A stretch of 64,000 nucleotides of DNA from assembly GCA_905234715.1 (NCBI GenBank), contig CAJOJI010000001.1, positions 8,582 to 72,581 on the forward strand, in the 5' to 3' direction. Shown here piece by piece: positions 1 to 64,000 of the stretch. This stretch comes from an uncultured Saccharofermentans sp. (GTDB lineage: Bacteria; Bacillota; Clostridia; Saccharofermentanales; Saccharofermentanaceae). The notes below the pieces were generated by a model. That model did no database searches. It had not been told where the DNA came from and saw only the letters and a program-made list of their open reading frames with translations. The translations under genes and the position numbers were made by a program. How positions within the stretch are numbered: the first letter of the stretch is position 1; each line of letters opens with the position of its first letter.

Positions 1-950
1 TCTTCAAGCATCTCGAGAGTTGCCGGACGCTCTGTCTGATGGTATCTTGCCTTTGCAAGACACCTTACGGTTTCTCCTGCCTGCATCCCGGGAATGCTCA
101 GGAAATTCACTTCCCTGCAAAGAAATTCATCGCACATCAGTGCATCTTCTGTTCCCAACACAACGGTGTTGTTCTTCGTATCTATCTTGGTTACAAAAGC
201 GGGATAACCGAGTGCTATGCCGAGTCCTTTTCGCTGGCCGACGGTGTACTGGTAAATACCCTTATGTTTTCCCAAAATGTTGCCTTCTTCATCGACGAAG
301 TTTCCTTCTTCGGGAATCGGCTTGTCTGTATTCTCACAGATAAAATCAGAATATCTTCCTTCGGTCACGAAACATATCTCCTGCGAATCTTCTTTGTGTG
401 CGCAAGGCAGACCTGCTTCTTCAGCAATCTTTCTGACTTCGTCTTTGGTGTATTTTCCAAGTGGCATTAATGTGCGTGCGAGCTGCTCCTGAGAGAGCTT
501 ATAGAGCATATAAGTCTGATCTTTGGCAATGTGTGCAGCCTTGCGGACAGAGTATCTTCCGTTAGGAAGTTTCTCGATAAATGCGTAGTGGCCGGTCGCA
601 ACATACTCGGCCTCGAAAATATCGGCAAGCTCCATGAGCTTGGCCCACTTAACATATCTGTTGCATTCGATGCACGGATTCGGAGTGAGACCTTCAAGAT
701 ATGCGTCGACAAAAGGTGTTACGACCTTCTGCTTAAAAAGCGACGTGCAGTTATGCGGATGGTATTTGATGCCGAGAATATCAGAGATGCGTCTTGCTTC
801 GTCGATCTCGCAGCATCTGCTGTCGCCCTCTTCTTCAGAACCCCATGTACGCAGAGTAACGCCGATGACTTCATAGCCCTGCTGCTTCAATAGTAAAGCA
901 GCAACAGCGCTGTCAACTCCGCCCGACATTCCGACAATAACTTTAGTCAC
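1..950 (-). CDS. mnmA: tRNA 2-thiouridine(34) synthase MnmA, C-terminus runs off the left edge
   Basis: Not in the ORF track because it has no stop in the window. Manual translation from GTG 950: VTKVIVGMSGGVDSAVAALLLKQQGYEVIGVTL...PNPCIECNRYVKW...ATGHYA...KDQTYML...DSQEICF...YTVGQRKGLGI, the MnmA signature motifs. Confidence 0.95.
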   Translation of the reverse strand, partial: MTKVIVGMSGGVDSAVAALLLKQQGYEVIGVTLRTWGSEEEGDSRCCEIDEARRISDILGIKYHPHNCTSLFKQKVVTPFVDAYLEGLTPNPCIECNRYVKWAKLMELADIFEAEYVATGHYAFIEKLPNGRYSVRKAAHIAKDQTYMLYKLSQEQLARTLMPLGKYTKDEVRKIAEEAGLPCAHKEDSQEICFVTEGRYSDFICENTDKPIPEEGNFVDEEGNILGKHKGIYQYTVGQRKGLGIALGYPAFVTKIDTKNNTVVLGTEDALMCDEFLCREVNFLSIPGMQAGETVRCLAKARYHQTERPATLEMLE

Positions 951-1043
951 AGGTAACACTCTTTCTTTAAAGATTTTTCGCCTGTTATACTCTCACATTT
1001 ATCGGGATTGAGCAAATTTTCCGTCTTGAAAAATGCGTGTGAT

Positions 1044-1667
1044 TCACGCCTTGCTATAGTCCAGTCTGACAAGTGCTTTTCCGTTTGGAAGATCTTTTCT
1101 GTCCTGGAAGATAAGTGAATAACCGGTATCACTCATAGCTTCAGATAAAGCATTTTCTTCCATCTGGTGATGGACTTCATCGAGTCTGTCAAAGGCATGA
1201 AGATAAGGAGAATCAGATACCCACTGGTTCTCATCAGTGTTGATCTGGATAACACATGAAACATACTTAGGATCTATCTTGCTTATTGCATTCTTGAAAG
1301 CATCGTAACCGATATATTCTATAAGGAGATTTGTTATGACAAGCTCAGCATGAGGAAGCTTATCCGCATCTTTTGTCACGTCGATGCATAAGCATTTAAG
1401 AACACCGGCAAGATCTTTATAACGCTCTGATACCACACGGAGATAATCTACATTTATGTCTACGCCGTAGACGGTCTCATATTTATCCGGGCTTACGTGT
1501 TCCAAGCCGTTTCCGCCTGCGATACCGAGTACCATTGCAGTGGAAACAGGATATGCTTCAAACTGTTCCTTCATCAAAGAATTCATTGTCTGAAGCTGCA
1601 TTACGGAATCAAGTTTCATGTGATTCTCGTAGTCTTCGAGTTTAATTTCTTCCCATGGATTATTCAT
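1044..1667 (-). CDS. Class I SAM-dependent methyltransferase
   Basis: VLGIAGGNGL glycine-rich motif followed by VYGVDIN acidic motif. Confidence 0.75.
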   Translation of the reverse strand: MNNPWEEIKLEDYENHMKLDSVMQLQTMNSLMKEQFEAYPVSTAMVLGIAGGNGLEHVSPDKYETVYGVDINVDYLRVVSERYKDLAGVLKCLCIDVTKDADKLPHAELVITNLLIEYIGYDAFKNAISKIDPKYVSCVIQINTDENQWVSDSPYLHAFDRLDEVHHQMEENALSEAMSDTGYSLIFQDRKDLPNGKALVRLDYSKA

Positions 1668-1676
1668 AAGTCTAAA

Positions 1677-2354
1677 TCAGAAAGTAATTCCCTTAAGCCA
1701 TTCCCTGATCTCGTCTTCGGTTGCATCACCTGCAAATCTCTGACCTTCGATCCATCTTCCGCTGCCTGCATTTGCAGCAAGGTTGGTTGCACTGTCTCCG
1801 ATGCCGCTGCTGCCTGATGTGCAGAAAGGAATGACGACTGCATCGCCGAAATCGTAAGTCTCTACAAATGTATCCATTATCCTCGGAGCCTGTGAGAACC
1901 AGATGGGATAACCGATGAAGATCACTTTATATCCTTCAAGAGAGATAGGCTCGCTGCTTATCTGCGGTCTATACGAAGGATCGTTCTGTTCTATGGAACA
2001 TCTGCTGTTTGAATCTGTCCAGTCGCAGTCAGCTTCCGTATAAGGTTCGAAAGGAAGTATCTCATAGAAATCAGACTGGGTCATGGAGGCGATCTGTTCG
2101 GCAACTGCTTTTGTATTTCCAGTGCATGAGAAAACAACTACGAGCGTTTCTGAATGTGCCTGATAAGCAATGGTTGTTTCAGAAGATTCTTCTGTTGTCT
2201 CTTCAGATGAAGACTCTGAATCAGACATTTTCTCTTCAGAAGGAACATTTCCTCCCGCAGCATATTCTTCTGCCGGAACTTCTGCAGTTGCACATGAAGA
2301 TAAGGCAACACACAATACGAGTGAACAGACGATCAGTACCAGACGCTTAAACAT
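1677..2354 (-). CDS. Flavodoxin-domain lipoprotein
   Basis: Lipobox LSSC, S/E/T-rich linker, then VFSCTGNT, IFIGYPIWFSQAP and PFCTSGSSG flavodoxin motifs. Start moved to ATG 2354. Confidence 0.8.
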   Translation of the reverse strand: MFKRLVLIVCSLVLCVALSSCATAEVPAEEYAAGGNVPSEEKMSDSESSSEETTEESSETTIAYQAHSETLVVVFSCTGNTKAVAEQIASMTQSDFYEILPFEPYTEADCDWTDSNSRCSIEQNDPSYRPQISSEPISLEGYKVIFIGYPIWFSQAPRIMDTFVETYDFGDAVVIPFCTSGSSGIGDSATNLAANAGSGRWIEGQRFAGDATEDEIREWLKGITF

Positions 2355-2401
2355 AATTACCCCCAAAAACGCGCTGGATTTATTATAACGGCTCGCTCAC
2401 A

Positions 2402-2442
2402 AAAATATAAGACGAAATCGCTCAAAACAGGCGGTTTCGTCT
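2402..2442 (-). terminator. Intrinsic terminator ending the metQ-ADH-AhpD unit
   Basis: 12-bp stem 2410-2421/2431-2442 with one mismatch, followed on the minus strand by TATATTTTT. Confidence 0.6.
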
Positions 2443-2519
2443 AAATATTTAGGTTTCTGAATCTCCTAAAAACAATTTAAGTTTTTGTCAGATTTTCGAT
2501 AACGAATTGTCGTAGTTTA

Positions 2520-3074
2520 TTACTTGATGTTTTCTCTCCATGTTGCAGGCTTGAATTCGTCTATCAACGGGAGGAGTCTCTTATCAACGTCGATCTTGAA
2601 TACTGCATTGAAGTTGTTTGTTGCGATCATCTGACCTGCAAATCCTACGATGACAACGAGTTCCTGATCGTTAAAGAATTTTCTGAGTTTGTCGAAGAGC
2701 TCATCAGATACTGCAGTAGGATTCTTAACATATTGTTCAGCGAGTTCTGTGAGAACTGTTTCCTTCTCATCGTAAACGAGGTTAGCGGGATCCAAACCCA
2801 AACCCTTTACGTCACTGATGAAGAAGAGTGAGCAGAGCTGGCATGAGTTTGTTGTAGAGATCTTGTGAGCGTAGAGGATCGCATCCTTTTCGCCGATTAC
2901 TTCAACGAGTCTCTTCCAGGATGTGTACCAAGCCATGTATGCATCGTATGTTGCTGCATCGTTAAGAAGTCCCTTCTTCATGTTGGTAACTGCGTTTCTT
3001 CCTGCGAGCTCGTCATAGCGCTCCTTCTCTGCGCCTGTTGCTTCGTTCTGTTCTACCAATTTGATTCTTGCCAT
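2520..3074 (-). CDS. Carboxymuconolactone decarboxylase / AhpD-like protein with CxxC
   Basis: STTNSCQLC resembles the AhpD NxCxxC motif. The C-terminal half resembles CMD helical repeats. Start moved to ATG 3074 (RBS GGAG). Confidence 0.65.
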   Translation of the reverse strand: MARIKLVEQNEATGAEKERYDELAGRNAVTNMKKGLLNDAATYDAYMAWYTSWKRLVEVIGEKDAILYAHKISTTNSCQLCSLFFISDVKGLGLDPANLVYDEKETVLTELAEQYVKNPTAVSDELFDKLRKFFNDQELVVIVGFAGQMIATNNFNAVFKIDVDKRLLPLIDEFKPATWRENIK

Positions 3075-3115
3075 TTTTAGTAATCTCCTTTTTTGCAATT
3101 TAGTCCCGGTATTTT

Positions 3116-4276
3116 TTAAAGTGCGATCTTTAAGATCTCTACTATCTTTTGTGAGTCGAGCGGTTCATAGTGTCCTACGCTGCCGCCCTTTGTTGCGCGC
3201 TGTGCCATAACCTCAAAGTCCTTGTCAGTTATTCCGAGTTCGGACAGATGTGTCTTAAGTCCCAGTTTCTTAAAGAACTTCTCGAGTTCTTCCGATAACA
3301 GAAGCGCGCGTTCTTTTTCTGAATAGTCGTACGGATCCTTGCCGTAGACTCTGCTTGCGAGAAGTGCAAGTCTCCAGGGCTTGATGTCAGCAATGTACTT
3401 AGTCCAAGCTGTGAAGACGATAGCCATTCCTTCTCCGTGTGTGATGTTGTACTGTGCAGAGAGTTCATGCTCGATACGGTGTGATCCCCAGTCTGCCGAT
3501 CTTCCGGCATCAAGGAAATTATTGTGTGCTACTGATGCGAGCCACTGTATCTCTGCTCTTGCGTTGATGTTCGTAGGGTCTTCGATAAGTCTGTCTGCAT
3601 TGACGAGCAATGCTCTTACGGCGCCTTCGATAAGGTAGTCTGTCGTATCTGAATTCTTCTCATCAGAGAAATATCTTTCGAGAAGGTGTGACAACACGTC
3701 TGCGATTCCCACGAAGGTCTGATACGAAGGAAGGTTTACCGTGTACCTGGGGTTCATGATCGCGAACTTTGGGATAATGCGGTCATCTTCAAAACCTTTC
3801 TTCCACTCACCGTATGATAGGATCGCGCAGTTGGACGTCTCGGAACCGCTCGATGCCGTTGTCGCGATGACTCCGATGTTAAGAACGTGTTCGGGAGTAA
3901 CACCTTTATCGAAGAAATCCCAGACATCGCCATCGTACGGTATACCGAGAGCTATCGCTTTGGCGGTGTCGATGGAGCTGCCACCACCGACTGCGAGAAC
4001 GAAGTCAACTTTATCTTCCTTGCCCTTTGCGACAAGCTTTCTGACAAGCTCGATGGACGGATTTGGTACTACTTCACCACTCTCCGAGAACTTGATCCCG
4101 AGTTCCTTTACTGCGTCAGTGATGACGTCGTAAATACCCAGTGTTTTGATGAAGTCTCCGCTGTATACCAATAGGAGTGAACTGACTTTATGTTGCGATA
4201 AAAGAGACTTCAATTTCTTTTCGCTGTCCTCGCCGAAAACTATTTTCGCGGGGTTGTAATACTCAAATCCGATCAT
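3116..4276 (-). CDS. Iron-containing (group III) alcohol dehydrogenase, BdhA/YqhD-like
   Basis: VPNPS, AVGGGSSIDTAKAIA, TTASSGSE, and metal-binding H/D residues (DVLSH, SHRIEHELS, ITHGEG). Confidence 0.9.
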   Translation of the reverse strand: MIGFEYYNPAKIVFGEDSEKKLKSLLSQHKVSSLLLVYSGDFIKTLGIYDVITDAVKELGIKFSESGEVVPNPSIELVRKLVAKGKEDKVDFVLAVGGGSSIDTAKAIALGIPYDGDVWDFFDKGVTPEHVLNIGVIATTASSGSETSNCAILSYGEWKKGFEDDRIIPKFAIMNPRYTVNLPSYQTFVGIADVLSHLLERYFSDEKNSDTTDYLIEGAVRALLVNADRLIEDPTNINARAEIQWLASVAHNNFLDAGRSADWGSHRIEHELSAQYNITHGEGMAIVFTAWTKYIADIKPWRLALLASRVYGKDPYDYSEKERALLLSEELEKFFKKLGLKTHLSELGITDKDFEVMAQRATKGGSVGHYEPLDSQKIVEILKIAL

Positions 4277-4299
4277 CGTGCTTTTCTCCTGTTTATCTA

Positions 4300-5181
4300 T
4301 TAACCGAAGAGAGGTACTACTGCACCGTCGTATGTATCTTCGATGAACTTTGCAACTTCAGGTCCCTGAAGAACTTCTATGAGAGCCTTTACTGCAGGAT
4401 CGTTTGCCTTATCAGGTGATGTTGCAATGATGTTTCCGTATGTCTGTGCTGCAAGACCGTCGTTAGCTTCAACAGCAAGTGCCTGGCTTACGTGGAGGCC
4501 GCCTTCGATCGCATAGTTACCGTTAATGACTGCTACATCTACATCAGGGAGTGCTGCAACGAGCTGCTCAGGTGCAAGTTCCTTGAACTGAATGTTAAGA
4601 GGATTCTCTACGATGTCTTCTACCGTTGCATTGATTCCTGCATCGTCCTTAAGCTTGATGATGCCTTCCTGTGCGAGGAGGAGAAGTGCTCTTGCTTCGT
4701 TTGTTACATTGTTGGGAACTGCGATCACTGCGCCATCCTGGAGGTCCTTAAGATCTTTTACTCTGCCTGCATAGATGCCGAAAGGTTCATAGTGGACTGC
4801 GCCAACTGAAACAAGATCTGAACCGTTTTCTTTATTGAACTGTTCGAGGTAAGGAACGTGCTGGAAATAGTTTGCGTCAAGTGAGCCTTCGATAACGCCT
4901 GTGTTAGGTGTAACGGAATCTTCAAGTCTTACGATCTCGAGAGTGATTCCCTGCTCTGCGAGGATCGGCTTTGCAACTTCCAAGATCTCTGCGTGAGGTG
5001 TGATGTTTGCGCCTACCTTAAGTACTACATTAGCCTGTGCATCAGCCTGAGCTTCTGTCTGCGTATCGCTGCCTACATTTGTATTAACCTGTGTGGGCGC
5101 TGCTTTTCCGCATGCTGCGAATGATCCTGTGATTGCGAATAAAAGTCCTGCGGCAATAGCCTTCTTAATTATGTTTTTCAT
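4300..5181 (-). CDS. metQ: Methionine ABC transporter substrate-binding lipoprotein MetQ/NlpA
   Basis: Lipobox FAAC, PHAEILE, DANYFQHVPYL, AVPNNVTNEARALLLL, AVINGNYA. Confidence 0.92.
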   Translation of the reverse strand: MKNIIKKAIAAGLLFAITGSFAACGKAAPTQVNTNVGSDTQTEAQADAQANVVLKVGANITPHAEILEVAKPILAEQGITLEIVRLEDSVTPNTGVIEGSLDANYFQHVPYLEQFNKENGSDLVSVGAVHYEPFGIYAGRVKDLKDLQDGAVIAVPNNVTNEARALLLLAQEGIIKLKDDAGINATVEDIVENPLNIQFKELAPEQLVAALPDVDVAVINGNYAIEGGLHVSQALAVEANDGLAAQTYGNIIATSPDKANDPAVKALIEVLQGPEVAKFIEDTYDGAVVPLFG

Positions 5182-5246
5182 TTTGGTAATCTCCTTTAGA
5201 TGTGTTTTGTTTAGCTTTTCGCTTTAAGAATGATTTGTTTTGGCAT

Positions 5247-5280
5247 AAAAATGCCCGGTGAGTGATTTATCTCCCGGGCG
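5247..5280 (-). terminator. Attenuator terminator upstream of metQ
   Basis: mRNA GCCCGG-GAG...CUC-A-CCGGGC followed by AUUUUU. It lies between the leader stop and the metQ RBS. Confidence 0.8.
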
Positions 5281-5311
5281 CATGGCATATGTTCAAATGC
5301 AATTTACTGCT

Positions 5312-5437
5312 TTAACATCGATCGTTCTCAAGGCGTGAGGAATGTCTTCTTCCGCCCTGGGCCATATAGCGCACCCGGGAGCCGAGCATTCGACAACACA
5401 TCATCATGTTAGCTGTTGTATTAGTTGTTCTATACAT
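5312..5437 (-). CDS. Leader peptide A, 41 aa: MYRTTNTTANMMMCCRMLGSRVRYMAQGGRRHSSRLENDRC
   Basis: AAAGGAGG RBS 8 nt before ATG 5437, an MMMCCRM codon cluster, and a downstream terminator. Too short for the ORF track. Confidence 0.85.
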   Translation of the reverse strand: MYRTTNTTANMMMCCRMLGSRVRYMAQGGRRHSSRLENDRC

Positions 5438-5468
5438 TTCTCACTCCTCCTTTCGTTGTGATGGCGAT

Positions 5469-5503
5469 ACTTTACTACTCATAACCTACCATGTCAATAG
5501 GTT
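5469..5503 (-). promoter_or_regulatory. Sigma-A promoter (TTGACA-17-TAAAGT) with AACCTA-N9-TAGGTT operator
   Basis: -35 at 5492-5497, -10 at 5469-5474, perfect palindrome arms at 5483-5488 and 5498-5503. Confidence 0.75.
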
Positions 5504-5558
5504 TATTGAAATTTTTTTTCGCTTTCTTGAAAATTCCTGTTTTACTTGCTTTCGCGTA

Positions 5559-6122
5559 TTAAGAGATAACTGTCTTCTGCTTATTCTTATTTACTTCACT
5601 ATGCTGTGACAGCTGATACTTATCGAAAAGTTTTACGTACATAAGCGGTACTGCTCCGACGATCGCAGCACTTGCCTGGATACCGTTGGGAATAACCGAA
5701 CCCAATGCCGCTTCAACACCATACATAAACGGCAGTGATTCAAATGCAAAATAACCGGCGATCATGATGAGTTCGGCAATGAAAGATGCTGACAGTTTTC
5801 TTCCGAGGGAAACTTTTCCCTGAGCATTTCTCTTAAGCAGCAAACCTGCAATAAGGCCCATCACACCTTTGATGAGAAATGTAGCAACTGCATACTGCGG
5901 ATAACCGGCAAGAAGGTCTGCAAGTGTCGATCCGATCGCTGCGGGAACGAATGCAAAAGGTCCCATTATGTATGAAGTTACCAGTATCATAAGGTCACCT
6001 AAATTGATGTGTCCGATCGCTGTCGGAATGTGAAGTTCAGTGCCTACAAATATCAAGGCTGCGAGCACACCTGCGTATGCGATCTTCTTTAAATTGTTTC
6101 TGTTCTTGTCTTTACTGCTCAT
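5559..6122 (-). CDS. ECF transporter S component (HmpT/PdxU-like sequence family)
   Basis: About six hydrophobic helices, with AxxxA-type first helix, INLGD, GSTLADLLAGY and TFLIKG motifs. Confidence 0.85.
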   Translation of the reverse strand: MSSKDKNRNNLKKIAYAGVLAALIFVGTELHIPTAIGHINLGDLMILVTSYIMGPFAFVPAAIGSTLADLLAGYPQYAVATFLIKGVMGLIAGLLLKRNAQGKVSLGRKLSASFIAELIMIAGYFAFESLPFMYGVEAALGSVIPNGIQASAAIVGAVPLMYVKLFDKYQLSQHSEVNKNKQKTVIS

Positions 6123-6152
6123 GTTTTAATTCTCCTTTAACAATTATTTTTA

Positions 6153-6191
6153 CAAAAACAAAAACGGGAATTCTTTTTTAAGAACTCCCGT
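6153..6191 (-). terminator. Attenuator terminator upstream of the ECF S-component gene
   Basis: mRNA ACGGGAGUUCUU-AAAA-AAGAAUUCCCGU (12 bp, one G:U) followed by UUUUGUUUUUG. Confidence 0.85.
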
Positions 6192-6232
6192 ACAGTAACC
6201 ATTTTGCTTTGCGATCTTTATGTCATGGGTAA

Positions 6233-6310
6233 TCAGATCACTCCGGTCATATGCGGGAGGGTGACTAAAGCAGGGCACATGCAGATCATAGTGGCCTGAA
6301 TGCTTTTCAT
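6233..6310 (-). CDS. Leader peptide C, 25 aa: MKSIQATMICMCPALVTLPHMTGVI
   Basis: GGAGGAGGT RBS 7 nt before ATG 6310, an MICMC codon cluster, and a downstream terminator. Confidence 0.75.
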   Translation of the reverse strand: MKSIQATMICMCPALVTLPHMTGVI

Positions 6311-6339
6311 TGTCTTACCTCCTCCGATATGATGCGATA

Positions 6340-6374
6340 AAGTTAACATGTATTACCTATCGTGTCAATGGGTT
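6340..6374 (-). promoter_or_regulatory. Sigma-A promoter (TTGACA-17-TAACTT) with AACCCA-N9-TAGGTA operator variant
   Basis: -35 at 6363-6368, -10 at 6340-6345, palindrome variant at 6354-6374 in the same register as the other three sites. Confidence 0.7.
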
Positions 6375-6477
6375 TATTCTCAAGAATTCAAACATCAAGC
6401 ATAATTTAGTATGTCTTCATAAATATTGTTTTTTGCTATAATCTATCTCGATTTCGGGAAAGAAAAGGAATAACCAT

Positions 6478-7164
6478 ATGAAGAGATTAAAGATAGTATC
6501 AGTAATACTTACGGCATCTGTCCTCGCAGGAATCACGTCCTGCTCATCTGAACCTGCCGGAACAACTTCCTCTTCAATGGAACCTACAACTACGGCAGAA
6601 GTTGAAACAGAAGCAACAACGGCCGAACCTGAGATCACGGAAACCACACGCATCGATCCGCAGTCGACCGAACCTTTATGCCATATCTATTTTGAAGAAT
6701 ACGATTCTTTCGAAGTAACATCGACGGATCTTGTTGACGGCGTATGGGCAGACATAACATCCAACACATTCTTAGGCGAGAACCTTTCACCTCAGCTTTC
6801 ATGGGAGCCTGTCGAAGGCGCTGAAGAATACGTCATCTATATGGTCGACAGAAATTCAAACGGTTTTCTTCAGTGGAAATCTGCAGGAATCAAAACGACT
6901 GAACTCCCTCAGGGATGGACATCCAATCTTACCGAATATAACGGACCGCATCTCGGACACGGATATACACACATTTACGATATTTATGTAATAGCTTTAA
7001 GAGCACCGACGACAAGACTTAAAGGTGCATTAAACGCTGCCAATCCGAGACTTGAAGAATTCTTTGAAGAGATCGATACAGACACCGAAGGCAATACGGG
7101 AAACATCATTGCCTACGGAACAATATCCGGCATATTCACAGACGCAAGATACAGAAATATCTGA
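6478..7164 (+). CDS. YbhB/YbcL (PEBP/Raf kinase inhibitor-like) lipoprotein
   Basis: Lipobox ITSC, T/E-rich linker, GENLSPQLSW...YVIYMVD...YNGP..HGYTHIY.IYVIAL. Confidence 0.7.
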   Translation: MKRLKIVSVILTASVLAGITSCSSEPAGTTSSSMEPTTTAEVETEATTAEPEITETTRIDPQSTEPLCHIYFEEYDSFEVTSTDLVDGVWADITSNTFLGENLSPQLSWEPVEGAEEYVIYMVDRNSNGFLQWKSAGIKTTELPQGWTSNLTEYNGPHLGHGYTHIYDIYVIALRAPTTRLKGALNAANPRLEEFFEEIDTDTEGNTGNIIAYGTISGIFTDARYRNI

Positions 7165-7680
7165 TCAGGTTTTATTGTTCTGAATTTTTTTCGACTTGAT
7201 GATGAAGGTAATTACCGTCACCATGAAGAATGCAAAATAGACCATCATCACGGGTGATACAAGAAGACTCGTAACCATCGATAGAATATCGATGTTAAGT
7301 GAAGCATCCCGGCCGAAGATAAGTTTGTCGCCGCCGGCTACATAATAGATAAAACCAACCGAAATAGAAGCAAAGTAGTAAATTATCAGAGCAATTCCCG
7401 CACCTGTTTTGGTCTTCATTTTCTCACTCGATACCACGATTATGGTGGCAATAAGAAGGAGCACCCCAGAAAAAACAGTCGCAAACATATAGACAGGTAC
7501 AATAGTCTTGGGACTATAGCCTGAAGTTATCAGGGATGAATACTGCGGATTTCCCAGAATGAACTTACCGAACTGCCTGATAATTCCCTTCTGGCATAAG
7601 GTGCAGATGACTATTATCAGAAGCGAGACCAGTACAGGTATTGCCATTCCAATGATCTTTTTCTTATATGTCTTATCCAT
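7165..7680 (-). CDS. Hypothetical membrane protein
   Basis: 171-aa ORF with about four hydrophobic segments and an RBS. Confidence 0.6.
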   Translation of the reverse strand: MDKTYKKKIIGMAIPVLVSLLIIVICTLCQKGIIRQFGKFILGNPQYSSLITSGYSPKTIVPVYMFATVFSGVLLLIATIIVVSSEKMKTKTGAGIALIIYYFASISVGFIYYVAGGDKLIFGRDASLNIDILSMVTSLLVSPVMMVYFAFFMVTVITFIIKSKKIQNNKT

Positions 7681-7715
7681 AGCGTGATTCCTCTTAGTTT
7701 TGCTTCGGTACTATA

Positions 7716-8252
7716 TCACTTATTTTCAGCGTCTCTGAAAACCCTTGAACCGGTAGCGCCTCTTTGTCCCTGATACTTACCGTCGTAAGGATTGATAGCG
7801 TGATCATCCATCTCGGCGAAAACGAGCTGGCCTACTCTTCTTCCCGCCTTAAGCTCAATTGCGCATCTATTTGCATTATAAAGTTCAAGCGTGATCTCGC
7901 CCTTGAAGCCCGGATCTACCCATCCGGCATTCTGAATGAAAAGTCCCATTCTTCCGAGTGAGCTTCTTCCTTCAACAAATGCAGTCAGATTATCGGGGAG
8001 CTCGAAATATTCCATCGTGGTTGCGAGGACAAACTGTCCCGGCATTATGAGATATGTATCTGTCGTGATGGTCTTGTACTTGATCTCATTTTCTAATGTG
8101 ATGACGCTTGAAGGCGTATCATCAACAACGCTGAATGTGCGTCCCAAACGGATATCAACACTTGCAGGCTGGATCTGTTCCTTTGTAACAGGATCGATCA
8201 CAAGTGTTTTTTCTTCAAGCATCTTAAGTATTGTTCTGTCAGATAAGATCAT
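7716..8252 (-). CDS. dcd: dCTP deaminase
   Basis: [51 protein letters not shown]. Confidence 0.93.
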
Positions 8253-9061
8253 ATTTCGCCCTCACGATTCTTATTTAAATTACTTGCAGGAGTATAACAT
8301 ATAACGCTGTTCTCACTGCTGTATTTCTTTCCTTCCAAGAGGCTGAAAGCGTGCTGCTTTCCGACGCCTCCAAACCATTCGTACGGTTTATCCTCAGCGG
8401 TCTTGCCTTCGCATATCTCCCGGATTCCGTTGCGCATGCATCTGATAAGAGATATATCATCAAAATCCTGTGCATGACCGTGAAGGATGCGGTCAGCCCT
8501 GTCTTCAAGGAACATTATCCTGTCCAGAGCTTTTACGTATTCAGGCAGCGGCGAGCAGCCGTCAAGCTGCATCCAAAGATGGTGATTTATCGCATCACCC
8601 GTAAAGAGGATCCTGTCTTCTCTCAAAAGCAGTACGATGCTTCCGGGTGTATGTCCGGGCAGCTCGAAAACTTCCAATGTCTTTCCTCCGATATCGATTA
8701 CATCGCCTTCATTTATTGCTTTAAAAGGCGGCATCTTCAGACCGTATTTTTCGGTTTCTGTTATGAATTCAGGAAGCTTTGTGAACGATTCAGCAAGTTC
8801 AAAATCCTTGGGATCGAGATACGCCTCATCAAAATAAAGATTGCCGAAAATGTGATCCGGATGTCCGTGCGTGTTTACGACAACGATAGGCTTGTCAGTA
8901 ACTTTCCTTACTGCTTTTTTAAGGTCGTTTAAACCGTTCATCGTGTCGATGACACAGACCTTTTCTTCGCCTATAACAAAATAACCTGAAGCCATGTGTC
9001 CTTCATCCATCAAATAGATATCGGGTGTTAATTGCTTAACAAACAACTCAAGTTTTTCCAT
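8249..9061 (-). CDS. MBL-fold metallo-hydrolase
   Basis: [16 protein letters not shown] and LFTGD motifs. Confidence 0.88.
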
Positions 9062-9820
9062 TTAACATTCTCCTTTTATCCTCTTTGCGATCTCGATAGC
9101 AATGTCAAATTTATCGAGCGAATGATTAGCCTCATGCAGTCCCTCGGGAGTGTAATCAGGCTGATCGACAACGTCGCCCGCAACCAGGAAATCGTACAGT
9201 TCAAAACCGTGATAATCACACACGGCCTGAACACCAGCAAGCTCCATTTCGACTGCTATGCAGCCTTCGTCCTTACGCTGCTTTACGAGATCTCTGGTTT
9301 CTCTGTAAAGTGCGTCGGTCGTCCAGACTTTTCCTTTGATGAAAGGAAGTCCTTTTTCATCAAATAGGCCTGCAAGGAAATCCGCATTCTTTATGTCGAT
9401 GTAGTCTGCAGGAGGCGCATAATGATAAGACATTCCTTCATCGCGGTAAGCTTGTGTCGGAATGATATATCTGCCGTTGATCTTATCAGGATCCAATGCT
9501 CCGCACGATCCGAACAGAATAAACTTATCCGAGCCTATCTTCCAGTTGGCTTCCATTACATCCGTAGATGCCAGGCAGGATCCTACTTCAGAAAGATAAA
9601 ATCCGAGCTTCATGCCGTCAACATCGATCAAGTGGATCGGCCTTATCAGATTGCATGAACGGAACTCCTCGATCTTTTCGTTGGGATAGGTATTGAGCAC
9701 CGTCTCGAATATCTCACGTGAGAATGTGATAACTGTTGTATCTACTATCTTTTTCTGCTCTCCGAAAAAAGAAGCCGGAGAGATTATCGCTTCACTGTTA
9801 TCAAAAGAATCGGTTATCAT
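9062..9820 (-). CDS. Nucleoside phosphorylase family protein
   Basis: FGSCGAL, RDEGMSYHY, WTTDALYRET and AVEMELAG motifs. Confidence 0.85.
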   Translation of the reverse strand: MITDSFDNSEAIISPASFFGEQKKIVDTTVITFSREIFETVLNTYPNEKIEEFRSCNLIRPIHLIDVDGMKLGFYLSEVGSCLASTDVMEANWKIGSDKFILFGSCGALDPDKINGRYIIPTQAYRDEGMSYHYAPPADYIDIKNADFLAGLFDEKGLPFIKGKVWTTDALYRETRDLVKQRKDEGCIAVEMELAGVQAVCDYHGFELYDFLVAGDVVDQPDYTPEGLHEANHSLDKFDIAIEIAKRIKGEC

Positions 9821-10308
9821 TTTTCTTTCCTCTCATCAGTCACGAAATGCCTTACAGTTTCAGAAGGGCATTTCAGTTCGCTTCTGAAAAACTCAGGGTA
9901 CATGGTTTTCTCTTCTTCAGGAGATACCCACACAAGATGCTCTTTGCATCCGTCTTCGGTAAAGTCGCTTGATACAGGTTCAAAATCTTCAGGAACTTTC
10001 ATATAGAAGAAATACGACACCTCATATATCAGCTTTCCCCTCCTTGAAAGCAAATCACCGTAGAAATAATTCTCGTGAATAAAGCCAAGTCTGTCGACTT
10101 CCATCTTAATTCCTGTCTCTTCGAATACTTCACGGATCACTGCTTCTTCCGCAGTCTCTCCGAAACGGATCCTGCCGCCCACTGAATAAAGATAGTCGAC
10201 ACGGCTGTTGCCGACCATCAGGAACTTCCCGTTTTTCAGAATAATCGCCCCTACCCTGATGTTGATAAAACCATCATCACAGGGGACTGTCATGTCAGTA
10301 TTTTTCAT
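9817..10308 (-). CDS. NUDIX hydrolase
   Basis: Nudix box GGRIRFGETAEEAVIREVFEETG. Confidence 0.9.
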   Translation of the reverse strand: MKNTDMTVPCDDGFINIRVGAIILKNGKFLMVGNSRVDYLYSVGGRIRFGETAEEAVIREVFEETGIKMEVDRLGFIHENYFYGDLLSRRGKLIYEVSYFFYMKVPEDFEPVSSDFTEDGCKEHLVWVSPEEEKTMYPEFFRSELKCPSETVRHFVTDERKEK

Positions 10309-10379
10309 ATTGAATTCCTATATCCTCTCTGAGCATCCTGGCTCAGATAATTAAGGATTATAACATAAGGATCCCGGAA

Positions 10380-11621
10380 TTAAGGTGCCTCAAATCCGGC
10401 AACATCACTTGCGCCTGAAGACACGACTTCATAAGGTATTCCGTTCTCTTTAAGAAGTGCAAGGAAAGCATCTGCTACAGACGTTCCTTCAAATCTCTGC
10501 TGGACTGAAAGAGAAATATTACCGCCTGCCGCACCTAAAAGGACCATAAGGCTGAAAGTGCATGGCGGATGGGTCCAGAATTCCTTCATGTATTCTCCGA
10601 TCGAAGGATACTTCCATTTTCCCGGATAACTTACCAGATAACTTATAAATCCTTCACCGCCGTTGAACATCGCCGTAAAGATATTTTTTCTTTCCTGCAA
10701 AGATGGTGTCGATGACATTATTCCTTTAACAACTGATGCATTTACTGCAAGTCCTGATGCTACCTGCTCTTCCCTGCTCTGAACGAATGTCTTGCCGCGG
10801 TAAACCGTGCCCTGCATTTCAAGAGGCATCGACTTTACTACAGGAGAATAATCGAAAACCGACATGCCGAGACAGTTATGGTTTGTAGCTTCAGCACCGA
10901 CCATGGGACGCGCATTGATGACATATGCGCTGACGATAGGCTTGGTCCTTTCAGGATATAAAGAATCGATTGTTTTACCCATCAGGAGTTCGACCATCGT
11001 GCCCGGAGTCGAATCGTTTTCGCGCACAAATTTCACGAAGGCATCTTCAGGGATTATTATGTCCCAGATCAGAGGTGATGACTTAGTAAGTCCGCCGTCA
11101 GTCTCCAATGTAAAAGCAGGAGAATATGCCGCATCAGGAGCAGGCACTTCTTCCATCGTGTCCTGCGGATCTGCCATCTCGGCAGCGATATCTGAAGATT
11201 CAAGTTCAGGTATTTCATCTATTCCGTAAAACATCCTGCAGTAGTTATAAAGGATCACCGCAAGCACTCTGTACATTCCGGTGCCGTCCGTAATGCCATG
11301 GAAGAAATCCAGATAAATGAAGTCTTCTTTATATGACACAGACCAGACGTGAAAATTGGTTTCTTCAGAATTCAGGATTACACGAGAATCACCTTCACGT
11401 ACCACTATCGGAAGATCGTTATCCGCATATTCATAGGAGTCGCCTGTGCATACGAGGCGCCCCATGAAATAAGGGAATCTTGAAGATGCAAAAGATACAG
11501 CAGAGAACAACACAACAGGATCGACATTATCTTTAAGTCTGACCTTGAACCTGACCGTGTAATCAACACCTGCGCCGATCGCACCGTAAACATGCATTGT
11601 ATCTCCGGTAGTGATCTTCAT
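10380..11621 (-). CDS. CoA-dependent acyltransferase / condensation-like protein
   Basis: FFHGITDGTG matches the HxxxDG motif; VINARP and SYPG segments; 413 aa. Confidence 0.55.
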   Translation of the reverse strand: MKITTGDTMHVYGAIGAGVDYTVRFKVRLKDNVDPVVLFSAVSFASSRFPYFMGRLVCTGDSYEYADNDLPIVVREGDSRVILNSEETNFHVWSVSYKEDFIYLDFFHGITDGTGMYRVLAVILYNYCRMFYGIDEIPELESSDIAAEMADPQDTMEEVPAPDAAYSPAFTLETDGGLTKSSPLIWDIIIPEDAFVKFVRENDSTPGTMVELLMGKTIDSLYPERTKPIVSAYVINARPMVGAEATNHNCLGMSVFDYSPVVKSMPLEMQGTVYRGKTFVQSREEQVASGLAVNASVVKGIMSSTPSLQERKNIFTAMFNGGEGFISYLVSYPGKWKYPSIGEYMKEFWTHPPCTFSLMVLLGAAGGNISLSVQQRFEGTSVADAFLALLKENGIPYEVVSSGASDVAGFEAP

Positions 11622-11673
11622 GCCGTGTTCACCTCGTTTGAAGAATTGCTGTTCTTATTATACTAAACGCTGT

Positions 11674-12489
11674 TTATGCTTTTGTGGCAGAGATGATGAA
11701 ATGAGGGCTGATGCCCATCATGGATTCTTCGTGTTCCGTGGTCCTTATTATCTTTAAAAGTCTCTCGCGCTTATCGTCATCTTTCCACTTCTCAGCAATA
11801 TCGGGAGTGATCCATGAACAGCCTTCGACAGCAGCACTCTCTGTTACCTTAAAACCTGCTTCGCTGATCTCATCTCTTAATCCGTCGATGGTGTGGAAAT
11901 ATGCATTTGAGATAAAGTAAGGATATTCCTTAGGTCTTATGTGTTCACCTGTTTCCATCTCGCGCATTATCATGTCCATATAAATGTCATCGCTGATGAA
12001 TTCGTTGGCAGTTCCGTAAACAGTCAGAGCCCATGTTGCCGAACTGAATTTTGATATTCCGGCAGCGATCAGAATGCCGTTATCCTTAAGCACACGGTAC
12101 GCCTCCGAAAGAACAGTCAGTCTGTCTTCCTTACTCATCAGATGATAAAGAGGTCCCATGAGAAGCACCATGTCTGCACTGTTGTCAGGCTTGTCAATTT
12201 TACGTGCGTCTCCTACTTCAGCTTCATACGGAACCGTCATGTGTTCTTTTGCATAATCGACAGCCGTGGGAGCAAGCTCGATAAGTGTTACTTCATGTCC
12301 CATGGAAGCAAGCCATTCGGCATACTTTCCGATGCCTCCGCCGATATCGTAGATCTTCATCTTGCCGTTAAGATATCTGCTGATAATTTCTTTGCTTCTC
12401 CAGAACTCAACAACACCGAGGCCTCTTTCAAGACGTCCTATCTCAGCGCCGTTGTTATAAAATTCATATACTTCATCTATTCTTTCCAT
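11674..12489 (-). CDS. Class I SAM-dependent methyltransferase
   Basis: IYDIGGGIG, GDAR, DMVLLMGPLYHL. Confidence 0.88.
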   Translation of the reverse strand: MERIDEVYEFYNNGAEIGRLERGLGVVEFWRSKEIISRYLNGKMKIYDIGGGIGKYAEWLASMGHEVTLIELAPTAVDYAKEHMTVPYEAEVGDARKIDKPDNSADMVLLMGPLYHLMSKEDRLTVLSEAYRVLKDNGILIAAGISKFSSATWALTVYGTANEFISDDIYMDMIMREMETGEHIRPKEYPYFISNAYFHTIDGLRDEISEAGFKVTESAAVEGCSWITPDIAEKWKDDDKRERLLKIIRTTEHEESMMGISPHFIISATKA

Positions 12490-12503
12490 ATTCTTTTACT
12501 CCG

Positions 12504-13016
12504 TTAATCATTCAAGACCGAATCTATGGCCTGTTCGTAATCATCTTCTATCAATGTGACTGCCTGACCGAACCGCTGTCGGAATGTTTGATTGTCAGCT
12601 TTAATGCTTTCCATTGTGCAGTCATCATAAAGTCTCTTCTCGACAACAGACTCTTTATCCTTTATGTCGTCGAAATGCTTTTCGATGTAATCATCTGAAA
12701 ATGCGAGACAGATAAACCTTATAGATGATTGATATTGATCGTCAAAATCCTGCTGCCAGTTGTGCGGAACATAGCATCCTTCAATGATCATGTCCTGGCC
12801 ATTCTCGATCGCGGTCTTGATCATCTCTCTTACGACGGGCCAGAGGTAATCTGTAAGCTTGTCATCATCCATGGGAGTAAGATCAGTCATGCCGCTTCTT
12901 ATGAGGCCCATCTTCAGGTGGTCTATGGACATGCAGGGATAGTTATATTTCCCGATCAGCTTCTTAGCGAGAAATGTCTTTCCTGTATGTGTTGCACCTG
13001 TAATCAGTATGATCAT
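12504..13016 (-). CDS. P-loop kinase-like / AAA family protein
   Basis: Walker A GATHTGKT and IIEG motif. Confidence 0.7.
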   Translation of the reverse strand: MIILITGATHTGKTFLAKKLIGKYNYPCMSIDHLKMGLIRSGMTDLTPMDDDKLTDYLWPVVREMIKTAIENGQDMIIEGCYVPHNWQQDFDDQYQSSIRFICLAFSDDYIEKHFDDIKDKESVVEKRLYDDCTMESIKADNQTFRQRFGQAVTLIEDDYEQAIDSVLND

Positions 13017-13047
13017 TTATTATCTCCATATGTCTTTAGCGAAAAGT

Positions 13048-13947
13048 TTACCCCCAAGATTCGATCGCTTCAACAGAGAGATCCACAAGATGTTCGCCTT
13101 CCACTCCGTCCATTGTATGTGTAGCTCCTTCGATAACGAAAAACTGCACATTCGGGAACGCAGCTAATGCAGGCTTGAAGAAATCGGGATCTTCTCCGAA
13201 GCTTCCCTCAGTTCCCGTGAATATGATCACAGGTATCTTGCATGTCTCAAGGATCGGATAGAGGTCTCTGTCTATCAGGACTTCATCTTCGAACCACATG
13301 ATTTCGGGAGCATAAAAACTCGGATCGACAAGTATAAGTCCTTTGATCTCATCCTGCCTGTAGGTTCCCGCGTAGCATACAACGATGCCGCCCATACTGT
13401 GTCCGTACAGATAGATATTCGAAGTATCAACTTCAGGAAGATATTCACATGAATCAATAACGGCGTACAGGTCTTTTATCTGGTCCACAACAAAGTTGCC
13501 CAGAAACGCCGGATCCTCACCTGACTCAGGACGCGTGCCATTCTGACAGAGAAATTCGATTACCGCAAAACCGTGCTCGCTGTAATGCTCGGCTTTATCC
13601 GAATATCTTCCGAGAGGCGCATATAATCCGCTGGTAATTATGATCGTCTTAAAAGGCCCCTGACCCTGGGGAACTGTAAGCCTGGCGTAGATCTCGCCTC
13701 CGTCGCGGTAGAAGATTACTTCCTTCGTTCTGCCTTCACTCTTTGAAACCGCAGGCATTAATATCGAATACTCGATGGGCGGGAATTCTTCCACCTTGAC
13801 CAGTCTTGTCTTGATTGGCTGTCTATCGGCATTTTCATTCATCACTTTACCGGGCTTTACAGGCTGCGGTTTTGAACACGAAGCCAGAAGGCAGGCGGTA
13901 ACTACTATCAATATCAGACACTTTATTCTTGATGATCTTTTTCTCAT
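13048..13947 (-). CDS. Alpha/beta hydrolase lipoprotein
   Basis: Lipobox LASC, nucleophile elbow GHSMGG, C-terminal GATH. Confidence 0.8.
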   Translation of the reverse strand: MRKRSSRIKCLILIVVTACLLASCSKPQPVKPGKVMNENADRQPIKTRLVKVEEFPPIEYSILMPAVSKSEGRTKEVIFYRDGGEIYARLTVPQGQGPFKTIIITSGLYAPLGRYSDKAEHYSEHGFAVIEFLCQNGTRPESGEDPAFLGNFVVDQIKDLYAVIDSCEYLPEVDTSNIYLYGHSMGGIVVCYAGTYRQDEIKGLILVDPSFYAPEIMWFEDEVLIDRDLYPILETCKIPVIIFTGTEGSFGEDPDFFKPALAAFPNVQFFVIEGATHTMDGVEGEHLVDLSVEAIESWG

Positions 13948-15071
13948 TACTTCATGATAACAAGCTCGTAATCACGTGTTCCGATTCCGATCTTCTCTCC
14001 GTGTTCAAGTGTTTCTTCCCACGAAACATTCGGATTGCTGTTGTGCCAGACATCACCGTGATCGTGGAAATGATCACTGTTCATATTATCACCTAACTGG
14101 CTGTTTCTGACAGGCTCGGCCTTCTGGCAGAGATCAACGCACGCCTGGTCCAGAGCAACCGGATCAAATGAAGCGAGCATTCCGATATCAGGAAGGATGG
14201 GCGCATCGTTCTCACCGTGGCAGTCGCAGTTCGGCGAAACATCCGTGATAAGACTTATGTGGAAGTTCGGTCTGCCGCTGATGACAGCTGCCGTATACTC
14301 GGCCATCTTTCTTCCAAGCATCGATGCTGCATCCCAGTTATCGTTTTCGATGGCATCGAATGCGCATGCTCCGATGCAGCGGCCGCATCCCTTACACTTA
14401 TCGGGATCGATCCTCGCTTTGCCGTTCTCGTAGATAAATGCGTCTGAACCGCATTCCTTAGAGCATCTTCTGCACCCTTTGCAGCGTTCGGTGATAACAT
14501 GGGGATGGCCGCTCTGATGTTGCTGCATCTTACCCGCACGGGAACCGCAACCCATGCCGATGTTCTTTATACAGCCGCCGAAGCCGGCCTGCTCATGTCC
14601 TTTGAAATGCGTAAGGGAGATAAAGATATCGGCATCCATTACGGCACGGCCGATGTAAGCTTCCTTGCAGTACTCACCATTGGGAACAGGAACGATTATG
14701 TCGTCAGTTCCTCTAAGTCCGTCAGCGATGATTATCTGGCATCCGGTAGTTATCGTGTTAAAACCGTTGATATTAGCGCAGTCCAGGTGTTCGAGCGCAT
14801 GCTTACGGCTTCCGGGATAAAGCGTATTGCAGTCGGTTAAAAAAGGCATTCCGCCGAGTTCTTTAACAACGTCAGCTACAGCCTTCGCATAATTGGGTCT
14901 TAAATATGCGAGATTTCCAAGTTCGCCGAAATGCATCTTGATCGCAACAAACTTGTTGTCCATATCGATAGACTGGATTCCCGCAAGCCTTATGAGCTTT
15001 TGAAGCTTGGCAGTAAGAGGCGTACCAAGACCCGTACGAAAATCAGTAAAATACACTTTTGATTTATCCAT
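13947..15071 (-). CDS. DUF362 domain protein with two 4Fe-4S ferredoxin motifs
   Basis: VAIKMHFGE, HFKGHE, KNIGMG, and two CxxCxxCxxxC motifs. Confidence 0.85.
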   Translation of the reverse strand: MDKSKVYFTDFRTGLGTPLTAKLQKLIRLAGIQSIDMDNKFVAIKMHFGELGNLAYLRPNYAKAVADVVKELGGMPFLTDCNTLYPGSRKHALEHLDCANINGFNTITTGCQIIIADGLRGTDDIIVPVPNGEYCKEAYIGRAVMDADIFISLTHFKGHEQAGFGGCIKNIGMGCGSRAGKMQQHQSGHPHVITERCKGCRRCSKECGSDAFIYENGKARIDPDKCKGCGRCIGACAFDAIENDNWDAASMLGRKMAEYTAAVISGRPNFHISLITDVSPNCDCHGENDAPILPDIGMLASFDPVALDQACVDLCQKAEPVRNSQLGDNMNSDHFHDHGDVWHNSNPNVSWEETLEHGEKIGIGTRDYELVIMK

Positions 15072-15176
15072 TTAGCACCTCCCGGCAATAATCAGACTAT
15101 CGTTCAGATAGAAAAATTATAGCATTTTGGAGGTGCAAAAATGAATTATATTACGGTCTTATCTGTTCAGTTCCTT

Positions 15177-15830
15177 TTATGTCTTTCTGTGCTTCTTGGA
15201 CATCCAAATACCGATTTCCTGAATGAGCATTACCATGATTATCAGTAATGCAACCGTGGTAAAGAGAACATCTTTCTGGTAGCTGTAATAGCCGTACTGC
15301 AGTGCAATTGCACCGAGTCCGCCACCTCCGATGACGCCTGCCATTGCAGAGTAACCGAGTACGGTTGCAACGTTGATGGCGCCGCCCTGAAGAAGTGAAG
15401 GTGTTGCTTCAGGAATGATGAAATGAAGTATCGTATAAAGAGGTGATGCACCCATTGATGTGGCGGCTTCAATAATTCCCGGCTGTACTTCATTAAGCGA
15501 TGATTCGACCATTCGCGCAACGATCGGGATAGCGCCTATCGTGAGAGGTACGATTGCAGCCGTGGTACCGATGGACTGGCCTACGATAAATCTCGTAAAC
15601 GGGATGAGGAGCACGAGGAGGATCAGGAACGGCAATGACCGAGTGATGTTTACGATGGCTCCGATAATGAAGTTGACGGGCCTGTTCTCGAGCAGACGTC
15701 CTTTTGATGTCGCATAGAGCAGGACGCCCAAAGGCATTCCGACCGCATATGAAAAAAGCGAAGCGAAGAATGTCATTACAAACGTCTCCCAGACACCTGT
15801 TATTATTGCTTCTCTGATGTAATCACTCAT
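15177..15830 (-). CDS. metI: Methionine ABC transporter permease MetI
   Basis: VNITRSLPFLILLV, ARMVESSL, YSAMAGVIGGGGLG. Confidence 0.93.
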   Translation of the reverse strand: MSDYIREAIITGVWETFVMTFFASLFSYAVGMPLGVLLYATSKGRLLENRPVNFIIGAIVNITRSLPFLILLVLLIPFTRFIVGQSIGTTAAIVPLTIGAIPIVARMVESSLNEVQPGIIEAATSMGASPLYTILHFIIPEATPSLLQGGAINVATVLGYSAMAGVIGGGGLGAIALQYGYYSYQKDVLFTTVALLIIMVMLIQEIGIWMSKKHRKT

Positions 15831-16830
15831 ATCTGTTTACCTCCGACACCGACAGGCCGCCCTTTCTGAAAAAGTCGATGACAGTCTTACGGTCCTTTTC
15901 AGATTCAGGCAGTTCGATGATCATCTGACCGTAACCGATGCCGCCGACGCTTCTCGTGTTCGCACTCAGGATGTTTACCTTAAGGCCTGTCTCCTCAACG
16001 AGATTTGCAATGAACGGCACGTTCGACTGTGTGCCGTCGAAAACGATTCTTACAAGCTGTCCGTTCTCATCAGAAGGATCGAAAGGATTGCTCGGGAATA
16101 CGAGTTTTTTCGCTGCTTTCGACCGGGGATTTGAAAAGACTTCCTTAACATCGCCTATCTCTGCAAGAGTACCGTCATCTATAATGGCAACACGGTCGCA
16201 GATCTTTTCCACAACACTCATCTCGTGCGTAATTATGACGATCGTCAGTTTTCTTTCTTCGTTGATCTTCTTCAAAAGATCCAGTATCTCGCCCGTTATC
16301 TTCGGATCAAGAGCGCTCGTTGCCTCATCGCACAAAAGCACTTTCGGATCTACTGCAAGCGCTCTTGCTATGGCAACTCTCTGCTTCTGACCGCCCGAAA
16401 GACGTGCGGGATATTCATTTGCCTTCTCAAGAAGACCAACGATCTCAAGCATCTGTTTTGCCTTTTCGCGTCTGATATTGCGCGGTGTTCCGATGATCTT
16501 CAAAGACTGCTCAACGTTCTGGATAACAGTGCGCTGGTTGATAAGATTGAAGCCCTGGAAGATCATGGAGATCGAATGTCTTACTTCTCGAAGTTCTTTG
16601 GGCTTAAGTGCAGCAAGATCATCTCCGTAGAAATTAACCGTACCCGAGCTGACTTCCTCAAGTCTGTTCAGCGTTCGTACAAGTGTTGATTTGCCTGCAC
16701 CGCTCATGCCGATTATGCCGAATATCTCACCTTCATTTATGGTAAGACTTACATCCTTGAGCGCAGTGAATTCCTTGCCGTCGTTCTTATAAGTCTTGTA
16801 TACGTTTTTTAATTCATATACGTTTTCCAT
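15823..16830 (-). CDS. metN: Methionine ABC transporter ATP-binding protein MetN
   Basis: GMSGAGKST, LSGGQKQRV, LCDEATSALDP, C-terminal NIL domain. Confidence 0.93.
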   Translation of the reverse strand: MENVYELKNVYKTYKNDGKEFTALKDVSLTINEGEIFGIIGMSGAGKSTLVRTLNRLEEVSSGTVNFYGDDLAALKPKELREVRHSISMIFQGFNLINQRTVIQNVEQSLKIIGTPRNIRREKAKQMLEIVGLLEKANEYPARLSGGQKQRVAIARALAVDPKVLLCDEATSALDPKITGEILDLLKKINEERKLTIVIITHEMSVVEKICDRVAIIDDGTLAEIGDVKEVFSNPRSKAAKKLVFPSNPFDPSDENGQLVRIVFDGTQSNVPFIANLVEETGLKVNILSANTRSVGGIGYGQMIIELPESEKDRKTVIDFFRKGGLSVSEVNRYE

Positions 16831-17745
16831 TTAATCGAATAATCCTTTGCTTAAATATCTGTCTCCTCTGTCAGGGAAAACAGTTACTATGTTTCCTTCA
16901 TCAATTTCTTCCGCAAGCTTAAGTGCTGCCGCAAGTGCCGCACCTGATGAAGAACCGGCAAGAATGCCTTCGTGCTTTGCGAGTTCTCTTGAAGCATTGA
17001 ATGCTTCATCGTCATTGATCTTTATGACCTTATCAACAAGCGTGATATCCATCGTATCTGCTATAAAGTCGTTGCCGATACCTTCGATGTTGTAATCGAA
17101 ATGTTCTCCTCCGCCGATCGTTGAACCGTAAGGATCTGCAAGAACTCCGACGATATCCGGGTTTTGCTCCTTGAGATACTTAACGACTCCGGAGAATGTT
17201 CCGCCGCTTCCTGCGCCTGCTACAAAGTAATTGATATTACCGTCAAGCTGTGAATAGATTTCAGGTCCTGTTGTCTCATAGTGAGCAAGAGGGTTAGCGG
17301 GATTTCTGAACTGTCTTAATGAAACAGAACCTGGAATGGTCTTAAGTATTTCTTCGGCTTTCTGCTCTGCTCCGAGCATTCCGCCTTCTCTTGATGTGTG
17401 AACGATTTCGGCACCCAATGCCTTCATGACTTTCTGCTTCTCGACTGAGAACTTTTCAGGCACCGTGAATATTACTCTGTATCCCTGGTTAAGCGCTGCA
17501 ACTGCGATTCCGATACCGGTATTGCCCGCTGTGGCATCAACGATCGTTCCGCCTTCTTTAAGTATTCCTCTCTTTCTTGCGTCATCGATCATGTAAACGC
17601 CTACACGGTCTTTTACGCTTCCTGCGGGGTTCATAAGTTCAAGTTTTGCATAGATATTTACTCCGGGCTTAATGCCCATATGGGAGATCTTAAGGATCGG
17701 AGTATTACCGATCATCTGTCTTACATTTTCATATACGTTATTCAT
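16831..17745 (-). CDS. mccA: PLP-dependent cysteine synthase family, MccA-like (O-acetylserine-dependent cystathionine beta-synthase)
   Basis: NPAGSVKDR, TAGNTGIG, FSVEKQ and GAGSGGTF; adjacent to an mccB-like gene. Confidence 0.75.
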   Translation of the reverse strand: MNNVYENVRQMIGNTPILKISHMGIKPGVNIYAKLELMNPAGSVKDRVGVYMIDDARKRGILKEGGTIVDATAGNTGIGIAVAALNQGYRVIFTVPEKFSVEKQKVMKALGAEIVHTSREGGMLGAEQKAEEILKTIPGSVSLRQFRNPANPLAHYETTGPEIYSQLDGNINYFVAGAGSGGTFSGVVKYLKEQNPDIVGVLADPYGSTIGGGEHFDYNIEGIGNDFIADTMDITLVDKVIKINDDEAFNASRELAKHEGILAGSSSGAALAAALKLAEEIDEGNIVTVFPDRGDRYLSKGLFD

Positions 17746-17755
17746 TTCATTTACC

Positions 17756-18910
17756 TCACGCCTTAACGGAATTCTCGATTGCCTGCTTCAGATCTGCGAT
17801 CAGATCATCAACATCTTCAATGCCTACTGAAAGTCTGATGAGTTCATCAACGATTCCTACTTCTTTTCTGATGTCAGCAGGGATTGCTGCATGTGTCATC
17901 GTTGCAGGATGGCATACGAGTGATTCAACGCCGCCCAAACTTTCTGCAAGAGTAATGAGCTGAAGCTTCTCGAAAAACAACTTGTAATCGTACTTGTCGT
18001 TAAGAACAAATGAGATCATTGCGCCGGCACCGTCAGCCTGCTTTTTCTGGATCTCATAACCCGGATCAGTCTTAAGACCGGGATAGTAAACCTTGCTTAC
18101 ATAACCGCTGTCCACGAGCCACTCAGCAACCTTCTGCGCATTCGCAACATGTCTGTCCATACGGACACCTAAAGTCTTGATACCTCTTATGATGAGGAAG
18201 CTGTCCCAGGGTGCAAGCACTCCGCCGATTGCATTCTGCAGATAGTAAAGTCTGTCCGCAAGCTGCTTGTCGTTTACTACCACGAAGCCTGAAATCGTAT
18301 CAGAGTGACCGCCGAGATATTTTGTTCCGCTGTGGATTACGATGTCTGCACCGAGCGTCAAAGGTCTCTGAAGATAAGGTGTAAGGAATGTGTTGTCTAC
18401 GATAACGAGCTTGTCGTGCTTCTTGCCGATCTTGGATACCGCTTCGATATCAGTGATCGTGAGAAGCGGGTTTGCAGGTGTCTCGATATAGATTGCTTTT
18501 ACATCATCGTCGATCGCATTTTCGACAGCTTCAAGATCGGATGTATCAACGATCTTGTATGTGATATTGAAGTTCTTGAAAACGTTGTCGAGGATACGGA
18601 ACGTACCACCGTAAATGTTATCCGAAACGATGAGCTTATCGCCTGATTTAAAGAGCGAGAGAACCGTGTTGATGGCAGCAAGTCCTGATGCGAATGCAAG
18701 ACCGTACTGTCCTTCTTCGAGATCTGCAATGAGCTTCTCGAGTGCTGCTCTGGTGGGGTTGCCAGTTCTCGAATATTCCCAACCTCTGTTTTTGCCTAGA
18801 CCGTCCTGCTTATATGTAGATGTCTGGTATACGGGAATGTTTACCGCACCTGTTGTCTCGTCTCCGTCAATACCGCCGTGTATAAGTAAAGAATTTCTTT
18901 TGTAACTCAT
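17756..18910 (-). CDS. mccB: Cystathionine gamma-lyase, MccB-like (Cys/Met metabolism PLP family)
   Basis: PVYQTSTY, EYSRTGNPTR, HSGTKYLGGHSD, LAESLGGVESL. Confidence 0.75.
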   Translation of the reverse strand: MSYKRNSLLIHGGIDGDETTGAVNIPVYQTSTYKQDGLGKNRGWEYSRTGNPTRAALEKLIADLEEGQYGLAFASGLAAINTVLSLFKSGDKLIVSDNIYGGTFRILDNVFKNFNITYKIVDTSDLEAVENAIDDDVKAIYIETPANPLLTITDIEAVSKIGKKHDKLVIVDNTFLTPYLQRPLTLGADIVIHSGTKYLGGHSDTISGFVVVNDKQLADRLYYLQNAIGGVLAPWDSFLIIRGIKTLGVRMDRHVANAQKVAEWLVDSGYVSKVYYPGLKTDPGYEIQKKQADGAGAMISFVLNDKYDYKLFFEKLQLITLAESLGGVESLVCHPATMTHAAIPADIRKEVGIVDELIRLSVGIEDVDDLIADLKQAIENSVKA

Positions 18911-18936
18911 TTTATTTTCCTTCTTTCGTAATTTGC

Positions 18937-18972
18937 AAAAATTAAGCCCGGGATGAGCGATCTTCCCGGGCT
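18937..18972 (-). terminator. Attenuator terminator upstream of mccB
   Basis: mRNA AGCCCGGGA-(10-nt loop)-UCCCGGGCU followed by UAAUUUUU. Confidence 0.85.
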
Positions 18973-18999
18973 GTTGGTGGTTGATGTTTTATATTGAAG

Positions 19000-19098
19000 T
19001 CAACATCGCACATCGTCAAGGCGCATGTTCATGCAGTCAAACGCCAAGGCCGATTCAGCCCCTGGAATATGCATTCGACAACACATGATCATTAACAT
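19000..19098 (-). CDS. Leader peptide B, 32 aa: MLMIMCCRMHIPGAESALAFDCMNMRLDDVRC
   Basis: GGAGG RBS 8 nt before ATG 19098. Shares MxMCCRM and RLxxxRC-stop with leader A. Confidence 0.87.
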   Translation of the reverse strand: MLMIMCCRMHIPGAESALAFDCMNMRLDDVRC

Positions 19099-19138
19099 TT
19101 CGTTCGCCTCCGTTTTTGGTTTTCTATGGCATGCACAC

Positions 19139-19172
19139 ATTATGCCACATAAACCTACCTTGTCAATAGGTT
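19139..19172 (-). promoter_or_regulatory. Sigma-A promoter (TTGACA-16-TGnCATAAT) with AACCTA-N9-TAGGTT operator
   Basis: -35 at 19161-19166, -10 at 19139-19144, perfect palindrome at 19152-19172, immediately after the iscU stop. Confidence 0.75.
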
Positions 19173-19179
19173 ATTCAGA

Positions 19180-19560
19180 TTATTTTTCTTCCTGCCTGGA
19201 TTCATAGTCCTTGAGAGCAGCTTCAATTGCTTCCTGTGCAAGGACTGAACAGTGCATCTTATAGTCAGGCAGACCGTCCAAAGCTTCTGCAACTGCTTTG
19301 TTTGTAAGCTGTCTTGCTTCCTCAACGGGCTTGCCCTTGATGAGTTCAGTTGCCATTGAGCTTGATGCAATTGCGCTTCCGCATCCGAATGTCTCGAACT
19401 TAACATCCTTTACGATGTCATCTTCGATCTTGAGATACATCTTCATGATGTCTCCGCACTTAGCGTTACCTACTGTGCCTACACCGTTTGCGTCTTCAAG
19501 AACGCCTACGTTTCTCGGATTTCTGAAATGATCCATTACTTTCTCACTATATAAAGCCAT
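19180..19560 (-). CDS. iscU: Fe-S cluster scaffold IscU/NifU
   Basis: YSEKVMDHFRNPRNVG, CGD, FGCGSAIAS, KMHCS. Confidence 0.95.
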   Translation of the reverse strand: MALYSEKVMDHFRNPRNVGVLEDANGVGTVGNAKCGDIMKMYLKIEDDIVKDVKFETFGCGSAIASSSMATELIKGKPVEEARQLTNKAVAEALDGLPDYKMHCSVLAQEAIEAALKDYESRQEEK

Positions 19561-19572
19561 GTTGATGCCCCC

Positions 19573-20763
19573 TTATAAAATGAATTGTGTCTTTCCTGCT
19601 ACGAGGTCTCTCCAGACCGGCGAAAAACCTCTCAGGTATTCAACAACTTCTTTGACTGACTTGATTATGTAATCAGCTTCTTCATCAGTAATATCTTCAC
19701 CGATGCTCAGACGAAGTGAACCGTGCGCTACATCGTGCACTCTTCCGATCGCAAGAAGAACATGGCTCGGATCGAGTGATCCTGAAGTACATGCACTTCC
19801 CGAAGATGCCGCGATTCCCTTATCATCCAGCAGGAGCAAAAGCGACTCGCCTTCGATTCCTTCAAAACAGAAATTAATGTTGCTCGGAAGACGGCTATTT
19901 TCATCACCGTTCAATGCAGAATGAGGTATTTCCTTAAGGCCTGCAATGATCTTATTTCTTATCTTAGTAAGATGCTCTGTATTCTTGTCGATGTTATTTA
20001 CTGCATCGTTTAGAGCCGTTGCCATCGCAGCAATTCCGGGTACATTTTCCGTACCTGCTCTTTTGCCCTTTTCCTGAGCGCCGCCTTCGATAAGATTTGT
20101 AAGTCTGATTCCCTTCTTGAAGTAAAGGAATCCTACACCCTTAGGTCCGTGGAATTTATGTGCGGAAGCCGAGAGCATATCGATATTTTCTTCATTAACA
20201 TCGATATGAAGATGTCCGATTGCCTGTACAGCATCAGTGTGGAAGAGCACGCCCTTTTCTCTGCATACGGCACCGATACCCTTGATATCCTGGATGGTTC
20301 CGATCTCGTTATTTGCATACATTATCGTTACGAGAGCTGTGTCCTCACGGATCGCAGCCGCAACTTCCTCAGGCTTGATTATGCCGTTCTCGTGAACGTC
20401 CAGAAGTGTTATCTTAAAGCCTTCTTTTGCAAGTTTGTTCAATGTGTGAAGAACTGCGTGATGCTCGAACTTACTTGAGATGATGTGCTTCTTGCCATTC
20501 TTCTCTCCGAGTTTTGCAGCAGAGATAATTGCCTGGTTATCGGCTTCGCTTCCGCCGGAAGTAAAAAGGATCTCTTTGGGATCTGCGCCTATCGTCTTTG
20601 CGATATCCTCTCGGGCCTGCTCTAAGACTTCCTTAGCCTTCTGACCGAATTCGTAAAGGCTTGAAGGGTTTCCGTAAGTATCTCTGATAAGAGACGTCAT
20701 TGTATTTATCGCCGCTTCGCTCATCGCTGTGGTTGCAGCATTATCCGCATATATCATGTGCAC
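19573..20763 (-). CDS. iscS: Cysteine desulfurase IscS/NifS
   Basis: [32 protein letters not shown]. Confidence 0.95.
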
Positions 20764-20790
20764 TCATCCTCTCCTGAATAAGATGAACGT

Positions 20791-20825
20791 ATCATAATTC
20801 GTTTAACCCACCAAGTCAATAGGTT
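20791..20825 (-). promoter_or_regulatory. iscS promoter (TTGACT-17-TATGAT) with AACCTA-N9-TGGGTT operator variant
   Basis: -35 at 20814-20819, -10 at 20791-20796, palindrome at 20805-20825. Confidence 0.75.
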
Positions 20826-20845
20826 TATATGAAATCAATTTGATG

Positions 20846-20894
20846 TTGACAAGCTAATTCAGATTAGCTATAATCTGGCTAATTTGGATTAGCC
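20846..20894 (+). promoter_or_regulatory. Consensus sigma-A promoter with two GCTAAT-N4-ATTAGC TetR-type operators
   Basis: TTGACA 20846-20851, 17-bp spacer, TATAAT 20869-20874; palindromes at 20853-20868 and 20877-20894. Confidence 0.8.
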
Positions 20895-20914
20895 AACATT
20901 TTCGAGAGGTCAAT

Positions 20915-21532
20915 ATGGATACAAAGCAGAGAATTCTTGATGAAGCACTTACACTCTTTTCCGAGAAAGGTTACGCGAATGTCTTTGTCGGCGACATCGC
21001 TGAGCGGGTCGGAATTAAGGCGCCTTCACTATATAAACACTATAAGAATAAAAGAGCGATTTTCGACGCCATAATCGATCTGATGAATTCCAGATTTGCC
21101 GAGCAGGCCAAGGCACTTCAGATCAGCGGTACCGATGCTGCCGTGGATTCGAAAATATATCAGAACATGTCTGAAGAAAATCTTCTCAAACTAGGACGTG
21201 AATTCTTCCTCTTCTATCTTCATGACGACTACAACAAACGCTTCCGGAAAATGCTCACGTTAGAACAGTTCAGCAGCAAGGAACTTGCAGGGATCTACAC
21301 AAAACTTTATGTCGATGATCCGCTCTCATACCAGAGCATGCTTCTCGGAATGGTCGCAGCAGCAGGAATGCTTCACACGGATGACGTCGAGATAATGACT
21401 CTCCACTTCTACTCGCCCATCTACTACCTGCTAACGATATGCGACAGAGATCCTTCGAGAGAACCATGGGCATTGGAAACTCTGGACAAACACATCAAAC
21501 AATTTAATCGCCTTTACGGGAGGACAAAATAA
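20915..21532 (+). CDS. TetR/AcrR family regulator
   Basis: TKQRILDEALTLFSEKGY...IAERVGIKAPSLYKHY. Confidence 0.93.
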   Translation: MDTKQRILDEALTLFSEKGYANVFVGDIAERVGIKAPSLYKHYKNKRAIFDAIIDLMNSRFAEQAKALQISGTDAAVDSKIYQNMSEENLLKLGREFFLFYLHDDYNKRFRKMLTLEQFSSKELAGIYTKLYVDDPLSYQSMLLGMVAAAGMLHTDDVEIMTLHFYSPIYYLLTICDRDPSREPWALETLDKHIKQFNRLYGRTK

Positions 21533-22252
21533 ATGAAGATCACGGTAATTAACGGAACCGAAAAACACGGTATCACATATAGACTCAAAGAGATATTCCT
21601 TGAGCAGTTCAAAGGCAAAGCAGAGATAACAGAATTCTATCTGCCCAAAGACGGACCGGGATTCTGTATCGGATGCACTCAATGCTTCCGAGACAACCAG
21701 AACTTATGCAAGGACGCTGCATGTGTTCAGAAGATTGAGAAAGCACTCCTTGAAGCTGACCTGCTGGTTTTCACATCACCCGCTTACGTATTCCACACGA
21801 CAGGCGCAATGAAGGCACTGCTCGATCACTTCGGTTACAGATGGATGCCCCACCGCCCTGCAAAGGAAATGTTCGGCAAGCGTGCAGTAATAATCACGCA
21901 GTGTCTCGGTGCAGGTGCATCTTCCACAGTAAAAGATATTAAGGACAGTCTCTCCTGGTGGGGAATCAGCTATATAAAGAAATGTAGCTTCAAGCTCATG
22001 AGCGAAATCGTTTGGGACAATTTACCCGATAAAAAACGAGCACAGCTTACCAACTGCATTACTTCAATGGCGCGCAAATTCGCAGCCATCGACTACAGCA
22101 AGCCTGCCCGCACAAACCTGATCACTAAGGCCAAATTCTATATGGTCCGTGCCCTTCAGACAGACCTCGGAAAAGAAAATCCGGAATACACTGATTTTAA
22201 GTATTGGAAAGCAAACGGATGGCTGTATAAGACCAGACCGTGGAAAGCATAA
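21533..22252 (+). CDS. Flavodoxin-like NAD(P)H-dependent FMN reductase family protein
   Basis: CIGCTQC and ADLLVFTSPAY motifs; abuts the TetR gene. Confidence 0.8.
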   Translation: MKITVINGTEKHGITYRLKEIFLEQFKGKAEITEFYLPKDGPGFCIGCTQCFRDNQNLCKDAACVQKIEKALLEADLLVFTSPAYVFHTTGAMKALLDHFGYRWMPHRPAKEMFGKRAVIITQCLGAGASSTVKDIKDSLSWWGISYIKKCSFKLMSEIVWDNLPDKKRAQLTNCITSMARKFAAIDYSKPARTNLITKAKFYMVRALQTDLGKENPEYTDFKYWKANGWLYKTRPWKA

Positions 22253-22273
22253 AAATTCGGAACATAAATACAT

Positions 22274-22449
22274 CATCTGTTCGGCAGTAAACATAATCTG
22301 TTCGGCAGTAAACATAATCTGTTCGGCAGTAAACATAATCTGTTCGGCAATTGTTCGGCACTGCCGAACAGATGTAGTAACAAAAGTGCGATTTTGATCT
22401 TATTTTTACGATTTTTGTTCGGCTATACCGAACAGATGCCGAACAAAAA
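22274..22449. repeat. Tandem 21-bp repeats plus inverted copies of a TGTTCGG core
   Basis: ATCTGTTCGGCAGTAAACATA exact at 22275, 22296 and 22317, partial at 22338. Inverted CTGCCGAACAGATG at 22361-22374. Hairpin TTTTTGTTCGGC/GCCGAACAAAAA at 22412-22449. Confidence 0.95.
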
Positions 22450-22496
22450 CAAGACAAATACATAGCAAACACAGAAAAAATACATCATGCAGCATC

Positions 22497-23309
22497 TTAC
22501 GATGAAAGTAGTAAAGCATTACGGTCTTCTTTCCAAGCCAAAGCGTCATCAGGTATCAGACAATCGTATGCCGACCACACCATTTTCTTAAAGTATGCTT
22601 TGTCAAAGTTGTACTTATCATAGAGATGAACATAGATTACATCTCTGCCCGGCCTGTAGTTACCTTTTGAGTAACTGGAGATCTTAACGGTAGTTGAAGC
22701 AGCATAACTGAATTTGTCATTCATACCTAGTACTTCTAAATATGAGCATCTGTCTATCTCATAGAAATCCAGCAGAAAATCAGGATCGATAGTTTCTTTT
22801 GCTTCGTTAATGTACAGTTTTGTCTCGTACTTAAACGGGATGCCCATCTCCTTTAACGTATCAGCTGCAATCAATTCATTTTTGGATTTAAAAACCCCAT
22901 CATCACTTACAGTCGGATTTTCAGGCACATATCTTCCCTGGTAGTCTTTTTTCTTATCAAAGTACTCCTTATCCATTTTATGAGGGTTGTAAGAACTCTT
23001 TAGCGGAAGATTCACTTCAGGCGGAGCAAAGAGATATGTTTCATACCAGCTTTTAAGCAGGGAATCATATTCAGCTTTTATATCTAAATACCTGTTTATT
23101 AACTCAGAATACTTTTTCCCAAGTTTTGTATTTACAAACAGATATCGCGGACGCCTTGGAGTGAATTTAGGATTTTCAGGATCAAAAGTTATTACTACTG
23201 TCGGTTTTCTTCTGATACAAAAATAGCCATGTGGCATCTGTTCTATTAGCCGTCTTCGATATTCAATTTTTACTGCGTGAACTTTCATAGGGAGCTCTAT
23301 CTTTTTCAT
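22497..23309 (-). CDS. Hypothetical protein with a putative PD-(D/E)XK nuclease-like C-terminal domain
   Basis: KSKNE...IPFKYE...IDPDF...YLEVLGM pattern; visibly more AT-rich than its neighbours. Confidence 0.5.
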   Translation of the reverse strand: MKKIELPMKVHAVKIEYRRRLIEQMPHGYFCIRRKPTVVITFDPENPKFTPRRPRYLFVNTKLGKKYSELINRYLDIKAEYDSLLKSWYETYLFAPPEVNLPLKSSYNPHKMDKEYFDKKKDYQGRYVPENPTVSDDGVFKSKNELIAADTLKEMGIPFKYETKLYINEAKETIDPDFLLDFYEIDRCSYLEVLGMNDKFSYAASTTVKISSYSKGNYRPGRDVIYVHLYDKYNFDKAYFKKMVWSAYDCLIPDDALAWKEDRNALLLSS

Positions 23310-23573
23310 CGTAAGTACTCCTCCTATATGATTCCGTTGGTGTATTTATTATCAGCCCAACCCCAGTCTCATTCCATAGCCTAAAGTCTCAATTATTGGG
23401 GGTTAATAATGCATTTGCGGGGGGGTGCGCTTCATTCAGCGGTGTTACAGGCAACGCTTTCCGAATAATTTTTAACGATTATCGCTAAATTCTTGTTGAC
23501 AAAGATTAACTGCCAGCGTATAGTAAAGCCATCTTCGAAGGTGATAGATTAACATTTCAAGGAGTATGGCTTT

Positions 23574-24167
23574 ATGAACGAAGAAAAAGTAAAGATAGCA
23601 AGAATTAAGAAAAGCTGCCATGCCGGAAAGACAGTATCCTCAGTCGTTTTAGTATTTACACTGATCTTATTGCTGATCGGCATAATCGGCTCGATCAAAG
23701 TGCTGAGCATGGGCAAAGAATTCGATGACATGTTCAGCAGCGGAAGATTCGCAGGCATCATTTCCACATCAGATGAGATCGGCGAAGCATCAGCGATCAA
23801 GATCAACTTAGGTGCAATGCCCGGCGAGATCCACTCTGATATCCCTGCCGTACAGGCTGCAATAGACGACCACCCGTTAAGCGTGCTGTATGGTTCCTAC
23901 CTTCTTGGTGCAGGCATTATCTTCGCGATGATAGCGGTATTGATATTCCTGGTAAGATCAGTTTTCGCAATCATCGAAAAGGAACCCACACCCTTCACAC
24001 CTACGGTTAAGAAAAGAATCACGCTTGTACTCATCATCACATGCGTTATCTTATTCCTTACTTCAGGCACTGTGCCTACCCTGCTCTGCATCCTCCTCAC
24101 ATGGGCAGTCAATGCCATTCTCGATTACGGCTTGACCTTACAGGTTCAGTCTGACGAGACATTGTAA
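23574..24167 (+). CDS. DUF2975-like membrane protein
   Basis: Multi-TM protein with the PFT motif and C-terminal GLTLQVQSDETL, directly upstream of a small XRE gene. Confidence 0.75.
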   Translation: MNEEKVKIARIKKSCHAGKTVSSVVLVFTLILLLIGIIGSIKVLSMGKEFDDMFSSGRFAGIISTSDEIGEASAIKINLGAMPGEIHSDIPAVQAAIDDHPLSVLYGSYLLGAGIIFAMIAVLIFLVRSVFAIIEKEPTPFTPTVKKRITLVLIITCVILFLTSGTVPTLLCILLTWAVNAILDYGLTLQVQSDETL

Positions 24168-24179
24168 GGAGGAACAAAT

Positions 24180-24389
24180 ATGGGACAGATAATACTTAGA
24201 TTAGACAGAGTGATGGCCGACAGAAAAATGTCGCTTAATGAACTCTCAGAAAAGGTCGGCGTTTCAAACGTTAACTTATCCAAGATGAAAAACGGAAAGA
24301 TCTCAGCCATCCGCTTCTCGACTTTGGAAGCAATTTGCGATGCACTGGACTGCCAGCCGGGTGACATATTGGAATACAGAAAAGACTGA
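24180..24389 (+). CDS. XRE-family HTH regulator (YozG-like)
   Basis: IILRLDRVMADRKMSLNEL...AIRFSTLEAICDALDCQPGDILEY. Confidence 0.9.
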   Translation: MGQIILRLDRVMADRKMSLNELSEKVGVSNVNLSKMKNGKISAIRFSTLEAICDALDCQPGDILEYRKD

Positions 24390-24414
24390 CAAATAGCGGT
24401 AATAGGGATAGATA

Positions 24415-24444
24415 AAAGAAGCTGCCATAAAAGGCAGCTTCTTT
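24415..24444. terminator. Bidirectional intrinsic terminator
   Basis: AAAGAAGCTGCC/GGCAGCTTCTTT between convergent genes. Confidence 0.8.
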
Positions 24445-24453
24445 ATTGTTGTT

Positions 24454-25542
24454 TTATTCTTCAGGTGCCGTCAGGAACAATGCATTCAGCGCACTGTAAG
24501 CAGCCCCCGCATTCAGCATATGGTCTGTTGAAGTTCCGGCCATCTTCTCGCCGTCCCAGTAACTTACAGACTGACTGCCGCCCATAAGACCGGTCATATG
24601 TCCTTTATATTCCTCCCATTTATCGATCTCATATTCTCTGATTATATTCATGGCAGGCTCAATTACCTTAGCCGATATGAAGCGCAGATTACCGCCCTGC
24701 TCCAATATAAGCTGAGTATCAGAGAACTTCCATACTCTGAGACCATTGGATCTCGGAGGATTGGTCGTCATGTATTCGGAGAGTGCGAAAAGCATATCTT
24801 TCTTTATCTCTGCACCGCACTTGGTGCATTTATCTCCGGTCTGCAGTGTGGTCCCGCACTGGGAGCAAGTCCAGCCGGCACTTGGCAAAACAACCTTATT
24901 GTTATCAGAAGGCTCATTATTATCAGATGCCGCTTCAGCACAGGGCTTGCCGCATTCAGGACAGAATTTACTTAGCGGACCTGTATATCCGCAGCTGCAT
25001 GTGAAAGTCTTTGGTTCCTGGCGGGCTTTTCCGCAGTTAGGACAGAACTTACTGGAGAAGACACATCCGCATTCACAGCGGCATTCCCCTTCTTTCAAAG
25101 GCACAGCGGCAACAGAAACGGCTTCGCGCTTCAGAACGAGATAAAACAACGCGGCTGTCTTAACATTGGCTATTTCTAAATGAAGCTGATCTGAAGTATC
25201 GTGCCAGGCAGCGTTAACACAAAAAACTGTCTGACCATCAGTCTTGAGTAACCTGTCTCCGAGTTTTATCTGAATGTCCTCGTTGGGATGCTGCTGATAT
25301 GTCATTTCTCCCGGAGCAGTAGAAAAGCCCGGCATTCCTGCAAAGCCCATCATGGTCGGTGCAACGGGAGCCATCGAAGGATCTATTGCAACAACGCCGT
25401 AATTACCCTCAAGAACAGCACCGTCAAAACTGACGGTGATTCCCACTGTATCCGTGAGTGTGGCGACGCATTTGTCATCAAAAGTTTTCCATGTTCCCGC
25501 GAGCTGTTTATAATACTTATAGTCAGGGTTTGCCTGTGCCAT
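24454..25542 (-). CDS. Multi zinc-ribbon (double zinc ribbon) protein
   Basis: Repeated CxC/CxxC knuckles (CRCECG, FCPNCG, CSCG, FCPECG, CSQCG, CTKCG). Confidence 0.65.
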   Translation of the reverse strand: MAQANPDYKYYKQLAGTWKTFDDKCVATLTDTVGITVSFDGAVLEGNYGVVAIDPSMAPVAPTMMGFAGMPGFSTAPGEMTYQQHPNEDIQIKLGDRLLKTDGQTVFCVNAAWHDTSDQLHLEIANVKTAALFYLVLKREAVSVAAVPLKEGECRCECGCVFSSKFCPNCGKARQEPKTFTCSCGYTGPLSKFCPECGKPCAEAASDNNEPSDNNKVVLPSAGWTCSQCGTTLQTGDKCTKCGAEIKKDMLFALSEYMTTNPPRSNGLRVWKFSDTQLILEQGGNLRFISAKVIEPAMNIIREYEIDKWEEYKGHMTGLMGGSQSVSYWDGEKMAGTSTDHMLNAGAAYSALNALFLTAPEE

Positions 25543-25607
25543 TTATTGTCTCCTTCTTCAAGAAAATGCCGGAGCATTTCTTTGTTGTTTTTTCGCTGTA
25601 TAAAAGA

Positions 25608-25760
25608 TCAGAACAGATTCTTATCAGTGTATGCAGCAACATCAGTCCAGCTGTTTAACACCGGTTCATCACCTTCCCACTGAACAGTTCCAAAATAATG
25701 CTGAGCAAACCACTCTTTAGCATCGCCTGTTATCCCATACACTTTAAATACACTTGCCAT
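25608..25760 (-). CDS. Unannotated 50-aa ORF: MASVFKVYGITGDAKEWFAQHYFGTVQWEGDEPVLNSWTDVAAYTDKNLF
   Basis: Fills the intergenic gap in operon orientation, weak AAAGGCG RBS, protein-like composition. Confidence 0.4.
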   Translation of the reverse strand: MASVFKVYGITGDAKEWFAQHYFGTVQWEGDEPVLNSWTDVAAYTDKNLF

Positions 25761-25789
25761 ACTGATTGCGCCTTTCAAATATGAAGTTC

Positions 25790-26431
25790 TTAATTGATCT
25801 CTATACTTCCGGCATTAACAGTTATCTTTATGTAATCGATATCGCTGCCTTTGGAAATATACTCTTTTCCGTAACTTTCTTCGCCGATCCTTATATCACC
25901 CGTTTTGGCACGGCACTCAATAGTGTATTGATCAAGATCCTCTATGGCATCAAGCTTAACGCTGCCGACTTTTGCATCGATCACGACCATATTAAGATTA
26001 GTGTTACTGATGTTGATATTTCCTGCCTTTGTGCCGATCTCCGCTTTCAAAAAATTACTGTCGCTGATGCTGATATTTCCTGCATCGACAATCTCTGAAA
26101 ATAAGTCAGCCGATATGCCGTTCATGCTGATGTCGCCGGCAGCAATATGTACATCAAGATTATTCAGGAGCATATCTTTTCCGATGGTAACCATAAGCTT
26201 AGGCTTGCTGATTGCCATAATGCCTTTACGGATCCCGCTTACCGAATTTTGTGTAATCGTAAGAGTACCGTCTGCAAATGATGTTTCAGGAGTAAGATCC
26301 TTCGGTCCTTCATATTCAACGCCTGTAAGACCGCTGCCTTCACCGGCAGTAAAGCTCACCTGACACGCATCAAGATCCATCTTGACTGATTTGATTTCGC
26401 CGCTAAAACTTTCCATTACTATCTCCTTCAA
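25790..26431 (-). CDS. DUF4097-like beta-strand repeat protein
   Basis: Repeated (A/V)G(D/N/S)I motifs. Confidence 0.65.
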   Translation of the reverse strand: MKEIVMESFSGEIKSVKMDLDACQVSFTAGEGSGLTGVEYEGPKDLTPETSFADGTLTITQNSVSGIRKGIMAISKPKLMVTIGKDMLLNNLDVHIAAGDISMNGISADLFSEIVDAGNISISDSNFLKAEIGTKAGNINISNTNLNMVVIDAKVGSVKLDAIEDLDQYTIECRAKTGDIRIGEESYGKEYISKGSDIDYIKITVNAGSIEIN

Positions 26432-26439
26432 TAATTAAC

Positions 26440-26787
26440 TTATTCGGAATCGATTAGTCTTTTTAATTCATCCTTCAGCGAACCGATCTCTGAAAGCAAC
26501 GGAGAATAATCAGTATCCGTTCTTGCTCTGAGCAACTCGGTTATCTCACAGACTTTCTCATACAAAGGCGTGATCGACAGATTTGCAAGCACGCCCTTCA
26601 AAGCATGAGCAGCTTCAAAAGCGCTATTCAAATCACCTGAAGCAATGAAATCGTTTAACTTTGCAAACTCCGGCTGATCGGCAACAGTCGATGCCAGGCG
26701 GAGATACAGGGCTTCATTGCCCATGCATCTTGCAACACCTTCTGCCGTATTGGCTCCATACTCATTAAGTTTATCTATTGTCAGCAT
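26440..26787 (-). CDS. Hpt phosphotransfer protein
   Basis: AFEAAHALKGVLANL. Confidence 0.9.
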   Translation of the reverse strand: MLTIDKLNEYGANTAEGVARCMGNEALYLRLASTVADQPEFAKLNDFIASGDLNSAFEAAHALKGVLANLSITPLYEKVCEITELLRARTDTDYSPLLSEIGSLKDELKRLIDSE

Positions 26788-26799
26788 AGTATCCTCCGT

Positions 26800-28470
26800 T
26801 CAGCCGTTCTCCTGAACGATGAACTTCTCGAATTCATCTGCAGGAACAGGCTTTGAAAAATAGTAACCCTGAATTATCTGGCATCCCATGCACTTCAGCA
26901 TGTCGAGCTGTGCCTTGGTCTCAACACCTTCCGCAACAACGGGAACATCCAGGAATTTTGCAATGTCCAAAATTATCTCCACGAGTTTTAAATTCTTGTC
27001 GTTCTCTTCCATCTTTCTGACGAAACCCATGTCGAGTTTGAGGACGTCGATCGGTATCGTGGTGATCATGTTAAGAGAAGAATATCCCGCGCCGAAATCA
27101 TCCATCTCGATCTTGAATCCGGATTCACGGAGGCTGTTGGTTACTTCAGTAAGCGAGCCCGCATTGTCGGCATAAGCTGACTCGGTAATTTCCAGCATAA
27201 GTTCTTTCTCATCAAGACCGTTGCTTTCGATTATCTTTCTGAGTTTTTCTTTAAGCGCAGGATCAAAAATATCGATTCTCGAAACGTTGACAGACACTGA
27301 GATCGAACGGCCGAACTTTTCTTTCCATTCTTTTATCTGCTGTGCAGCTTTGCTCCAGACATAATTATCGACTTTCTGGATCAGTCCGTTGCTCTCGAAA
27401 AGAGGAATGAAATCACCCGGATGGACAATGCCGAGTTCCGGATGCACCCATCTGATAAGAGCCTCTGCGCTCCTGAGCTTCGGTTTAACATCCGTGATGT
27501 CGTAGACTTTCAGATCACCGTTTTCGATTGCCTGGTCGATATCCTTGATAAGTCTTTCCTGATAGATCGATCTTAAGTGAAGATCCTTGCTGTAATAAGA
27601 AACTGAAGCAGTAAAGTCTCCTCTTATCTTGTCGCATGCTGTTTTCGCGCGGTCAAAACGGATCTCGATATCTGTTTCCGCATCAGCGTTCAGATAAATG
27701 CCTGAACGCAGTCTGATCTTGGCAGAACCGGATGAATTGATGAACTTATCCTGAATCTCATTTATCAGAGGCGAATAGTCTTCAATGTGATCGCAGTAAA
27801 CATAGAACGTATCTGCTTCGGGTCTGCAGGCGATTATCGCGATATCCTTAAGTACTTCTCCGAGAGTATCGGCAACGCGCATCAGCACGGTGTTTCCGAC
27901 AGTTCTTCCGTACATTTCGTTGACCAGATGGAAACGGTCAATATTAAAGACCAGAACATCTGCAGGAGCTTTGCGGTGAGCCTCGATCCGCTTTATGTAT
28001 TCGAAGAAATAATCACGTGTGAAAAGGCCGGTAACATGATCCTTCTCAGTTGATTTGATAATGATGTTGTCTTCTGAAAGATGAATGATCCTCTCGCATC
28101 TTGCGAGGATGACTTCAGGCATGTCATAAGGTTTTGTAATGAAGTCGGCAGCACCAAGTTTGATGCTCTTTACTTCCGCTTCTTTCTCAGATGTCATGAC
28201 GATGATCGGAATACGCTTTAAGATCTCGTTTTCCTGGATCTTTTCAATGAACGTGAAGCCGTCCATGACCGGCATAAGAAGATCAAGGAGAATGAGTGAG
28301 ATATCGCTTTCATCACCCTGCAGTTTCTCCAGTGCTTCCTGACCGTTTTCGGCATAGACAACTTCGTAATGCTCAGCCAGCATATTGCCCAGCAACTCAC
28401 GGTTAATGAACTCATCGTCTATGACGAGAACGCGTCTTTTGAATCCACCTGCAAACAAAAATCTGTCCAT
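26800..28470 (-). CDS. REC-GGDEF(degenerate)-EAL response regulator
   Basis: REC domain with LLDLLMP; GGDEF site reads PEADTF; EAL domain with AEALIRW, LEITE, DDFGAGYSSL and AEGVET. Confidence 0.88.
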   Translation of the reverse strand: MDRFLFAGGFKRRVLVIDDEFINRELLGNMLAEHYEVVYAENGQEALEKLQGDESDISLILLDLLMPVMDGFTFIEKIQENEILKRIPIIVMTSEKEAEVKSIKLGAADFITKPYDMPEVILARCERIIHLSEDNIIIKSTEKDHVTGLFTRDYFFEYIKRIEAHRKAPADVLVFNIDRFHLVNEMYGRTVGNTVLMRVADTLGEVLKDIAIIACRPEADTFYVYCDHIEDYSPLINEIQDKFINSSGSAKIRLRSGIYLNADAETDIEIRFDRAKTACDKIRGDFTASVSYYSKDLHLRSIYQERLIKDIDQAIENGDLKVYDITDVKPKLRSAEALIRWVHPELGIVHPGDFIPLFESNGLIQKVDNYVWSKAAQQIKEWKEKFGRSISVSVNVSRIDIFDPALKEKLRKIIESNGLDEKELMLEITESAYADNAGSLTEVTNSLRESGFKIEMDDFGAGYSSLNMITTIPIDVLKLDMGFVRKMEENDKNLKLVEIILDIAKFLDVPVVAEGVETKAQLDMLKCMGCQIIQGYYFSKPVPADEFEKFIVQENG

Positions 28471-28477
28471 ATGTCAC

Positions 28478-31153
28478 CTATCCTTTCTTCCGGATAAACT
28501 TGGCTAATGTCTTAAACAGCGCTTCAGGCTGAACGGGTTTGCTCAGGTGTGCATTGAGACCTGCCTGAAGGCTCCTCTGTACATCCTCGTCAAACGCATT
28601 CGCCGTAAGTGCGATTATCGGAATATTCTTCGAATCTTTCTTATCCATTGCACGGATGACTCTCGTGGCTTCAAGGCCGTCCATCTCAGGCATTCTCATG
28701 TCCATAAGGATCGCATCGTAATAACCGTCTTCGTGCTGACTGTAGAGATCAACCGCGATCTTACCGTTCTCCGCGTGATCAACTTCGATCTCTTTGCTGC
28801 TTAAGATCATGGTCATGATCTCCGCATTGATCGGTACGTCTTCTGCCATGAGCACTCTTCTGCCCTTAAGTTCGACAGGCTCGAGGTTGCGTTCAGCTTC
28901 ACTTCGCTTGCTTGCCACCGCACTCTTGAACTCTTCCAAAACAGTTGAAGCAAACAAAGGCTTTGCAAGGAAACTGTCGACTCCGGCCTTTACTGCCTCT
29001 TCGAAAATATCATCCCACTTATATGCGGTAAGGATGATGATCGCAGAATCATTACCTGCAATCTCTCTTATCCTTTTCGTTGTTTCCACGCCGTCCATCT
29101 CAGGCATCTGCCAGTCGACAAGGATCAGGTTATAAGGATCCTGTCTTGCCTGACGAAGCTTAACAAGTTCGATCGCTTCAGCGCCGGATGTCACTGTTTC
29201 GGAAGCAATACCCGCTTTCTCCAAAACCAACTTTGCATGTTCGCAAGCGATCGGATCGTCATCGACGACAAGCACTTTGATCTCGCCGGGTTCAATGTCA
29301 TAACGGCATTCGCCGCCCTTATTCTCGGAGTCATCCAAAGTCAGGGTTACAAGGAAAGTCGCGCCGTTGCCCTTTGTACTCTTAACACTTATATCGCCGT
29401 TCATTATCTCAACGATATTCTTCGTTATCGCAAGGCCAAGGCCGGAACTTCCGTACTTATTCGTGGTCGAATTATCTTCCTGCGCAAACGGCTCGAAAAT
29501 CTTAGGCAGGAATTCCTCGCTGATTCCGATTCCGTTATCAGTGATCTTAAACTGCAGTGTGGTCTTGCCTTCAAACTGCGCTTTCTTATTAACGTCGAAA
29601 ATGATCTTTCCTTTTTCCGGAGTGAACTTTACGGCATTGCCCAGGATGTTTATCAGCACCTGGCGGATCTTCGTGTTATCGCCGATATAGCAGTCTGCGA
29701 TCTCCGGATCGATGTGGCACTGATATTCAATTCCCTTGTCGATGCACTGACCGGAGATCATGGTATTGATCGTTTCCATGAGCTTAGAGAATGAGAATTC
29801 TTCGTTCTTTACGATCATGCGTCCCGATTCGATCCTGGACATATCGAGGATGTCGTTGATAAGGCTTAACAGGTGTTCAGCAGAATCTCCGATCTTCCTT
29901 AAGTATTCTTTTGTCTTCTCAGGCGTATCGGGATCATTAAGAGCGATGTTATCCAGACCGATTATCGCATTCATCGGAGTCCTGATCTCATGAGACATGT
30001 TGGACAGGAATGCAGACTTGGCTTTATTGGCTCCCTCAGCGACATTAAGCGCATCAGAAAGAGCTGCAGACTGCTGCTCAAGCTGTTTCTGAAGGATATT
30101 GCTCTTATCAAGTTCCTCCTGCTTACCGCGGACTTCAGCCTGTGCTGTCTCAGTCTCGATCTGAAGCTTTGTGCTTCTCCTCGTCTCAGAAATAATGAAG
30201 AGGAACATTGCGGCCATCGCTACGACAGTAAGGACTGACTGTATAATGCCTCTGGTGATCATGCCGCTGGATATGCTGGTAATGTTATCGGAAATTACGC
30301 TTTCTCTTACAAGATATGTGAGGTTCCAGTCTGTAGAATCAACAGGAATAAAACTCAACGTCTCTTCCATGCCGTTATAAGTGAACGAGACCTCACCGCG
30401 CTTGCCGCTGCCGAATTCGTCTACAAATCTCTCGTAAGTATATCCGTCTTCGAACTCCGCATTCTTCATGGCCTCAAGGAGATTGTTCTCTGACGCGAGT
30501 CCGCCGAGAACGTGCTCAGTCAGAGAGACACCGTCTCTCGTATAGATGTTACAGAATGTGGTGTTATTTTCATCAGATTCCATGGAGACACCATTAAGCA
30601 TCTCATTCATATCGATCTCCAAGAAGCAGACTTTAAAGTCTTCATCACCAAACTTAAGCTCGACAGGGACTGCGATTACGACTTTTTTCTCACGTGTCTG
30701 AAGATTGAAAATGGATATCTCAGGTTCTGATATATTCAGATAATCGATTGCATATTCGTCAATATTATCCTGCGTTCCCAGGGAGGTATAGATAAGTCCG
30801 TCAGAATCAATAAATGCAAACTTATCAAGAACATAGAGCTTCTTCATACGTGCCTGATAAGCCTGGAGATGCTCCATGTCACTTAAGTCCTCATCGGACA
30901 TCAGGCTTACCGCTGTTCTTAAGTCACGGATCTTATTCTGGAGATTGTTTTCGACAACCTGCTCACGTCTTCCGGCAAGCTCGTCAAGATAGAGGACACT
31001 TACCGAACGTACGGCTTTCTCATTGTCACGCTGTGCACTTCGAACGACCCAAACTGTACCCAGCACCATTATGAGCGCAATTATCAAACTCCCGATTACA
31101 GCAATACGGGTAGTTTTGCTGTTCTTTGAAACAGAAGCTGTTTGCTTATCCAT
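28478..31153 (-). CDS. Hybrid sensor histidine kinase with Cache-like ectodomain and two REC domains
   Basis: Two TM segments, FLSNMSHEIRTPMNAI H-box, NAVKFT, GSSGLGL, and two receiver domains. Confidence 0.93.
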   Translation of the reverse strand: MDKQTASVSKNSKTTRIAVIGSLIIALIMVLGTVWVVRSAQRDNEKAVRSVSVLYLDELAGRREQVVENNLQNKIRDLRTAVSLMSDEDLSDMEHLQAYQARMKKLYVLDKFAFIDSDGLIYTSLGTQDNIDEYAIDYLNISEPEISIFNLQTREKKVVIAVPVELKFGDEDFKVCFLEIDMNEMLNGVSMESDENNTTFCNIYTRDGVSLTEHVLGGLASENNLLEAMKNAEFEDGYTYERFVDEFGSGKRGEVSFTYNGMEETLSFIPVDSTDWNLTYLVRESVISDNITSISSGMITRGIIQSVLTVVAMAAMFLFIISETRRSTKLQIETETAQAEVRGKQEELDKSNILQKQLEQQSAALSDALNVAEGANKAKSAFLSNMSHEIRTPMNAIIGLDNIALNDPDTPEKTKEYLRKIGDSAEHLLSLINDILDMSRIESGRMIVKNEEFSFSKLMETINTMISGQCIDKGIEYQCHIDPEIADCYIGDNTKIRQVLINILGNAVKFTPEKGKIIFDVNKKAQFEGKTTLQFKITDNGIGISEEFLPKIFEPFAQEDNSTTNKYGSSGLGLAITKNIVEIMNGDISVKSTKGNGATFLVTLTLDDSENKGGECRYDIEPGEIKVLVVDDDPIACEHAKLVLEKAGIASETVTSGAEAIELVKLRQARQDPYNLILVDWQMPEMDGVETTKRIREIAGNDSAIIILTAYKWDDIFEEAVKAGVDSFLAKPLFASTVLEEFKSAVASKRSEAERNLEPVELKGRRVLMAEDVPINAEIMTMILSSKEIEVDHAENGKIAVDLYSQHEDGYYDAILMDMRMPEMDGLEATRVIRAMDKKDSKNIPIIALTANAFDEDVQRSLQAGLNAHLSKPVQPEALFKTLAKFIRKKG

Positions 31154-31206
31154 ACCCTTGTTCCTTTCTGCTGTTCAGATCTCAACAAGGAAACCGTATG
31201 GACATA

Positions 31207-31965
31207 TTATAAATTATAATTTATTTTTTTACACCTGAAAAAGATGAAATCGGGCTGATGAATTACTCCGCCGAACTTGTCGGGATGCTTTTTTGCGATT
31301 TCATCGGGCACCATTGATTCCTGGCATTCTTCAATAACGAAACCTGCTGAAGCAATACAATTGATGAGAGTTGAGAGCTTTCTGTGATAAACCTCGTAGT
31401 CATCGACCACCCATTTGAAATGGCGCTCGCCTTCAATTCCGTAGTTATGGAGATTCGCATACAGCCTTACGCCGTCTTCAGTTCTCGTATATCTATCGTA
31501 GACACCGTCATAAGCAGTGGATATCGGATGAGACATCGAAAAGACAAGATATCCGCCATCGTTCAGGAGTGCATAAATGCTCCTCATCAATGCCAAGAAG
31601 TCTTCAGAATAATCGAAAGCAAGAGAACTCGTGATGACATCGAACTTCTCACCCAACTGGTCAAGATCTTCAAGTGCAAGTCTTTTGTATGTGATGTTAT
31701 CCGCACTATTGTTTTCGACAGCAAATGCGAGCATTTTTTCTGATATATCAGTGCCTAATACTGACTCAGCACCTGCCTTGGAATACTGCATCGCATGCTG
31801 GCCCATTCCGCATCCGACATCGAGCATCTTTTTACCCCTAAGATCAGGAAGCATTTTTGTGATTATCGGTGTCTCGATGACATCATTGAAATTGATCTCA
31901 TCGCTTCTTAAGCCTTTGAAGTTTTCATAAAACGTATCGTTATCGTAAATGTTTTGCTGTGCCAT
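31207..31965 (-). CDS. Class I SAM-dependent methyltransferase
   Basis: MLDVGCGMG and GTDISEKML. Confidence 0.9.
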   Translation of the reverse strand: MAQQNIYDNDTFYENFKGLRSDEINFNDVIETPIITKMLPDLRGKKMLDVGCGMGQHAMQYSKAGAESVLGTDISEKMLAFAVENNSADNITYKRLALEDLDQLGEKFDVITSSLAFDYSEDFLALMRSIYALLNDGGYLVFSMSHPISTAYDGVYDRYTRTEDGVRLYANLHNYGIEGERHFKWVVDDYEVYHRKLSTLINCIASAGFVIEECQESMVPDEIAKKHPDKFGGVIHQPDFIFFRCKKINYNL

Positions 31966-31985
31966 ATTATCCCCTTTAACGCCAA

Positions 31986-32359
31986 TCAGATCTGCCTCAG
32001 TATTTCCTCATAAGAAACTGCTCTTATCACACGGAAATTCTTCTCGATCTCTTTTGTCCAGAGATCTATCTCACCTTCGATATCAGATACTTCCGGAAGA
32101 ATGAATCCCCATATCTTACAACCCGTTTTCTTAAGTTCCGGAAGAAAGTATGTAAATCCCCATTCAACATCTTCTTTCACATCTTCAAAACCATTTCTGG
32201 CATCAACGATAAAGATGCTGTCATTGTGTTCTCTCAACATATCAAGCGATGCTTTTACAGGATCTCTGTAGTCATCGAAATGTGCTTCTTTTTCCATACA
32301 TGAAAAACGACATTATCATTTGCGATATATTCAGTTTTTGCAAAATCACTTTCGAACAT
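31986..32359 (-). pseudogene. Frameshifted hypothetical gene (one base missing in an A5 run), or a sequencing error
   Basis: Good RBS plus ATG 32359 gives MFESDFAKTEYIANDNVVFHVWK. The rest (EAHFDDYRDP..., ORF 31986-32297) is in another frame, joined at the run at 32289-32293. Confidence 0.6.
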
Positions 32360-32373
32360 CTTTATTCCTCCCG

Positions 32374-32847
32374 TCACTCAAAATCCAATCTCATAAATAC
32401 ATCTGCATAAACATTATCATTATATCTTTCCGTCATTTTAAAACCGGTCTTCTTATACAATCTTAAAGCATCTTTGTACGATGACATTGAATCAAGAACG
32501 ATACTCTTAAACCCAAGCCGCTTTGCTTCATCAACAACTTTATCCATCAGTCTTCTTCCGTGGCTCTTACCTCTGTAGTTACGATCGAGATACATTGCTT
32601 TGAGTTCAACAGTATAATCATCAACCTTTTTCAATGCAACTGTTCCAATAACCTTCTCCTGATCGACCAGGCAAAAGAACACTTCAAACTCATTCCCGAT
32701 GTCGTTATAAAAACTGTGTCTGCCTGATGGTTCGAACTTCTTTCCGAGCTCTTCAAAACAAGCACCGGTAAAATCGAAAACCTGCTGCTTATATGAATCG
32801 TTATACGGAATTAATTCTATAGCATGCTCCATAGTTTTTGCCTGCAA
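32374..32847 (-). CDS. GNAT N-acetyltransferase
   Basis: MYLDRNYRGKSHG and ALRLYKKTGF. Confidence 0.85.
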   Translation of the reverse strand: MQAKTMEHAIELIPYNDSYKQQVFDFTGACFEELGKKFEPSGRHSFYNDIGNEFEVFFCLVDQEKVIGTVALKKVDDYTVELKAMYLDRNYRGKSHGRRLMDKVVDEAKRLGFKSIVLDSMSSYKDALRLYKKTGFKMTERYNDNVYADVFMRLDFE

Positions 32848-32909
32848 TCTTGTCAGCGTTAAGTTATTACAAACACGGAACGAACCGCCTTTTCTTTACA
32901 GCGTTAAGA

Positions 32910-33368
32910 TTAGATGGTTTTCTCCATCTTGTCAAAGCAAAGATAATCGCCATATCCTGTGTCGAGGATATTGTATTCTATCTCCTTAAAGCCTCTTATA
33001 AGGTAGATCTTCTTAGCGGGAAGCGACGCGTGAATAACTATCACGTCATACTTTTCAGCAATCTTTTCTTCGGCAAGATCTATCAATGCTCTGCCGTATC
33101 CTTTGTGCTGATAAGATGGCAGTACAAACAGTCTGTCGATCTCATTATCAGATATTGTTACAGTACCTGCTGCATCACCTTCATCAGTTATAAGAAGATA
33201 TACGATTCCCAAATCAATATCACGCATTATTCTTTCATCTGAATGATGATCGTGAAAGAACTTTACTGCTCCTTCAGGATAGTATTTGGGATATACTTCA
33301 CCGATAGTTTTATGTGTGATTTCTTTTACTGTTTCAAAGTCATTTCTATCTGCAATTCTTATGTTCAT
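32910..33368 (-). CDS. GNAT N-acetyltransferase
   Basis: LFVLPSYQHKGYG. Confidence 0.88.
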   Translation of the reverse strand: MNIRIADRNDFETVKEITHKTIGEVYPKYYPEGAVKFFHDHHSDERIMRDIDLGIVYLLITDEGDAAGTVTISDNEIDRLFVLPSYQHKGYGRALIDLAEEKIAEKYDVIVIHASLPAKKIYLIRGFKEIEYNILDTGYGDYLCFDKMEKTI

Positions 33369-33374
33369 ATATAC

Positions 33375-33686
33375 TCACTTTTTCTTTGGCGCCGGAAGCT
33401 CAGGATACATTGCATCAAAGAGTTCTTTTAAGAATTCCTTATTGTCGACTTCATCTACCATGAGCATTTCTTTCGCGCCTTCATAAGGAAGTTCAAGTTC
33501 TGCATCCGGCATCAGTTTTAAGGATGATTTGGTCTGCTTAACAAGGAAACGTTCATCGTAGATACCGCCTACGATCTTTCCGCGGTAGTAGATAATGTAT
33601 TCGCCCATCATGGCTTTATATGTTATGTCTTCGAGAAGCGATAACTGTTCAAGAATAAATTCAAGATATTCTTTGCTTGATGCCAT
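33375..33686 (-). CDS. TfoX N-terminal domain protein
   Basis: YKAMMGEYIIYYRGKIVGGIYDERFLVK and PYEGAKEM. Confidence 0.8.
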   Translation of the reverse strand: MASSKEYLEFILEQLSLLEDITYKAMMGEYIIYYRGKIVGGIYDERFLVKQTKSSLKLMPDAELELPYEGAKEMLMVDEVDNKEFLKELFDAMYPELPAPKKK

Positions 33687-33687
33687 A

Positions 33688-33825
33688 TTAGTGTCCTTCG
33701 TCTTTTACGAGATACACATTGCTTGTATCTTCTGATTCTTTTATCTCAAAGCCAAGAACATCTCTGTAGAAACGAAGCATCTTAGGCATGTCTTCAACCA
33801 ATATACCAAAACCGTCTAATCTCAT
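33688..33825 (-). pseudogene. Truncated VOC/glyoxalase gene (N-terminal 45 codons only)
   Basis: RBS plus MRLDGFGILVEDMPKMLRFYRDVLGFEIK..., the canonical VOC beta-alpha start (FYRDVLG); stops after VKDEGH. Confidence 0.75.
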
Positions 33826-33842
33826 TTTGTATAACTTCCTGT

Positions 33843-34325
33843 TTAAATATTTTTCTCAAGATAACCGCATGTGAACGGAAAGAAATCGAATTTCTTTGTG
33901 CCTATATGAGTGAATCCGTGAGCTTCGTACCATGCTCTTAAAACAGTGTTTTCCTCTACGATGCTGAGATTCATTTTTGTGCATCCTAAAGACTTTGCAC
34001 GTTCTATTGAATCGTTTAAAAGTGCGTCTCCGATACCGTCATGTCTGTAATCGGGAAGAACGCATAAACTTCCCAATTCGCACTCGTTATCGCCTGGCAG
34101 ATAGAGATTATAGTAACCAACCAATTTGCCGTCTGAAAAGTATCCGTACATCGGGCGGTGCTGGTTATCCATCCAATGCAGGATCTTCGCTTCATCGGTA
34201 GCATAAGCAGTAAATGCCGGCGCATTTTCAGGCGTGATATCAAACTGCCTGGCAACCGTCATGAAACTTTCCCTGATAACACTGATGCATTCGGGAATAT
34301 CTTTCTTTTCGATCTGTCTAATCAT
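33843..34325 (-). CDS. GNAT N-acetyltransferase
   Basis: LCVLPDYRHDGIG and WYEAHGF. Start moved to ATG 34325, which overlaps the upstream stop. Confidence 0.88.
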   Translation of the reverse strand: MIRQIEKKDIPECISVIRESFMTVARQFDITPENAPAFTAYATDEAKILHWMDNQHRPMYGYFSDGKLVGYYNLYLPGDNECELGSLCVLPDYRHDGIGDALLNDSIERAKSLGCTKMNLSIVEENTVLRAWYEAHGFTHIGTKKFDFFPFTCGYLEKNI

Positions 34326-35323
34326 ACTGCACCAAATGATCCGAGGAAGAACAGTGCCGTCTTTTTCGCAAATGTACCGAACGACTTCGGCCACTGTCCG
34401 TCGATCTTACCTGTCTGTCCGTTGATAACTATCGTGTACAACCGGTTATCGTAGAAGAACGAATTGATCCAGACAGGAACGATAAGGTATTTATATCTGA
34501 GATTGTAATAGTCCGTAGCCATCTCGATTCCCATGATATAACGCGAATCGCCCTGCTTATTTACCTGCTGCTGGAGATGAAAATTCAAGTCATTACCGAG
34601 ACTGTTCCAGGCATCAGTCAGACCGATAGAATAGTGCTCGCATGGGAAACCCGCCAAAGCTTCAGGCGTATAAGGCTTAGCCTCTCTTGTTCTGTAATCC
34701 TTCAAGACGGATAGAATGAGTTTATCTGATGCAAGCTGCTTACTTGCAACAACAGGGAAATCATCAACCTGATACTGGAATTTTCCGCTCTTGAAAAGAG
34801 TTCTCCTGCTGTCTTCTGTGTAATGACCTGTATATCTGTTCTCAGTCAGAACATCGAAAGTGAACATAGGAACATAGATACCGTAGAACTGGTTAAGTCT
34901 TGCATTCTGTGCGAGAAGTTCAGGGGCAAGAAATCTGTCCTTGATCCAGTCTTTAAAGATATAGTATGCGCGCTCTTCAGTGATCTTAAACGGAATGACT
35001 CCGTTAGGCGCCATGATGTCCTGTTCAGGATCGCCTGATTCAACGGTCGTTGAACCGCAGAAAGGACATAGACCGGAAAGCTGAAGCTTGTTCTGAATCG
35101 TCGCTGCACCGCACTGCTTGCAGACGACTACCTTGGCTTCCATGCCCCAGTCGTGGCTTGCAGTATTCTGAGCGGTAAGGAAATCCATTTCCTCGACCGG
35201 GATCTTTGATACCAATTCGGGAATGATCTCCTTACGGCCGCAGGACTGACACAAAAGGCTGTCCCAGCCGGGTTTGAAGATCATTGTACCGCCGCATGAA
35301 GGACACTTTCTGGTTTGCTCCAT
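34322..35323 (-). CDS. Zinc-ribbon-containing hypothetical protein
   Basis: CPSCGG, CQSCG, CKQCGA and CPFCGS; C-terminal INGQTGKI.G..P. Confidence 0.7.
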   Translation of the reverse strand: MEQTRKCPSCGGTMIFKPGWDSLLCQSCGRKEIIPELVSKIPVEEMDFLTAQNTASHDWGMEAKVVVCKQCGAATIQNKLQLSGLCPFCGSTTVESGDPEQDIMAPNGVIPFKITEERAYYIFKDWIKDRFLAPELLAQNARLNQFYGIYVPMFTFDVLTENRYTGHYTEDSRRTLFKSGKFQYQVDDFPVVASKQLASDKLILSVLKDYRTREAKPYTPEALAGFPCEHYSIGLTDAWNSLGNDLNFHLQQQVNKQGDSRYIMGIEMATDYYNLRYKYLIVPVWINSFFYDNRLYTIVINGQTGKIDGQWPKSFGTFAKKTALFFLGSFGAV

Positions 35324-35393
35324 AGCGCTTATCCCCCTTATCTTTTTCCTGTCTGAATAAACTTAAATTGAAACACTGTAACATCTATTATAC

Positions 35394-35420
35394 AAAAAGA
35401 AGCAGCCTTATGACTGCTCC
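35394..35420 (-). terminator. Intrinsic terminator after the HD-GYP gene
   Basis: mRNA GGAGCAGU/GCUGCUUC followed by UUUUU. Confidence 0.6.
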
Positions 35421-38400
35421 TTCTTATCTTCATTTGCTTTTTCCTGCTTTTCCTGTTCCTGTTTCTCGAGTTCGGCTTTTTCGTGTTCTTTCTTTTCTTT
35501 TTCTTCCTTCTCGAACCTCTTATGGATGTTATCGATATCCTCAGTGGTTCCGCCGCCCACATCATCCGGAGCTCTGAATCCTCCGCGGTCGACGATCCTT
35601 AAGAATGCATCAACGACATCTTCTGTAAGCTGTGTGCCGGATGCACCCTTGATGATGGATACGACCTTCTCGAAATTCATTCTGTTTCTGTAAGGACGGT
35701 TGGAATACATCGCATCGAAAGCATCCGCAACACCGATTATCTGGGCAACACGGGGAATCTCATCGCCCTTTAAGCCGTTAGGATATCCCTTGCCGTCCGG
35801 TCTCTCGTGGTGAGCCTCGGCACCTACTGAAAGTTCAGGCATTATGCTGATGTCCTTCAGAACGTTATAACCCAAAACAGTATGTGACTGGATCGTTTTA
35901 TACTCTTCATCGTCAAGCTTTCCTGCTTTGTTGAGAACCTCTCCCGGAACACCGATCTTACCGATGTCGTGGAGGAGTGCGATGTTGTAGTACTTCTCAA
36001 CAGTCTCTTCATCGTAACCCAATTCACGCGTGAGAATCGCAGTGTATTCGGCAACTCTCTTGGAGTGACCGTTGGTGTACTTGTCCTTCATATCGATCGT
36101 CTTTGCAAATGCCTCAACGATCTCTCTGATGAGGATCTTGTCCTCTTCCTGTTTCTTTAAGAGCTTCTTGGTCTTCTTTCTTACATAGATGACAACAACA
36201 GTTGCGATAAGAGCGAGACCTAAAAGTCCGATGCATACCATGAACCACGAGTATTCATAGATCGCCATCTGCTTAACCAGCGTAATGGAATATTCATTGC
36301 TGCCGTATCCCATCGCATCGGAGATCGTCATGCGGAATGTGTATGTGCCGCCCTTAAGGTTGGTGTAGTCAATGGATGTAAGCTCATTTCTGTGAACAGT
36401 TGTATCGGCTGCTGCGAATCCGTCCAGTGCATAAGTAACGGTAGGATTCATGAGCGTGTATGTGCAGATGTGAGGATAGATCGTGATCTTCTTTACATCA
36501 CTTGGAACGTTAAAGACTCCGTTTGAATCCGGATAATATTTCTCACCGTCCGCATCGATATAAGGAATAGTCATCTTGATGTTATCGACATTCTCGAAAC
36601 GCTTCTCGATATTGACCTTCGCAACACCGGTGGAACCTGCAACATAGAGGACACCCGCATCAGTTACACAGCTGTATGAATTGGAAGTTGCAATTACCGG
36701 AAGGCCGTTGTCGATGCCGTAGAATACCGGATTGATCTCGCCGTTGGCGATAAGATCGTCTGCGCTTTCAACATAGATGCCGTTACTGCTCAATACCCAT
36801 ATCTCACCCTTTGAATTCTCACAAAGATCGAAGTTGTTGGAGAAAGGGAAATTCTCTATCGTGTGGATCTCATAATCAGCAGTCATGTACGCAAGCGAGT
36901 TACTTGTTACGATCCAGTAGACATCACGGTTAACATCCTTCTTGATCCTCATTACAACGTCAGACATCAGTCCGTTTGAAGTATCAAGGTGCTTCGTGCC
37001 GGATGCGCCGACAACATAGATTCCGTCGCCGTCGGTACCTGCAAGCATGTCTCCGTTTGTTCCTTCGGATACGGTCAGGATTTCGGTGTTGTTAATTCCG
37101 GAATCTGAATCGTAAACCTTCACAACCTGATCATCACGGATAACAGCCATACCGCCCGTGCAGGCAACGAGATATGAACCGTCAGAACACTCAGCGACAG
37201 CTCTTATTCTCTTTGAAGGCATTCCGTCTTCAACTCCGAATGTCATTACGTCACCATGATTGAATCTTACAAGGGCTTCATCGCCATATGTGGATATCCA
37301 CAATCTGTCTCTGCTGTCCTTGATTATCGACCTGATCCTGACACCTTTGAGCATCGATAAAAGTTCAAGATAGCCCTGATGTTCGCCTGATGCAGTCACT
37401 GCATAATTGATCCTGATGCTGTCAACTTTGCCGTCTTTATCAATTACTGTAAGGCCTGAGTCTGTACCGATAAAGAGCATGTCATCGCAATAACAGGTTG
37501 TGTTGACAACCGCTTCATCGAGATCATAAGCATCGAAAACATCGGTGAACTGATTCGGGACGATCTTCATGACACCCTGTCTTGCTGAAACAAACCAGAG
37601 ATTGCCCTGGTAGTCAGCCATGACGCCTTCAATTTTTGCGTTCATGGGAACATTCTCGAGAGGCTTTACCTCTTCATCCCTGTAAACACCGGCACCGTTA
37701 TTTGCACAGATCCAGAGGGCATCTCCTTCAAACGCAATATAGTTAACATACTCAAGATCTCCAAGATTGATTCGCTGATTCTTCGGGAAACCTTCTTCAA
37801 GGCTTCCGTACCATACCTTTGAGCCCTTGGTACCGAGATAGAGATAACCCGGATTATTAGGGTCAGTAGCAAGAGCGTGAACATCTTCGATGCCGAGTTT
37901 CTCGGGATCAAAGAACTTACCGAGTGCTCTGTCAGCAATAGTAAACACATCACCGTCCACGGTGAGTGCATAAATGATGCCGTCAGCACCCTTTTCGAGA
38001 CGTTTGACGTATTTATCATCGATCATGGAATCATCGATAATTGCAAGAGTTCCGTCGGCATTTGCATAAGCGACACCCTGCGTGGTCGCAATGTAGATCT
38101 CACCGTCATTGCCTTCTGCAAATGATCTTACGGAAGCTGAAGGAAGGCCTTCAGGCTTGCCGTACATCGTAACGTTGCCGTAGTTGTCCATGACTGCTGC
38201 GCCGTTATCATTCGTTCCGATCCAGAGTCTGTCGTGGCTGTCAACGAAAAGGCTTACGACGCTCGCGATACCCGTGGTGGATTTATATCTCTCGAAAGTA
38301 TTGCCGTCATATCTGATAAGTCCGCCGTAGCTTCCGATCCAGATAAAACCGTCAGCTGTCTCGGCAATGGCATTAGCTTCAGATGTGGGTAGACCGGTCG

Positions 38401-38575
38401 TGTTGTCATAGAGGTAAGCCGCATATTCCTCGCGCTTGCCCGTAGGATCAGCGATATGCGTGTCGTCATCAGCTCTTAAAAGACCTGGAGCTGCAGAGAA
38501 AACCACACAAAGTGACAGGACCATTCCCAGAACGGCCTTTAAAAGTCTGCCCTTGCTGTTCCGCTTCTCTGTCAT
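35408..38575 (-). CDS. Membrane HD-GYP phosphodiesterase with beta-propeller (Reg_prop) and Y_Y_Y sensor ectodomain
   Basis: Signal peptide, repeated G.IWIG(T/S) blades, YTNLKGGTYTF, a TM helix, then GHSKRV, LLHDIGK, HHERPDGKGYP and VADAFDAM. Confidence 0.9.
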   Translation of the reverse strand: MTEKRNSKGRLLKAVLGMVLSLCVVFSAAPGLLRADDDTHIADPTGKREEYAAYLYDNTTGLPTSEANAIAETADGFIWIGSYGGLIRYDGNTFERYKSTTGIASVVSLFVDSHDRLWIGTNDNGAAVMDNYGNVTMYGKPEGLPSASVRSFAEGNDGEIYIATTQGVAYANADGTLAIIDDSMIDDKYVKRLEKGADGIIYALTVDGDVFTIADRALGKFFDPEKLGIEDVHALATDPNNPGYLYLGTKGSKVWYGSLEEGFPKNQRINLGDLEYVNYIAFEGDALWICANNGAGVYRDEEVKPLENVPMNAKIEGVMADYQGNLWFVSARQGVMKIVPNQFTDVFDAYDLDEAVVNTTCYCDDMLFIGTDSGLTVIDKDGKVDSIRINYAVTASGEHQGYLELLSMLKGVRIRSIIKDSRDRLWISTYGDEALVRFNHGDVMTFGVEDGMPSKRIRAVAECSDGSYLVACTGGMAVIRDDQVVKVYDSDSGINNTEILTVSEGTNGDMLAGTDGDGIYVVGASGTKHLDTSNGLMSDVVMRIKKDVNRDVYWIVTSNSLAYMTADYEIHTIENFPFSNNFDLCENSKGEIWVLSSNGIYVESADDLIANGEINPVFYGIDNGLPVIATSNSYSCVTDAGVLYVAGSTGVAKVNIEKRFENVDNIKMTIPYIDADGEKYYPDSNGVFNVPSDVKKITIYPHICTYTLMNPTVTYALDGFAAADTTVHRNELTSIDYTNLKGGTYTFRMTISDAMGYGSNEYSITLVKQMAIYEYSWFMVCIGLLGLALIATVVVIYVRKKTKKLLKKQEEDKILIREIVEAFAKTIDMKDKYTNGHSKRVAEYTAILTRELGYDEETVEKYYNIALLHDIGKIGVPGEVLNKAGKLDDEEYKTIQSHTVLGYNVLKDISIMPELSVGAEAHHERPDGKGYPNGLKGDEIPRVAQIIGVADAFDAMYSNRPYRNRMNFEKVVSIIKGASGTQLTEDVVDAFLRIVDRGGFRAPDDVGGGTTEDIDNIHKRFEKEEKEKKEHEKAELEKQEQEKQEKANEDKKEQS

Positions 38576-38660
38576 AAGACAATTTTATCACTTTGTCAGA
38601 TTCTTTTGTCTTTTTTAAGTTAAATATATGTTAACTAAATGAGAAGAGAACAGTGGGTGA

Positions 38661-39113
38661 TCACCTGTGGATATAAAGTCTGGTCGGTTCAGGCTCGCCG
38701 TCGCCATGAGCCATGCAGTGGAATTCCCAGCCGTAACGCTCGTAAAAGCCCACGTGATCGGTTACGAGATATAGTGGTGTAACGCCCTTGGATCTCATAT
38801 CCTCAACAACAAGATTCAAAAGGTTGCCTGCGATTCCCTGCGAACGGTATTCCGGCTCGGTAAAAACGGCACAGACATTGGGATTTAAATCTTTTCTGTC
38901 ATGGAAGTCATTATCGATAACGCCCATGCCTCCGACGATCTTTTCGCCGTCAAGGCAGAGATACCAGCCGTATTCAGTCGATCCGTCAAGGTATGCGTTT
39001 ATGCATTCGAGATACGCTTCCTTAGGAACTCCCCAGCTCTTGTTAAACCATTCAGCCGCAGCCTCATTCAGTTCGGGGCGTTCTCTTAACGTGATATATG
39101 TAAATTCGGACAT
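38661..39113 (-). CDS. GNAT N-acetyltransferase
   Basis: VFTEPEYRSQGIA and FYERYGW. Confidence 0.88.
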   Translation of the reverse strand: MSEFTYITLRERPELNEAAAEWFNKSWGVPKEAYLECINAYLDGSTEYGWYLCLDGEKIVGGMGVIDNDFHDRKDLNPNVCAVFTEPEYRSQGIAGNLLNLVVEDMRSKGVTPLYLVTDHVGFYERYGWEFHCMAHGDGEPEPTRLYIHR

Positions 39114-39135
39114 AGTGTCCTCCTTATATGCAGGA

Positions 39136-40032
39136 TTATGTTTTAACTATACACCTGTCGTCGATATCGGCAATAGCAGAAAAACCCGTACAGCTCATGA
39201 CAAACCTCAGTTCGTCATTGACGTTCCTGATAAACTTCGATACACCTTCTACACCGCCTTCTTCAAGAGAAGGAAGCATAGATCTTCCGACAGCTGCCGC
39301 ATCCGCTCCAAGAGCAAGACACTTATATACATCAGAGCCGCTTGCAATACCGCAGTCCACGATTATCTTCACATCTCTTCCTTCAAGAGCTTTCTTTATC
39401 GAAGGAAGGACCATCATGGGAGGAACGGCATAAGGAAGCCTGCCGTGATGGTGGCTTACGATAATCGCCTTGGCGCCGAGATCGGCACACTTTATAGCCT
39501 CTTCTTCGCTTAACACGCCCTTGATAACAAACGGAAGCTTTGTAGATTCAATATAAGATCTGATCATGTCTGAAGTCTGGACTGCCATAGGCTCTCCGAC
39601 AACGACATCCAGTCCGTCATTTCCGAAGATATGGTCGATGTCCATACCGACACCGAACGCACCGCAGTCTTCAGCGAACTTAAACTGGTCTCTAATCTTT
39701 TCGTTATCAGCATAAGGCTTTACGATTCGGACAGTTTTCGCTCCGGTATCGGCAATGCGCTTGAACATGTCATTCTCCATCATGCCGACGAAGTTTAGGA
39801 TATTCAGGTTTTTCGCAGCAATGGAATACTCCTCAAGGCCTGTCAACTCACGGCCTCCGAATTCCTTGAGATGCGAGAATGCAGGGGTCATTACAGGGCT
39901 CGAAAACTTCGCGCCGAACATTTCGATACTTGTATCTGCAACCACAGAATCTATCAGGCGCTCATTGATAAGGATGCTGTCCATATAGCGTGCCGTGATC
40001 TCATTTGCGTCAGAAATCCTACTGTATGCCAT
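39136..40032 (-). CDS. FMN-dependent alpha-hydroxy acid oxidase/dehydrogenase family
   Basis: PFVIKGV, IIVSHHHGR, DCGIASGSDVYKCLALGA. Confidence 0.85.
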   Translation of the reverse strand: MAYSRISDANEITARYMDSILINERLIDSVVADTSIEMFGAKFSSPVMTPAFSHLKEFGGRELTGLEEYSIAAKNLNILNFVGMMENDMFKRIADTGAKTVRIVKPYADNEKIRDQFKFAEDCGAFGVGMDIDHIFGNDGLDVVVGEPMAVQTSDMIRSYIESTKLPFVIKGVLSEEEAIKCADLGAKAIIVSHHHGRLPYAVPPMMVLPSIKKALEGRDVKIIVDCGIASGSDVYKCLALGADAAAVGRSMLPSLEEGGVEGVSKFIRNVNDELRFVMSCTGFSAIADIDDRCIVKT

Positions 40033-40843
40033 CCAGCACCTCCTTGAGGTAATTCATGTAAGTTATGTATTCTTCATCGGTGTTCAGGTGTTCGAGAATA
40101 ACGGGCATTTCATTATCTATGGAATTCATTTTCTCCACATAATGGCGAAGAGGATATTCGCCTTTGCCCGGAGCACATTCTTCAAGCTGGAAAGTGTATT
40201 CTTCCTTTAGGTGCACGTCCTTGATATGGCAGCTTCTTATCCTTTTTCCAAGTAGTTCTGCGCAGCGGTCGACAAAGGCTTCGGCCTCATAATATCTCTC
40301 GAGAGAATTGGTCATGTTGATAATGTCCATGTGAACTGCGAACCTGTCGCGGTCAACCTCTTCAATGAGTCTTATATAATCTTCAGGTCCCGTCGGAATC
40401 ATCCAGGGCATCGGTTCTAAAGTGAAATAAGTGTTTGTCACTTCCGCCCTGTCTATTATCTCCTGAACCATCTTTACGATCTGTTCTCTTGTATCTTTGG
40501 AGAAGTTTTCCTTATAGTGTCCGTCCCACCTGGGACCCAACGCACCTGCAACATTTACGGCACAGCGTGCGCCTATCCTGTCTGCAAGCTGAAGCTGCCT
40601 TACGCAATAATCGCGCTGAGCTTTTCTGTCTTCAGGATCGACAGACATGGCATTTCTCCAGATGCCGACTTCAGCGATAAGAAGGCCGTGCTTTTTAGCA
40701 GCATCGACATACTCTTGTATCTTTTCTTCGGGATCGTTTGACGAGAGCGGGAAGACAACCGCACGGCAACCCAAGGCCGTCTGATTCTTTGCCCATTCTT
40801 CTGCCGAATCGTGTTTAAGCGGACTTGATGTTCCGAGTCTCAT
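40019..40843 (-). CDS. Sugar-phosphate isomerase/epimerase TIM-barrel protein
   Basis: LEPM, HMDIIN, CHIKD and ILEHL metal-ligand pattern. Confidence 0.8.
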   Translation of the reverse strand: MRLGTSSPLKHDSAEEWAKNQTALGCRAVVFPLSSNDPEEKIQEYVDAAKKHGLLIAEVGIWRNAMSVDPEDRKAQRDYCVRQLQLADRIGARCAVNVAGALGPRWDGHYKENFSKDTREQIVKMVQEIIDRAEVTNTYFTLEPMPWMIPTGPEDYIRLIEEVDRDRFAVHMDIINMTNSLERYYEAEAFVDRCAELLGKRIRSCHIKDVHLKEEYTFQLEECAPGKGEYPLRHYVEKMNSIDNEMPVILEHLNTDEEYITYMNYLKEVLDGIQ

Positions 40844-40956
40844 GGTGCCTCCTTCACAAAAAGCAGCAGGTACTGCAAGGAAGTTATCATTTACAAGCCG
40901 ATTATAGCAAAACCCGGAAAATGCTTATGTCAAATGTCAGACTTCAATTTCGCTTA

Positions 40957-42024
40957 TTATTTCAGATCTGCAAGAGCTCTTTTGCACTCTTCTACAATGA
41001 TGGTCTTTTCCGTCATGTCCATCCTCTTATTTTCGGATGTGCGCTTCATGATCCTTTTGATCCCCGCTTTATTTCCGTGAACATAACAGTCATTGATCGC
41101 GTTTATGCGTCCCATTATGTTCTGTGCAAGAAGAGTATATCTGTTGTCTTCAAGCTTGATTACCGTCGCATTTTTCTTCTCGAAATGACGTCTCCACTTA
41201 TCGACGTTAATATCACGGAACGTCGTGTCGGCAGCATATATTCCGAAGTCGAAAAATCTGTCCAGAGACGTCGAGATATTATTCCCGGATTCTCTTATCA
41301 TCCTTCTGAACTTTGATTTAACAAGCGATGTGCCTTTCATGAAAACAGCATAGCCGTCGAACTTGGAAGGATCGTCAAAAAACAGATAGGTCCATATTCC
41401 TTCGAGAATGAATCTCTTATCTTTATGTTCTGCGGCGTATCCGCATGCAAACTTAATGAACTCCACGAACACTTCCCCGTGATTTCCAAACACGGGACGT
41501 TCATCACGCGTGATATAGTATTTAGAACCCTCTCCGGTGAAGAATGAATAGAGGAGATCACCCATGTCCTTAAGCTGTTTCAGGGTAAAGTGGTCCTTGG
41601 CACAGACAAGATCGTCGAGCTCAACTTTCTCTATTCCTTCACCCTCGTATTCTCTTGTGAGATGTGACTTGCCCGAGCCGGAATAACCGATGACAAAACA
41701 GAGATTCACATCACCGTCGTCAAACGCTTTCTTGTTGTAATAAAGGTCAGGCTCTGATACCAGGAACGTCTCGTTAACCGGAACCGGTGATTCAAACTTG
41801 AAGCGGTAGCTCATCGTAAAGAACATATTCGGAACGGTGCATCCGAATAGTTTTACGGAATAGTAATCCGAGAATCTTCTGTTACCTCTTGAAAGCTTAA
41901 GATATTTCATGAAAGACTCGATCAGTTCTTCACGTGAACCGACCTCGTCGCTTATCAAAGCAACCTCAGGATCGTCCTGAAGCGCTTCAAATGTAAGATC
42001 CTCATCTGCTATCAACTTATTCAT
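40957..42024 (-). CDS. Hypothetical P-loop NTPase-like protein
   Basis: Internal Walker A VIGYSGSGKS, then ELDDL and ILEG. Confidence 0.55.
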   Translation of the reverse strand: MNKLIADEDLTFEALQDDPEVALISDEVGSREELIESFMKYLKLSRGNRRFSDYYSVKLFGCTVPNMFFTMSYRFKFESPVPVNETFLVSEPDLYYNKKAFDDGDVNLCFVIGYSGSGKSHLTREYEGEGIEKVELDDLVCAKDHFTLKQLKDMGDLLYSFFTGEGSKYYITRDERPVFGNHGEVFVEFIKFACGYAAEHKDKRFILEGIWTYLFFDDPSKFDGYAVFMKGTSLVKSKFRRMIRESGNNISTSLDRFFDFGIYAADTTFRDINVDKWRRHFEKKNATVIKLEDNRYTLLAQNIMGRINAINDCYVHGNKAGIKRIMKRTSENKRMDMTEKTIIVEECKRALADLK

Positions 42025-42075
42025 AAGATGATTTTAGTCTTCATGAAAGGGATTATCAACAAGGCCCGTTTCAGC

Positions 42076-42657
42076 TCATTTTGACGCTGTTTCCTCATCA
42101 TAATGAGAAAGGTATTCCAACAAAAACGAGTGCCTCGATTCAGCAAGTTTTTTGGCTGTCTCTGTATTCATCTCATCTTTGAGCAAAAGGAGCTTGTCGT
42201 GAAAATGCTGAACTGATTCTACGATGCTTCTTCCGTGTTCTCCGCCGTAAGCAAAAGTGCGCGCAATTCCAATCGCGCCCATGGCATCCAGCCTGTCGGC
42301 ATCCTGAACTATCATGCTCTCAATTGTCTCAGGCTTCTTCCCGCGGTTTTTGCTGAAAGACACCGAATTAATTGCACGGCAGATTTCTTCTGTCAGCTCA
42401 TCCGAAACACCGTTCTCCTTCAGAAATTCACGTGTGTTTTCATTGTTCTCATGATCAAACAGTTTATGGTCATCTGCATCGTGAAGAATGGCAGCCAGAG
42501 ACACGACTGTCAGATTGCAGCCGGGTTCATTTTCTGCGATAGCAAGCGCGTTATTATACACGCGCAAAGAATGAGCGGCATCGTGTCCGCCGGCATTATT
42601 TTCCAGCAGTTTTGAAACGTATTCTATTGCATCTTTTATCAGTTTTTCGTTGTCCAT
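42076..42657 (-). CDS. HD domain phosphohydrolase
   Basis: GHDAAHSLRV, ILHDADD, VQDADRLDAMGAIGIARTF. Start moved to ATG 42657. Confidence 0.88.
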   Translation of the reverse strand: MDNEKLIKDAIEYVSKLLENNAGGHDAAHSLRVYNNALAIAENEPGCNLTVVSLAAILHDADDHKLFDHENNENTREFLKENGVSDELTEEICRAINSVSFSKNRGKKPETIESMIVQDADRLDAMGAIGIARTFAYGGEHGRSIVESVQHFHDKLLLLKDEMNTETAKKLAESRHSFLLEYLSHYDEETASK

Positions 42658-42667
42658 ATTTCTACCT

Positions 42668-43843
42668 TTAGTCTTCTGATTCAAATAAAGGGTTCAGATA
42701 TTTATATATCATAAACGCGGTATTTTCCTTCTGATTTGCAAACATTATTATGTAAAGATGTTTGCCGTTGCGTTCTATGACGTAGTTCTCCGTATGGAAT
42801 CCGTGAGTCGAACCGCCGTGATTGATAAGGTCTTCCTTCTCCTTGAAAAAGCCGCATGCATAACCGTCGATCTGATAGAAGAATTCTTCCATGGTCTTAT
42901 CGTTCAAAAGATAACCTCCGAACAATGCACGGTCGTATCTCAGAAGATCCACAACTGTTGAATGGATGTCGCCGCAGCCTTTGGTCTGGCACGGCTCGAT
43001 ATACCATGCATCATCCTTGATCGAAGCTGTTATATCGCCAAAGCTCATCGAGGTGGTATCCTTCATTCCGCAAGGCTCGAATATCTCTTCCGTCAAATAC
43101 TCTTCATAGGATCTGCCTGTAACTCTTTCGAGTATTACCGCCAGAATAAAATAGTTCGTATTTGAGTATTGGAACTCCGTATCAGGTTCGTTATTAGGCC
43201 TGCATGAGAACACACTCCTCATGATTGTATCATCGTCAACCGAGTTATACAGTTGATGAACTATGCTTTCTTCGGACATAAACTCTGCGTCATATCCAAG
43301 AGCATTCATTATCGTCTCGGCATCGAAAAACAGTGTCGGCTCATTAACATAATCCGGAATGCCGGAACGAATATGAAGCATATTGCTTATGGTTACCTTG
43401 GATGTCCTGTCGTAATAAGCGCAGTCGCTGTATTCAGGGAAATACTTTTCGAGCGTGTCATCCAAGGAAACCTTGCCTTCCTGGACAAGTTTCATGATTG
43501 ATACAGCAGTAAAAGATTTTGTTATGGAACCTATTTCATATGTCGTGTAGAGCGAGACTTCGTTACCATCATTATCGAGAAGCCCCGTGCCTGATGCAAA
43601 GATGACTTCATCATCAGTCGCAACTATCAAAGAACCTCTGAGCTCAGTTTCCTGTGCCTGATAAAGAAGAACATCTACCATGTTCTCATATTCCTTATCG
43701 GTATTTATCCATATGTTTCCGTCAACGGTCTGAAGCTTAGAGATCTCATTCTCAATATTGGTCTTAGTCTTCAGGTCTTTCTTGCAGGAAGTTATTCCAA
43801 GCACCATGACTGCCGTCATGAGAGCGGCTATTACTTTTTTCAT
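42668..43843 (-). CDS. Serine hydrolase (beta-lactamase class C-like) lipoprotein
   Basis: Lipobox ITSC, SITK (SxxK), YSN and HGG. Start moved to ATG 43843. Confidence 0.85.
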   Translation of the reverse strand: MKKVIAALMTAVMVLGITSCKKDLKTKTNIENEISKLQTVDGNIWINTDKEYENMVDVLLYQAQETELRGSLIVATDDEVIFASGTGLLDNDGNEVSLYTTYEIGSITKSFTAVSIMKLVQEGKVSLDDTLEKYFPEYSDCAYYDRTSKVTISNMLHIRSGIPDYVNEPTLFFDAETIMNALGYDAEFMSEESIVHQLYNSVDDDTIMRSVFSCRPNNEPDTEFQYSNTNYFILAVILERVTGRSYEEYLTEEIFEPCGMKDTTSMSFGDITASIKDDAWYIEPCQTKGCGDIHSTVVDLLRYDRALFGGYLLNDKTMEEFFYQIDGYACGFFKEKEDLINHGGSTHGFHTENYVIERNGKHLYIIMFANQKENTAFMIYKYLNPLFESED

Positions 43844-43922
43844 TCCTTTGATCCCCCGATCGTCATTCCTTATATATCCAAGACCCATTATACAATTTAC
43901 TTGTTTCTTTACAGCATCAGGC

Positions 43923-43948
43923 AAAATAAAAGGCGGAAATACCGCCTT
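43923..43948 (-). terminator. Intrinsic terminator
   Basis: AAGGCGG/CCGCCTT stem followed on the minus strand by TTTATTTT. Confidence 0.6.
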
Positions 43949-43987
43949 AGAGATTTGCTCTTTTACGCAGGCACCCGAAGTGCAAAT

Positions 43988-44758
43988 TTATAGTTTTCTG
44001 GCCTTAATGCAAAACGAGATCGGCAGCATTTCCGCTTTTCTGGTTTTCAGGTCTGTTTTGTCTGCTGCTTCTTCAGAATCGGTATCACTTTCTTCAACGA
44101 GCTGTTCTATTACAAACCCGGCTTTTGCCAGTGCGTTTATATACGTGGATATCTTACGGTTGCACAGCACGATCTCACTGTCATGGACCGGCATTTTAAA
44201 ATACGATTCGTCGAAATAACTTCTGGTCATCACAAACTTATCATTCTCTATGACATCACTTCTCTCATCACAGGACCATGCGATACAGTAATGAAGTGTG
44301 TGATGCCAGCTGAAGATAAAGATGCCGTCCTTCTTAAGATAAGATGCAATCTTATCAAGAGTTCCCTGAAGATCCGTTGTCCATCCTATACCGTAGATAG
44401 AATAAACATAATCGAAATAATGCTTCGGAACATCTAAATCATCTTCCATCTTTGCGCAGATCAACTTTGCACTGTAACCGTTTTCTCCAAGCAGTTTTGA
44501 AGCATTATCCAGCTGCTTTTGAGACAGGTCGACACCCCATAATTCACCTGTGCCTTTTGCCGCGTTATAGAGAAGTGAATGGCCGCTTCCGCAGCAAATC
44601 TCGAGCATCTTCTTGCCGCTTACGTCGCCGAACAAATGAAGGTCATCTTCTGTAGGAAAACGCACTCCGTATTTGGGAAGCGCCGTCGTGCCAAACCAAA
44701 GATCAGCGTGCTGATCCCAATAGGCTTTATTTATCTCAATGATTTCTTCATTATCCAT
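43988..44758 (-). CDS. Class I SAM-dependent methyltransferase
   Basis: MLEICCGSG and GVDLSQKQL. Confidence 0.88.
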   Translation of the reverse strand: MDNEEIIEINKAYWDQHADLWFGTTALPKYGVRFPTEDDLHLFGDVSGKKMLEICCGSGHSLLYNAAKGTGELWGVDLSQKQLDNASKLLGENGYSAKLICAKMEDDLDVPKHYFDYVYSIYGIGWTTDLQGTLDKIASYLKKDGIFIFSWHHTLHYCIAWSCDERSDVIENDKFVMTRSYFDESYFKMPVHDSEIVLCNRKISTYINALAKAGFVIEQLVEESDTDSEEAADKTDLKTRKAEMLPISFCIKARKL

Positions 44759-44767
44759 TTAGTTAAG

Positions 44768-45262
44768 TTAAATACGCTTGCCGCGGATCTCGCAATCCTG
44801 GATCCTTGTGCCGTCTTTTTTGATCATGACGTTTTCCCATTTGAAACTGTTTTCTGTGATATCCGAAAAGATCCAATAGGTATCCTCCTGATCAAGAACT
44901 ATTCCTACGAGCTTATCTCCTTCTTTTGTAAAGGTAAGTCTCTTCATGCAGTGATCGCACGTATAGCAGACGTCATAACACTTATCTTTTGCATTGAACA
45001 TACGGAACGAAGAACCGTATTCGCCGTCAGGCTGCGGCTGTCCCTCCTTAGTTGCTCTCGAAGGGAAGATAAAAACATCCTGGATGCCTGCGCCCTCAAG
45101 AACTCTCCTGAAGATCCACTCGCCTTTTACAAATCTTTTCCGGCCGCCGTACTCGTCGAAATAATCGCAGTCCCAGTCACCTAAGAGCGGTGCGAACCAA
45201 TCGTACTCATCAGGTATCTTATCCGTCTTCTCACTCAGTAAAGCATCAATAAAACTATCCAT
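44768..45262 (-). CDS. Hypothetical protein
   Basis: 164-aa ORF with RBS, in operon orientation. Confidence 0.65.
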   Translation of the reverse strand: MDSFIDALLSEKTDKIPDEYDWFAPLLGDWDCDYFDEYGGRKRFVKGEWIFRRVLEGAGIQDVFIFPSRATKEGQPQPDGEYGSSFRMFNAKDKCYDVCYTCDHCMKRLTFTKEGDKLVGIVLDQEDTYWIFSDITENSFKWENVMIKKDGTRIQDCEIRGKRI

Positions 45263-45283
45263 TTCCTTCTCCCCATTTTTTGA

Positions 45284-45595
45284 TCAATACATCTCGCCTT
45301 CATCGCCTTGTATTACGGCGCCCAGAGCCTGTGCAAGAGGTCTTATGGTCTCAACGGCATCTTCATTACGGGCAGCAACAGTAAGCATTCCCTTCCTTAA
45401 CCTTATTGCAGCACCGTTATACGAAAACATATCGTTTGCATTCATCTTAATTGAAACACCCGACTGAGGATTAACATTTGAGATCTCGCCCATTTTTTCA
45501 ACACCGCTGACTGAAAGCAATTCCGTTTCGGTAACCGGTGCATTTGTTCCTTCCCACCAGTTGGTTCCTCTGAAAATGTGCAGATCGTATGCCAT
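45284..45595 (-). CDS. Hypothetical protein
   Basis: 103-aa ORF with GGAGG RBS. Confidence 0.65.
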   Translation of the reverse strand: MAYDLHIFRGTNWWEGTNAPVTETELLSVSGVEKMGEISNVNPQSGVSIKMNANDMFSYNGAAIRLRKGMLTVAARNEDAVETIRPLAQALGAVIQGDEGEMY

Positions 45596-45609
45596 ACAGC
45601 ACCTCCGGA

Positions 45610-46248
45610 TTATTTAGTTTTCTTCTGTTTGCTGAAAAACAGTTTACCCACAAGACTTATTGCAGGCCCCAAGAAGATTGCCATTAATAATATTCCCACA
45701 ACAGGTGTTCCTCCTGCAAGGATTCCGACAAGAATGGCCGCAAAATCCCACCCCATACGGACAAGCATCTTAGGGAACTTCGGAAATCTGTCGGCAACCT
45801 TTTGCGTGATTATCTTCGGCAGTGCATCGTAAGGTGCAACACCCATATCTGAATTTATGTATACGGCCGCGCTGATGATAAAGCACAAAAGCGCACCGAG
45901 AAATACAGGCCACCTTGTAATGTTATCTGTGAATATATGAGAAGGAATCGTCTTACTCCATACCCAGTCAAAGAAGTCCACGTAATAACCTACAAGGACC
46001 ATGTTAAATACTGTTCCGAAACCAAGACTCGATCTGTCCCAGAATATGACGATTACGAGCATGACGGCATTAATGATAAGCTGCCATGTGCCGAAGAGCA
46101 TTCCTATCTTAAGGGAGATTGCTTTGTTCATAAAGGAACAAGGGTCTGTACCGAGTCCGCACAGCATCAGAAACGAGAGAAAGAATCCCATCCCGAACAC
46201 GGCAAGAAAACAAATAATTATCCGCTTAATATCAAGCTTGAACTTCAT
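45610..46248 (-). CDS. YczE/YyaS-like membrane protein
   Basis: LGTDP, G.GTVFNMVLVG and GVAPYD repeats. Confidence 0.8.
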   Translation of the reverse strand: MKFKLDIKRIIICFLAVFGMGFFLSFLMLCGLGTDPCSFMNKAISLKIGMLFGTWQLIINAVMLVIVIFWDRSSLGFGTVFNMVLVGYYVDFFDWVWSKTIPSHIFTDNITRWPVFLGALLCFIISAAVYINSDMGVAPYDALPKIITQKVADRFPKFPKMLVRMGWDFAAILVGILAGGTPVVGILLMAIFLGPAISLVGKLFFSKQKKTK

Positions 46249-46261
46249 ATTCTGCCTCTAT

Positions 46262-46738
46262 TCATGACTCGTTTACCAGCTTGCCGGTCATGTGTTCAGG
46301 AATCAGTTCGAGGCATTGAGCTCTCGGAAGCGCAAATTCAACCTCATGCTTTATGTATTCTTCATCATCAGAGAATTTTCGGCACAAATTTGTTCCTATC
46401 TTCACTTTCAGTTCCTGATCTGTAACAAATCTGATTCTGCCGAAAACGACGACCGAGGTTATGTTCAGAGCCCATTCGCCTTCTTTTCGAAAACCTTCAT
46501 CCATAACGCAATAGCTGACCTTGTCGCATTTGGTTATTGCATCGATCTTATGACCTTCTTTGGCGCCGTGATAATAAAGCCTGCCATTCTCTTCGCAATA
46601 CCAGTGATCAAGAGGAATGCCATAAGGATATCCGTCATCGCCTATCATCGAAAGGACTCCTCTGGGCTGTTCCTTTAAGACACGGATACACTCCTCTTCA
46701 CTTACCTGCTGTTTGAATCGTCTCATCTCTCTGAACAT
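46262..46738 (-). CDS. Pyridoxamine 5'-phosphate oxidase-like (NimA-type) flavoprotein
   Basis: MRRFKQQ, PYGIPL, YYHGAKEGHK, SVVVFG, TGK. Start moved to ATG 46738. Confidence 0.85.
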   Translation of the reverse strand: MFREMRRFKQQVSEEECIRVLKEQPRGVLSMIGDDGYPYGIPLDHWYCEENGRLYYHGAKEGHKIDAITKCDKVSYCVMDEGFRKEGEWALNITSVVVFGRIRFVTDQELKVKIGTNLCRKFSDDEEYIKHEVEFALPRAQCLELIPEHMTGKLVNES

Positions 46739-46861
46739 AGAACAGCCCCCTAATAATTGATTGAATAATATTACCACACCCTCAAGGTTTGTATTAATCC
46801 TCCAATTCTTCTGAATTAAGGATAGAATATATTCAATCTGTCACGAAGGAATCAGGATCTG

Positions 46862-47803
46862 ATGAAGATATATTTCGCGCCGCTCGAAGGCATTACAAAT
46901 CATAGATTCCGCAATATCTATGAGGGACTCTACGGTCACATAGACAAGTATTTTGCGCCGTTTATCTCGCCTTCCGAAAAATGCCCGCTGACACCGCGCG
47001 ACAGAAAAGAGCTCACTCCCGAAAACAACACCGGACTCAATCTTGTCCCCCAGATCCTTTCATGTAAATCACAGTACTTTATTGAAGCCGCAAAAGAGCT
47101 TAAGGCAATGGGATATAACGAATTGAACCTTAATCTCGGTTGCCCTTCAGGAACTGTCTGTGCGAAAGGCAGAGGCGCGGGGTTCCTTCCCGAGACATTG
47201 GCACTTCAAAAGTTTTTAGATGACATCTATGCTTATGCCGAATCTGACGGAATGAAGATATCCATTAAAACGAGGCTCGGCTACTACGATCCTGACGAGT
47301 TTTACGATCTTGTTGAGATCTTCAATGCTTTCCCCGTAAGCGAGTTGATAGTACACCCAAGGATAAGATCAGACTTCTATAAAGGAGAACCCAGAAGAGA
47401 ATACTTTGAATATGCTCTGGAGCACGCCAAATGTCCTCTCGTATACAACGGAAACATCTTTACCGTTAAAGACTACGACGAGCTTACAGGCCGTTTTAAA
47501 AGCGGTCTTGACCCCGTAATGCTGGGAAGAGGTCTCATATCCGATCCGTCTCTTGCTGACAAGCTCAAAGGATTCACAACAGAGACTGACTTCACAAAAC
47601 TCAGGAAACTTCATGACACCCTTTACCATGAGTATCAGAAGAACATCTCACCCGATATTAATGTCCTTTATAAGATGAGGGAACTCTGGACTTACTGGCA
47701 GTTCCTTTTCGACGGCAACGAACGTGATATCAAGCGCCTTTTGAAAGCAAAGAAATACGCGGAATACGAAGATATCGTATACCGCGCACTGCTGACTGAT
47801 TAA
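46862..47803 (+). CDS. dus: tRNA-dihydrouridine synthase family protein
   Basis: FAPLEGIT, NLNLGCPS, SIKTRLG, IVHPR, YNGNI, MLGRG. Confidence 0.88.
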   Translation: MKIYFAPLEGITNHRFRNIYEGLYGHIDKYFAPFISPSEKCPLTPRDRKELTPENNTGLNLVPQILSCKSQYFIEAAKELKAMGYNELNLNLGCPSGTVCAKGRGAGFLPETLALQKFLDDIYAYAESDGMKISIKTRLGYYDPDEFYDLVEIFNAFPVSELIVHPRIRSDFYKGEPRREYFEYALEHAKCPLVYNGNIFTVKDYDELTGRFKSGLDPVMLGRGLISDPSLADKLKGFTTETDFTKLRKLHDTLYHEYQKNISPDINVLYKMRELWTYWQFLFDGNERDIKRLLKAKKYAEYEDIVYRALLTD

Positions 47804-47812
47804 GATTAACTT

Positions 47813-48547
47813 TTATATAGTGTATTCAGCTAATTCATTTTCGTTTCCGGAAAAGACATTCATATCGATATAAACTTCTTTACCGTCGTAACCTTTGAGC
47901 CTGTGTCTGTTCGAATACTGCCAGAACACCCAATCGACATCAACAGGTATACCGGAGTAAACACTCCTGTACCACAAACCGCAGTCTTCAAAATAACCCT
48001 GAACAATTGTCCTGTAAGAACTCTCGCTGACATAGATAATCGGTTTTACGCCGTACTCATCTGTCAGGATATCGACCATTATCCTGAGTTCTTTCCTGAC
48101 CGCATCAACATCGATAGTTTCTGCCGAAGTGAAAATTCCGTAGTATTCAACATCTATTGCAGGAGGCAGCATATCATCAGCAGTTCCGACCGTATCGATA
48201 AAATTCTTAGCCTGTGTAGAACCTGCAGATTCAAAACTGAAGAAATGATAAGCGCCAACTTTGATATTTGTTTTCGACGCACCCTGCCGGTTATGACTGA
48301 AATACGGGTCCTGTGAAGATGAACCTTCAGTAGCTTTTATATAAGCAAAATCTACATCCTGAGCGGCCAGCACAGGCCAATCGACATTTCCCTGATAGGA
48401 AGAAACATCAACACCACGTACCGTAAGTCCTTTTATTTCAGGGTTATTGATATGTATCACTCCGAAATAAAGCAGACAAGCTAAGAGCACTGCGAGAGCG
48501 AGCAAAAAACTTGCAGTAAGTATTACAACCTTAAGTTTTTTCTTCAT
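47813..48547 (-). CDS. GH25 lysozyme/muramidase with N-terminal membrane anchor
   Basis: GVDVSSYQG, YIKATEG, GAYHFF, IDVE, FWQYS, DMN. Confidence 0.9.
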   Translation of the reverse strand: MKKKLKVVILTASFLLALAVLLACLLYFGVIHINNPEIKGLTVRGVDVSSYQGNVDWPVLAAQDVDFAYIKATEGSSSQDPYFSHNRQGASKTNIKVGAYHFFSFESAGSTQAKNFIDTVGTADDMLPPAIDVEYYGIFTSAETIDVDAVRKELRIMVDILTDEYGVKPIIYVSESSYRTIVQGYFEDCGLWYRSVYSGIPVDVDWVFWQYSNRHRLKGYDGKEVYIDMNVFSGNENELAEYTI

Positions 48548-48556
48548 GCAACCCTA

Positions 48557-49495
48557 TTACGAATCTTGAATTACATATTCGCATTCAGTGCTGTCGTCAC
48601 CTGCCCAAATAGGATCGAAGAAATAGTGGTAGTCATAAGTGATCGTTGCCTGATGTCTGGAATTGGGATTAAAACCATCGTAGGATTCTGCAACTGCAGC
48701 AGCAAAGTCTGTATCATCACTTAATTCCATCCACTTGATCTCACAGGAAGACTGCTTCTCATAATCATCCCAGAATGTGTTCAAGTGTTCCAGATATGAC
48801 TCATCGCTGTCGAATAAGACATACGGTGCCCGCAGCCATGTGTTAACAACAGTCTTATCATCAACCAGCTCGGCGCTGAATTCGCAGCCGCCGACAAAAT
48901 TTCTGGTAACACCGTTGGTGAATGAATAAGCATAATACATCAGGAACTTGTAGGACCATCCGCCGTTGTAAACGTCTTCCAACAGATAATAGTATTCGCC
49001 GTCTTTCATATAACAGGCATATAACGACGTATGGTCTTCATTGTTTTGGGACATGAGAAAATCTCCGGCTTCATCTGACTTGTCTTCGCCGTCAACCCTG
49101 AGTCTTTCCAATGTCGAATAGTCTTCTGAAATCTCATAATAGAACGTATTTGATAACGCACCCGAAGTTGTAATTGCGGAAACGATAACCTCCAACCTTC
49201 CGTTGTGATTCAGATCCGCAACCGCAAACGACGGTAATGAATATGCTTCTAAATACGCTGAATAATCAGATTTTATGAAACCATAACTGTTGGCTATGAT
49301 CTCAATCTGAGCATCAACATCAGAAGAATACTGCTTTTCAGTGTCAGGTACATAAGCAGACTCTTCACTTTGCGTTGTTGATGTTACGGTTGTTTCCGGT
49401 TGAGTTTCCTTTTGTTTTTCCACAGGTGCTTTAGAGCATGATGTTGCCGTCAGCAACATGCCTGCCGCCACAAAGACTGCAATCCTCTTTTTCAT
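48557..49495 (-). CDS. Hypothetical lipoprotein
   Basis: Lipobox ATSC, T/S/E-rich linker, acidic ectodomain. Confidence 0.7.
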   Translation of the reverse strand: MKKRIAVFVAAGMLLTATSCSKAPVEKQKETQPETTVTSTTQSEESAYVPDTEKQYSSDVDAQIEIIANSYGFIKSDYSAYLEAYSLPSFAVADLNHNGRLEVIVSAITTSGALSNTFYYEISEDYSTLERLRVDGEDKSDEAGDFLMSQNNEDHTSLYACYMKDGEYYYLLEDVYNGGWSYKFLMYYAYSFTNGVTRNFVGGCEFSAELVDDKTVVNTWLRAPYVLFDSDESYLEHLNTFWDDYEKQSSCEIKWMELSDDTDFAAAVAESYDGFNPNSRHQATITYDYHYFFDPIWAGDDSTECEYVIQDS

Positions 49496-49648
49496 TATTT
49501 TATCCTCCCTTTATTCCGAAGTTTTCCAAACTTCTCGCAAAAATACTTTATTATTATAAACCAGAATTCCGCCTTCTACAAAATATCGGTTGGACGAAAC
49601 CTTCTTAGACAGTGTTTGCTCACGAGAAGAACATGGTATATTAAGAAT

Positions 49649-50017
49649 ATGGATAGATTAAAAAGTACGATGCTTAAAGCCTTAAGATTTGTAAGAACCA
49701 AACTGCCGATCATATGCACAGCCGTCTTCGGACTGTGCTGGCTTGCTTACCTTATAAATGCTGAAATCCACGGACATTCTTTTGACGGTGCTCCGCCGGC
49801 TTTTTGGAATACGCTGGAAGCCATAAGCAATGTCATGCTTATTAATTCATTGGTCTTCGTCATCAGCTTTTCGGCTTTTATGATGATAAAACCGTTGCCT
49901 AAAAAATTGAAATTGTTAAGGGTCTTTCTGAGACTGATCATTACTTTGATCGTATCAGTGTTCTTCCTTGGCTGTACCTACTTATCTGTGGGCGCATTCT
50001 ACGGGTTCGGCGGTTAA
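49649..50017 (+). CDS. Hypothetical membrane protein
   Basis: Three hydrophobic segments; start uncertain. Confidence 0.5.
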   Translation: MDRLKSTMLKALRFVRTKLPIICTAVFGLCWLAYLINAEIHGHSFDGAPPAFWNTLEAISNVMLINSLVFVISFSAFMMIKPLPKKLKLLRVFLRLIITLIVSVFFLGCTYLSVGAFYGFGG

Positions 50018-50136
50018 ACATTCTCTTTACATCCCCACAGGAAATAATGATATGAATTCTTCATATGAATTACTATAAAAGCAATATCTTTCTTTATCTT
50101 CTCCAGATAGTAATGATCATTCTTAGTATTATCCAT
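50014..50136 (-). pseudogene. Truncated HEPN/DUF86 (HepT-like) toxin gene, 40 codons
   Basis: ATG 50136 overlaps the antitoxin stop (ATGGATAA). MDNTKNDHYYLEKIKKDIAFIVIHM resembles HepT N-termini from memory. No RxxxxH motif before the stop. Confidence 0.6.
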
Positions 50137-50602
50137 AAATTCTAATACCATCCCTTAGTATTTCATCAGTTAGTTTAAGATTATCCTTAAGCTGATCCAA
50201 ATTAAGTACATCTACTTTCTTATGTAAGGCTAATCTGAGTTTTTCAACTAACCCATAAAACTTAAGTCCTTTCACATCAGATGAAATCAAAAGGTCCAAA
50301 TCACTAGATTCAGTTGCTTTTCCTTTGGCATAAGATCCAAACAAAATACAATAGTGCACGGGATATTCATCAAATACTTCTTTGCACTTATCTCTGATGA
50401 AATCCATATCCAGAATGCCGTGTTCCTCATCTATAGGATTCAAAGCTTTGAGCTTATCCAAAATGTAAGCATATTTGATAGTGCCTTCTTTATCTTTATC
50501 GTTCTCATACGATTTATATGACCTAAGCGAAATACCTACCAGATCTGCCACTTGCTGTTGTGTTAACTTTTTTTCTAATCTCAGTTCTTTAACCTTACTC
50601 AT
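50129..50602 (-). CDS. XRE-HTH fused to a minimal nucleotidyltransferase (MntA-like antitoxin)
   Basis: LTQQQVADLVGISLRSYKSYE HTH plus LFGSYAKG...SDLDLL...KVDVL MNT motif. Confidence 0.88.
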   Translation of the reverse strand: MSKVKELRLEKKLTQQQVADLVGISLRSYKSYENDKDKEGTIKYAYILDKLKALNPIDEEHGILDMDFIRDKCKEVFDEYPVHYCILFGSYAKGKATESSDLDLLISSDVKGLKFYGLVEKLRLALHKKVDVLNLDQLKDNLKLTDEILRDGIRIYG

Positions 50603-50625
50603 CTTGCACCTCGCCCAACAATCGA

Positions 50626-50704
50626 ATGCACAGTTTGCACCAGTTTCATTTTAATAGTGCAATATTTGCACCAGCTTGTCAAGTTTTGGTGCAAATATTG
50701 CACC
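50626..50704. promoter_or_regulatory. Phased GTGCAA-N3-TTGCAC operators upstream of HTH-MNT
   Basis: Perfect copies at 50657-50671 and 50689-50703, degenerate copy at 50626-50640 (31-32 bp apart). TTGACA on the minus strand lies between the two perfect copies. Confidence 0.7.
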
Positions 50705-50796
50705 CGCTTAACACTATGCAGGCAAGTTATATATACCTGCCAAATTCATCAGTAAGGTATGCCAAGCTCCTCACCTATGCAGTTGAATAGAATCAG

Positions 50797-51414
50797 TTAT
50801 TGCAATTGCTTTGGCAGTTTAAACTTTCTAATATTCTGGTTTATTATTTCCGTGAAATCTTCTTCGCTGTCTAACGCATCCAACCAATAACAGTAATGCT
50901 CAGCATCTCCTCCATAGCTCTCGCGTATCTTATTCTTACGCAACAGTTCTTCCTTAAGTGATTCTCCGGATTCCATTTTTTCAAACCATGGCAACAAAAA
51001 TATTTCTATTGCATCCATGACATTTCGAAAACTGATCTCAGCAATCTCATCATCTGCGTAATCCCACCAGGTATCCCTGTTCCTGATCAGTTTTCCGAGC
51101 CTGTCTGTCAAATCATAATAAAAGAAGTCATGAGGCGTGTATAAGGGTATAAGTGCATAATTGACCGTAAATGTTTTCGAGCCAAAGTGGTCTTTCTGCA
51201 GACCGATAAATTCCAATATATCAAGCTTATTTCTTCTTAAGTATGAACCGGTCTTGTATTTTACAAAGCCCTTTTTACACAGGAAATCATCCATCTTCTT
51301 TTTCTGAGTCTTAAAGGCTTCGTCAGCTTTTTCTTTGTCTATTAATTCCAGTTCTTCTTCAGACCGTAAAGCTCCGTCCCACGTTCCTTTTAGCTCAAAC
51401 ATTTCACTTTTCAT
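50797..51414 (-). CDS. Hypothetical protein (DUF4304-like)
   Basis: 205-aa ORF with FL..KGF.KYK and FTVNYA segments. Confidence 0.55.
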   Translation of the reverse strand: MKSEMFELKGTWDGALRSEEELELIDKEKADEAFKTQKKKMDDFLCKKGFVKYKTGSYLRRNKLDILEFIGLQKDHFGSKTFTVNYALIPLYTPHDFFYYDLTDRLGKLIRNRDTWWDYADDEIAEISFRNVMDAIEIFLLPWFEKMESGESLKEELLRKNKIRESYGGDAEHYCYWLDALDSEEDFTEIINQNIRKFKLPKQLQ

Positions 51415-51441
51415 CTTTCTTTATTCAAACAATCTGCTGAT

Positions 51442-51521
51442 TTAACTTTCTGCAACAAACCACTGATCCATTGCAGGTTCATATATTCTTCTGCTGTAAT
51501 CTGATCAACGTATCTTATCAT
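51442..51521 (-). pseudogene. Internally deleted gene remnant, probably a GNAT
   Basis: RBS plus MIRYVDQITAEEYM, joined out of frame to EPAMDQWFVAES-stop; 80 nt total. Confidence 0.45.
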
Positions 51522-51564
51522 CCTCTGATTGCCTCACATAATGATCTTTATCCGCTCCAGCGGC

Positions 51565-52494
51565 TCACTTTGTATGATGTCCGATGTTTTTCCAGTACGA
51601 AAAATGGAATCCTTTTCCATATCCGATTTTCTCATAAAACGGATCTCCGCCACCTGACATATGTGTCGCGCCGAGAGATTTCATTCTGCGGTAGTGCTTT
51701 GTGAGAGCAGCTGCGGCAAGTCCCTTTCTGCGGTGCTCAGGAGCGGTGCATAACGGTTCCATATAAGCCAGCTTATTTTGCGGAATCCACCACATTCCGG
51801 AAAAGCATGCATACTCACCGTTTTCATCCGCAATAACCACGTCGTACTCATGTGTTGAATGAGGTGACGGCGCCATCCATTCTGCTACGCAGTCCTTATG
51901 CGATTTTGCGGGCGTCCAGTCATTGCTGTCATCATACTTATCCCAATCAGTAAAAGCTTGGTTCTCGCCGTGGTCAAACCCATACCAGCACAGCTTGGAC
52001 AGCTTTAAAACATCAACATCCTCAGGCTCAACAAAATGATATCCATCAGTCAGTTCGTAATTCAGTTCATTCTCAAAACCAAACACACGGCTCTCGTATT
52101 CAAATACCATACTGTATCCGTGCTTTTTAGCAGACTCCATTAAGAATTCCTGTCCGTTGAAAAGAACAAATTGCTGGTTGCCGTCGAAATTTGGCATAGT
52201 CGTAACTGCATACTCCATCAGATCGTCGGCAAGAGATTCGTAACCTTTTCGAACTGCGAAATAAATGTCAGTTACAGGTGCCTCATAATAAACAAAAGCA
52301 ACTACCTTATCACCATCAAACCACAATCTGTCCAGATGCGAATAAGATGCATCCATCCATGACGCACGGATCGCATGCTCAAAAAACGGAGCAGGCATAC
52401 CGCTGCCATTTTTCCTGTCGTAAATATCAACCAGAAAATCCCATACAAGATTTATATCCGTCAATATTTGAAATTGTTTTGTTGTTATAGCCAT
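51565..52494 (-). CDS. GNAT family protein
   Basis: EPLCTAPEHRRKGLA and FYEKIGY. Confidence 0.8.
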   Translation of the reverse strand: MAITTKQFQILTDINLVWDFLVDIYDRKNGSGMPAPFFEHAIRASWMDASYSHLDRLWFDGDKVVAFVYYEAPVTDIYFAVRKGYESLADDLMEYAVTTMPNFDGNQQFVLFNGQEFLMESAKKHGYSMVFEYESRVFGFENELNYELTDGYHFVEPEDVDVLKLSKLCWYGFDHGENQAFTDWDKYDDSNDWTPAKSHKDCVAEWMAPSPHSTHEYDVVIADENGEYACFSGMWWIPQNKLAYMEPLCTAPEHRRKGLAAAALTKHYRRMKSLGATHMSGGGDPFYEKIGYGKGFHFSYWKNIGHHTK

Positions 52495-52517
52495 ATCCTA
52501 TTTCCCCATTTTTCAGT

Positions 52518-53075
52518 CTAATTCATTTCCTGCTTTAAGATCGAGAAAACCATTCTTCCTTCATAGTGATCTTTACGCCAGAAGAAATCACGGAATGTGC
52601 CTTCATATGTCAGTCCGCACTTTTCGATTACTCTTCGTGATGCTTCGTTTTCCGTCCTGCAGTCGATCTCAATCCTGTGAAGATTCAGCTTTTCAAAACC
52701 AAATGCAATAACAGCTTTCGTCATCTCGGTAGCATATCCTTTTCCTTGGAATGTAGGTCCGATAACATACTCGATCTCAGCATGTCTGTTGTTTGTATCC
52801 ATGGTGAAAAACGCGATCTGTCCGATGCATTCTTTTGTCTCTTTTTCTATTACTGCCCAGCGGTAATAATCATCCTTTGAATAGGAAACAATATACTTCG
52901 TATCGAAAAGTTCACGCACTGCATCAGGAGTAGAATAATACGGTTCGCCGTAATCCCATTGTGTCTTTTCATCAGCAATCCAGTTGCGGAGCATTGAATC
53001 AATATCCGAGTATTCAAACCTGCGGAGTATCAAACGTTCCGTCTCGATCGTTTGAGTTCCTGTATGTGTAATCAT
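52518..53075 (-). CDS. GNAT N-acetyltransferase, RimJ/RimL type
   Basis: ETERLILRRF, FQGKGYATE, NEASRRVIEKCG. Confidence 0.9.
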   Translation of the reverse strand: MITHTGTQTIETERLILRRFEYSDIDSMLRNWIADEKTQWDYGEPYYSTPDAVRELFDTKYIVSYSKDDYYRWAVIEKETKECIGQIAFFTMDTNNRHAEIEYVIGPTFQGKGYATEMTKAVIAFGFEKLNLHRIEIDCRTENEASRRVIEKCGLTYEGTFRDFFWRKDHYEGRMVFSILKQEMN

Positions 53076-53089
53076 CTATCCTGTCTCCT

Positions 53090-53512
53090 TCAAGCTTCCA
53101 AAGGTTTAGCCAAAAAATATTTGCTGAGTTTTGGATCCTTATCGACGCGGACAAACTCTGTTTCATACCCGAGTTTTTTATAAAACCCAGGAGCCTGAAA
53201 ACCAAATGTGGTCAGAGTGATCTTTTCGTAGCCTTTGCCGCTATAAGCATTTTCGACCGCTTTAACGAGTTGGCTTCCGATTCCTGACTTTCTATTGTCC
53301 TTACCTATGATCAGATCTCCGATATGGACTTCGTTATAGTATGCGCGTCCGGTTATCGCACCGAGAAGCTGACCATCATCATCCTCAGCCACAAAACAGA
53401 ATTCATCGAAGTTAAGAACAACTCCGCTTTCTTCTGCAAAAACAGTGAATTCACGATTAATGAATTCACCGATCCTGTCATCTATTTCATCAACACGTTT
53501 TACCTGTATCAT
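53090..53512 (-). CDS. GNAT N-acetyltransferase
   Basis: RKSGIGSQL and FQAPGFYKKLGY. Start ATG 53512 or 53545. Confidence 0.85.
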   Translation of the reverse strand: MIQVKRVDEIDDRIGEFINREFTVFAEESGVVLNFDEFCFVAEDDDGQLLGAITGRAYYNEVHIGDLIIGKDNRKSGIGSQLVKAVENAYSGKGYEKITLTTFGFQAPGFYKKLGYETEFVRVDKDPKLSKYFLAKPLEA

Positions 53513-53544
53513 TTCCTGAATTCCTTTATCTGTTATTTTTCTCA

Positions 53545-53751
53545 TTAACCTTGACCTATGCCGTATGCGAATATTTCGAACAGCATAAACATAAGGAAGA
53601 TAATGACAAAGATCAAAGAGATTCCAAGCTGCTTCTTTCCCCTTGCAGTATCAGAGGTAAAAGTTCCCAATATTGCAAAGATCAAACTTATCAGCAATAA
53701 ACCGGCCTGAATGTACGTGTCTGTTTCGCCAAACAAGTATTGAAAAGTCAT
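53545..53751 (-). CDS. Small two-TM membrane protein
   Basis: 68 aa, GGAGG RBS, two hydrophobic helices. Confidence 0.55.
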   Translation of the reverse strand: MTFQYLFGETDTYIQAGLLLISLIFAILGTFTSDTARGKKQLGISLIFVIIFLMFMLFEIFAYGIGQG

Positions 53752-53790
53752 GTTTTAATCCTCCCCATTTTTTAAGATCAGCAAGGGGGC

Positions 53791-54207
53791 TCAGTGCCCC
53801 CTGTGCTTCTCTTTTTTCTTTTGCTGTTTCAGTTCAAACTCACGCTTCTCGTCTGCCAGTTTCTGTTCACGGCTTCTGGTCTTACGTTCCTGTTTGTTCT
53901 GCTCCTGCTGTAATTTGATCGCCTGCTGCGACTTGGTACCGATACCGGTCTCCAAAGTCTGCTTTCGTGCTTCTCGCTGAATCCTTTTGGGATTCTTTGC
54001 AATGTCTTTTACAACAGTGTCCACAGCCGGGCTGAAATGAAGTCCTGTGTAGTATCTGAGAACATATTCATACAGTTCGCAATCTTTCGGTTCAGCACCA
54101 AAAACCACACGTGCTGCAGAAATTTTCCGGTTCTCGATCAGTTCGAAAACGCCTACCCAAAAGGGCTCCTCAAAATACACCGTCAGGCTGCAACGTATCT
54201 TGCCCAT
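53791..54207 (-). CDS. yjdF: YjdF family protein (DUF2992)
   Basis: LTVYFEEPFWVG...FGAEPKD...NPKRIQR...KKEKHRGH. True start is ATG 54207 with AAAGGAGG RBS. Confidence 0.9.
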   Translation of the reverse strand: MGKIRCSLTVYFEEPFWVGVFELIENRKISAARVVFGAEPKDCELYEYVLRYYTGLHFSPAVDTVVKDIAKNPKRIQREARKQTLETGIGTKSQQAIKLQQEQNKQERKTRSREQKLADEKREFELKQQKKKEKHRGH

Positions 54208-54233
54208 GACAATCCCTCCTTTAAGATTGATGA

Positions 54234-54345
54234 GCAAAGAACGGACAACCCGGAGGGGCAGGTTACTTACCCTGTATAACAGGACGGCCGGGCTACCTAC
54301 CGGCTCTGGCATATCTTACGGTATGCGTTGCGTTTTTATCTTTGC
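54234..54345 (-). ncRNA. yjdF (azaaromatic-sensing) riboswitch
   Basis: GCAAAGA/UUCUUUGC closing stem, CCGGUAGGUAGCCCGG and AGUAACCUGCCCCUCCGGGUUGUCC motifs, directly upstream of the yjdF RBS. Confidence 0.9.
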
Positions 54346-54403
54346 ATGTTACGGGATAATTATATCACCTGTGATATCTGTAAAAACATCACAGAGAAAC
54401 ACT

Positions 54404-54556
54404 CTACTTTATCGCCCAGAATCCCGCCTGTAAGTAGGATGTCCACAAGACATTCACAGAGCGGAAACCGCATTTCTTCAGCAGTTCTAAATGCTGTGCG
54501 ATCGTAATGGGAAATACTTCCACGCCGCGTCTTTCGATATGCATCTTAACGTCCTC
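54404..54556 (-). pseudogene. Orphan 3' end of a class I methyltransferase gene
   Basis: EDVKMHIERRGVEVFPITIAQHLELLKKCGFRSVNVLWTSYLQAGFWAIK-stop begins 2 nt after the kinase stop; matches the typical L..CGF..V..W......F.A.K methyltransferase tail. Confidence 0.6.
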
Positions 54557-54558
54557 TT

Positions 54559-57500
54559 TCAACCTATCAATTCTTTCAGTGTTTTCATGATCGCAGGAAC
54601 ATCGTATGGCTTCGCAAGATGGCCGTTCATGCCTGCATCCATAGCGATCTGACGGTCCTCTTCAAAGGCGTTCGCCGTAACGGCTACTATCGGAATTGAA
54701 GACTTCGTTTTATCGTCCAGAGCACGAATCTTACGAGTCGCCTCATAACCGTCCATCTTGGGCATTTGAATGTCCATGAGGATAATGTCATAGTAACCTG
54801 CAGGAGAGGATATCATCTTTTCGACTGCCTCTGTTCCGTCACCGGCGATGTCGACATCAAGACCTACATTCTTCAGGATGTTTTCAGCAAGGATCTGATT
54901 CATCTGATTATCTTCAGCAAGCAAAACACGTTTGCCTGAAAAATCAGGCATTGATTCCTGTTCACTATTCTCATTTGCCGTTTCTTCATTATCTGCCATA
55001 AACGGCTGAGCCATGACTCTTCTCAGCTCTGACATAAACAGCGGCTTGGAACAGAATGCGGTTACGCCTGCTTCTCTTGCTTCATCTTCTATATCAGCCC
55101 AATCGTATGCAGTCAGGATGATGATCGGCGTGCTGTCTCCAATAACTTTTCGAATTCTGCGCACTGTTTCAATACCGTTAAGATCAGGCATCTGCCAGTC
55201 GATAATATAAGCCTTGAATTCATCAGCCTGATTCATTGCATCCTTGGCACGAATAACAGCTTCTTTTCCATAATTTGTCCAGTCAGGTCTCATGCCGATC
55301 TCACGAAGCATGGAGCAGACAGAAAGGCATGTATCCACGTCATCGTCAGCCACAAGCGCACGAAGGCCCTGCAGTTCCGGAAGCGGTTCAAACTTTTGAG
55401 AGACGTTGCTGATCTTACACGGAATCTCAACAATGAATTCGCTGCCCTTGCCCTCAACAGAATTAACCGTAATCTCGCCGCCCATCATGTCCACGATATT
55501 CTTGGCGATCGCCATGCCGAGACCCGTACCCTGAATACCGCTGACAGTGCTTGTCTTCTCACGGGAGAAAGCTTCAAACAAAGTCTTCTGGAATTCTTCG
55601 CTCATGCCGATTCCGTTGTCTTTAATACGGAATTCAAAATCAGCAATATTTTCCTTTGACGAAGGTTTCTCAATAACACGGAAACTGATCGTACCGCCTT
55701 CAGGAGTGAACTTGATCGCGTTGGACAGGATATTCAGAAGCACCTGATTAAGTCTGAGTTTATCAGCAATGATATCCTCATGGATAACATCCTGAGTATC
55801 GATAAACAGCTCCATTTGCTTGGATGCAATGTTGGACTGGATGATCGTTCTCAGATCGTGGATAACATCCGGAAGATGCACTTCTGTCTCTTCGATATTT
55901 ACTTTTCCGCTTTCGATCCTGCTCATGTCCAATACATCGTTTATGAGCGCCAGAAGGTGCTGGCTGGATACCGATATCTTTCCTAGATAATCCTGCACCT
56001 GTTCCTTGTTATCGATGTGGGAAGCGGCCAGCGCGGTAAAACCAACAATGGCATTCATCGGAGTACGAATATCGTGGGACATGTTGTTAAGGAACGCTGT
56101 CTTCGCGCGGTTTGCATGTTCGGCGGAGATAAGTGCATCAGACAAAGCTTTCTGGCTGTCAGCAAGCTCCGTGTTTTTAGCCTCGAGTTCCTTACGTGCC
56201 GTTTCCTTTTCTTCAACTTCATGTTTCTTGCGCTGAACGTCACGGAACAACAGGAATACGATCACTGCGGCAACTAAAAGAATTAAGGTGCCGACCAGAG
56301 CCATGTTGTCGCGCAGTGCATCGAGAAAACTGTATGAATACAATCCTCTTGTATACCTGTACGATATGCTCGGTGCGTAATCGTCTCCGAGCACGTTTAC
56401 TCCGCGGTTGAGGAGCTTGAGAAGTCCTTCATTACCGATCTTTACACCGAAGCATCTGGCATCGTTATAACTTGTCTGATAAAGAGATAAGTCTTCGTAT
56501 TTTTTGTTGCGCAAAATATCGTTTGCTCTTAATCCGTTCAGCGTGGCGCAGCCTGCTTTGCCTGCGAGCACGGCATCAAGACATTCTTCGCTTGACTGAT
56601 AGAAAGTGATCTCCGCATCAGGATAATTCGTAAGCACAAAATAATACTGCATGCGGTTATTCTCGTTAACGGCAAAATGCTCCGTCGTCTTTTCGCTGAA
56701 TTCGCCCCTGTAAACAAGCTCCGCAGGAGATGATGAAACCGGGTTTGACAGATAGATTCCGTTCTCTTCTGAATAGTACAGACCGCCGCCTACAGGGAAA
56801 GCCACGTCGATCTCATCCGCGCACACAGCGGCAACCATATCATCGTAGCTTTTATATCCTATGTAGATTACCTCGATATCCTGAAGTCCGAGCGGATTCA
56901 TTATCGCAGGAATAATGTCTTTGACTATACCCGTAACTTCACCTTTATCGTTCGTGTCGCTGTAAGGCAGATAGTTCTCGAGATAGCCGACACGCAGCGT
57001 GGTGTGCTCATTCATCCATTCACGTTCAGTCTGCGAAAAAGCTCTCGCCGTAACGCTGACGGAATAATATTTGGCACGAAGCGTATTAAGATAGTTGGGT
57101 TCTTCCGCAGCCAAAAGTGTCTGTGCGGAATTCAATTCGGCCAGCAGATCAGGACGTTTGATGCTTACGCAAAGGTAGTAATCTGACGTTCCGAAAACAG
57201 TCAGGACTTCAGCATGCTCTCTTCCGTGAGCACCGTCGCTCTCTGCAGCAAGAACATCAACCTCACGAGAATCGAAGGCATCGAACAGCTGCGTGTAATC
57301 AGGATAAACAACCACCTCGGCTGTTACATGATTATTCTCAAGATACTGCTCAAGAACACCGACCATTGCACTGTCCAGGACACCGATCCTGCATCCGTTT
57401 AAAGTGACCGGATCAGCCGTGATATCCGCATTGTCATCAGACTTAACAAGGTAATAAGATTCATTACCCATAACCGCATTCGGATAACCGATTATCGAAG

Positions 57501-57840
57501 CACGGTTTTCTCTCCATGCAAGTCCTGCAAGCAGATCTATATCACCGTCTAAAAGCATCTGGTACAGGTCGCTGAAATCACCGTAAACATATTCATATTC
57601 CCAGCCGGTATATTCGGAAAGTTTGCGGTAGTACTCGTAGGCATAACCGTTCTTTACAACACCTTCCTGCGCACCTTCCTGGAAGACTTCATTCTCATAA
57701 TATCCAACACGGACAACCTGCGGATCCGTATCTGCATATACTGCATAAGGAAGACTGACGATAACGAGCATGACCGCACAGATGAACAGGACCAGCCTGC
57801 ACAACGCCGTCTTACAATGTTTGTTCTTTATCAGCTCCAT
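54559..57840 (-). CDS. Hybrid sensor histidine kinase with tandem periplasmic-binding-protein sensor domains and two REC domains
   Basis: Signal peptide, two VRVGY/LRVGY PBP repeats, TM, FLNNMSHDIRTPMNAI, QGTGLG, two receivers. Confidence 0.93.
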   Translation of the reverse strand: MELIKNKHCKTALCRLVLFICAVMLVIVSLPYAVYADTDPQVVRVGYYENEVFQEGAQEGVVKNGYAYEYYRKLSEYTGWEYEYVYGDFSDLYQMLLDGDIDLLAGLAWRENRASIIGYPNAVMGNESYYLVKSDDNADITADPVTLNGCRIGVLDSAMVGVLEQYLENNHVTAEVVVYPDYTQLFDAFDSREVDVLAAESDGAHGREHAEVLTVFGTSDYYLCVSIKRPDLLAELNSAQTLLAAEEPNYLNTLRAKYYSVSVTARAFSQTEREWMNEHTTLRVGYLENYLPYSDTNDKGEVTGIVKDIIPAIMNPLGLQDIEVIYIGYKSYDDMVAAVCADEIDVAFPVGGGLYYSEENGIYLSNPVSSSPAELVYRGEFSEKTTEHFAVNENNRMQYYFVLTNYPDAEITFYQSSEECLDAVLAGKAGCATLNGLRANDILRNKKYEDLSLYQTSYNDARCFGVKIGNEGLLKLLNRGVNVLGDDYAPSISYRYTRGLYSYSFLDALRDNMALVGTLILLVAAVIVFLLFRDVQRKKHEVEEKETARKELEAKNTELADSQKALSDALISAEHANRAKTAFLNNMSHDIRTPMNAIVGFTALAASHIDNKEQVQDYLGKISVSSQHLLALINDVLDMSRIESGKVNIEETEVHLPDVIHDLRTIIQSNIASKQMELFIDTQDVIHEDIIADKLRLNQVLLNILSNAIKFTPEGGTISFRVIEKPSSKENIADFEFRIKDNGIGMSEEFQKTLFEAFSREKTSTVSGIQGTGLGMAIAKNIVDMMGGEITVNSVEGKGSEFIVEIPCKISNVSQKFEPLPELQGLRALVADDDVDTCLSVCSMLREIGMRPDWTNYGKEAVIRAKDAMNQADEFKAYIIDWQMPDLNGIETVRRIRKVIGDSTPIIILTAYDWADIEDEAREAGVTAFCSKPLFMSELRRVMAQPFMADNEETANENSEQESMPDFSGKRVLLAEDNQMNQILAENILKNVGLDVDIAGDGTEAVEKMISSPAGYYDIILMDIQMPKMDGYEATRKIRALDDKTKSSIPIVAVTANAFEEDRQIAMDAGMNGHLAKPYDVPAIMKTLKELIG

Positions 57841-57853
57841 CAGTATTCTCCCT

Positions 57854-58213
57854 TCAAACAGACGGCGACTCTATTGCTTCGTATACCCGTTCTATCTCCT
57901 CATCCGTTAACTGTGAAAGCGGGTGATCATAATCAACATGTGCATCGTTATAGACTTCTATTCCAAAGATTTTAACGATGGTGCCGATCTCATAGTACGT
58001 GTTTCCGTTTTCATTATGCAAGGAGTGACGGTTCTCAATAGAATAAACAATACCCACACCCCATGGGAAACTGGAAATGATTTCAGTACCGCCATCTTTA
58101 AGATGACACTTTCTGGGGAACAAAAAGAATACCAGAACTGCTATTACAACAATAAGCACCACTGTTTTTACAACACTATGTTTTTTCCTGCTCATGACAT
58201 TACCCCATATCAT
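57854..58213 (-). CDS. Hypothetical membrane-anchored protein
   Basis: N-terminal TM then LKDGGT...TIVKIFGIEVY. Confidence 0.6.
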   Translation of the reverse strand: MIWGNVMSRKKHSVVKTVVLIVVIAVLVFFLFPRKCHLKDGGTEIISSFPWGVGIVYSIENRHSLHNENGNTYYEIGTIVKIFGIEVYNDAHVDYDHPLSQLTDEEIERVYEAIESPSV

Positions 58214-58283
58214 TACCTGTAATGCTCAACTTGAGACAAATAAATTATAACATGCCTGTTTTATTTGATTAATCCGAAAAGAA

Positions 58284-58313
58284 ATATGCCCGAAGCATTT
58301 GCTCCGGGCATAT
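58284..58313. terminator. Hairpin after the TetR gene
   Basis: ATATGCCCG/CGGGCATAT stem with T-rich sequence after it on the minus strand. Confidence 0.6.
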
Positions 58314-58346
58314 GTGGTTTTATCTTTTCGCGATTAAGCTAAAGGA

Positions 58347-58961
58347 TTAAGCCTTGTGCTTGATTGCAGCCTGAGGGGCCTTAAAGCATTCCGAGAGCAC
58401 GTATCCCGTCTGGATGCCATGGTAATTAACGATCATGAACTGAATGATCTCATCGACAGATGATGCGGGTTTGAGCTTGTTGTGTTTTACAACGTCTTTT
58501 AAAAACTTTTCAGTTGCCACCGTCGCATAGAGAAGCGGGCTCTGTTCGTCTTTGCCGAGTCTTCGCGCGATGTTCATGGCTCTTTCAGGATCAGTCATGG
58601 CGAGCATGTCACTGTATATCGACACCTTCAGAAGATCCGTTCCGACTTCCTTCATGTAATCTGCCTGCATGGCGCAAATCTCGTATATAGTTTTCTCCCA
58701 CCTGTCCGTCCCGGCCCTGCCCAATATCTCATCGAGCTTATCGTCGATCCTGTTGTTCTCATTGATCGTGATGACCAGGTCCTTAAGGACTTCATCAAGA
58801 TCCTTGTAATATCTGTATACGACACCGTGCGAGAAACCCGTCTCCTCTATGATGTCCTTCATCTCAACAGACGAGATAGGCTTTTTTGTGCACACACGGT
58901 ATGCGGCATCAACTATCTCCTTACGCTTGTTCTTATAGTATTCTTCACTGACCTTGGGCAT
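58347..58961 (-). CDS. TetR/AcrR family regulator
   Basis: MPKVSEEYYKNKRKEIVDAA...MKDIIEETGFSHGVVYRYY. Start moved to ATG 58961. Confidence 0.88.
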   Translation of the reverse strand: MPKVSEEYYKNKRKEIVDAAYRVCTKKPISSVEMKDIIEETGFSHGVVYRYYKDLDEVLKDLVITINENNRIDDKLDEILGRAGTDRWEKTIYEICAMQADYMKEVGTDLLKVSIYSDMLAMTDPERAMNIARRLGKDEQSPLLYATVATEKFLKDVVKHNKLKPASSVDEIIQFMIVNYHGIQTGYVLSECFKAPQAAIKHKA

Positions 58962-59100
58962 GGTATTTCCTCCGCGCCTTGTTCTGCGTTTTATCAAAAT
59001 GACACAGCGTCGTTTTATTATGCATTAATCATGATGTCAATAATCCGGAATTAATTACTCATGATCATCGGGAGATAAACACCAGGTACATCAAGGCCTC

Positions 59101-59129
59101 ATTCCCGGCATTAGAATAACGCCGGGAAT
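59101..59129 (-). terminator. Hairpin after the lipoprotein gene
   Basis: ATTCCCGGC/GCCGGGAAT 9-bp stem; no clear U-tract. Confidence 0.45.
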
Positions 59130-59149
59130 GGTTTCGTTGCAGGCACGGA

Positions 59150-59908
59150 TCAGGTATAGACCAATCTGTCATATGATCCAAACTCGATCATCTTAAGCAC
59201 AAACGGTCCTGTCTCGTTGACAAAGTGTGCGAATGAGAAACAGTATGCATTTCCTGCCTTATCCGTATAGTAGTAAACATGCCCCATTTCACGTAAGTCA
59301 AGCTCGTAAGCAGGAGTACCCAGGATTGATAACACCTCGTCTTCGGTCATTCCATTCTTAACACCATTGAAATCATATTGAGGAAATTCTCCGTAAACAT
59401 TTATAGCTACTACGAGCATATCATCAGGAAGATCCTTTACATCCTCTTCGTCAACTTCCAATTCCGGGTCTTCGAACATGACGCGGATGTCAAACTCCGG
59501 TTCTCCGTTCAGCATATAGTCCATTTCCAAGTCGCCCATATATACATCCATATATGGCTCGTAACCTAATGCCTTAAGGTCTCCCAGTGTGCACGGCAAC
59601 ATTATCTCCGTGCCATAGATAGTGACGCTATGCTCGAAAAATGTTGTATCAGGATCGATATTTTCTTCAAAAACAAATTCATGACCAATGTATTCATCAC
59701 CGGTATCTTCTGGTGTATCTGTGACCTGCTCCGTGCTTGCAGATTCTGAAGTTGCAGGAGCTTCAGTTTCAATCTCACTTTCAACTTCATTTTCAACTTC
59801 AGAAGCGGTCTCACCAGGTCCATTTGACCCGGTTTCTTTTGAGCATCCTGCAGCTCCCAAGAGCATTGCCATAATCAAAACTGCTGATAAGATTTTTACT
59901 TTTTTCAT
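59150..59908 (-). CDS. Lipoprotein sharing its ectodomain with the upstream sigma factor
   Basis: Lipobox AAGC, E/T/S linker, domain with GTEIMLPCTLGDL...DFNGV...GTPAY. Confidence 0.75.
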   Translation of the reverse strand: MKKVKILSAVLIMAMLLGAAGCSKETGSNGPGETASEVENEVESEIETEAPATSESASTEQVTDTPEDTGDEYIGHEFVFEENIDPDTTFFEHSVTIYGTEIMLPCTLGDLKALGYEPYMDVYMGDLEMDYMLNGEPEFDIRVMFEDPELEVDEEDVKDLPDDMLVVAINVYGEFPQYDFNGVKNGMTEDEVLSILGTPAYELDLREMGHVYYYTDKAGNAYCFSFAHFVNETGPFVLKMIEFGSYDRLVYT

Positions 59909-59994
59909 TGTCTTTTCTCCCTTATTTTGACGTAGTTTAGACAGACGCGGATTTGCCGCGCCAAATACTGATTACTATTTTTTGTGATTTGAGA

Positions 59995-61425
59995 TCAGGT
60001 CGCTTCTGCAAGATCTCTGTTACTTGCCATGTATTCCTTCGTACCGATCATCAGCATGTTCAGCTTCAGATTTTCGGGGTAATCAGTAAGATTCATGAAA
60101 TAGAATTCATAAGCCATGCCGTTATCACCCATGTAATAACTGTAGTGCCCGTAATAAAGCGCCTTCTCGGATACATATGCCGGCATTCCTATCATGGGTG
60201 CAAAATCTTTCTCATCCATTTCCATCACTATGCCGTGAAAATCCAACGGCGTATCCATGAACAGTTCGATTGCAACTACTTCATCGTTATCGGATGCAAT
60301 GTCACCTTCTTGCTTTGTTCCGGACAGATAACAAGTAAACGCATAGTAGTCATCACCGTCGTAGCACATCATGATAGAACTGCCTTCCATGACCATTCCG
60401 CCATCTTCAACGCTAAAGCCTTTTGCTTTCAGATCAGCAACCGAACAAGGCAATAATATTTCTTGTCCACCGATCTTAGGCACTCCTGTCAGTACAGCCG
60501 CATTAGGACCTGACAAGATATCTGCCGATGCCGTCTCATCGGTATCTGAAGCAACAACACTCTTATCAGGAATATTGTCAGACATTACGGAAGACTCCTC
60601 TTCCTCTGACACAGCAACCGGGTTTATATTTTCCTCAGCAGAGTTCTGATTTGCAAAATATATGATTCCGGCAGTTGCCGCGCCGATAACCAACACGCCA
60701 GCAACACTTCCTAATATTATCTTAAACATTGCACCTGTTCCTTTCTTCGCTGCTGACACAGCAATCTTAGTTCCGGCTCCCTGCGTGGAAGCCTTTGCTG
60801 ATGCGGACAGGTTCATGAGCCTTACAGGCATAGGCTTAAAAGCCACCTGCTCAGCTTCTTTCATAAAGAGCTTGCTCAGGAATGGCATAGCCATACTGAA
60901 CAACTTCGTATTGTTTTCTTTCTCATACTTCTCGACCTCCTTTTTAATCTTGTTTCTGGCAAAATTAAGACGGCTCAGAACAGAACCTTGAGGAATGCCC
61001 AATCTTTCAGAAATCTCCTTTGTGCTCATCTCATCAAAATAGAACAACACGAGTGTCCTTCTGACATCATCAGACAATGAGCTGCAGATAATGTCCATGA
61101 CGATCTTGCGCATTGCGTCTGATTCAATGATCGAATCAGGCAGGAAATCCTCCGGAACGGCCTCAACGGCATCAAAGAACTCTTCATCCATATTGTCTGT
61201 TTTCGCGAGCTTAATACGATCCAGACACTTATTTGCAGCGATCTTCTTGAGCAAAGCCACAGCCTTACTTGTATCCTTGATATCCGAATACGATTCGATA
61301 AAAGCGATAAAGGTATCCTGGACAACATCTTCAGCATCCACTTCATTCTTAAGAAGCTGCATGGCTGTCCAGTAAACGGGCTTATAGGCTTCGTTATAGA
61401 GCTGCTCGAGTTCTCTGCCGGTCAT
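59995..61425 (-). CDS. ECF-type sigma factor fused to a TM helix and an extracytoplasmic domain
   Basis: Region 2 (DAEDVVQDTF...IAANKCLD), region 4 (MSTKEISERLGIPQGSVLSRL), TM MFKIILGSVAGVLVIGAATAGIIYFA, acidic linker, ectodomain. Confidence 0.85.
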   Translation of the reverse strand: MTGRELEQLYNEAYKPVYWTAMQLLKNEVDAEDVVQDTFIAFIESYSDIKDTSKAVALLKKIAANKCLDRIKLAKTDNMDEEFFDAVEAVPEDFLPDSIIESDAMRKIVMDIICSSLSDDVRRTLVLFYFDEMSTKEISERLGIPQGSVLSRLNFARNKIKKEVEKYEKENNTKLFSMAMPFLSKLFMKEAEQVAFKPMPVRLMNLSASAKASTQGAGTKIAVSAAKKGTGAMFKIILGSVAGVLVIGAATAGIIYFANQNSAEENINPVAVSEEEESSVMSDNIPDKSVVASDTDETASADILSGPNAAVLTGVPKIGGQEILLPCSVADLKAKGFSVEDGGMVMEGSSIMMCYDGDDYYAFTCYLSGTKQEGDIASDNDEVVAIELFMDTPLDFHGIVMEMDEKDFAPMIGMPAYVSEKALYYGHYSYYMGDNGMAYEFYFMNLTDYPENLKLNMLMIGTKEYMASNRDLAEAT

Positions 61426-61523
61426 CTTTTTTGCCTCCTTTCTATCCGCATCTACTTACTTAACGAATAACTGATACGGATTATTCGATGGTCGGGAAAA
61501 ATTTTTTGGACATTTTTATAATA

Positions 61524-61655
61524 TCATTTGCCGGCAAATTCTTTGATTGTTTTAGTCTTTCCGACTTGGCGCGCACCTTTAACAATGAGAGGCTTTCTGT
61601 CCGGATTCTTATACCAAGCCTCTAAATATTCATCTGTTTTGCGCTTCAAATACAT
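61524..61655 (-). pseudogene. Truncated AAA_14/DUF4143-type ATPase (first 43 codons)
   Basis: GGAGG RBS, MYLKRKTDEYLEAWYKNPDRKPLIVKGARQVGKT (Walker A), then a premature TGA. Confidence 0.8.
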
Positions 61656-61706
61656 AATTAGAGCCCTCCAACAGCTTCACTCCAACAAAGAAATCAACGA
61701 TGGTCA

Positions 61707-61790
61707 ACATTTTTATGAGCCACTTTTATTCCAATCTTACATTTTTATGAGCCACTTTTTAGCTCGGATTACATTTTTGTGAGCCACTTT
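61707..61790. repeat. Three 20-bp direct repeats with a 32-bp period
   Basis: ACATTTTT(A/G)TGAGCCACTTT at 61707, 61739 and 61771, separated by 12-nt variable linkers. Confidence 0.9.
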
Positions 61791-61939
61791 GTACCTGTCA
61801 ATAAAAGTGGACACCAAAAATATTTTTCTTTAATTCTTTTTTCTGCCGGTAGACACCGGCGATATATTTTGTCCTGATTCATTTCTGAAAGTAGACACTT
61901 AAGACATTTTTTCTGTATTATAATTTATAAAAAATAGAG

Positions 61940-62506
61940 GTGCTCACCATGGCAGTCAGAACAAAACAATATATTTGTGATGCTTTCATGACTTTATTGG
62001 AGAACGAACCGGTCAGCAAGATCACCGTTCAGAACATAGTTGATCAATGTAATATCAACCGTAATACTTTTTACTACCATTTTGAAGATATTCCGGCTCT
62101 TATAGAATACATCGTGGAACAGAAAGCGGATGAACTGATCGCTAGGTACCCTTCTGTTGATTCAATCAATTCAGCCATGCTCGCTATCATGGAATTCGCT
62201 GAACAGAACAGAAAGATAATATGGCATGTCTGCAGTTCGGCAGACAGAGCACTCTTTGAGCTGCATCTCTGGCGCATATGCGAATATGTTATCTCAGAAT
62301 ACGGAAAAGTACTCTTCAAAGCTGACGATATATCAGAAGAAGACCGCATGATAATCCTTCACTCTTATGAAGATGAATGCTTCGGCAAAGTTATGGGATG
62401 GATCAACCGCGGCATGAAGACCGATGAACGTGACAGACTCATCAGATTTCTGGAACTCCGTTCGGGTGTTGCCGAGATGATGCTCGACAGAGCCAAAAAC
62501 ACCTGA
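61940..62506 (+). CDS. TetR family regulator
   Basis: TKQYICDAFMTLL...ITVQNIVDQCNINRNTFYYHFEDI. Confidence 0.9.
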   Translation: MLTMAVRTKQYICDAFMTLLENEPVSKITVQNIVDQCNINRNTFYYHFEDIPALIEYIVEQKADELIARYPSVDSINSAMLAIMEFAEQNRKIIWHVCSSADRALFELHLWRICEYVISEYGKVLFKADDISEEDRMIILHSYEDECFGKVMGWINRGMKTDERDRLIRFLELRSGVAEMMLDRAKNT

Positions 62507-62642
62507 CCGGTTTTCGAACAAAAAACGCAAAATGTCTGATTTTTGTATACTCACGGTCTAATGACCATTCATTTCGTATGAAATAAATACGATACTTCCA
62601 ATCGATAAAGGGCTAATGCCCGCAAGAAAGGAAGTAACGTGA

Positions 62643-64000
62643 ATGAAAACGGGAAAGATTATCGTTAAATACCGTTTCCCGGTACTGATCCTGACATTAC
62701 TGTTAATGATTCCCGCCTTACTCGGTATGGTAAACACGCGCATCAACTATGATATGCTCAACTACCTTCCGGAAGACATGGAAACAGTTAAGGGCCAGAA
62801 CGAACTCTTATCCAATTTTGGTAAAGGCGCATTCTCTATGATCATATTGGAGGACATGGCTCCTGAAGATGTCAGCCGGTTAAAGGCTGAGATCGAACAG
62901 GTCGATCATGTTGATTCTGTTGTCTGGTACGATTCTTTTGCAGACATGTCAGTCCCTATGGAAATGCTGCCGGACAGACTCTATAACGCTTTTAACACAG
63001 ACAATTCAACTATGATGGCTGTCTTCTTTGACACATCGACGTCTGATGATCTTACCATGGATGCCATACGTGAGATCCGCGGCATCTGCGGAAAACAGTG
63101 TTTTGTGGCAGGCATGTCAGCCCTTGTCACAGACCTTAAGGATCTGTGCGAGAAAGAAGAGCCGATATATGTCGGCATTGCAGTAGCTCTCGCTCTTGCA
63201 GCAATGATCTTATTGCTGGATAACTGGCTGATACCTCTCGTATTCCTGGCATCCATAGGAATGATGATACTTTTAAACCTCGGAAGCAATTACTTTTTCG
63301 GTGAGGTAAGTTACATCACAAAAGCGCTGTCTGCCGTACTGCAGCTTGCAGTAACAATGGATTACTCGGTATTCCTCTGGCACAGCTACAATGAACAGTT
63401 AACCCTGAACCAAGATCACAAAGCCGCAATGGCTCAGGCAATCAATGAGACATTGACTTCCGTATTGGGAAGTTCGGTTACGACCGTTGCGGGATTTATG
63501 GCGCTGTGCTTCATGACTTTCACGATGGGGCGTGATCTCGGCATCGTCATGGCCAAGGGTGTCATATTAGGAGTCATCGGATGCGTTACGGTCCTCCCTG
63601 CTCTGATACTGATGCTGGATAAACCGTTAAGCAAAGTATCACACCGTTCCCTTATTCCCGACACACGAAAGTTTGCCGGTCACCTGATCAAGGGGTTCCC
63701 TGTATTTCTCATTGTTTTCGCGCTTCTTATTCCGCCTGCATTCTACGGTTACAAAAAGACGGAGAATGAAGTTTACTATGACATGGGAGAATGCCTTCCC
63801 AAAGACATGGAATATGTTATCGCGAATTCCAAACTCCGTGACGAGTATGATATCGCATCAACACACATGATCCTTGTCGACTCTTCTCTGGATGAAGGAA
63901 CAAAGAGAGAGATGATCCGTGAGATGGAAAAAGTTAACGGTGTCAAAACAATACTCGGATTCGAGAGCCTGTTAGGTTCTGACGTTCCTTCAGACATTAT
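62643..64000 (+). CDS. MMPL/RND family transporter, runs off the right edge
   Basis: Not in the ORF track. Manual translation: MKTGKIIVKYRFPVLILTLLLMIPALLGMVNTRINYDMLNYLPEDMETVKGQ..., later LQLAVTMDYSVFLWHSY and GRDLGIVMAKGV. Confidence 0.88.
   Translation, partial: MKTGKIIVKYRFPVLILTLLLMIPALLGMVNTRINYDMLNYLPEDMETVKGQNELLSNFGKGAFSMIILEDMAPEDVSRLKAEIEQVDHVDSVVWYDSFADMSVPMEMLPDRLYNAFNTDNSTMMAVFFDTSTSDDLTMDAIREIRGICGKQCFVAGMSALVTDLKDLCEKEEPIYVGIAVALALAAMILLLDNWLIPLVFLASIGMMILLNLGSNYFFGEVSYITKALSAVLQLAVTMDYSVFLWHSYNEQLTLNQDHKAAMAQAINETLTSVLGSSVTTVAGFMALCFMTFTMGRDLGIVMAKGVILGVIGCVTVLPALILMLDKPLSKVSHRSLIPDTRKFAGHLIKGFPVFLIVFALLIPPAFYGYKKTENEVYYDMGECLPKDMEYVIANSKLRDEYDIASTHMILVDSSLDEGTKREMIREMEKVNGVKTILGFESLLGSDVPSDI

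Follow-up and report, generated by a model that had tools for sequence, protein, structure and literature searches.

The window analysed here, a stretch of 64,000 nucleotides from an uncultured Saccharofermentans sp. among the rumen Clostridia, carries three leaders on its minus strand: L1 precedes metQ, L2 an ECF S-component gene, and L3 mccB-mccA-metN-metI. Their sequences and modelled folding make it likely that they are ribosome-mediated (leader-peptide) transcription attenuators nested under a common repressor operator. All three present one layout, in which a TTGACA promoter and a strong Shine-Dalgarno sequence (SD) are followed by an ORF of 25-41 codons that contains a Met/Cys cluster. 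Counted from the last Cys codon of this cluster, a GC arm begins 10-15 nt further on, and beyond it stands an intrinsic terminator with a 5' arm complementary to the GC arm. A preliminary description of this DNA had proposed such a layout for three sulfur loci, and every element lies on the minus strand where it had been placed (Table 1).

Table 1. Positions of the leader elements and associated genes in the window
Feature	Position	Strand	Sequence or remark
L1 putative operator palindrome	5484..5501	-	CCTATTGACATGGTAGGT; overlaps -35
L1 promoter	5497-5492; 5474-5469	-	-35 TTGACA; -10 TAAAGT
L1 SD	5450-5444	-	GGAGGAG
L1 leader ORF	5312..5437	-	41 aa, MYRTTNTTANMMMCCRMLGSRVRYMAQGGRRHSSRLENDRC then stop (start MYRTTNTTANMMMCCRM, end RC-stop); orthologs L007, L128, L129, L091
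L1 putative regulatory codons	5387..5407	-	ATG ATG ATG TGT TGT CGA ATG (MMMCCRM)
L1 candidate antiterminator arm	5369..5381	-	CTCCCGGGTGCGC; begins 11 nt past last clustered Cys codon
L1 intrinsic terminator	5247..5281	-	GCGCCCGGGAG ... CTCACCGGGC A TTTTT
Genes 3' of L1	3116..5181	-	metQ-family lipoprotein 5181..4300; Fe-dependent alcohol dehydrogenase 4276..3116
L2 putative operator palindrome	6355..6372	-	CCCATTGACACGATAGGT; overlaps -35
L2 SD	6324-6317	-	GGAGGAGG
L2 leader ORF	6233..6310	-	25 aa, MKSIQATMICMCPALVTLPHMTGVI then stop (contains TMICMC); 13 distinct orthologs
L2 cluster	6289-6275	-	ATG ATC TGC ATG TGC
L2 candidate antiterminator arm	6245..6260	-	CCTCCCGCATATGACC; partner GGTTACTGTACGGGAG on terminator 5' side; CTCCCG 6259-6254 begins 15 nt past Cys codon
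L2 intrinsic terminator	6154..6191	-	12-bp stem 6191-6164, then TTTTGTTTTT; T-run
Gene 3' of L2	5559..6122	-	ECF-type S component (PF07155)
L3 putative operator palindrome	19153..19170	-	CCTATTGACAAGGTAGGT; overlaps -35
L3 promoter	19166-19139	-	TTGACA-16-(TG)CATAAT
L3 SD	19111-19107	-	GGAGG
L3 leader ORF	19000..19098	-	32 aa, MLMIMCCRMHIPGAESALAFDCMNMRLDDVRC then stop (MLMIMCCRM...); orthologs L001, L008 and others
L3 first cluster	19098-19072	-	
L3 second cluster	19035-19024	-	C22 M23 N24 M25
L3 region 1	19071..19079	-	GUCGAAUGC; Cys-Arg-Met codons
L3 candidate antiterminator arm	19056..19067	-	TTCCAGGGGCTG; begins 10 nt past Cys codon; partner CAGCCCGGGAAG
L3 intrinsic terminator	18936..18973	-	CAGCCCGGGAAG ... 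CATCCCGGGCTT AATTTTT
Operon 3' of L3	15177..18910	-	mccB-like cystathionine gamma-lyase, mccA/cysK-like PLP enzyme, metN, metI
Fourth putative operator copy	20806..20823	-	CCTATTGACTTGGTGGGT; over -35 of nifS-nifU promoter; no leader ORF

Occurrence in the window and in databases

Scanning the window for an SD and ATG opening an ORF of 8-60 aa with a Cys/Met cluster and a terminator downstream retained exactly three sites, which are L1, L2 and L3; the same scan of 60 dinucleotide shuffles gave a mean of 0.07 sites and a maximum of 1. Searching the leaders against Rfam, at the gathering threshold and with permissive E-values, revealed no T-box or SAM riboswitch over them, the kind of match that the preliminary description had named as contradicting its proposal. 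The sole Rfam match in the window at the gathering threshold is an unrelated azaaromatic riboswitch (54225-54349). That description also knew of no account of a multi-copy clostridial regulon of this kind, and likewise we found no published description of such a Cys/Met leader-peptide attenuator in the literature.

Conservation and distribution

Of 80 genomes examined upstream of their mccB orthologs, about 30 showed an SD-led ORF that includes a run of Cys codons and is succeeded by a terminator. Scanning both strands brought up 44 leaders of this kind, among them ones 5' of metQ, metY-like, ECF-S and ubiG-like methyltransferase genes. This search of relatives, which had been proposed beforehand, yielded about 55 leaders from Saccharofermentans-like, Oscillospiraceae/Ruminococcus and Lachnospiraceae genomes and from Fibrobacter.

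At the orthologous loci of all three leaders, the start codon, the SD, the reading frame, the Cys codons (with TGT and TGC varying) and the complementarity of arm and terminator are kept, so the loss of frame or Cys codons that would have spoken against the proposal is not seen. Among the orthologs of L1 the difference is precisely a single Met codon (MMMCC against MMCC), and the 13 distinct L2 orthologs keep the frame while TGT and TGC interchange and preserve the pairing of the arm with the terminator 5' side, with a compensating change (CUCCCGCGAAU : AUUCGCG-A-GGGAG) in L094/L098. Arm sequences are clade-specific (GCCCGGG, AACGAAGCAAG, GCGAGGAATG, TCCCGCTCGG, ACGGGAG), and complementarity to the terminator is kept even where they are wholly different; for 26 of 29 leaders, the stretch best complementary to the terminator 5' arm is situated 4-19 nt past the last clustered Cys codon. 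In relatives, the PF07155 gene is found directly 3' of metI.

These comparisons bear on two other readings of the leaders. According to the first, they would be undescribed riboswitches or protein-binding RNAs with an untranslated ORF, whose UGU/UGC/AUG repeats form an RNA motif. A 16-nt block, ATGTGTTGTCGAATGC, identical in L1, L3 and several relatives, does exceed what peptide conservation needs, and several helices are conserved, among them a stop-codon hairpin with covarying stems. We nevertheless regard this reading as very improbable: an ATG preceded by a strong SD at 6-8 nt is present in nearly all leaders, their Cys codons vary synonymously, indels are whole codons, no Rfam family matches them, and leaders of different clades have in common only the Cys/Met cluster and the spacing between it and the arm, not sequence or fold. 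According to the second, the peptides would be functional products (a RiPP precursor or a metal- or redox-binding peptide) rather than sensors, in keeping with their richness in Cys and with the C-terminal ...RC-stop and LP(H/R)MTG motifs kept within clades. Such products are extremely unlikely, given that the conserved motifs overlap RNA pairing segments, that between clades the peptides are unrelated save for the Cys/Met cluster, that adjacent maturase or export genes are absent, and that these ORFs are invariably part of a terminator-bearing 5' leader of sulfur-amino-acid genes. The peptides match no Pfam or NCBIfam family, and a set of 5.8 billion proteins yields only two unnamed hits.

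The proposal that attenuator leaders replace T-boxes and S-boxes was borne out by the orthologous positions: where Ruminococcus/Oscillospiraceae carry a Met/Cys leader, Clostridium spp. present a T-box (C. ljungdahlii, C. tetanomorphum, C. rectalis and one Clostridium MAG), with an antisense SAM riboswitch in addition in C. ljungdahlii. The extent of the element far beyond the source genome, as far as Fibrobacter, did not figure in the preliminary description.

Folding and proposed mechanism

Ribosome positions were scanned on the RNA present prior to emergence of the terminator 3' arm. A stall on the Cys cluster permits the antiterminator, as had been predicted, and an advance of 1-4 codons abolishes it. 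For L3, the probability of the antiterminator was 0.00 when the RNA carried no ribosome, rose to 0.98 once a Cys codon occupied the A site, and was again 0.00 for a ribosome at the stop codon. Across the family, 25 of 29 leaders were permissive at the Cys cluster, and 17 of the 29 were in addition switched off by a ribosome that had reached the stop codon. In 19 of the 29, the switch point fell +1 to +4 codons past the last clustered Cys.

In the preliminary description, a ribosome translating through simply occluded the arm. This holds for L1, which has no strong 1:2 lock and whose equilibrium folding always favours the antiterminator (CTCCCGGGTGCGC with GCGCCCGGGAG, -18.9 kcal/mol versus -15.3 for the terminator) unless a ribosome covers the arm (A-site codons 18-26). 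Occlusion is incomplete as an account of L3, where region 1 pairs with GCGUUUGAC at 19044-19036, so that in folding the arm is locked when no ribosome is present there, and where a second Cys/Met stall window exists in addition to the first cluster. The ORFs of L1 and L3 extend 56-60 nt beyond the arm, and a ribosome at the stop codon leaves the arm itself unoccluded. Full-length L2 and L3 always favour the terminator at equilibrium, L1 the antiterminator; hence co-transcriptional kinetics and the spacing of ribosome and polymerase decide the outcome. The rumen metatranscriptome contigs examined were too fragmentary for termination to be seen in them.

A sensor of general translation stress or Rho polarity, devoid of amino-acid specificity, would agree with the permissive effect of any stall in the first codons, whether on a Cys/Met codon or not. 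It fits poorly with the strong enrichment of Cys and Met codons, their location at the 3' boundary of the permissive window, and regulated genes which all concern Cys/Met transport or metabolism, and we give it very little credence.

In the attenuation mechanism that we propose, the 5' leader would be translated from its strong SD and, when Cys-tRNA (probably Met-tRNA too) is scarce, the lead ribosome would stall with a clustered Cys/Met codon in the A site, its front edge halting a few nucleotides before the GC-rich arm. RNA polymerase would then read through into metQ, the ECF S-component gene and mccB-mccA-metNI, because the free arm captures the emerging 5' half of the terminator. With plentiful charged tRNA, the ribosome would advance and cover the arm 1-4 codons further on; in L3, the vacated Cys-Arg-Met codons would re-pair with the downstream segment and lock it. 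Once the arm is covered or locked, the terminator hairpin would form and transcription end. The leaders would respond in vivo in this manner.

Control of initiation

The palindrome CCTATTGACAnnnTAGG is common to the promoters of L1, L2, L3 and nifS-nifU, with four copies in the window versus 0.12 expected. Most probably, it serves as operator for a repressor of the Rrf2 family (CymR/IscR-like). The window itself does not encode an Rrf2 regulator gene. In relatives, such a gene is divergent from nifS or from a leader promoter, with one palindrome over its own -10 and another over the -35 of the adjacent promoter, by which it appears to be autoregulated; the regulator scores 94 bits for CymR and 89 bits for IscR, under both equivalog cut-offs, and both the repressor's identity and its ligand are inferred. 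The first layer of control would be a sigma-A promoter with its -35 inside an Rrf2-type palindrome, sharing initiation control with nifS-nifU. This second control layer besides attenuation, at L1-L3 and nifS, was absent from the preliminary description.

Could the repressor do all the regulation, with the short ORFs and hairpins incidental or insulating the upstream operon? The same operator does occur at the three leader promoters and at the leaderless nifS-nifU, and the L3 terminator could end the upstream nifS-nifU transcript too. The terminators, however, sit 3' of the leader promoters and not 5' of them, and ORF, codon cluster and arm:terminator complementarity are kept across phyla even at promoters lacking the palindrome (L009, L011, L014), which leaves this explanation scarcely plausible.

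Cysteine and methionine sensing

Sensing of Cys by the leaders is well supported; sensing of Met is plausible but less certain. It is possible, if rather unlikely, that the attenuators sense Cys-tRNA alone, the Met codons reflecting RNA structure, extra AUGs or drift. Pure poly-Cys leaders exist in Lachnospiraceae and several Fibrobacter (NCCCCCE, RICCCCCCR, SVCCCC), and it runs against intuition for Met starvation to induce mccB/mccA (Met to Cys). The Met codon after Cys-Cys-Arg may be structural, because CGA-AUG past Cys-Cys belongs to a conserved helix (UCGAAUG) with a downstream partner. Against a Cys-only sensor, non-initiator Met makes up 10.6% of residues in the 55 leaders, an enrichment somewhat inflated by a search that scored Met as well as Cys; yet the Ruminococcus/Oscillospiraceae leaders with 4-5 Cys, which pass the filter without any Met, carry 3-4 interleaved Met (MKTMCCMMCC, MRTMYMMCCCMC). 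Moreover, the Met run 5' of the Cys codons (MMM/MM) lies outside every predicted helix and stalls there are permissive in the scans, the most Met-rich leader is that upstream of metQ, and metNI/metQ operons gain from induction by Met starvation.

Relation to known systems

Leader-peptide transcription attenuators are classical in the enteric trp, his, leu, thr, pheA and ilv operons. The present leaders resemble them in their short SD-led ORF, clustered codons for the pathway amino acid and mutually exclusive antiterminator and terminator hairpins; L3 shows the full 1:2 / 2:3 / 3:4 logic, and Fibrobacter leaders, like trp, place the stop codon upon the arm. They differ in the mixed Cys and Met cluster, in their hosts (Clostridia among the Firmicutes, and Fibrobacter), in the L1/L3 ORFs running beyond the arm, where they offer another Cys/Met stall window and end on a Cys codon, in the absence from L1 of a strong 1:2 lock, and in the pairing of attenuator with a putative promoter repressor operator. 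The ubiG-mccB-mccA operon of Clostridium acetobutylicum, C. perfringens and relatives is controlled by a Cys T-box and an antisense RNA under an S-box; the operon and the position of the cis-regulatory element are the same, whereas the sensor there is a riboswitch reading uncharged tRNA or SAM directly and here would be the translating ribosome. As in the CymR/IscR regulons of Firmicutes, a palindromic operator is found at promoters for Cys/Met transport and metabolism and Fe-S assembly, and in relatives an Rrf2 gene with a predicted autoregulatory site lies beside nifS; unlike in those regulons, the regulator falls below both equivalog cut-offs and has no gene in the window, and operator binding and signal are predicted.

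Consecutive Cys codons in a uORF before cysteine-metabolism genes, serving as Cys-tRNA sensor, link the present leaders to the polycysteine uORFs of mycobacteria (Canestrari et al., bioRxiv 10.1101/834739) and to the Cys leaders predicted in Actinobacteria (Seliverstov et al. 2005, PMC1262725). The mycobacterial uORFs are leaderless and act translationally: their Cys tract pairs with the SD that belongs to the downstream gene, and intrinsic termination plays no part. Ours are SD-led, contain Met besides Cys and would govern an intrinsic terminator. Rhodobacterales carry the uORFC-8-2 motif 5' of cysS (Brewer et al. 2021, PMC8632094), for which ribosome-mediated transcription attenuation through tandem Cys codons and a terminator is likewise predicted; the motif differs by its alphaproteobacterial hosts, single gene, two Cys codons within the first stem, lack of Met and unrelated sequence. 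Finally, hisS/hisZ paralogs of the Bacillus cereus group are preceded by His leader peptides (Naville & Gautheret 2010, PMC2965389), which are also of the "regular" kind and take the place of a T-box in Firmicutes; they respond to histidine, have a narrow distribution and control a single function. Here and in many relatives, a trp-operon-style attenuator would occupy the place held by the T-box or S-box in other clostridia.

Leader architecture in the window

The genes between 3.1 and 20.8 kb of the window lie on the minus strand, and three leaders precede sulfur loci among them: L1 before metQ, L2 before a gene for an S component (an ECF-type transporter subunit) and L3 before the mccB-mccA-metN-metI operon. 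The preliminary description had proposed that these three loci share a Met/Cys leader-peptide attenuator of common design, and all of its elements were located at L1, L2 and L3. Each promoter presents a TTGACA -35 box upstream of the leader ORF, which starts 25-34 nt from the predicted transcription start and is led by a GGAGG-type Shine-Dalgarno (SD) sequence 6-8 nt before the ATG. The ORFs of L1, L2 and L3 have 41, 25 and 32 codons and contain the clusters MMMCCRM, TMICMC and MLMIMCCRM, respectively; 11, 15 and 10 nt after the last clustered Cys codon starts a GC-rich segment, the arm, to which the 5' half of an intrinsic terminator hairpin is complementary. This terminator, with a stem of -15 to -19 kcal/mol and a T-run behind it, follows the leader ORF and precedes the first structural gene. 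Scanning both strands of the whole window for an SD, an ATG, an ORF of 8-60 codons, a Cys/Met cluster and a downstream terminator returned L1, L2, L3 and nothing else, with a chance level of 0.07 on average and 1 at most in 60 dinucleotide-preserving shuffles. At the RNA level, the available Logan contigs from rumen metatranscriptomes are short, of low depth and without usable 3' ends; one of them spans the L3 terminator.

Window coordinates of genes, operators and RNA elements
Feature	Position	Strand	Remark
metQ-family lipoprotein gene	5181..4300	-	downstream of L1; followed by Fe-alcohol dehydrogenase gene
Palindrome CCTATTGACAnnnTAGGT	5484-5501	-	over -35 of a leader promoter
ECF-type S component	6122..5559	-	downstream of L2; PF07155, weak match to TIGR04002
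Stop-codon hairpin	6233-6250
Palindrome CCTATTGACAnnnTAGGT	6355-6372	-	over -35 of a leader promoter
metN + metI	16830..15177	-	L3 operon
mccA/cysK-like PLP enzyme	17745..16831	-	L3 operon
mccB-like cystathionine gamma-lyase	18910..17756	-	first gene of L3 operon
Stop-codon hairpin	19000-19024
Second Cys/Met cluster of L3	19035-19024		codons 22-25
Lock partner GCGUUUGAC of L3	19044-19036
Cys-Arg-Met codons GUCGAAUGC of L3	19079-19071
Palindrome CCTATTGACAnnnTAGGT	19153-19170	-	over -35 of a leader promoter
nifU	19560..19180	-
nifS	20763..19573	-
Palindrome CCTATTGACAnnnTAGGT	20806-20823	-	over -35 of nifS-nifU promoter, which has no leader ORF
nifS-TetR intergenic palindromes	20852-20896		TTGGCTAATCCAAATTAGCCA 20896-20876; TAGCTAATCTGAATTAGCT 20870-20852
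TetR-family gene	20915-21532	+	beside nifS
FMN reductase-like gene	21533-22252		after TetR-family gene
yjdF riboswitch aptamer (RF01764)	54225-54349	-	73 bits

Known riboswitches and replacement of the T-box

In Firmicutes, leader-peptide attenuation is considered rare, and T-boxes and riboswitches fill its role. Searched against Rfam, the window gave no match to the T-box model (RF00230) or to the SAM riboswitch covariance models at the gathering threshold, and a permissive scan of the leaders (E <= 10) gave noise only; L1-L3 are not members of the T-box family, of the S-box or of the other SAM riboswitch classes. The T-box result is meaningful, because the same library detects T-boxes at the orthologous loci of Clostridium; a SAM riboswitch found in one retrieved locus (L021) served as a second positive control. 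The sole Rfam match of the window is the aptamer of an azaaromatic (yjdF) riboswitch.

In C. ljungdahlii, C. tetanomorphum, C. rectalis and one Clostridium MAG, the T-box is placed 0.8-1 kb upstream of mccB and precedes a ubiG-like gene, the very position of the Met/Cys leader in Ruminococcus and Oscillospiraceae. The C. ljungdahlii locus carries in addition the antisense SAM riboswitch familiar from the C. acetobutylicum ubiG operon. Since a T-box occupies the place of the leader at this orthologous operon, the proposal that leaders replace T-box and S-box control is supported there.

Conservation of the leaders among relatives

With the MccB-like protein as query against 185,579 species genomes, 80 loci were retrieved, the closest match being an 'Oscillospiraceae bacterium' MAG (97% identity), followed by Saccharofermentans- and Mageeibacillus-like MAGs; the window itself belongs to a Clostridia lineage of the rumen. 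Upstream of mccB, about 30 of the 80 contain a short ORF with its own SD and a Cys run, nearly always followed by an intrinsic terminator; one leader-bearing locus, L074, is that of Herbinix hemicellulosilytica T3/55T. A two-strand scan of all 80 loci gave 44 leaders of this kind, among them an L1 ortholog and others before a metY-like gene, ECF-S homologs and a distant metQ. A large Ruminococcus/Oscillospiraceae group (MKTMCCMMCC..., MRTMYMMCCCMC...) is found before the ubiG-like methyltransferase gene heading the mccB operon. Metagenomes scanned with the S-component protein yielded 13 distinct L2 orthologs and a protein search two additional ones of L1; about 55 leaders were collected in all.

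Leader peptides of relatives
Leader	Source	Peptide
mccB	L001	MIRIMCCRMHYTRAES..RC (stop)
mccB	L003	MKCMCCCMLYTRAMDGCCLNMIRCR (stop)
mccB	Lachnospiraceae	MKGSVQTFRRNCCCCCE (stop)
mccB	L015	MFNQSMSNRICCCCCCRD...
mccB	Fibrobacter	MTQNLMNICCCCWGRCRTGD (stop) and MNFLFNSFNSVCCC (stop)
L1 ortholog, upstream of metQ	L007	MYRTINTTVSMMCCRMLGSRVREMAQGVRSHSSRLENDRC
L2 family, peptide 1		MK..ATMICMC(C)T..LPHMTGVI(C) (stop)
L2 family, peptide 2		M..TTTTMHH(K/M)CCFEVTLPRMTGIC (stop)
L2 family, peptide 3		MKTATLQ.KHYMCCLKDALPRMYGSC (stop)

Loss of the reading frame or of the Cys codons was looked for in the orthologous loci, and both were found conserved: in the L1 and L2 sets the start codon and the frame are retained, Cys codons vary between TGT and TGC, and indels comprise whole codons (e.g., MMMCC versus MMCC). 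The leader peptides are almost never called as genes; seven of them had no match in Pfam or NCBIfam, and the L1 peptide found only two unnamed matches among 5.8 billion proteins. A conserved small ORF could also encode a RiPP or another functional peptide, a reading that we rejected because maturase genes are missing and the peptides are unrelated between clades.

On the contig L091, a leader of L1 type (MTGTTNMTCCRMFNSRVRNLAQ..GRC (stop); ~75-270), usually found before metQ, precedes an S-component ortholog (84% identity), so that the leaders appear to be exchangeable modules. On three other contigs (L082, L089 and L101), the S-component gene directly follows metI and has no leader of its own; this gene order points to a methionine-related substrate for the S component of the window. 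On the metagenome contig L128 (1-1152), a metQ leader promoter is directly preceded by genes for an IS-type integrase (rve) and an HTH protein.

Pairing of the arm with the terminator

In 29 leaders the terminator was located and the best upstream complement of its 5' arm was then sought. Measured from the last clustered Cys codon, this complement begins 4-19 nt downstream, usually 10-13, in 26 of the 29. The sequences of arm and terminator are unrelated between clades (GCCCGGG; CTCCCG with CGGGAG; GCTTGTTTCG with CGAAGCAAG; GCATTCTTCGC with GCGAGGAATG; CGGACGGGC with TCCCGCTCGG). The case for a functional pairing rests most strongly on this co-variation at the level of architecture, different arms at the same place. 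In the L2 family, pairing of CUCCCGC..AUGACC with GGUUA..CGGGAG lengthens the antiterminator, and the conserved 'LP(H/R)MTG' peptide segment is thereby explained as an RNA constraint; in L094/L098 both sides are altered (CUCCCGCGAAU with AUUCGCG-A-GGGAG) and a bulge shifts the register. RNAalifold recovered for this family the terminator and a stop-codon hairpin, with scant two-sided covariation because the sequences are close. The latter is a small hairpin whose loop contains the stop codon and the sense codon before it, often Cys. It is present twice in the window and also in L083, L092 and L094, and its stems co-vary between subfamilies (GTGATC/GATCAC, GGCAT/ATGCC, ACGG/CCGT); it might act in polymerase pausing or in ribosome release.

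Modelling of the ribosome position

Folding of the complete leader was uninformative for L2 and L3, since at equilibrium the local terminator wins at every ribosome position; we therefore folded the transcript as it is just before the terminator 3' arm emerges, masking a 27-nt footprint for each A-site codon. A crude measure, the pairing of the terminator 5' arm with anything upstream, gave mixed results and was replaced by the probability P of its pairing with the arm itself.

In this model, L3 is a classical four-segment attenuator in behaviour. Without a ribosome, its Cys-Arg-Met codons (GUCGAAUGC) pair with GCGUUUGAC and lock the arm (P = 0.00). An A site on any of codons 2-8, Cys6 and Cys7 included, brings P to 0.7-1.0. 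P is 0 from codon 10 onward, the stop codon included, except in a second permissive window that spans codons 21-26 (D C M N M R; P of 0.8-1.0) and coincides with a second Cys/Met cluster downstream of the arm. The leaders of L002-L007 also have a second cluster (DCCC/DGCC), but for leaders of the L002 type the model gives 0 there, and the role of this cluster may differ between clades. L2 showed P values of 0.85 without ribosome, 0.99 at Cys and 0.11 at the stop codon. L1 is antiterminated by default (-18.9 kcal/mol for arm:terminator versus -15.3 for the terminator) and is off only with the A site on codons 18-26. The preliminary description had envisaged pure occlusion, in which a stalled ribosome leaves the arm free and a translating one covers it; L1 fits this model, but L3 adds the lock by its first region and the second stall window.

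In these thermodynamic models of a decision that is actually kinetic and set by polymerase-ribosome spacing, a clustered Cys codon in the A site was permissive in 25 of 29 leaders, 17 of the 29 were in addition off at the stop codon, and in 19 the switch to the non-permissive state occurred 1-4 codons past the last clustered Cys. In the Fibrobacter leaders the arm carries the stop codon, as in the trp attenuator; in the clade of the window the ORF runs 36-60 nt beyond the arm.

Proposed sensing of cysteine and methionine

The sensing of Cys is the robust part of the interpretation: Cys runs are the sole feature common to all clades and are located where the permissive window ends on its 3' side. 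Whether Met is also sensed has to be weighed from composition and context. Among the residues of 55 leaders, Cys makes up 16.8% and non-initiator Met 10.6%, a share in favour of Met sensing but obtained from a leader search that itself scored Met positively. Leaders with as many as 4-5 Cys still have Met placed among them, but those of Lachnospiraceae are pure poly-Cys, and the AUG following Cys-Cys-Arg belongs to a conserved helix. The leader richest in Met precedes metQ, and a stall at upstream Met codons is permissive in the model; against this, inducing Met-to-Cys conversion under Met starvation is sensible only if the operon includes a Met transporter, as that of L3 does. On these grounds we lean, by a little, towards dual sensing of Cys and Met.

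A putative Rrf2-type operator at the leader promoters

The window has four copies of the palindrome CCTATTGACAnnnTAGGT (0.12 expected), over the -35 boxes of the three leader promoters and of nifS-nifU. In relatives, most leaders have the same palindrome at their promoter or a short way downstream of it; in Fibrobacter it has the related form CCTAC-N7-ATAGG. An Rrf2 gene is not present in the 64-kb window, but L002-L007 carry, divergent from nifS or from the leader promoter, a gene for a 131-aa Rrf2-family protein with three C-terminal Cys (94 bits for CymR and 89 for IscR, both under the equivalog cut-offs), and in the intergenic region the -10 of the regulator gene itself and the -35 of its neighbour are each covered by a palindrome. 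The palindrome is probably the operator of a CymR/IscR-like Rrf2 repressor, and the most economical reading of these sites would be an autoregulated repressor of initiation at Fe-S assembly and Cys/Met genes. Beneath it, the attenuators would form a second layer dependent on tRNA charging. This operator layer was absent from the preliminary description.

The product of the divergent TetR-family gene beside nifS was considered as the regulator acting at CCTATTGACAnnnTAGGT and rejected, its own intergenic palindromes being different (GCTAAT...ATTAGC); these two, TTGGCTAATCCAAATTAGCCA and TAGCTAATCTGAATTAGCT, probably serve the TetR regulator itself as operators. The TetR-family gene is followed by one for an FMN reductase-like protein.

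Comparison with known systems and significance

Leader-peptide attenuation is a textbook mechanism of enteric amino-acid operons. The mechanism proposed here is the same as in attenuators of the trp/his/leu type, of which L1-L3 possess every defining feature that can be examined in silico. Among related systems, the polycysteine uORFs of mycobacteria are leaderless and act on translation, through pairing of their Cys tract with the downstream gene's SD (10.1101/834739), whereas the ORFs of the window are SD-led and the partner of the arm is a terminator, without involvement of the downstream SDs. The authors of that study were aware of no uORF-mediated attenuation for cysteine (10.1101/834739). 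A Cys transcription attenuator, uORFC-8-2, has been predicted upstream of cysS in Rhodobacterales (PMC8632094), and among Firmicutes the B. cereus group has been reported to use 'regular' leader peptides for histidine (PMC2965389). Searches of the openly accessible full-text literature found no Cys, Met or mixed leader peptides for Clostridia or Fibrobacter; they returned Cys leaders in Actinobacteria and Rhodobacterales only and, as transcriptional attenuators, the predicted Rhodobacterales cysS motif for cysteine and none for methionine.

Together, anatomy, conservation, pairing and folding support the original interpretation of Cys-cluster leader-peptide attenuation in a Firmicute and extend it to relatives and to Fibrobacter: the leaders are probably functional Cys-responsive, ribosome-mediated attenuators, as judged from comparative and modelling evidence. 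New here are the specificity for Cys, probably plus Met, the hosts and the spread over several operons and phyla, together with the predicted second stall window and the putative stacking beneath an Rrf2 operator. The broader statement, for which truth and error seem to us evenly balanced, would be that of a widespread class of mixed Met+Cys attenuators, for which we found no description, that displaced the Cys T-box/S-box at ubiG/mccBA, metNIQ, metY and ECF-S in several clostridial orders, originated or spread separately in Fibrobacter, and reads two signals per ORF, sometimes through two stall windows, under an Rrf2 repressor.

Such leaders would offer a clean natural example of one sensor, a T-box, giving way to another, a leader peptide, at an orthologous operon. 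They would also allow attenuation to be studied where transcription and translation may be loosely coupled, supply rules for annotating hundreds of small ORFs that have so far been missed, and provide compact Cys/Met-responsive parts for engineering anaerobes. The groups that carry them are dominant rumen fibre degraders. With leaders at three operons of one genome and about 55 across Ruminococcus, Oscillospiraceae, Lachnospiraceae, Saccharofermentans-like organisms and Fibrobacter, the comparison suggests that control of sulfur amino acids in these degraders runs through the ribosome.

Follow-up and report, generated by a model that had tools for sequence, protein, structure and literature searches.

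The classical attenuators include trpL, hisL, leuL, pheL and thrL of the Proteobacteria and the ilvBNC leader of Staphylococcus aureus, whose attenuator peptide is leucine-rich (PMC5794164). Each possesses a short translated ORF, enriched in codons for the amino acid that its operon serves, and an intrinsic terminator that is mutually exclusive with an antiterminator; one strand of the latter is freed by the stalled ribosome. Region 1:2, or the pause hairpin, is a feature of the trp paradigm and is not common to all attenuators. In the Firmicutes, control of methionine and cysteine genes usually falls to SAM riboswitches, T-boxes and regulatory proteins. Cysteine-rich sensory sORFs are known in the Actinobacteria (PMC1262725; 10.1101/834739); the mycobacterial polycysteine sORFs (the "Cys ribulon", Canestrari et al., 10.1101/834739) and a Cys leader predicted for the Actinobacteria (PMC1262725) precede sulfur-metabolism genes, and the ribulon comprises several sORFs per genome and responds at the level of a regulon. 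The mycobacterial sORFs that have been studied are leaderless and exert translational control by RBS sequestration. A further type is represented by TnaC and SpeFL, conserved peptides, 24-40 aa long, whose C-terminal context at the stop codon is invariant and in which a free metabolite in the exit tunnel governs Rho-dependent termination.

The leader described here (leader A) is located on the minus strand upstream of metQ in a 64,000-nucleotide stretch of DNA from an uncultured Saccharofermentans sp., referred to below as the window. We read it as a transcription attenuator in which the translating ribosome registers how much charged Met- and Cys-tRNA is available, and give this reading a probability of about 0.68. 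Such a model had been advanced in an earlier note on this DNA; it is supported by sequence comparison and appears essentially right. Leader A shares with the classical attenuators its codon-enriched ORF, its intrinsic terminator and its mutually exclusive antiterminator, but is predicted to sense two amino acids, methionine and cysteine. Its ORF is long (approximately 40 codons) and passes through both the 5′ strand of the antiterminator and an inner hairpin, and the antiterminator itself is a long-range helix which closes a multi-stem domain. It further departs from the classical pattern in possessing two nucleotide-invariant codon triplets that include one of the two least-used Arg codons, in lacking a match to any Rfam leader, and in that no 1:2 anti-antiterminator was found, for which reason untranslated RNA is predicted to read through instead of being super-attenuated. 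The earlier note called the geometry "textbook", a description that goes too far in view of the missing 1:2 anti-antiterminator, the long ORF running through the antiterminator and the invariant codons.

Like the actinobacterial systems, leader A is a Cys-codon sORF before sulfur-metabolism genes, and the window contains three such leaders. It differs from them in phylum and sequence, in the Met codons that flank its Cys codons, and in its combination of a Shine-Dalgarno-led ORF with an intrinsic terminator and U-run. The S-box (SAM-I) and the Met and Cys T-boxes have the same kinds of targets (metQ/metNI and transsulfuration) and the same terminator/antiterminator output; leader A resembles neither in sequence or structure, and sensing is predicted to be by the translating ribosome and not by a SAM aptamer or by tRNA binding. 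From TnaC and SpeFL it is distinguished by its intrinsic terminator, its RNA antiterminator and conservation at the nucleotide level. A search of Rfam with positions 5100-5600 and E values up to 10 returned nothing relevant, and at the gathering threshold the sole match in the whole window was an azaaromatic riboswitch elsewhere. No earlier Met leader peptide, and no Met/Cys leader in Clostridia, was found in the full-text literature, coverage of which was incomplete, so that an earlier description is possible; the family is apparently undescribed. Many rumen and gut Clostridia appear to use a leader that senses through the ribosome, for two amino acids at once, instead of the usual Firmicutes controls.

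The leader and its reading frame

All of the features that follow are on the minus strand. A sigma-70-type promoter (5469..5497) is composed of TTGACA (5497-5492), a 17-nt spacer and TAAAGT (5474-5469), matching the consensus at 10 of 12 positions, and puts the predicted start of transcription at ~5462. Overlapping its -35 hexamer is an inverted repeat, ACCTA-N9-TAGGT, which forms part of the promoter/operator element AACCTATTGACATGGTAGGTT (5483..5503). The leader ORF begins about 25 nt from the inferred start of transcription, with the Shine-Dalgarno sequence GGAGG (5450-5446) 8 nt before its ATG (5437), and consists of 41 codons followed by TAA (5437-5312, the stop codon at 5314-5312); the peptide is MYRTTNTTANMMMCCRMLGSRVRYMAQGGRRHSSRLENDRC. 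Within it, the putative sensing cluster AUG AUG AUG UGU UGU CGA AUG (5407-5387) specifies M11-M13, C14, C15, R16 and M17, the three ATG codons lying at 5407-5399 and TGT TGT at 5398-5393. The 5′ arm of the antiterminator, CUCCCGGGUGCG (5381-5370), is also inside the ORF, from the third base of codon 19 to the second base of codon 23, and is followed by AUGGC (5365-5361), which provides the inner extension of the antiterminator helix (helix 2). A probable internal hairpin, P2 (GGGCG...CGCC, 5332..5357), is enclosed by the antiterminator in the MFE fold. The ORF continues for some 20 codons beyond the arm and terminates with an invariant CGA UGU UAA (5312..5320), that is, its final two sense codons and the stop.

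The 3′ strand of the antiterminator (5271..5286) is made up of GCCAU (5286-5282) and UGCGCCCGGGAG (5282-5271). The terminator hairpin (5253..5279) is formed by GCCCGGGAG (5279-5271), an 8-nt loop and CUCaCCGGGC (5262-5253), giving nine pairs and one bulged A; its 5′ arm (5279-5271) is simultaneously the 3′ arm of the antiterminator. The U-run UUUUU (5251-5247) follows, and the attenuated transcript is predicted to end there, at ~5247. Downstream, metQ (4300..5181, ATG at 5181) encodes a MetQ/NlpA-family methionine-binding lipoprotein of 293 aa (TIGR00363, 4.6e-50). The coordinates given earlier for the ORF, for Cys codons 14-15 and for a terminator end near 5247 all agree with this layout.

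Relatives were collected by two routes. The MetQ protein alone retrieved 80 metQ loci of rumen and gut Clostridia, with records labeled Saccharofermentans, Ruminococcaceae, Lachnospiraceae and others, and a similar sORF is present upstream in 44 of them; in 20 metQ loci without the leader, no Rfam element was found either. An exact DNA pattern derived from the invariant blocks, with the Cys-to-arm spacing fixed, yielded at least 119 further genome stretches. A Shine-Dalgarno-led leader ORF is retained in 44/80 metQ loci and, among the matches listed, in 117/124 pattern hits, and a covariance model recognized 115 copies in 99 of the pattern-matched loci listed together with the window. Some loci carry a second, more divergent copy. 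Isolates of the Hungate collection are represented among the loci, namely Ruminococcaceae bacterium AB4001, YAD3003, YRB3002 and KHP2 and Lachnospiraceae bacterium AB2028. These searches delineate a family of more than 100 putative leaders in rumen and gut Clostridia. Among the matches listed, the first downstream gene is MetQ-like in 63 cases, cystathionine-lyase/synthase-like in 47, CysK-like in two and an alcohol dehydrogenase in two. The downstream genes, being those of methionine and cysteine, support the earlier model; the targets, methionine uptake (MetQ, MetNI) and the transsulfuration that links the two amino acids, fit a Met/Cys-sensing reading.

The pattern of conservation is that of a coding sequence. 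Among the matches listed, the distance from the Cys codons to the stop ranges from 63 to 87 nt and is a multiple of three in 123/124 copies; an in-frame stop interrupts 1/114 distinct copies, against 72/114 and 98/114 in the other two frames. In the 44 relatives only the G/A base of the stop codon varies (TGA 29, TAA 15), the start codon is conserved, and the Shine-Dalgarno region GAAAGGAGG is kept in at least 42. We infer from this that the leader ORF is translated. The consensus of the 44 metQ loci is M-x(9-13)-(M)MCCRM-[LFP]-x-SR-[AV]..MA.[GA]......SRL..[DE]RC-stop, with the N-terminal third free to vary. Peptides of the matches listed are 39-43 aa long, and in most of these copies the last Cys codon is codon 14-16. 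The cluster had been described as MMMCC; this is indeed present in leader A, but the three Met codons are not conserved, and all members among the matches listed possess M(1-3)-C(1-4)-R-M, most often as xMCCRM. Pfam and NCBIfam gave no match to the three leader peptides of the window, and a peptide search of 5.8 billion proteins produced only two matches, both unnamed, which is too few to show how the peptide is distributed. The sORF is almost never annotated as a gene, and a description of the family would improve annotation.

Alternative helices and their covariation

The earlier note proposed a 12-bp pairing, with two G:U, between 5381-5370 and 5282-5271. It is confirmed to the base: the CUCCCGGGUGCG × UGCGCCCGGGAG helix of leader A has 12 pairs, two of them G:U, and it covaries in relatives. 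The proposed AUGGC/GCCAU extension is likewise present (5365-5361 with 5286-5282) and is 93-95% paired in the family. Folded in full, leader A adopts the antiterminator form at minimum free energy (-74.2 kcal/mol; z = -4.46), a stability that none of 200 shuffles equalled. Folded alone, the terminator of leader A has a free energy of -16.8 kcal/mol, and it forms in place of the antiterminator when the 5′ arm is blocked in a constrained fold; a simple terminator scan overlooked it because of the bulged A. Among the matches listed, the naked RNA folds as the antiterminator in 98/118 relatives, and the RNAalifold consensus is also the antiterminator, although the terminator is equally part of the alignment.

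The pairing in leader A exceeds chance, since it is conserved and covaries in relatives. In a MAFFT alignment of 43 sequences the 16 antiterminator pairs are 97.2% paired and six have changed on both sides; the observed pairing was matched by 0/500 shuffles, and slid controls were 20-51% paired. Over 114 distinct sequences among the matches listed, pairing reaches 93.6% and 92.9% in the two helices, with compensatory changes at 13/16 pairs, in an alignment that was made against the covariance model and is biased towards the structure used for fitting. From this CM-fitted alignment RNAalifold recovered P1 only in part. Where copies have diverged, the sequences of the arms differ yet remain complementary, as in CCGAACA/UGUUCGG (L093) and CGGGCUG/CAGCCCG (L145). 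On comparative grounds, then, the alternative helices are real.

The terminator is equally constant. All 118 unique copies among the matches listed contain a hairpin of 6-14 bp that starts in the shared CCGGGA arm, followed by at least five U in the 9 nt after the stem. That the 3′ strand 5282-5271 contains the 5′ arm of the terminator, as previously claimed, therefore extends to 118/118 of these copies. The base of P2 is 68% paired over 114 sequences and both-side changes are seen at 5/6 pairs, from which we consider with moderate confidence that this inner hairpin (GGCG...CGCC) is a real element. A second inner hairpin, P3 (GAUGUU with the post-stop spacer), occurs in 72% of copies and in 56% of shuffles and is not claimed here. 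Constrained and stepwise folds revealed no conserved anti-antiterminator (region 1:2) or pause hairpin, nor any other conserved sequence with which the 5′ arm of the antiterminator could pair. Pairing of the 5′ UTR sequence CCAUCA with AUGG or UGAUG was considered and is inconsistent across relatives.

Ribosome position, invariant codons and rival explanations

The distance from the last Cys codon to the antiterminator arm is 11 nt (CGA AUG and five bases) in all aligned copies; in the further copies this spacing was set by the search pattern itself. The footprint of a bacterial ribosome extends approximately 12-15 nt downstream, counted from the first base of the codon in the P site. Taking this spacing and footprint together, the placement of the arm just past the edge of the ribosome, which the earlier note had pointed out for leader A, would be a property conserved throughout the family. 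From geometry only, a ribosome with any of the codons M11-M17 in its A site would leave the arm free or nearly free, and one that has advanced two or three codons past the cluster would already be within it.

The following sequence of events is proposed. Transcription would begin at ~5462, from a promoter bearing the operator of an Rrf2/CymR-like cysteine regulator, and the strong Shine-Dalgarno sequence would load a ribosome that translates the 41-codon leader. With methionine and cysteine plentiful, ribosomes would traverse codons 19-27, which constitute the 5′ strand of the antiterminator (5381-5361), so that this strand would be unavailable when its partner (5286-5271) leaves the RNA polymerase; the local terminator (5279-5253) and its U-run would then form, and transcription would stop at ~5247. 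Were Met-tRNA or Cys-tRNA scarce, the lead ribosome would stall in M-M-M-C-C-R-M (5407-5387) with its 3′ edge just short of 5381. The arm would remain free, the long-range helix would capture the 5′ arm of the terminator and the polymerase would continue into metQ. As no anti-antiterminator was found, RNA that is not translated should read through, and termination would require translation to keep pace with transcription. A ribosome at the stop codon (5314-5312) is off the 5′ arm, and trailing ribosomes or folding kinetics would therefore be needed for termination. Bacillus subtilis reportedly transcribes faster than it translates (Johnson et al. 2020), which may or may not hold for these Clostridia. 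With more than 100 diverse copies, the family may serve as a model for the timing of leader-peptide attenuation in Gram-positive anaerobes.

Certain codons do not vary. In the 44 ORFs, which were picked by peptide pattern alone, UGU CGA AUG is unchanged in 42 and its CGA in 44; all 44 also have CGA as the penultimate Arg codon, UGU for the Cys next to the stop, and UCC CGG for Ser-Arg. The invariance of UCCCGG is explained by its being part of the antiterminator helix; the two CGA contexts have no such explanation. Among the Arg codons in genes of the window, CGA (2.3%) and CGG (2.1%) are the least used, and of the two Cys codons UGU is the less frequent, at 34%. Divergent copies retain the invariant motifs even where the helix sequence has been altered. 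UGU-CGA-AUG and CGA-UGU-stop hence appear, from the alignments, to be invariant at the nucleotide level beyond what simple codon sensing asks for, and the invariant rare codons present a sharp, testable puzzle. Pairings of the motifs were sought by hand: UGUCG with CGAUG can form no more than 5 bp, of which two are G:U, UCGA with UUGA breaks down in copies with TAA, and any resemblance to a T-loop or k-turn is unconvincing.

We suggest tentatively, and regard it as rather doubtful, that UGU-CGA-AUG, situated at the decision point, and CGA-UGU-stop constitute a second device, in which slow or wobble-decoded codons or a pause at termination time the ribosome against the polymerase, or in which sulfur status is read through the decoding capacity of tRNA. 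Wobble decoding refers here to CGA read by inosine and UGU read by G:U. The tRNA version would involve, for example, sulfur-dependent tRNA modifications, beyond the charging of Met- and Cys-tRNA alone. If true, this would be a new principle for leader-peptide attenuators and could explain attenuation where transcription outruns translation.

Three other explanations of the leader as a whole need to be weighed against attenuation by codon starvation. For a leader, the peptide shows unusual conservation, with a narrow range of length (39-43 aa) and of cluster position (codon 14-16); its final two codons and stop are invariant, divergent copies included, and the stop is always 23-34 nt before the terminator arm. 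These properties would be expected if leader A sensed by nascent-peptide or termination arrest, as TnaC and SpeFL do, with MCCRM, SR and the C-terminal RC acting inside the ribosome, a small molecule parking it at CGA-UGU-stop or at C-R-M, and the parked ribosome, not codon starvation, picking the fold. Most of the conserved residues, however, coincide with RNA helices, SR being the UCCCGG of the arm, MA the AUGGC and RL the CGCC of P2; Arg is solely CGA, whereas a constraint on the amino acid would permit synonymous codons; the N-terminal third of the peptide is unconstrained; and both strands of the antiterminator are left uncovered when the ribosome is at the stop codon. We consider arrest by the peptide unlikely. 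Alternatively, the RNA may itself be the sensor: a ligand or trans factor would bind a three-way-junction antiterminator with the single-stranded invariant UGUCGAAUG and CGAUGUURA, as in a riboswitch or a protein- or tRNA-bound RNA, and would stabilize or destabilize P1, the ORF being secondary and, for instance, serving only to unfold the RNA. The invariant bases, third codon positions and rare codons among them, occupy the junction and the stretch immediately 5′ of P1, the usual place of a riboswitch core, and the naked RNA has one well-defined fold with a strong z-score. Yet frame, Shine-Dalgarno sequence, start and stop are conserved far above chance, and the only variable base of the 3′ motif merely toggles two stop codons. 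Moreover, Rfam has no match, SAM, T-box and leader families included, even at E = 10, and the motifs have no convincing pairing partner (P3, 72% versus 56% shuffled). This makes an RNA-based sensor quite unlikely.

The conserved cysteines (CC...C) of a 40-aa peptide could also point to a small Cys-rich protein with a function of its own, or to a RiPP precursor, either of them sharing a transcript with metQ and having no regulatory role. In all copies among the matches listed, however, an intrinsic terminator stands before the next gene; the ORF overlaps a covarying antiterminator, maturase genes are absent nearby, Pfam and NCBIfam offer no match, and the choice of codons is fixed at the nucleotide level while the N-terminus is unconstrained. 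A protein product of this kind is very improbable. Ribosome-mediated attenuation remains the reading that we prefer.

Probable operator, transcripts and further leaders of the window

The operator element is conserved upstream of nearly all family members, and the promoter is conserved in relatives. In the window, the element AACCTATTGACAnGGTAGGTT occurs four times (0.01 expected), at the three leaders and at the nifS promoter (20825). The sequence CCTATTGACAnRGTAGGT was found in at least 120 further genome stretches, some of them outside the Clostridia; in these 120 or more stretches the genes that follow it include those for NifS, CysK-like, cystathionine-lyase-like and sulfate-binding proteins, CysD and cystine-type transporters. 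It also precedes genes for Rrf2-family (CymR/IscR-like) regulators. Given its position before both cysteine/sulfur genes and Rrf2 regulator genes, CCTATTGACAnRGTAGGT would most likely be the operator of an autoregulated Rrf2 regulator of cysteine metabolism; no Rrf2 regulator gene was found within the 64-kb window. Leader and Rrf2-type operator together would amount to a two-layer sulfur regulon in organisms that matter for nitrogen and sulfur metabolism in the rumen.

Assembled contigs of rumen metatranscriptomes cover 5353-5455 of leader A, and one contig extends from metQ into the leader across the terminator (4999-5337). These contigs show transcription of leader A and some readthrough past the terminator, with DNA carry-over being possible. 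A contig end at 5455 lies near the inferred start (~5462) and is weak evidence for it.

Two further leaders came to light when the window was searched for the string of Met and Cys codons and for short ORFs in which such codons cluster; the covariance-model search of the window returned leaders A and B only. The sORF of leader B, on the minus strand from 19098, encodes MLMIMCCRMHIPGAESALAFDCMNMRLDDVRC (MLMIMCCRM...RC*). It has in common with leader A the sequences ATGATsATGTGTTGTCGAATGC and CGATGTTGA and possesses a terminator of its own (AGCCCGGGA...UCCCGGGCU). Downstream is a cystathionine gamma-lyase/synthase-like (mccB-like) gene (17756-18910), and the operon continues with a CysK/cystathionine-beta-synthase-like gene, metN and metI. 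Leader C (sORF 6310-6233, terminator 6191-6164) encodes MKSIQATMICMCPALVTLPHMTGVI (..MICMC..) and is followed by a gene for a 187-aa protein resembling an ECF S component. It is kept in close relatives, for example as MKRITATMICMCCTEVVLPHMTGVIC.

A paralogue of leader A and second copies in related loci

A paralogue of leader A, the candidate Met/Cys attenuator before metQ, is found on the minus strand of the window at 18930-19172. This leader B possesses the same promoter element as leader A, a short ORF starting at 19098 on the minus strand (MLMIMCCRMHIPGAESALAFDCMNMRLDDVRC), and a terminator (AGCCCGGGAagaucgcucaUCCCGGGCU); a possible, weaker antiterminator would be formed by UUCCagGGGCUG and CAGCCCGGGA. 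Downstream lies an operon of mccB-like, cysK-like, metN, and metI genes.

Two members of the leader family, 4-5 kb apart, are found in many related genomic loci (L122, L152, L145, L115, L118, L151, L138, L168, L093, L133, L164, L127, and L140). The second member is the more divergent, and its peptide, exemplified by MRYMCCRM...RCC and MKCLCCRM...RC, is often shorter. One copy in L133 lacks CGA behind the Cys codons, and one in L138 lacks the RC-stop ending. At 2269-2436 of the closely related locus L005 the sequence 5′ of the MMMCC codons is replaced, and the Shine-Dalgarno sequence and N-terminal codons are absent; this leader may have been rearranged or may be degenerating, or the sequence may reflect an assembly join.

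A further characteristic, seen at 5451-5466 of the window and in related loci, is a conserved (C/G)CCAUCA block in the short 5′ UTR, between the inferred transcription start and the Shine-Dalgarno sequence. It could pair, though not consistently, with a downstream AUGG or UGAUG.

The shared promoter element, a probable operator

The conserved promoter/operator element CCTATTGACAnRGTAGGT occurs four times on the minus strand of the window (5483-5503, 6354-6374, 19152-19172, and 20805-20825). In other genomes, its carriers being Clostridia and Treponema MAGs, it precedes nifS, cysK-like, cystathionine-lyase-like, sulfate-binding protein, cysD, and cystine-type transporter genes, as well as genes for Rrf2 (CymR/IscR-like) regulators. 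Its probable role is to serve as operator for an Rrf2 cysteine regulator that also controls its own gene; the window contains no gene for such a regulator. The nifS-iscU pair (genes 20763-19573 and 19560-19180; 19180-20825 including the promoter; minus strand) is transcribed from a promoter with the same operator as the leaders but lacks a leader ORF; the operator layer is thus separable from the leader layer.

Other RNA elements and the gene downstream of metQ

A Met/Cys leader distinct from the leader A type (leader C) lies at 6164-6374, minus strand, and is retained in close relatives. The ACGGGAG arm of its terminator (6191-6164, minus strand) can pair with CUCCCG inside its short ORF (6310-6233, minus strand; product MKSIQATMICMCPALVTLPHMTGVI). 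Downstream is an ECF-S-component-like gene of 187 aa (5559-6122, minus strand).

A scan of the whole window against Rfam at gathering thresholds revealed an azaaromatic (yjdF) riboswitch aptamer at 54225-54349 on the minus strand (73.2 bits versus a gathering score of 45) and no other match.

The stop codon of metQ is followed after 23 nt by the start of an iron-containing alcohol dehydrogenase gene (3116-4276, minus strand), and the two genes may share a transcript. In two related loci, an alcohol dehydrogenase homologue is the first gene behind the leader.

Follow-up and report, generated by a model that had tools for sequence, protein, structure and literature searches.

The window analysed here, a stretch of 64,000 nucleotides, carries two short minus-strand ORFs, ORF A (5312-5437) and ORF B (19000-19098), and the interval 5312-19098 treated in the sequence-only reading runs from the end of the first to the start of the second. 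Leader A, on the minus strand like its ORF, begins with a promoter dyad AACCTATTGACATGGTAGGTT (5483..5503) that overlaps a -35 element TTGACA, followed by a -10 element TAAAGT (5469-5474) and a Shine-Dalgarno (SD) region AAAGGAGGAGTGAG (5440..5453), which is also the 5' arm of a long-range SD:anti-SD helix with CCTCACGCCTT. The ORF, MYRTTNTTANMMMCCRMLGSRVRYMAQGGRRHSSRLENDRC-stop (5437..5312; 41 codons plus stop), contains Met/Cys sensor codons in block 2, ATG ATG ATG TGT TGT CGA ATG C (5386..5407). The GUCGAAUGC segment (5386-5394) is the 5' arm of an anti-antiterminator helix, P0, in most relatives; for leader A itself just a short GUCGA/UCGGC hairpin is predicted there (fold z 0.04), and P0 is not. 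Next come the 5' arms of antiterminator helices P1 (CTCCCGGGTGCG, 5370..5381, codons L-G-S-R-V-R), P1b (ATGGC, 5361-5365) and P2 (CCAGGGCG, 5353-5360), then CCTCACGCCTTGAG (5327..5340), which is the P2 3' arm or, alternatively, the anti-SD arm, with the RL codons CGCCTT at 5330-5335. The ORF closes with CGA TGT TAA (R-C-stop, 5312..5320); these codons form the 5' arm of hairpin P3, which includes the stop codon. Beyond the stop lie the 3' arms of P3 (TTGAACAT, 5289-5296), P1b (GCCAT, 5282-5286) and P1 (GCGCCCGGGAG, 5271-5281), and an intrinsic terminator, GCCCGGGAG...CCGGGC then ATTTTTAT (5245-5279). The predicted folds have -47.2 kcal/mol (z -5.1) for the junction (5271-5381) and -16.8 kcal/mol (z -4.1) for the terminator. 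The gene that follows (4300..5181, minus strand) encodes an NlpA/MetQ-type lipoprotein (PF03180, E 1.5e-84), the substrate-binding component of an ABC transporter for methionine.

Leader B, also on the minus strand, has the same layout: promoter dyad AACCTATTGACAAGGTAGGTT (19152..19172), a -10 element CATAAT preceded by TG (19139-19144), SD CGGAGGCGAACG (19101-19112) and the ORF MLMIMCCRMHIPGAESALAFDCMNMRLDDVRC-stop (19098..19000; 32 codons plus stop). Block 2 (19071-19092) and the anti-antiterminator together span 19036..19092. P0 pairs GUCGAAUGC (19071-19079) with GCGUUUGAC (19036-19044) in a predicted fold of -20.0 kcal/mol (z -2.8), and inside it lie the small helix H1 (GGCUGAAUCGGCC, 19048-19060) and the P1 5' arm (UUCCAGGGGCUG, 19056-19067). 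The tail, GCGCCTTGAC...CGATGTTGA (19000..19024), has RL at 19018-19023 and RC-stop at 19000-19008, and is followed by the P3 3' arm AACATC (18983-18988) and by the P1 3' arm CAGCCCGGGAA with the terminator, GCCCGGGAAGATCGCTCATCCCGGGC then TTAATTTTT (18937..18973; predicted fold -19.5 kcal/mol, z -4.4). A simple terminator scan of the window listed the hairpins of neither A nor B, probably because its fixed stem and loop criteria do not fit them. In the operon under leader B (15177..18910, minus strand) there are genes for a PLP enzyme of Cys/Met metabolism (17756-18910), for a CysK/CBS-type PALP enzyme (16831-17745), for a MetN-type ATPase that carries a NIL domain (15823-16830) and for a permease of MetI type (15177-15830). 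A third, divergent leader, C (6154..6374, minus strand), has its dyad at 6354-6374, an ORF MKSIQATMICMCPALVTLPHMTGVI-stop (6233-6310) and a terminator (6154-6191), and precedes the gene for an ECF-transporter S component (5559-6122, minus strand). A fourth copy of the promoter dyad, with 2 mismatches (20805..20825, minus strand), stands ahead of nifS-nifU (19180-20763), with no leader there.

The sequence-only reading had described two conserved blocks in A and B with unrelated sequence between them, and as to the blocks it was right. The window contains exactly two copies of the 16-mer ATGTGTTGTCGAATGC, each on the minus strand (5386-5401 and 19071-19086), against a chance expectation of 0.04 with up to 2 mismatches allowed. 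The second block, CGCCTTGA...CGATGTT, is also present in both, in the tail codons CGC CTT GAG AAC GAT CGA TGT TAA of ORF A and CGC CTT GAC GAT GTG CGA TGT TGA of ORF B; 17 codons separate the blocks in leader A and 16 in leader B. The two blocks are not all that is common, since the leaders also have in common a promoter dyad of 21 bp (AACCTATTGACAnGGTAGGTT), an SD of sequence GGAGG and a terminator, GCCCGGGA...CCGGGC. Nor is the intervening sequence unrelated: its helices are equivalent in the two leaders, and a single covariance model aligns A and B over their full length.

Two independent pattern scans yielded a family of 121 distinct leaders, from which anatomy, pairings, covariation, reading frame, codon statistics and gene association were read directly. 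A covariance model built without the window and without its five closest relatives (model R1) scored leader A at 73.5 bits (E 9e-19) and leader B at 51.3 bits (E 1e-12), and matched nothing else in the window; leader C was not detected in this run. By this match A and B are copies of one Clostridia leader family with more than 120 distinct leaders. The promoter dyad is kept 5' of 96 of 117 family leaders. The first downstream gene belongs to Cys_Met_Meta_PP in 59, NlpA in 35 and SBP_bac_3 in 15 of 112 cases, the products being O-acetylhomoserine-sulfhydrylase-type PLP enzymes, MetQ/NlpA proteins and cystine-type binding proteins, and the window genes behind the leaders match this family-wide pattern. 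Both blocks are 100% identical in nucleotides between A and B, third codon positions included, as would be expected of leftovers from a recent duplication without function of their own. This origin is almost certainly not the explanation, given that more than 100 leaders, in Lachnospiraceae, Oscillospiraceae, Saccharofermentans, Christensenellales and other groups, retain the blocks around a middle stretch that has diverged, and that A and B fall into different subfamilies with orthologues for each.

That these are translated leaders with Cys codons ahead of terminators, as had been proposed from the two ORFs, is supported across the family. Of 102 leaders, 97 have their SD-proximal ATG in frame; the ORFs vary little in length (median 40 codons, IQR 38-42), the other two frames reach their first stop after 4 and 17 codons, and the stop codon may be TGA, TAG or TAA with its place fixed. 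The consensus within these ~40 codons is M-M-C-C-R-M. In a set of 61 leaders ascertained without use of block 2, Cys occupies the two sensor positions in 46 and 51 leaders, with TGC besides TGT, and Met occupies the two codons ahead of the Cys pair in 23 and 28; the N-terminal codons contain almost no Cys. ATG directly before the Cys pair occurs 128 times in frame and 4 and 2 times in the other frames, which lends weight to the earlier suggestion that methionine is sensed too. The AUG two codons after the Cys pair, at which a stalled ribosome had been conjectured to mask the antiterminator, is invariant, and sits in the GUCGAAUGC arm of P0. The conserved three-way junction described below, which has invariant stretches and overlaps a terminator, resembles many riboswitches, and the strong association with Met/Cys genes would suit an aptamer for a metabolite such as a sulfur compound, with the ORF incidental. 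We regard this as very unlikely: an Rfam search with E up to 10 matched no family, and the conserved in-frame SD and ATG, the tight ORF length beside stop-rich alternative frames, the codon-level Met/Cys selection with alternating TGT and TGC, and a stop that varies in identity and keeps its place all speak for translation.

The antiterminator is a three-way junction of P1/P1b, P2 and P3, and its 3' arm doubles as the terminator's 5' arm. P1, P1b and P2 are paired in 89.8% of cases, compared with 23-56% for slid partners, and 13 pairs show double changes; P1 alone reaches 99.7% pairing, and its pairs have switched in a compensatory way both from GC to AU and from AU to GC. Exactly two hairpins lie within P1 in 96 of 106 leaders. 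The alternative helices SD:RL, P0 and H1 are paired in 72.3% (35-42% when slid). The SD:anti-SD helix joins alignment columns 34-42 with 188-196 (68% paired), and the column pairs 41/189 and 42/188 covary strongly. In minimum-energy folds of the nascent RNA, P0 forms in 77 and H1 in 91 of 106 leaders; P0 has a nearly invariant 5' arm and hence hardly covaries.

The RLxxxRC-stop tail is conserved in homologues, about one-quarter to one-third of the family carrying it, including all four B-type copies. Its Arg and Cys codons show no synonymous spread (first Arg CGC in 28/30, second Arg CGA in 28/30, Cys TGT in 28/28), the xxx residues vary freely among relatives, and most family members have other C-termini while still keeping the structure and the stop placement. 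Ensemble pairing joins RL to the GGGGCG block over 4.8 of 6 nt and the tail to the post-stop segment over 4.4 of 7 nt; the tail-to-partner duplexes have z -1.13 (p 3e-6). The "RL" codons are the P2 3' arm or, alternatively, the anti-SD, and both pairings covary. Covarying variants of the tail exist as well (CGGCAU/AUGCCG and GCUG/CAGC). In 105 of 106 leaders the stop is in or near P3: in the 5' arm in 38, in the loop in 40, in the 3' arm in 10 and at most 6 nt upstream in 17. With fixed codons, pairing in P2 and P3 and covarying variants, an RNA element, one of the roles first offered for the tail, is favoured. A nascent-peptide arrest at the stop codon, as in TnaC and perhaps responsive to free cysteine, had been offered too; A, B and ~30 relatives do conserve the C-terminal peptide right up to the stop, and the RNA switch is predicted to depend on ribosome position there. 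Such a motif is nevertheless highly improbable and finds no support in the family, in which the sensor-to-tail spacing varies, the three middle residues are free, and unrelated C-termini are found in most members with structure and stop placement retained. The two Arg are moreover fixed as different codons, CGC and CGA, which selection on amino acids would not produce. The tail thus appears to be conserved mainly as RNA helix arms and a precisely placed stop, rather than as a peptide.

Taken together, A and B are quite probably ribosome-mediated transcription attenuators of the leader-peptide kind, sensing charged tRNA-Met and tRNA-Cys, with the tail serving as RNA parts. What follows on the sequence of events, on ribosome footprints and on how the leaders respond to Met and Cys is modelled on the classical trp/his attenuators. 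A conserved promoter gives a short RNA with an SD-led ORF of ~40 codons, in which ~12 variable, Cys-free codons come first and M-M-C-C-R-M follows. In the off state GUCGAAUGC, which starts within the second Cys codon, would pair with GCGUUCGGC ~35 nt downstream to form P0, the enclosed H1 would sequester CUCCCGGG, and the terminator would form next. In the on state a ribosome stalled at the Met/Cys codons would cover the P0 5' arm and reach to just short of CUCCCGGGCA; the freed CUCCCGGGCA could then pair with UGCCCGGGAG, the terminator 5' arm, and this pairing with P1b, P2 and P3 would make up the three-way-junction antiterminator, allowing readthrough into genes for Met/Cys uptake and synthesis. 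In this scheme CGCCUY is the P2 3' arm, or alternatively an anti-SD against the leader's own SD region, and CGAUGUU plus stop is the P3 5' arm; that these RNA parts read as RLxxxRC-stop would be happenstance. As the ORF ends inside P3, an undelayed ribosome would unwind P2 and P3 and occupy both during terminator synthesis; the RL segment, at -21 to -16 from the stop, would then lie just behind the trailing edge of the stop-positioned ribosome. The naked RNA thermodynamically prefers the antiterminator, so the off state would have to rest on kinetics. In Firmicutes transcription often runs uncoupled from translation, and an undetected pause site would therefore be needed.

P3 is weak (mean -5.6 kcal/mol) and explains the near-invariance of CGAUGU only in part, and a search for a stronger RNA partner of the tail found none. 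It is possible, though we hold it only tentatively, that the last codons are conserved as codons as well as RNA, forming a second sensing or parking site at the ORF end; this is compatible with the attenuator explanation. Either the ribosome would be held on P2/P3 by a rare CGA, a minor wobble-read UGU and the stop together, or the ORF end would serve to sample Cys supply again. Cys is the last residue in 42 of 106 leaders (27 of 66 after thinning to <65% identity), encoded by TGT in 39 of the 42, and UGY in the last 8 codons occurs 123 times in frame versus 61 and 39 out of frame (67 versus 41 and 14 after thinning; 52 versus 36 and 21 without the GATGT motif). CGA and TGT account for 2.9% of Arg and 36% of Cys codons in the window's genes, yet both blocks contain both. 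UGU-stop is retained behind differing codons (GGT, ATC, TTC, CAG), and the ORF of one relative closes with ...R-M-C-C-stop, nearly repeating block 2. However, this region has raised UGY in the other frames too, which makes the excess partly one of helix composition; in the Cys-to-His variants covariation preserves P3 pairing, a pattern that points to RNA; and 60% of leaders have no terminal Cys. According to the structural model, a stall at the last codon would also block P2/P3 and let P0/H1 reform, and the predicted outcome, termination under Cys shortage, is the wrong direction for a sensor.

Enterobacterial attenuators control the trp, his, thr, leu, ilv and pheA operons; those of thr and ilv sense more than one amino acid, and the trp leader has just two adjacent key codons. 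A and B resemble these classical systems in having a short SD-led ORF with codons of the regulated amino acids, mutually exclusive terminator, antiterminator and anti-antiterminator, and sensor codons at which a stalled ribosome would mask the first helix; like trp they have only two adjacent key codons, and like thr and ilv they would sense several amino acids. They differ in lacking any sequence relationship, in the amino acids that they would sense (Met plus Cys), in their Clostridia hosts, in an ORF that crosses the antiterminator 5' arm and P2 to end inside P3, in an antiterminator that is a three-way junction and not a single hairpin, and in an anti-SD arm that pairs with the leader's own SD. 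TnaC and other arrest leaders share with A and B a ribosome at the leader-ORF end that is proposed to decide downstream transcription. Arrest peptides, however, conserve amino acids at a fixed distance to the stall site, whereas this family conserves nucleotides and the peptide tail is not family-wide.

Cysteine-codon leaders have been reported elsewhere. The uORFC-8-2 motif, 5' of cysS in Rhodobacterales, is a predicted ribosome-mediated attenuator whose uORF carries, as in A and B, a tandem pair of Cys codons ahead of an intrinsic terminator (PMC8632094). Unlike A and B, it belongs to Alphaproteobacteria, uses predominantly UGC, has cysteinyl-tRNA synthetase as its sole target, consists of two stems with the Cys codons within the first, and has neither Met codons nor a conserved tail (PMC8632094); it shows no sequence similarity to A and B. 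Polycysteine leaderless short ORFs in mycobacteria (bioRxiv 10.1101/834739) and predicted Cys attenuators in Actinobacteria (PMC1262725) likewise link upstream Cys-codon runs and ribosome stalling to cysteine-responsive operons, and their "ribulon" of several loci per genome may be compared with leaders A, B and C here. In mycobacteria these ORFs are leaderless, and they work on translation by unmasking the next gene's RBS (bioRxiv 10.1101/834739), whereas A and B have an SD, an intrinsic terminator as output, and Met as well as Cys codons. Few leader-peptide attenuators have been described beyond Proteobacteria and Actinobacteria (PMC2965389), and in Clostridia they are rare. The proposed switch, apparently undescribed so far, is widespread in gut and rumen Clostridia.

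Direct reading of the two ORFs bears out what the sequence-only reading had reported, namely that leaders A and B, the minus-strand Met/Cys leader ORFs of the window, share a 16-mer and a C-terminal RLxxxRC-stop tail. Leader A (5437..5312) encodes MYRTTNTTANMMMCCRMLGSRVRYMAQGGRRHSSRLENDRC and leader B (19098..19000) encodes MLMIMCCRMHIPGAESALAFDCMNMRLDDVRC, each followed by a stop. The 16-mer, ATGTGTTGTCGAATGC, has exactly two copies in the window, at 5386-5401 and 19071-19086 of the minus strand, where ~0.04 matches would be expected by chance with two mismatches allowed. The tails read CGC CTT GAG AAC GAT CGA TGT TAA in A and CGC CTT GAC GAT GTG CGA TGT TGA in B. Pairwise alignment adds further common blocks to these two: a 21-bp dyad around the -35 hexamer (AACCTATTGACAnGGTAGGTT), the SD, and a GC-rich hairpin followed by a U-run. 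The gene after leader A encodes MetQ, and those after leader B encode a PLP enzyme, a CysK/CBS-type enzyme, MetN and MetI. A third, divergent leader, C (6154-6374, minus strand; ORF 6233-6310, MKSIQATMICMCPALVTLPHMTGVI and a stop), precedes the ECF-transporter S component at 5559-6122; it has the same promoter dyad as A and B and a strong terminator, with M-I-C-M-C in place of MMCCRM.

Two scans of one genome per species, differently anchored (one on the 16-mer, the other on the arms CTCCCGGGCA...TGCCCGGGAG, leaving free both the tail and block 2, the 16-mer region with the sensor codons MMCCRM), together yielded at least 121 distinct leaders of the same layout. Among the matches listed, nearly all hosts are rumen or gut Clostridia (Lachnospiraceae, Oscillospiraceae/Ruminococcaceae, Saccharofermentans, Christensenellales, Blautia and a few cultured strains; Lachnospiraceae bacteria XBB2008 and AC2029, Ruminococcaceae bacterium KHP2 and Clostridium porci are cultured carriers), and those closest to the window's leaders are Saccharofermentans MAGs from ruminants. 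The DNA of the window occurs in bovine and goat gut metagenomes, and metatranscriptome runs contain the locus as assembled contigs of related strains. Model R1 is a covariance model derived from 98 sequences, among which neither the window nor its five nearest relatives were included. It matches leader A (73.5 bits, E 8.8e-19) and leader B (51.3 bits, E 1e-12) over their full length, while the next-best match in the window reaches only 8.2 bits. A and B thus belong to one RNA family, matched by a model derived from other genomes; leader B lies in a smaller subfamily that has its own orthologues, and leader C gave no match with the model in the window search. At leaders A and B, Rfam reported no family at the gathering score and nothing plausible up to E 10, and we found neither a description of the leader family in the searched literature nor an Rfam model for it.

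In 59 of 112 listed loci the first gene downstream encodes a Cys/Met-metabolism PLP enzyme (Cys_Met_Meta_PP), in most cases about as large as O-acetylhomoserine sulfhydrylase; in 35 it encodes an NlpA/MetQ lipoprotein and in 15 a family-3 solute-binding protein (SBP_bac_3). The leaders precede genes for the synthesis or uptake of the amino acids whose codons they carry, as expected of an attenuator. We considered the short ORFs as RiPP precursors and rejected this, there being no maturation genes nearby and the genes downstream being metabolic.

In 97 of 102 listed leaders the sensor codons share their frame with an ATG that lies 5-12 nt past GGAGG. The median length of this open frame is 40 codons (IQR 38-42), a stop being reached at 4 and 17 codons in the other two, and the stop alternates among TGA, TAG and TAA at a constant position. 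The leader ORFs, with a ribosome-binding site and start codon of their own, are thus predicted to be translated. Sensor statistics were taken from 61 leaders found without reference to block 2, and these give the consensus M-M-C-C-R-M. Two positions are Cys in 46/61 and 51/61 leaders, the two codons preceding this pair are Met in 23/61 and 28/61, and among the six codons ahead of R at least one Cys is present in 59/61 and at least two in 47/61. TGT and TGC interchange at the sensor Cys positions, and in the four codons ahead of CC there are 128 ATG triplets in frame vs 4 and 2 out of frame; the in-frame bias and the TGT/TGC alternation indicate that Met and Cys are selected as codons. Cys makes up 9.7% and Met 10.8% of family leader residues, compared with 1.4% Cys in the window's genes; the first dozen N-terminal codons are variable and nearly devoid of Cys. 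The Arg that follows CC is encoded by CGA in all 55 cases of Arg, with no synonym, which indicates that GUCGAAUGC is constrained as nucleotides.

The structure of the leaders was examined on a 103-sequence alignment with slid-partner controls. The proposed antiterminator helices P1, P1b and P2 are together 89.8% paired (23-56% in the slid controls), with both-side changes in 13 of their pairs. P1, formed by CUCCCGGGCA with UGCCCGGGAG, is 99.7% paired and shows compensatory changes; P1b (AUGGC with GCCAU) and P2 (GGGGCG with CGCCUY) covary at 7 of 9 pairs. Since UGCCCGGGAG doubles as the 5' arm of the terminator, P1 is an antiterminator. Inside P1/P1b, 96 of 106 listed leaders have exactly two hairpins, P2 and P3, which makes the element a three-way junction; in leader A the junction fold reaches -47.2 kcal/mol (z -5.1). 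RNAalifold on MAFFT alignments recovered P1 alone, and P1b and P2 required a structure given by hand; P3 is not alignable by column and was for this reason tested sequence by sequence. The terminators themselves are GC-rich hairpins followed by U-runs, at -16.8 kcal/mol (z -4.1) in A and -19.5 kcal/mol (z -4.4) in B. A T-run downstream was a requirement for family membership and is present in every member. A simple terminator scanner did not list the hairpins of A and B, probably because its fixed stem and loop criteria are unsuited to them.

Against this background the tail can be read in nucleotides. The motif recurs beyond A and B, as had been proposed: 30 listed leaders end in RLxxx(R/K)(C/H/Q)-stop. 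Within this set the first Arg is CGC in 28/30 and the second CGA in 28/30, Leu is CTC or CTT, Cys is TGT in 28 of 28 Cys-bearing leaders, and the three middle codons are unconstrained; CGA accounts for 2.9% of Arg codons in the window's genes. That two Arg are each fixed as a different codon points to selection on nucleotides, not on amino acids. The comparison of synonymous and non-synonymous change suggested beforehand thus finds fixed codons (CGC, CGA, TGT) around free middle residues, and it tells against a nascent-peptide arrest motif of the TnaC kind, an idea further weakened by the fact that most family members have no such motif. The suggestion that the tail is an RNA element fares better, pairing and covariation supporting RL as an arm of P2 or of the anti-SD (the RL segment pairing with the leader's own SD) and RC-stop as an arm of P3. 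In the thermodynamic ensemble 4.8 of the 6 nt of RL are paired with the GGGGCG block. RL is the 3' arm of P2 or, alternatively, the anti-SD arm, and covariation supports both pairings; for RL with the SD, two leaders with CGU CUU carry GGAGAC/GGAGAU in the SD region. For CGAUGUU the partner is the stretch that follows the stop: 4.4 of 7 nt are paired in the ensemble, the duplex is stronger than those formed with shuffled partners (z -1.13, p 3e-6), and covariation preserves the pairing of RC-stop in variants (CGGCAU/AUGCCG, CGACAU/AUGUGUCG, GCUG/CAGC). Many leaders have other C-termini (CCT-stop, RCADV-stop, APKENT-stop), and in 106 listed leaders the stop falls in the 5' arm of P3 (38), its loop (40), its 3' arm (10), or at most 6 nt upstream (17). 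The family-universal feature is a hairpin containing the stop, not a peptide, and the tail is largely explained as RNA helix arms.

Other partners for the tail fared poorly. The region just ahead of block 2 gave an inconsistent signal (mean z -0.67), a sliding scan of the whole leader found none that beats P3, and the pairing energy of the tail with the 5' UTR was unremarkable (z -0.38). Direct pairing with block 2, judged by eye, is limited to five weak pairs at most and was rejected, as was a second ORF from the AUG inside CGAUGUU, which is not conserved and in leader A stops after 4 codons. A CATC found close to the predicted start of transcription, 14-36 nt ahead of the ATG, is associated with the GATG of the tail (Fisher odds ratio 14, p 2e-6). 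A pairing of the 5' end with the tail, which would extend the SD:RL helix, is one possible reading; the association may also come from shared descent.

An alternative helix set, comprising SD:RL and the proposed anti-antiterminator helices P0 and H1, is 72.3% paired (35-42% in slid controls). The helix of the SD region with the RL segment shows strong covariation at columns 41/189 and 42/188, outside the SD core. P0, formed by GUCGAAUGC with GCGUUCGGC, encloses H1 (UCCCGG/CCGGGG); the two are 76-82% paired. P0 shows almost no covariation, since its 5' arm hardly varies, and is therefore the least secure part of the switch model. Minimum-energy folds of the nascent RNA contain P0 in 77 and H1 in 91 of 106 listed leaders. 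In leader B the two are clear (-20 kcal/mol, z -2.8), and in leader A P0 is absent from the predicted nascent fold. Leader A and its close relatives are without the usual P0 partner GCGUUCGGC; at 5386-5398 (minus strand) of leader A, GUCGA can form a 5-bp hairpin with UCGGC just downstream. The anti-antiterminator may be differently built in this subfamily.

Taken together with classical attenuator logic, these helices suggest a mechanism, in which the timing is our inference. With no delayed ribosome, P0 and H1 would form early and sequester the 5' arm of P1, RL would pair with the SD, and the terminator would form. Were a ribosome to stall while its A site is occupied by one of the Met or Cys codons of MMCC, it would cover GUCGAAUGC, its edge lying ~12-13 nt downstream and just short of CUCCCGGG, which starts 12 nt past the second Cys codon; P1 could then form, aided by P1b, P2 and P3, and polymerase would read through. 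An undelayed ribosome would unwind P2 and P3 and reach the stop inside P3. In leaders ending RLxxxRC-stop, RL would at that point lie immediately behind the ribosome (at -21 to -16 from the stop), and P0 would reform only after the ribosome had arrived at the last codons. The last seven codons would thus be the interval in which a ribosome permits P0/H1 yet denies P2/P3, which on this model may be the reason for the fixed position of the stop and the fixed spacing.

What these helices leave over is the fixed CGA-UGU-stop together with an excess of Cys at the C-terminus. The near-invariance of CGA-UGU-stop within its subfamily is not fully accounted for by P3, a weak hairpin (mean -5.6 kcal/mol), and no better partner for CGAUGU was found in the leader. 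Cys codons in the last eight codons number 123 in frame vs 61 and 39 out of frame, or 67 vs 41 and 14 after thinning to <65% identity; near the C-terminus of leaders without the GATGT motif the counts are 52 vs 36 and 21. The last residue is Cys in 42 of 106 listed leaders. Both the near-invariance and the family-wide in-frame excess would suit a codon-level role for the tail, compatible with its role as RNA: a rare codon followed by a wobble-read one might be slow enough to park the ribosome, or supply might be sensed a second time there. The leader of one relative (L071:1262-1475, plus strand) would suit it too, ending as it does in K-R-M-C-C-stop (the last five codons being CGA ATG TGT TGT TAG) and so nearly repeating the block-2 sensor at its C-terminus. 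A stall at the tail would, on the structural model, favor termination; this tells against a simple second sensor of starvation, and we regard a codon-level role as possible but somewhat doubtful. A fuller version, which we think unlikely, is that Met/Cys supply is read twice: M-M-C-C would decide antitermination, and the Cys (often Met/Cys) cluster at the end of the ORF, with a rare CGA and a wobble-read UGU by the stop, would time the parking of the ribosome on P2/P3 with the anti-SD just released behind it, tuning basal termination or locking the leader's SD through the same tRNAs. If true, this would be a two-checkpoint leader peptide, which has not been described for classical attenuators.

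Attenuation may not be the only control at these loci. In 96 of 117 listed leaders, which come from many Clostridial families, a 17-bp imperfect palindrome (CCTATTGACAnnGTAGG) is found ~64 nt ahead of the leader ATG, where it overlaps the -35 hexamer. The dyad was found in 88 of 211 retrieved loci; its copies in the window, all on the minus strand, are at 5483-5503, 6354-6374, 19152-19172 and 20805-20825, the fourth of which precedes nifS-nifU without a leader. It looks like a putative operator, through which the regulator of a sulfur/Fe-S regulon would add a layer of control to attenuation. No obvious candidate for that regulator, such as one of Rrf2 type, appears among the Pfam families listed across the window, one summary of which gives the 25 commonest of 50. 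The window also contains an Rfam match to the azaaromatic (yjdF) riboswitch aptamer (54225-54349, minus strand; 73 bits, E 9e-13), unusually many GNAT acetyltransferase genes (7 of 50 further ORFs), several methyltransferase genes, and two-component and EAL/HD-domain signaling genes.

Leader-peptide attenuators are textbook features of Proteobacteria, and Met/Cys genes of Firmicutes are thought to be under T-boxes and SAM riboswitches. By analogy, the family described here would share its working logic with the trp, his and thr attenuators. Leader peptides have been reported as rare in Firmicutes (PMC2965389). Leaders with Cys codons are known or predicted in Actinobacteria (PMC1262725), in mycobacteria, where they act at the translational level (bioRxiv 10.1101/834739), and upstream of cysS in Rhodobacterales (PMC8632094). 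None of these is related in sequence to the Clostridia family, which alone among them has both Met and Cys codons together with an anti-SD and an antiterminator in the form of a three-way junction.

A seemingly conserved peptide tail, as the RLxxxRC-stop motif illustrates, can be the shadow of RNA helix arms, and annotating the family would keep its ORFs from being called as hypothetical proteins. Many Clostridia of the rumen and gut carry such leaders, a single genome often having several, and the leaders are paired with an equally conserved putative promoter operator. Given this wide occurrence, the family probably sets the uptake and synthesis of sulfur amino acids in abundant gut anaerobes.
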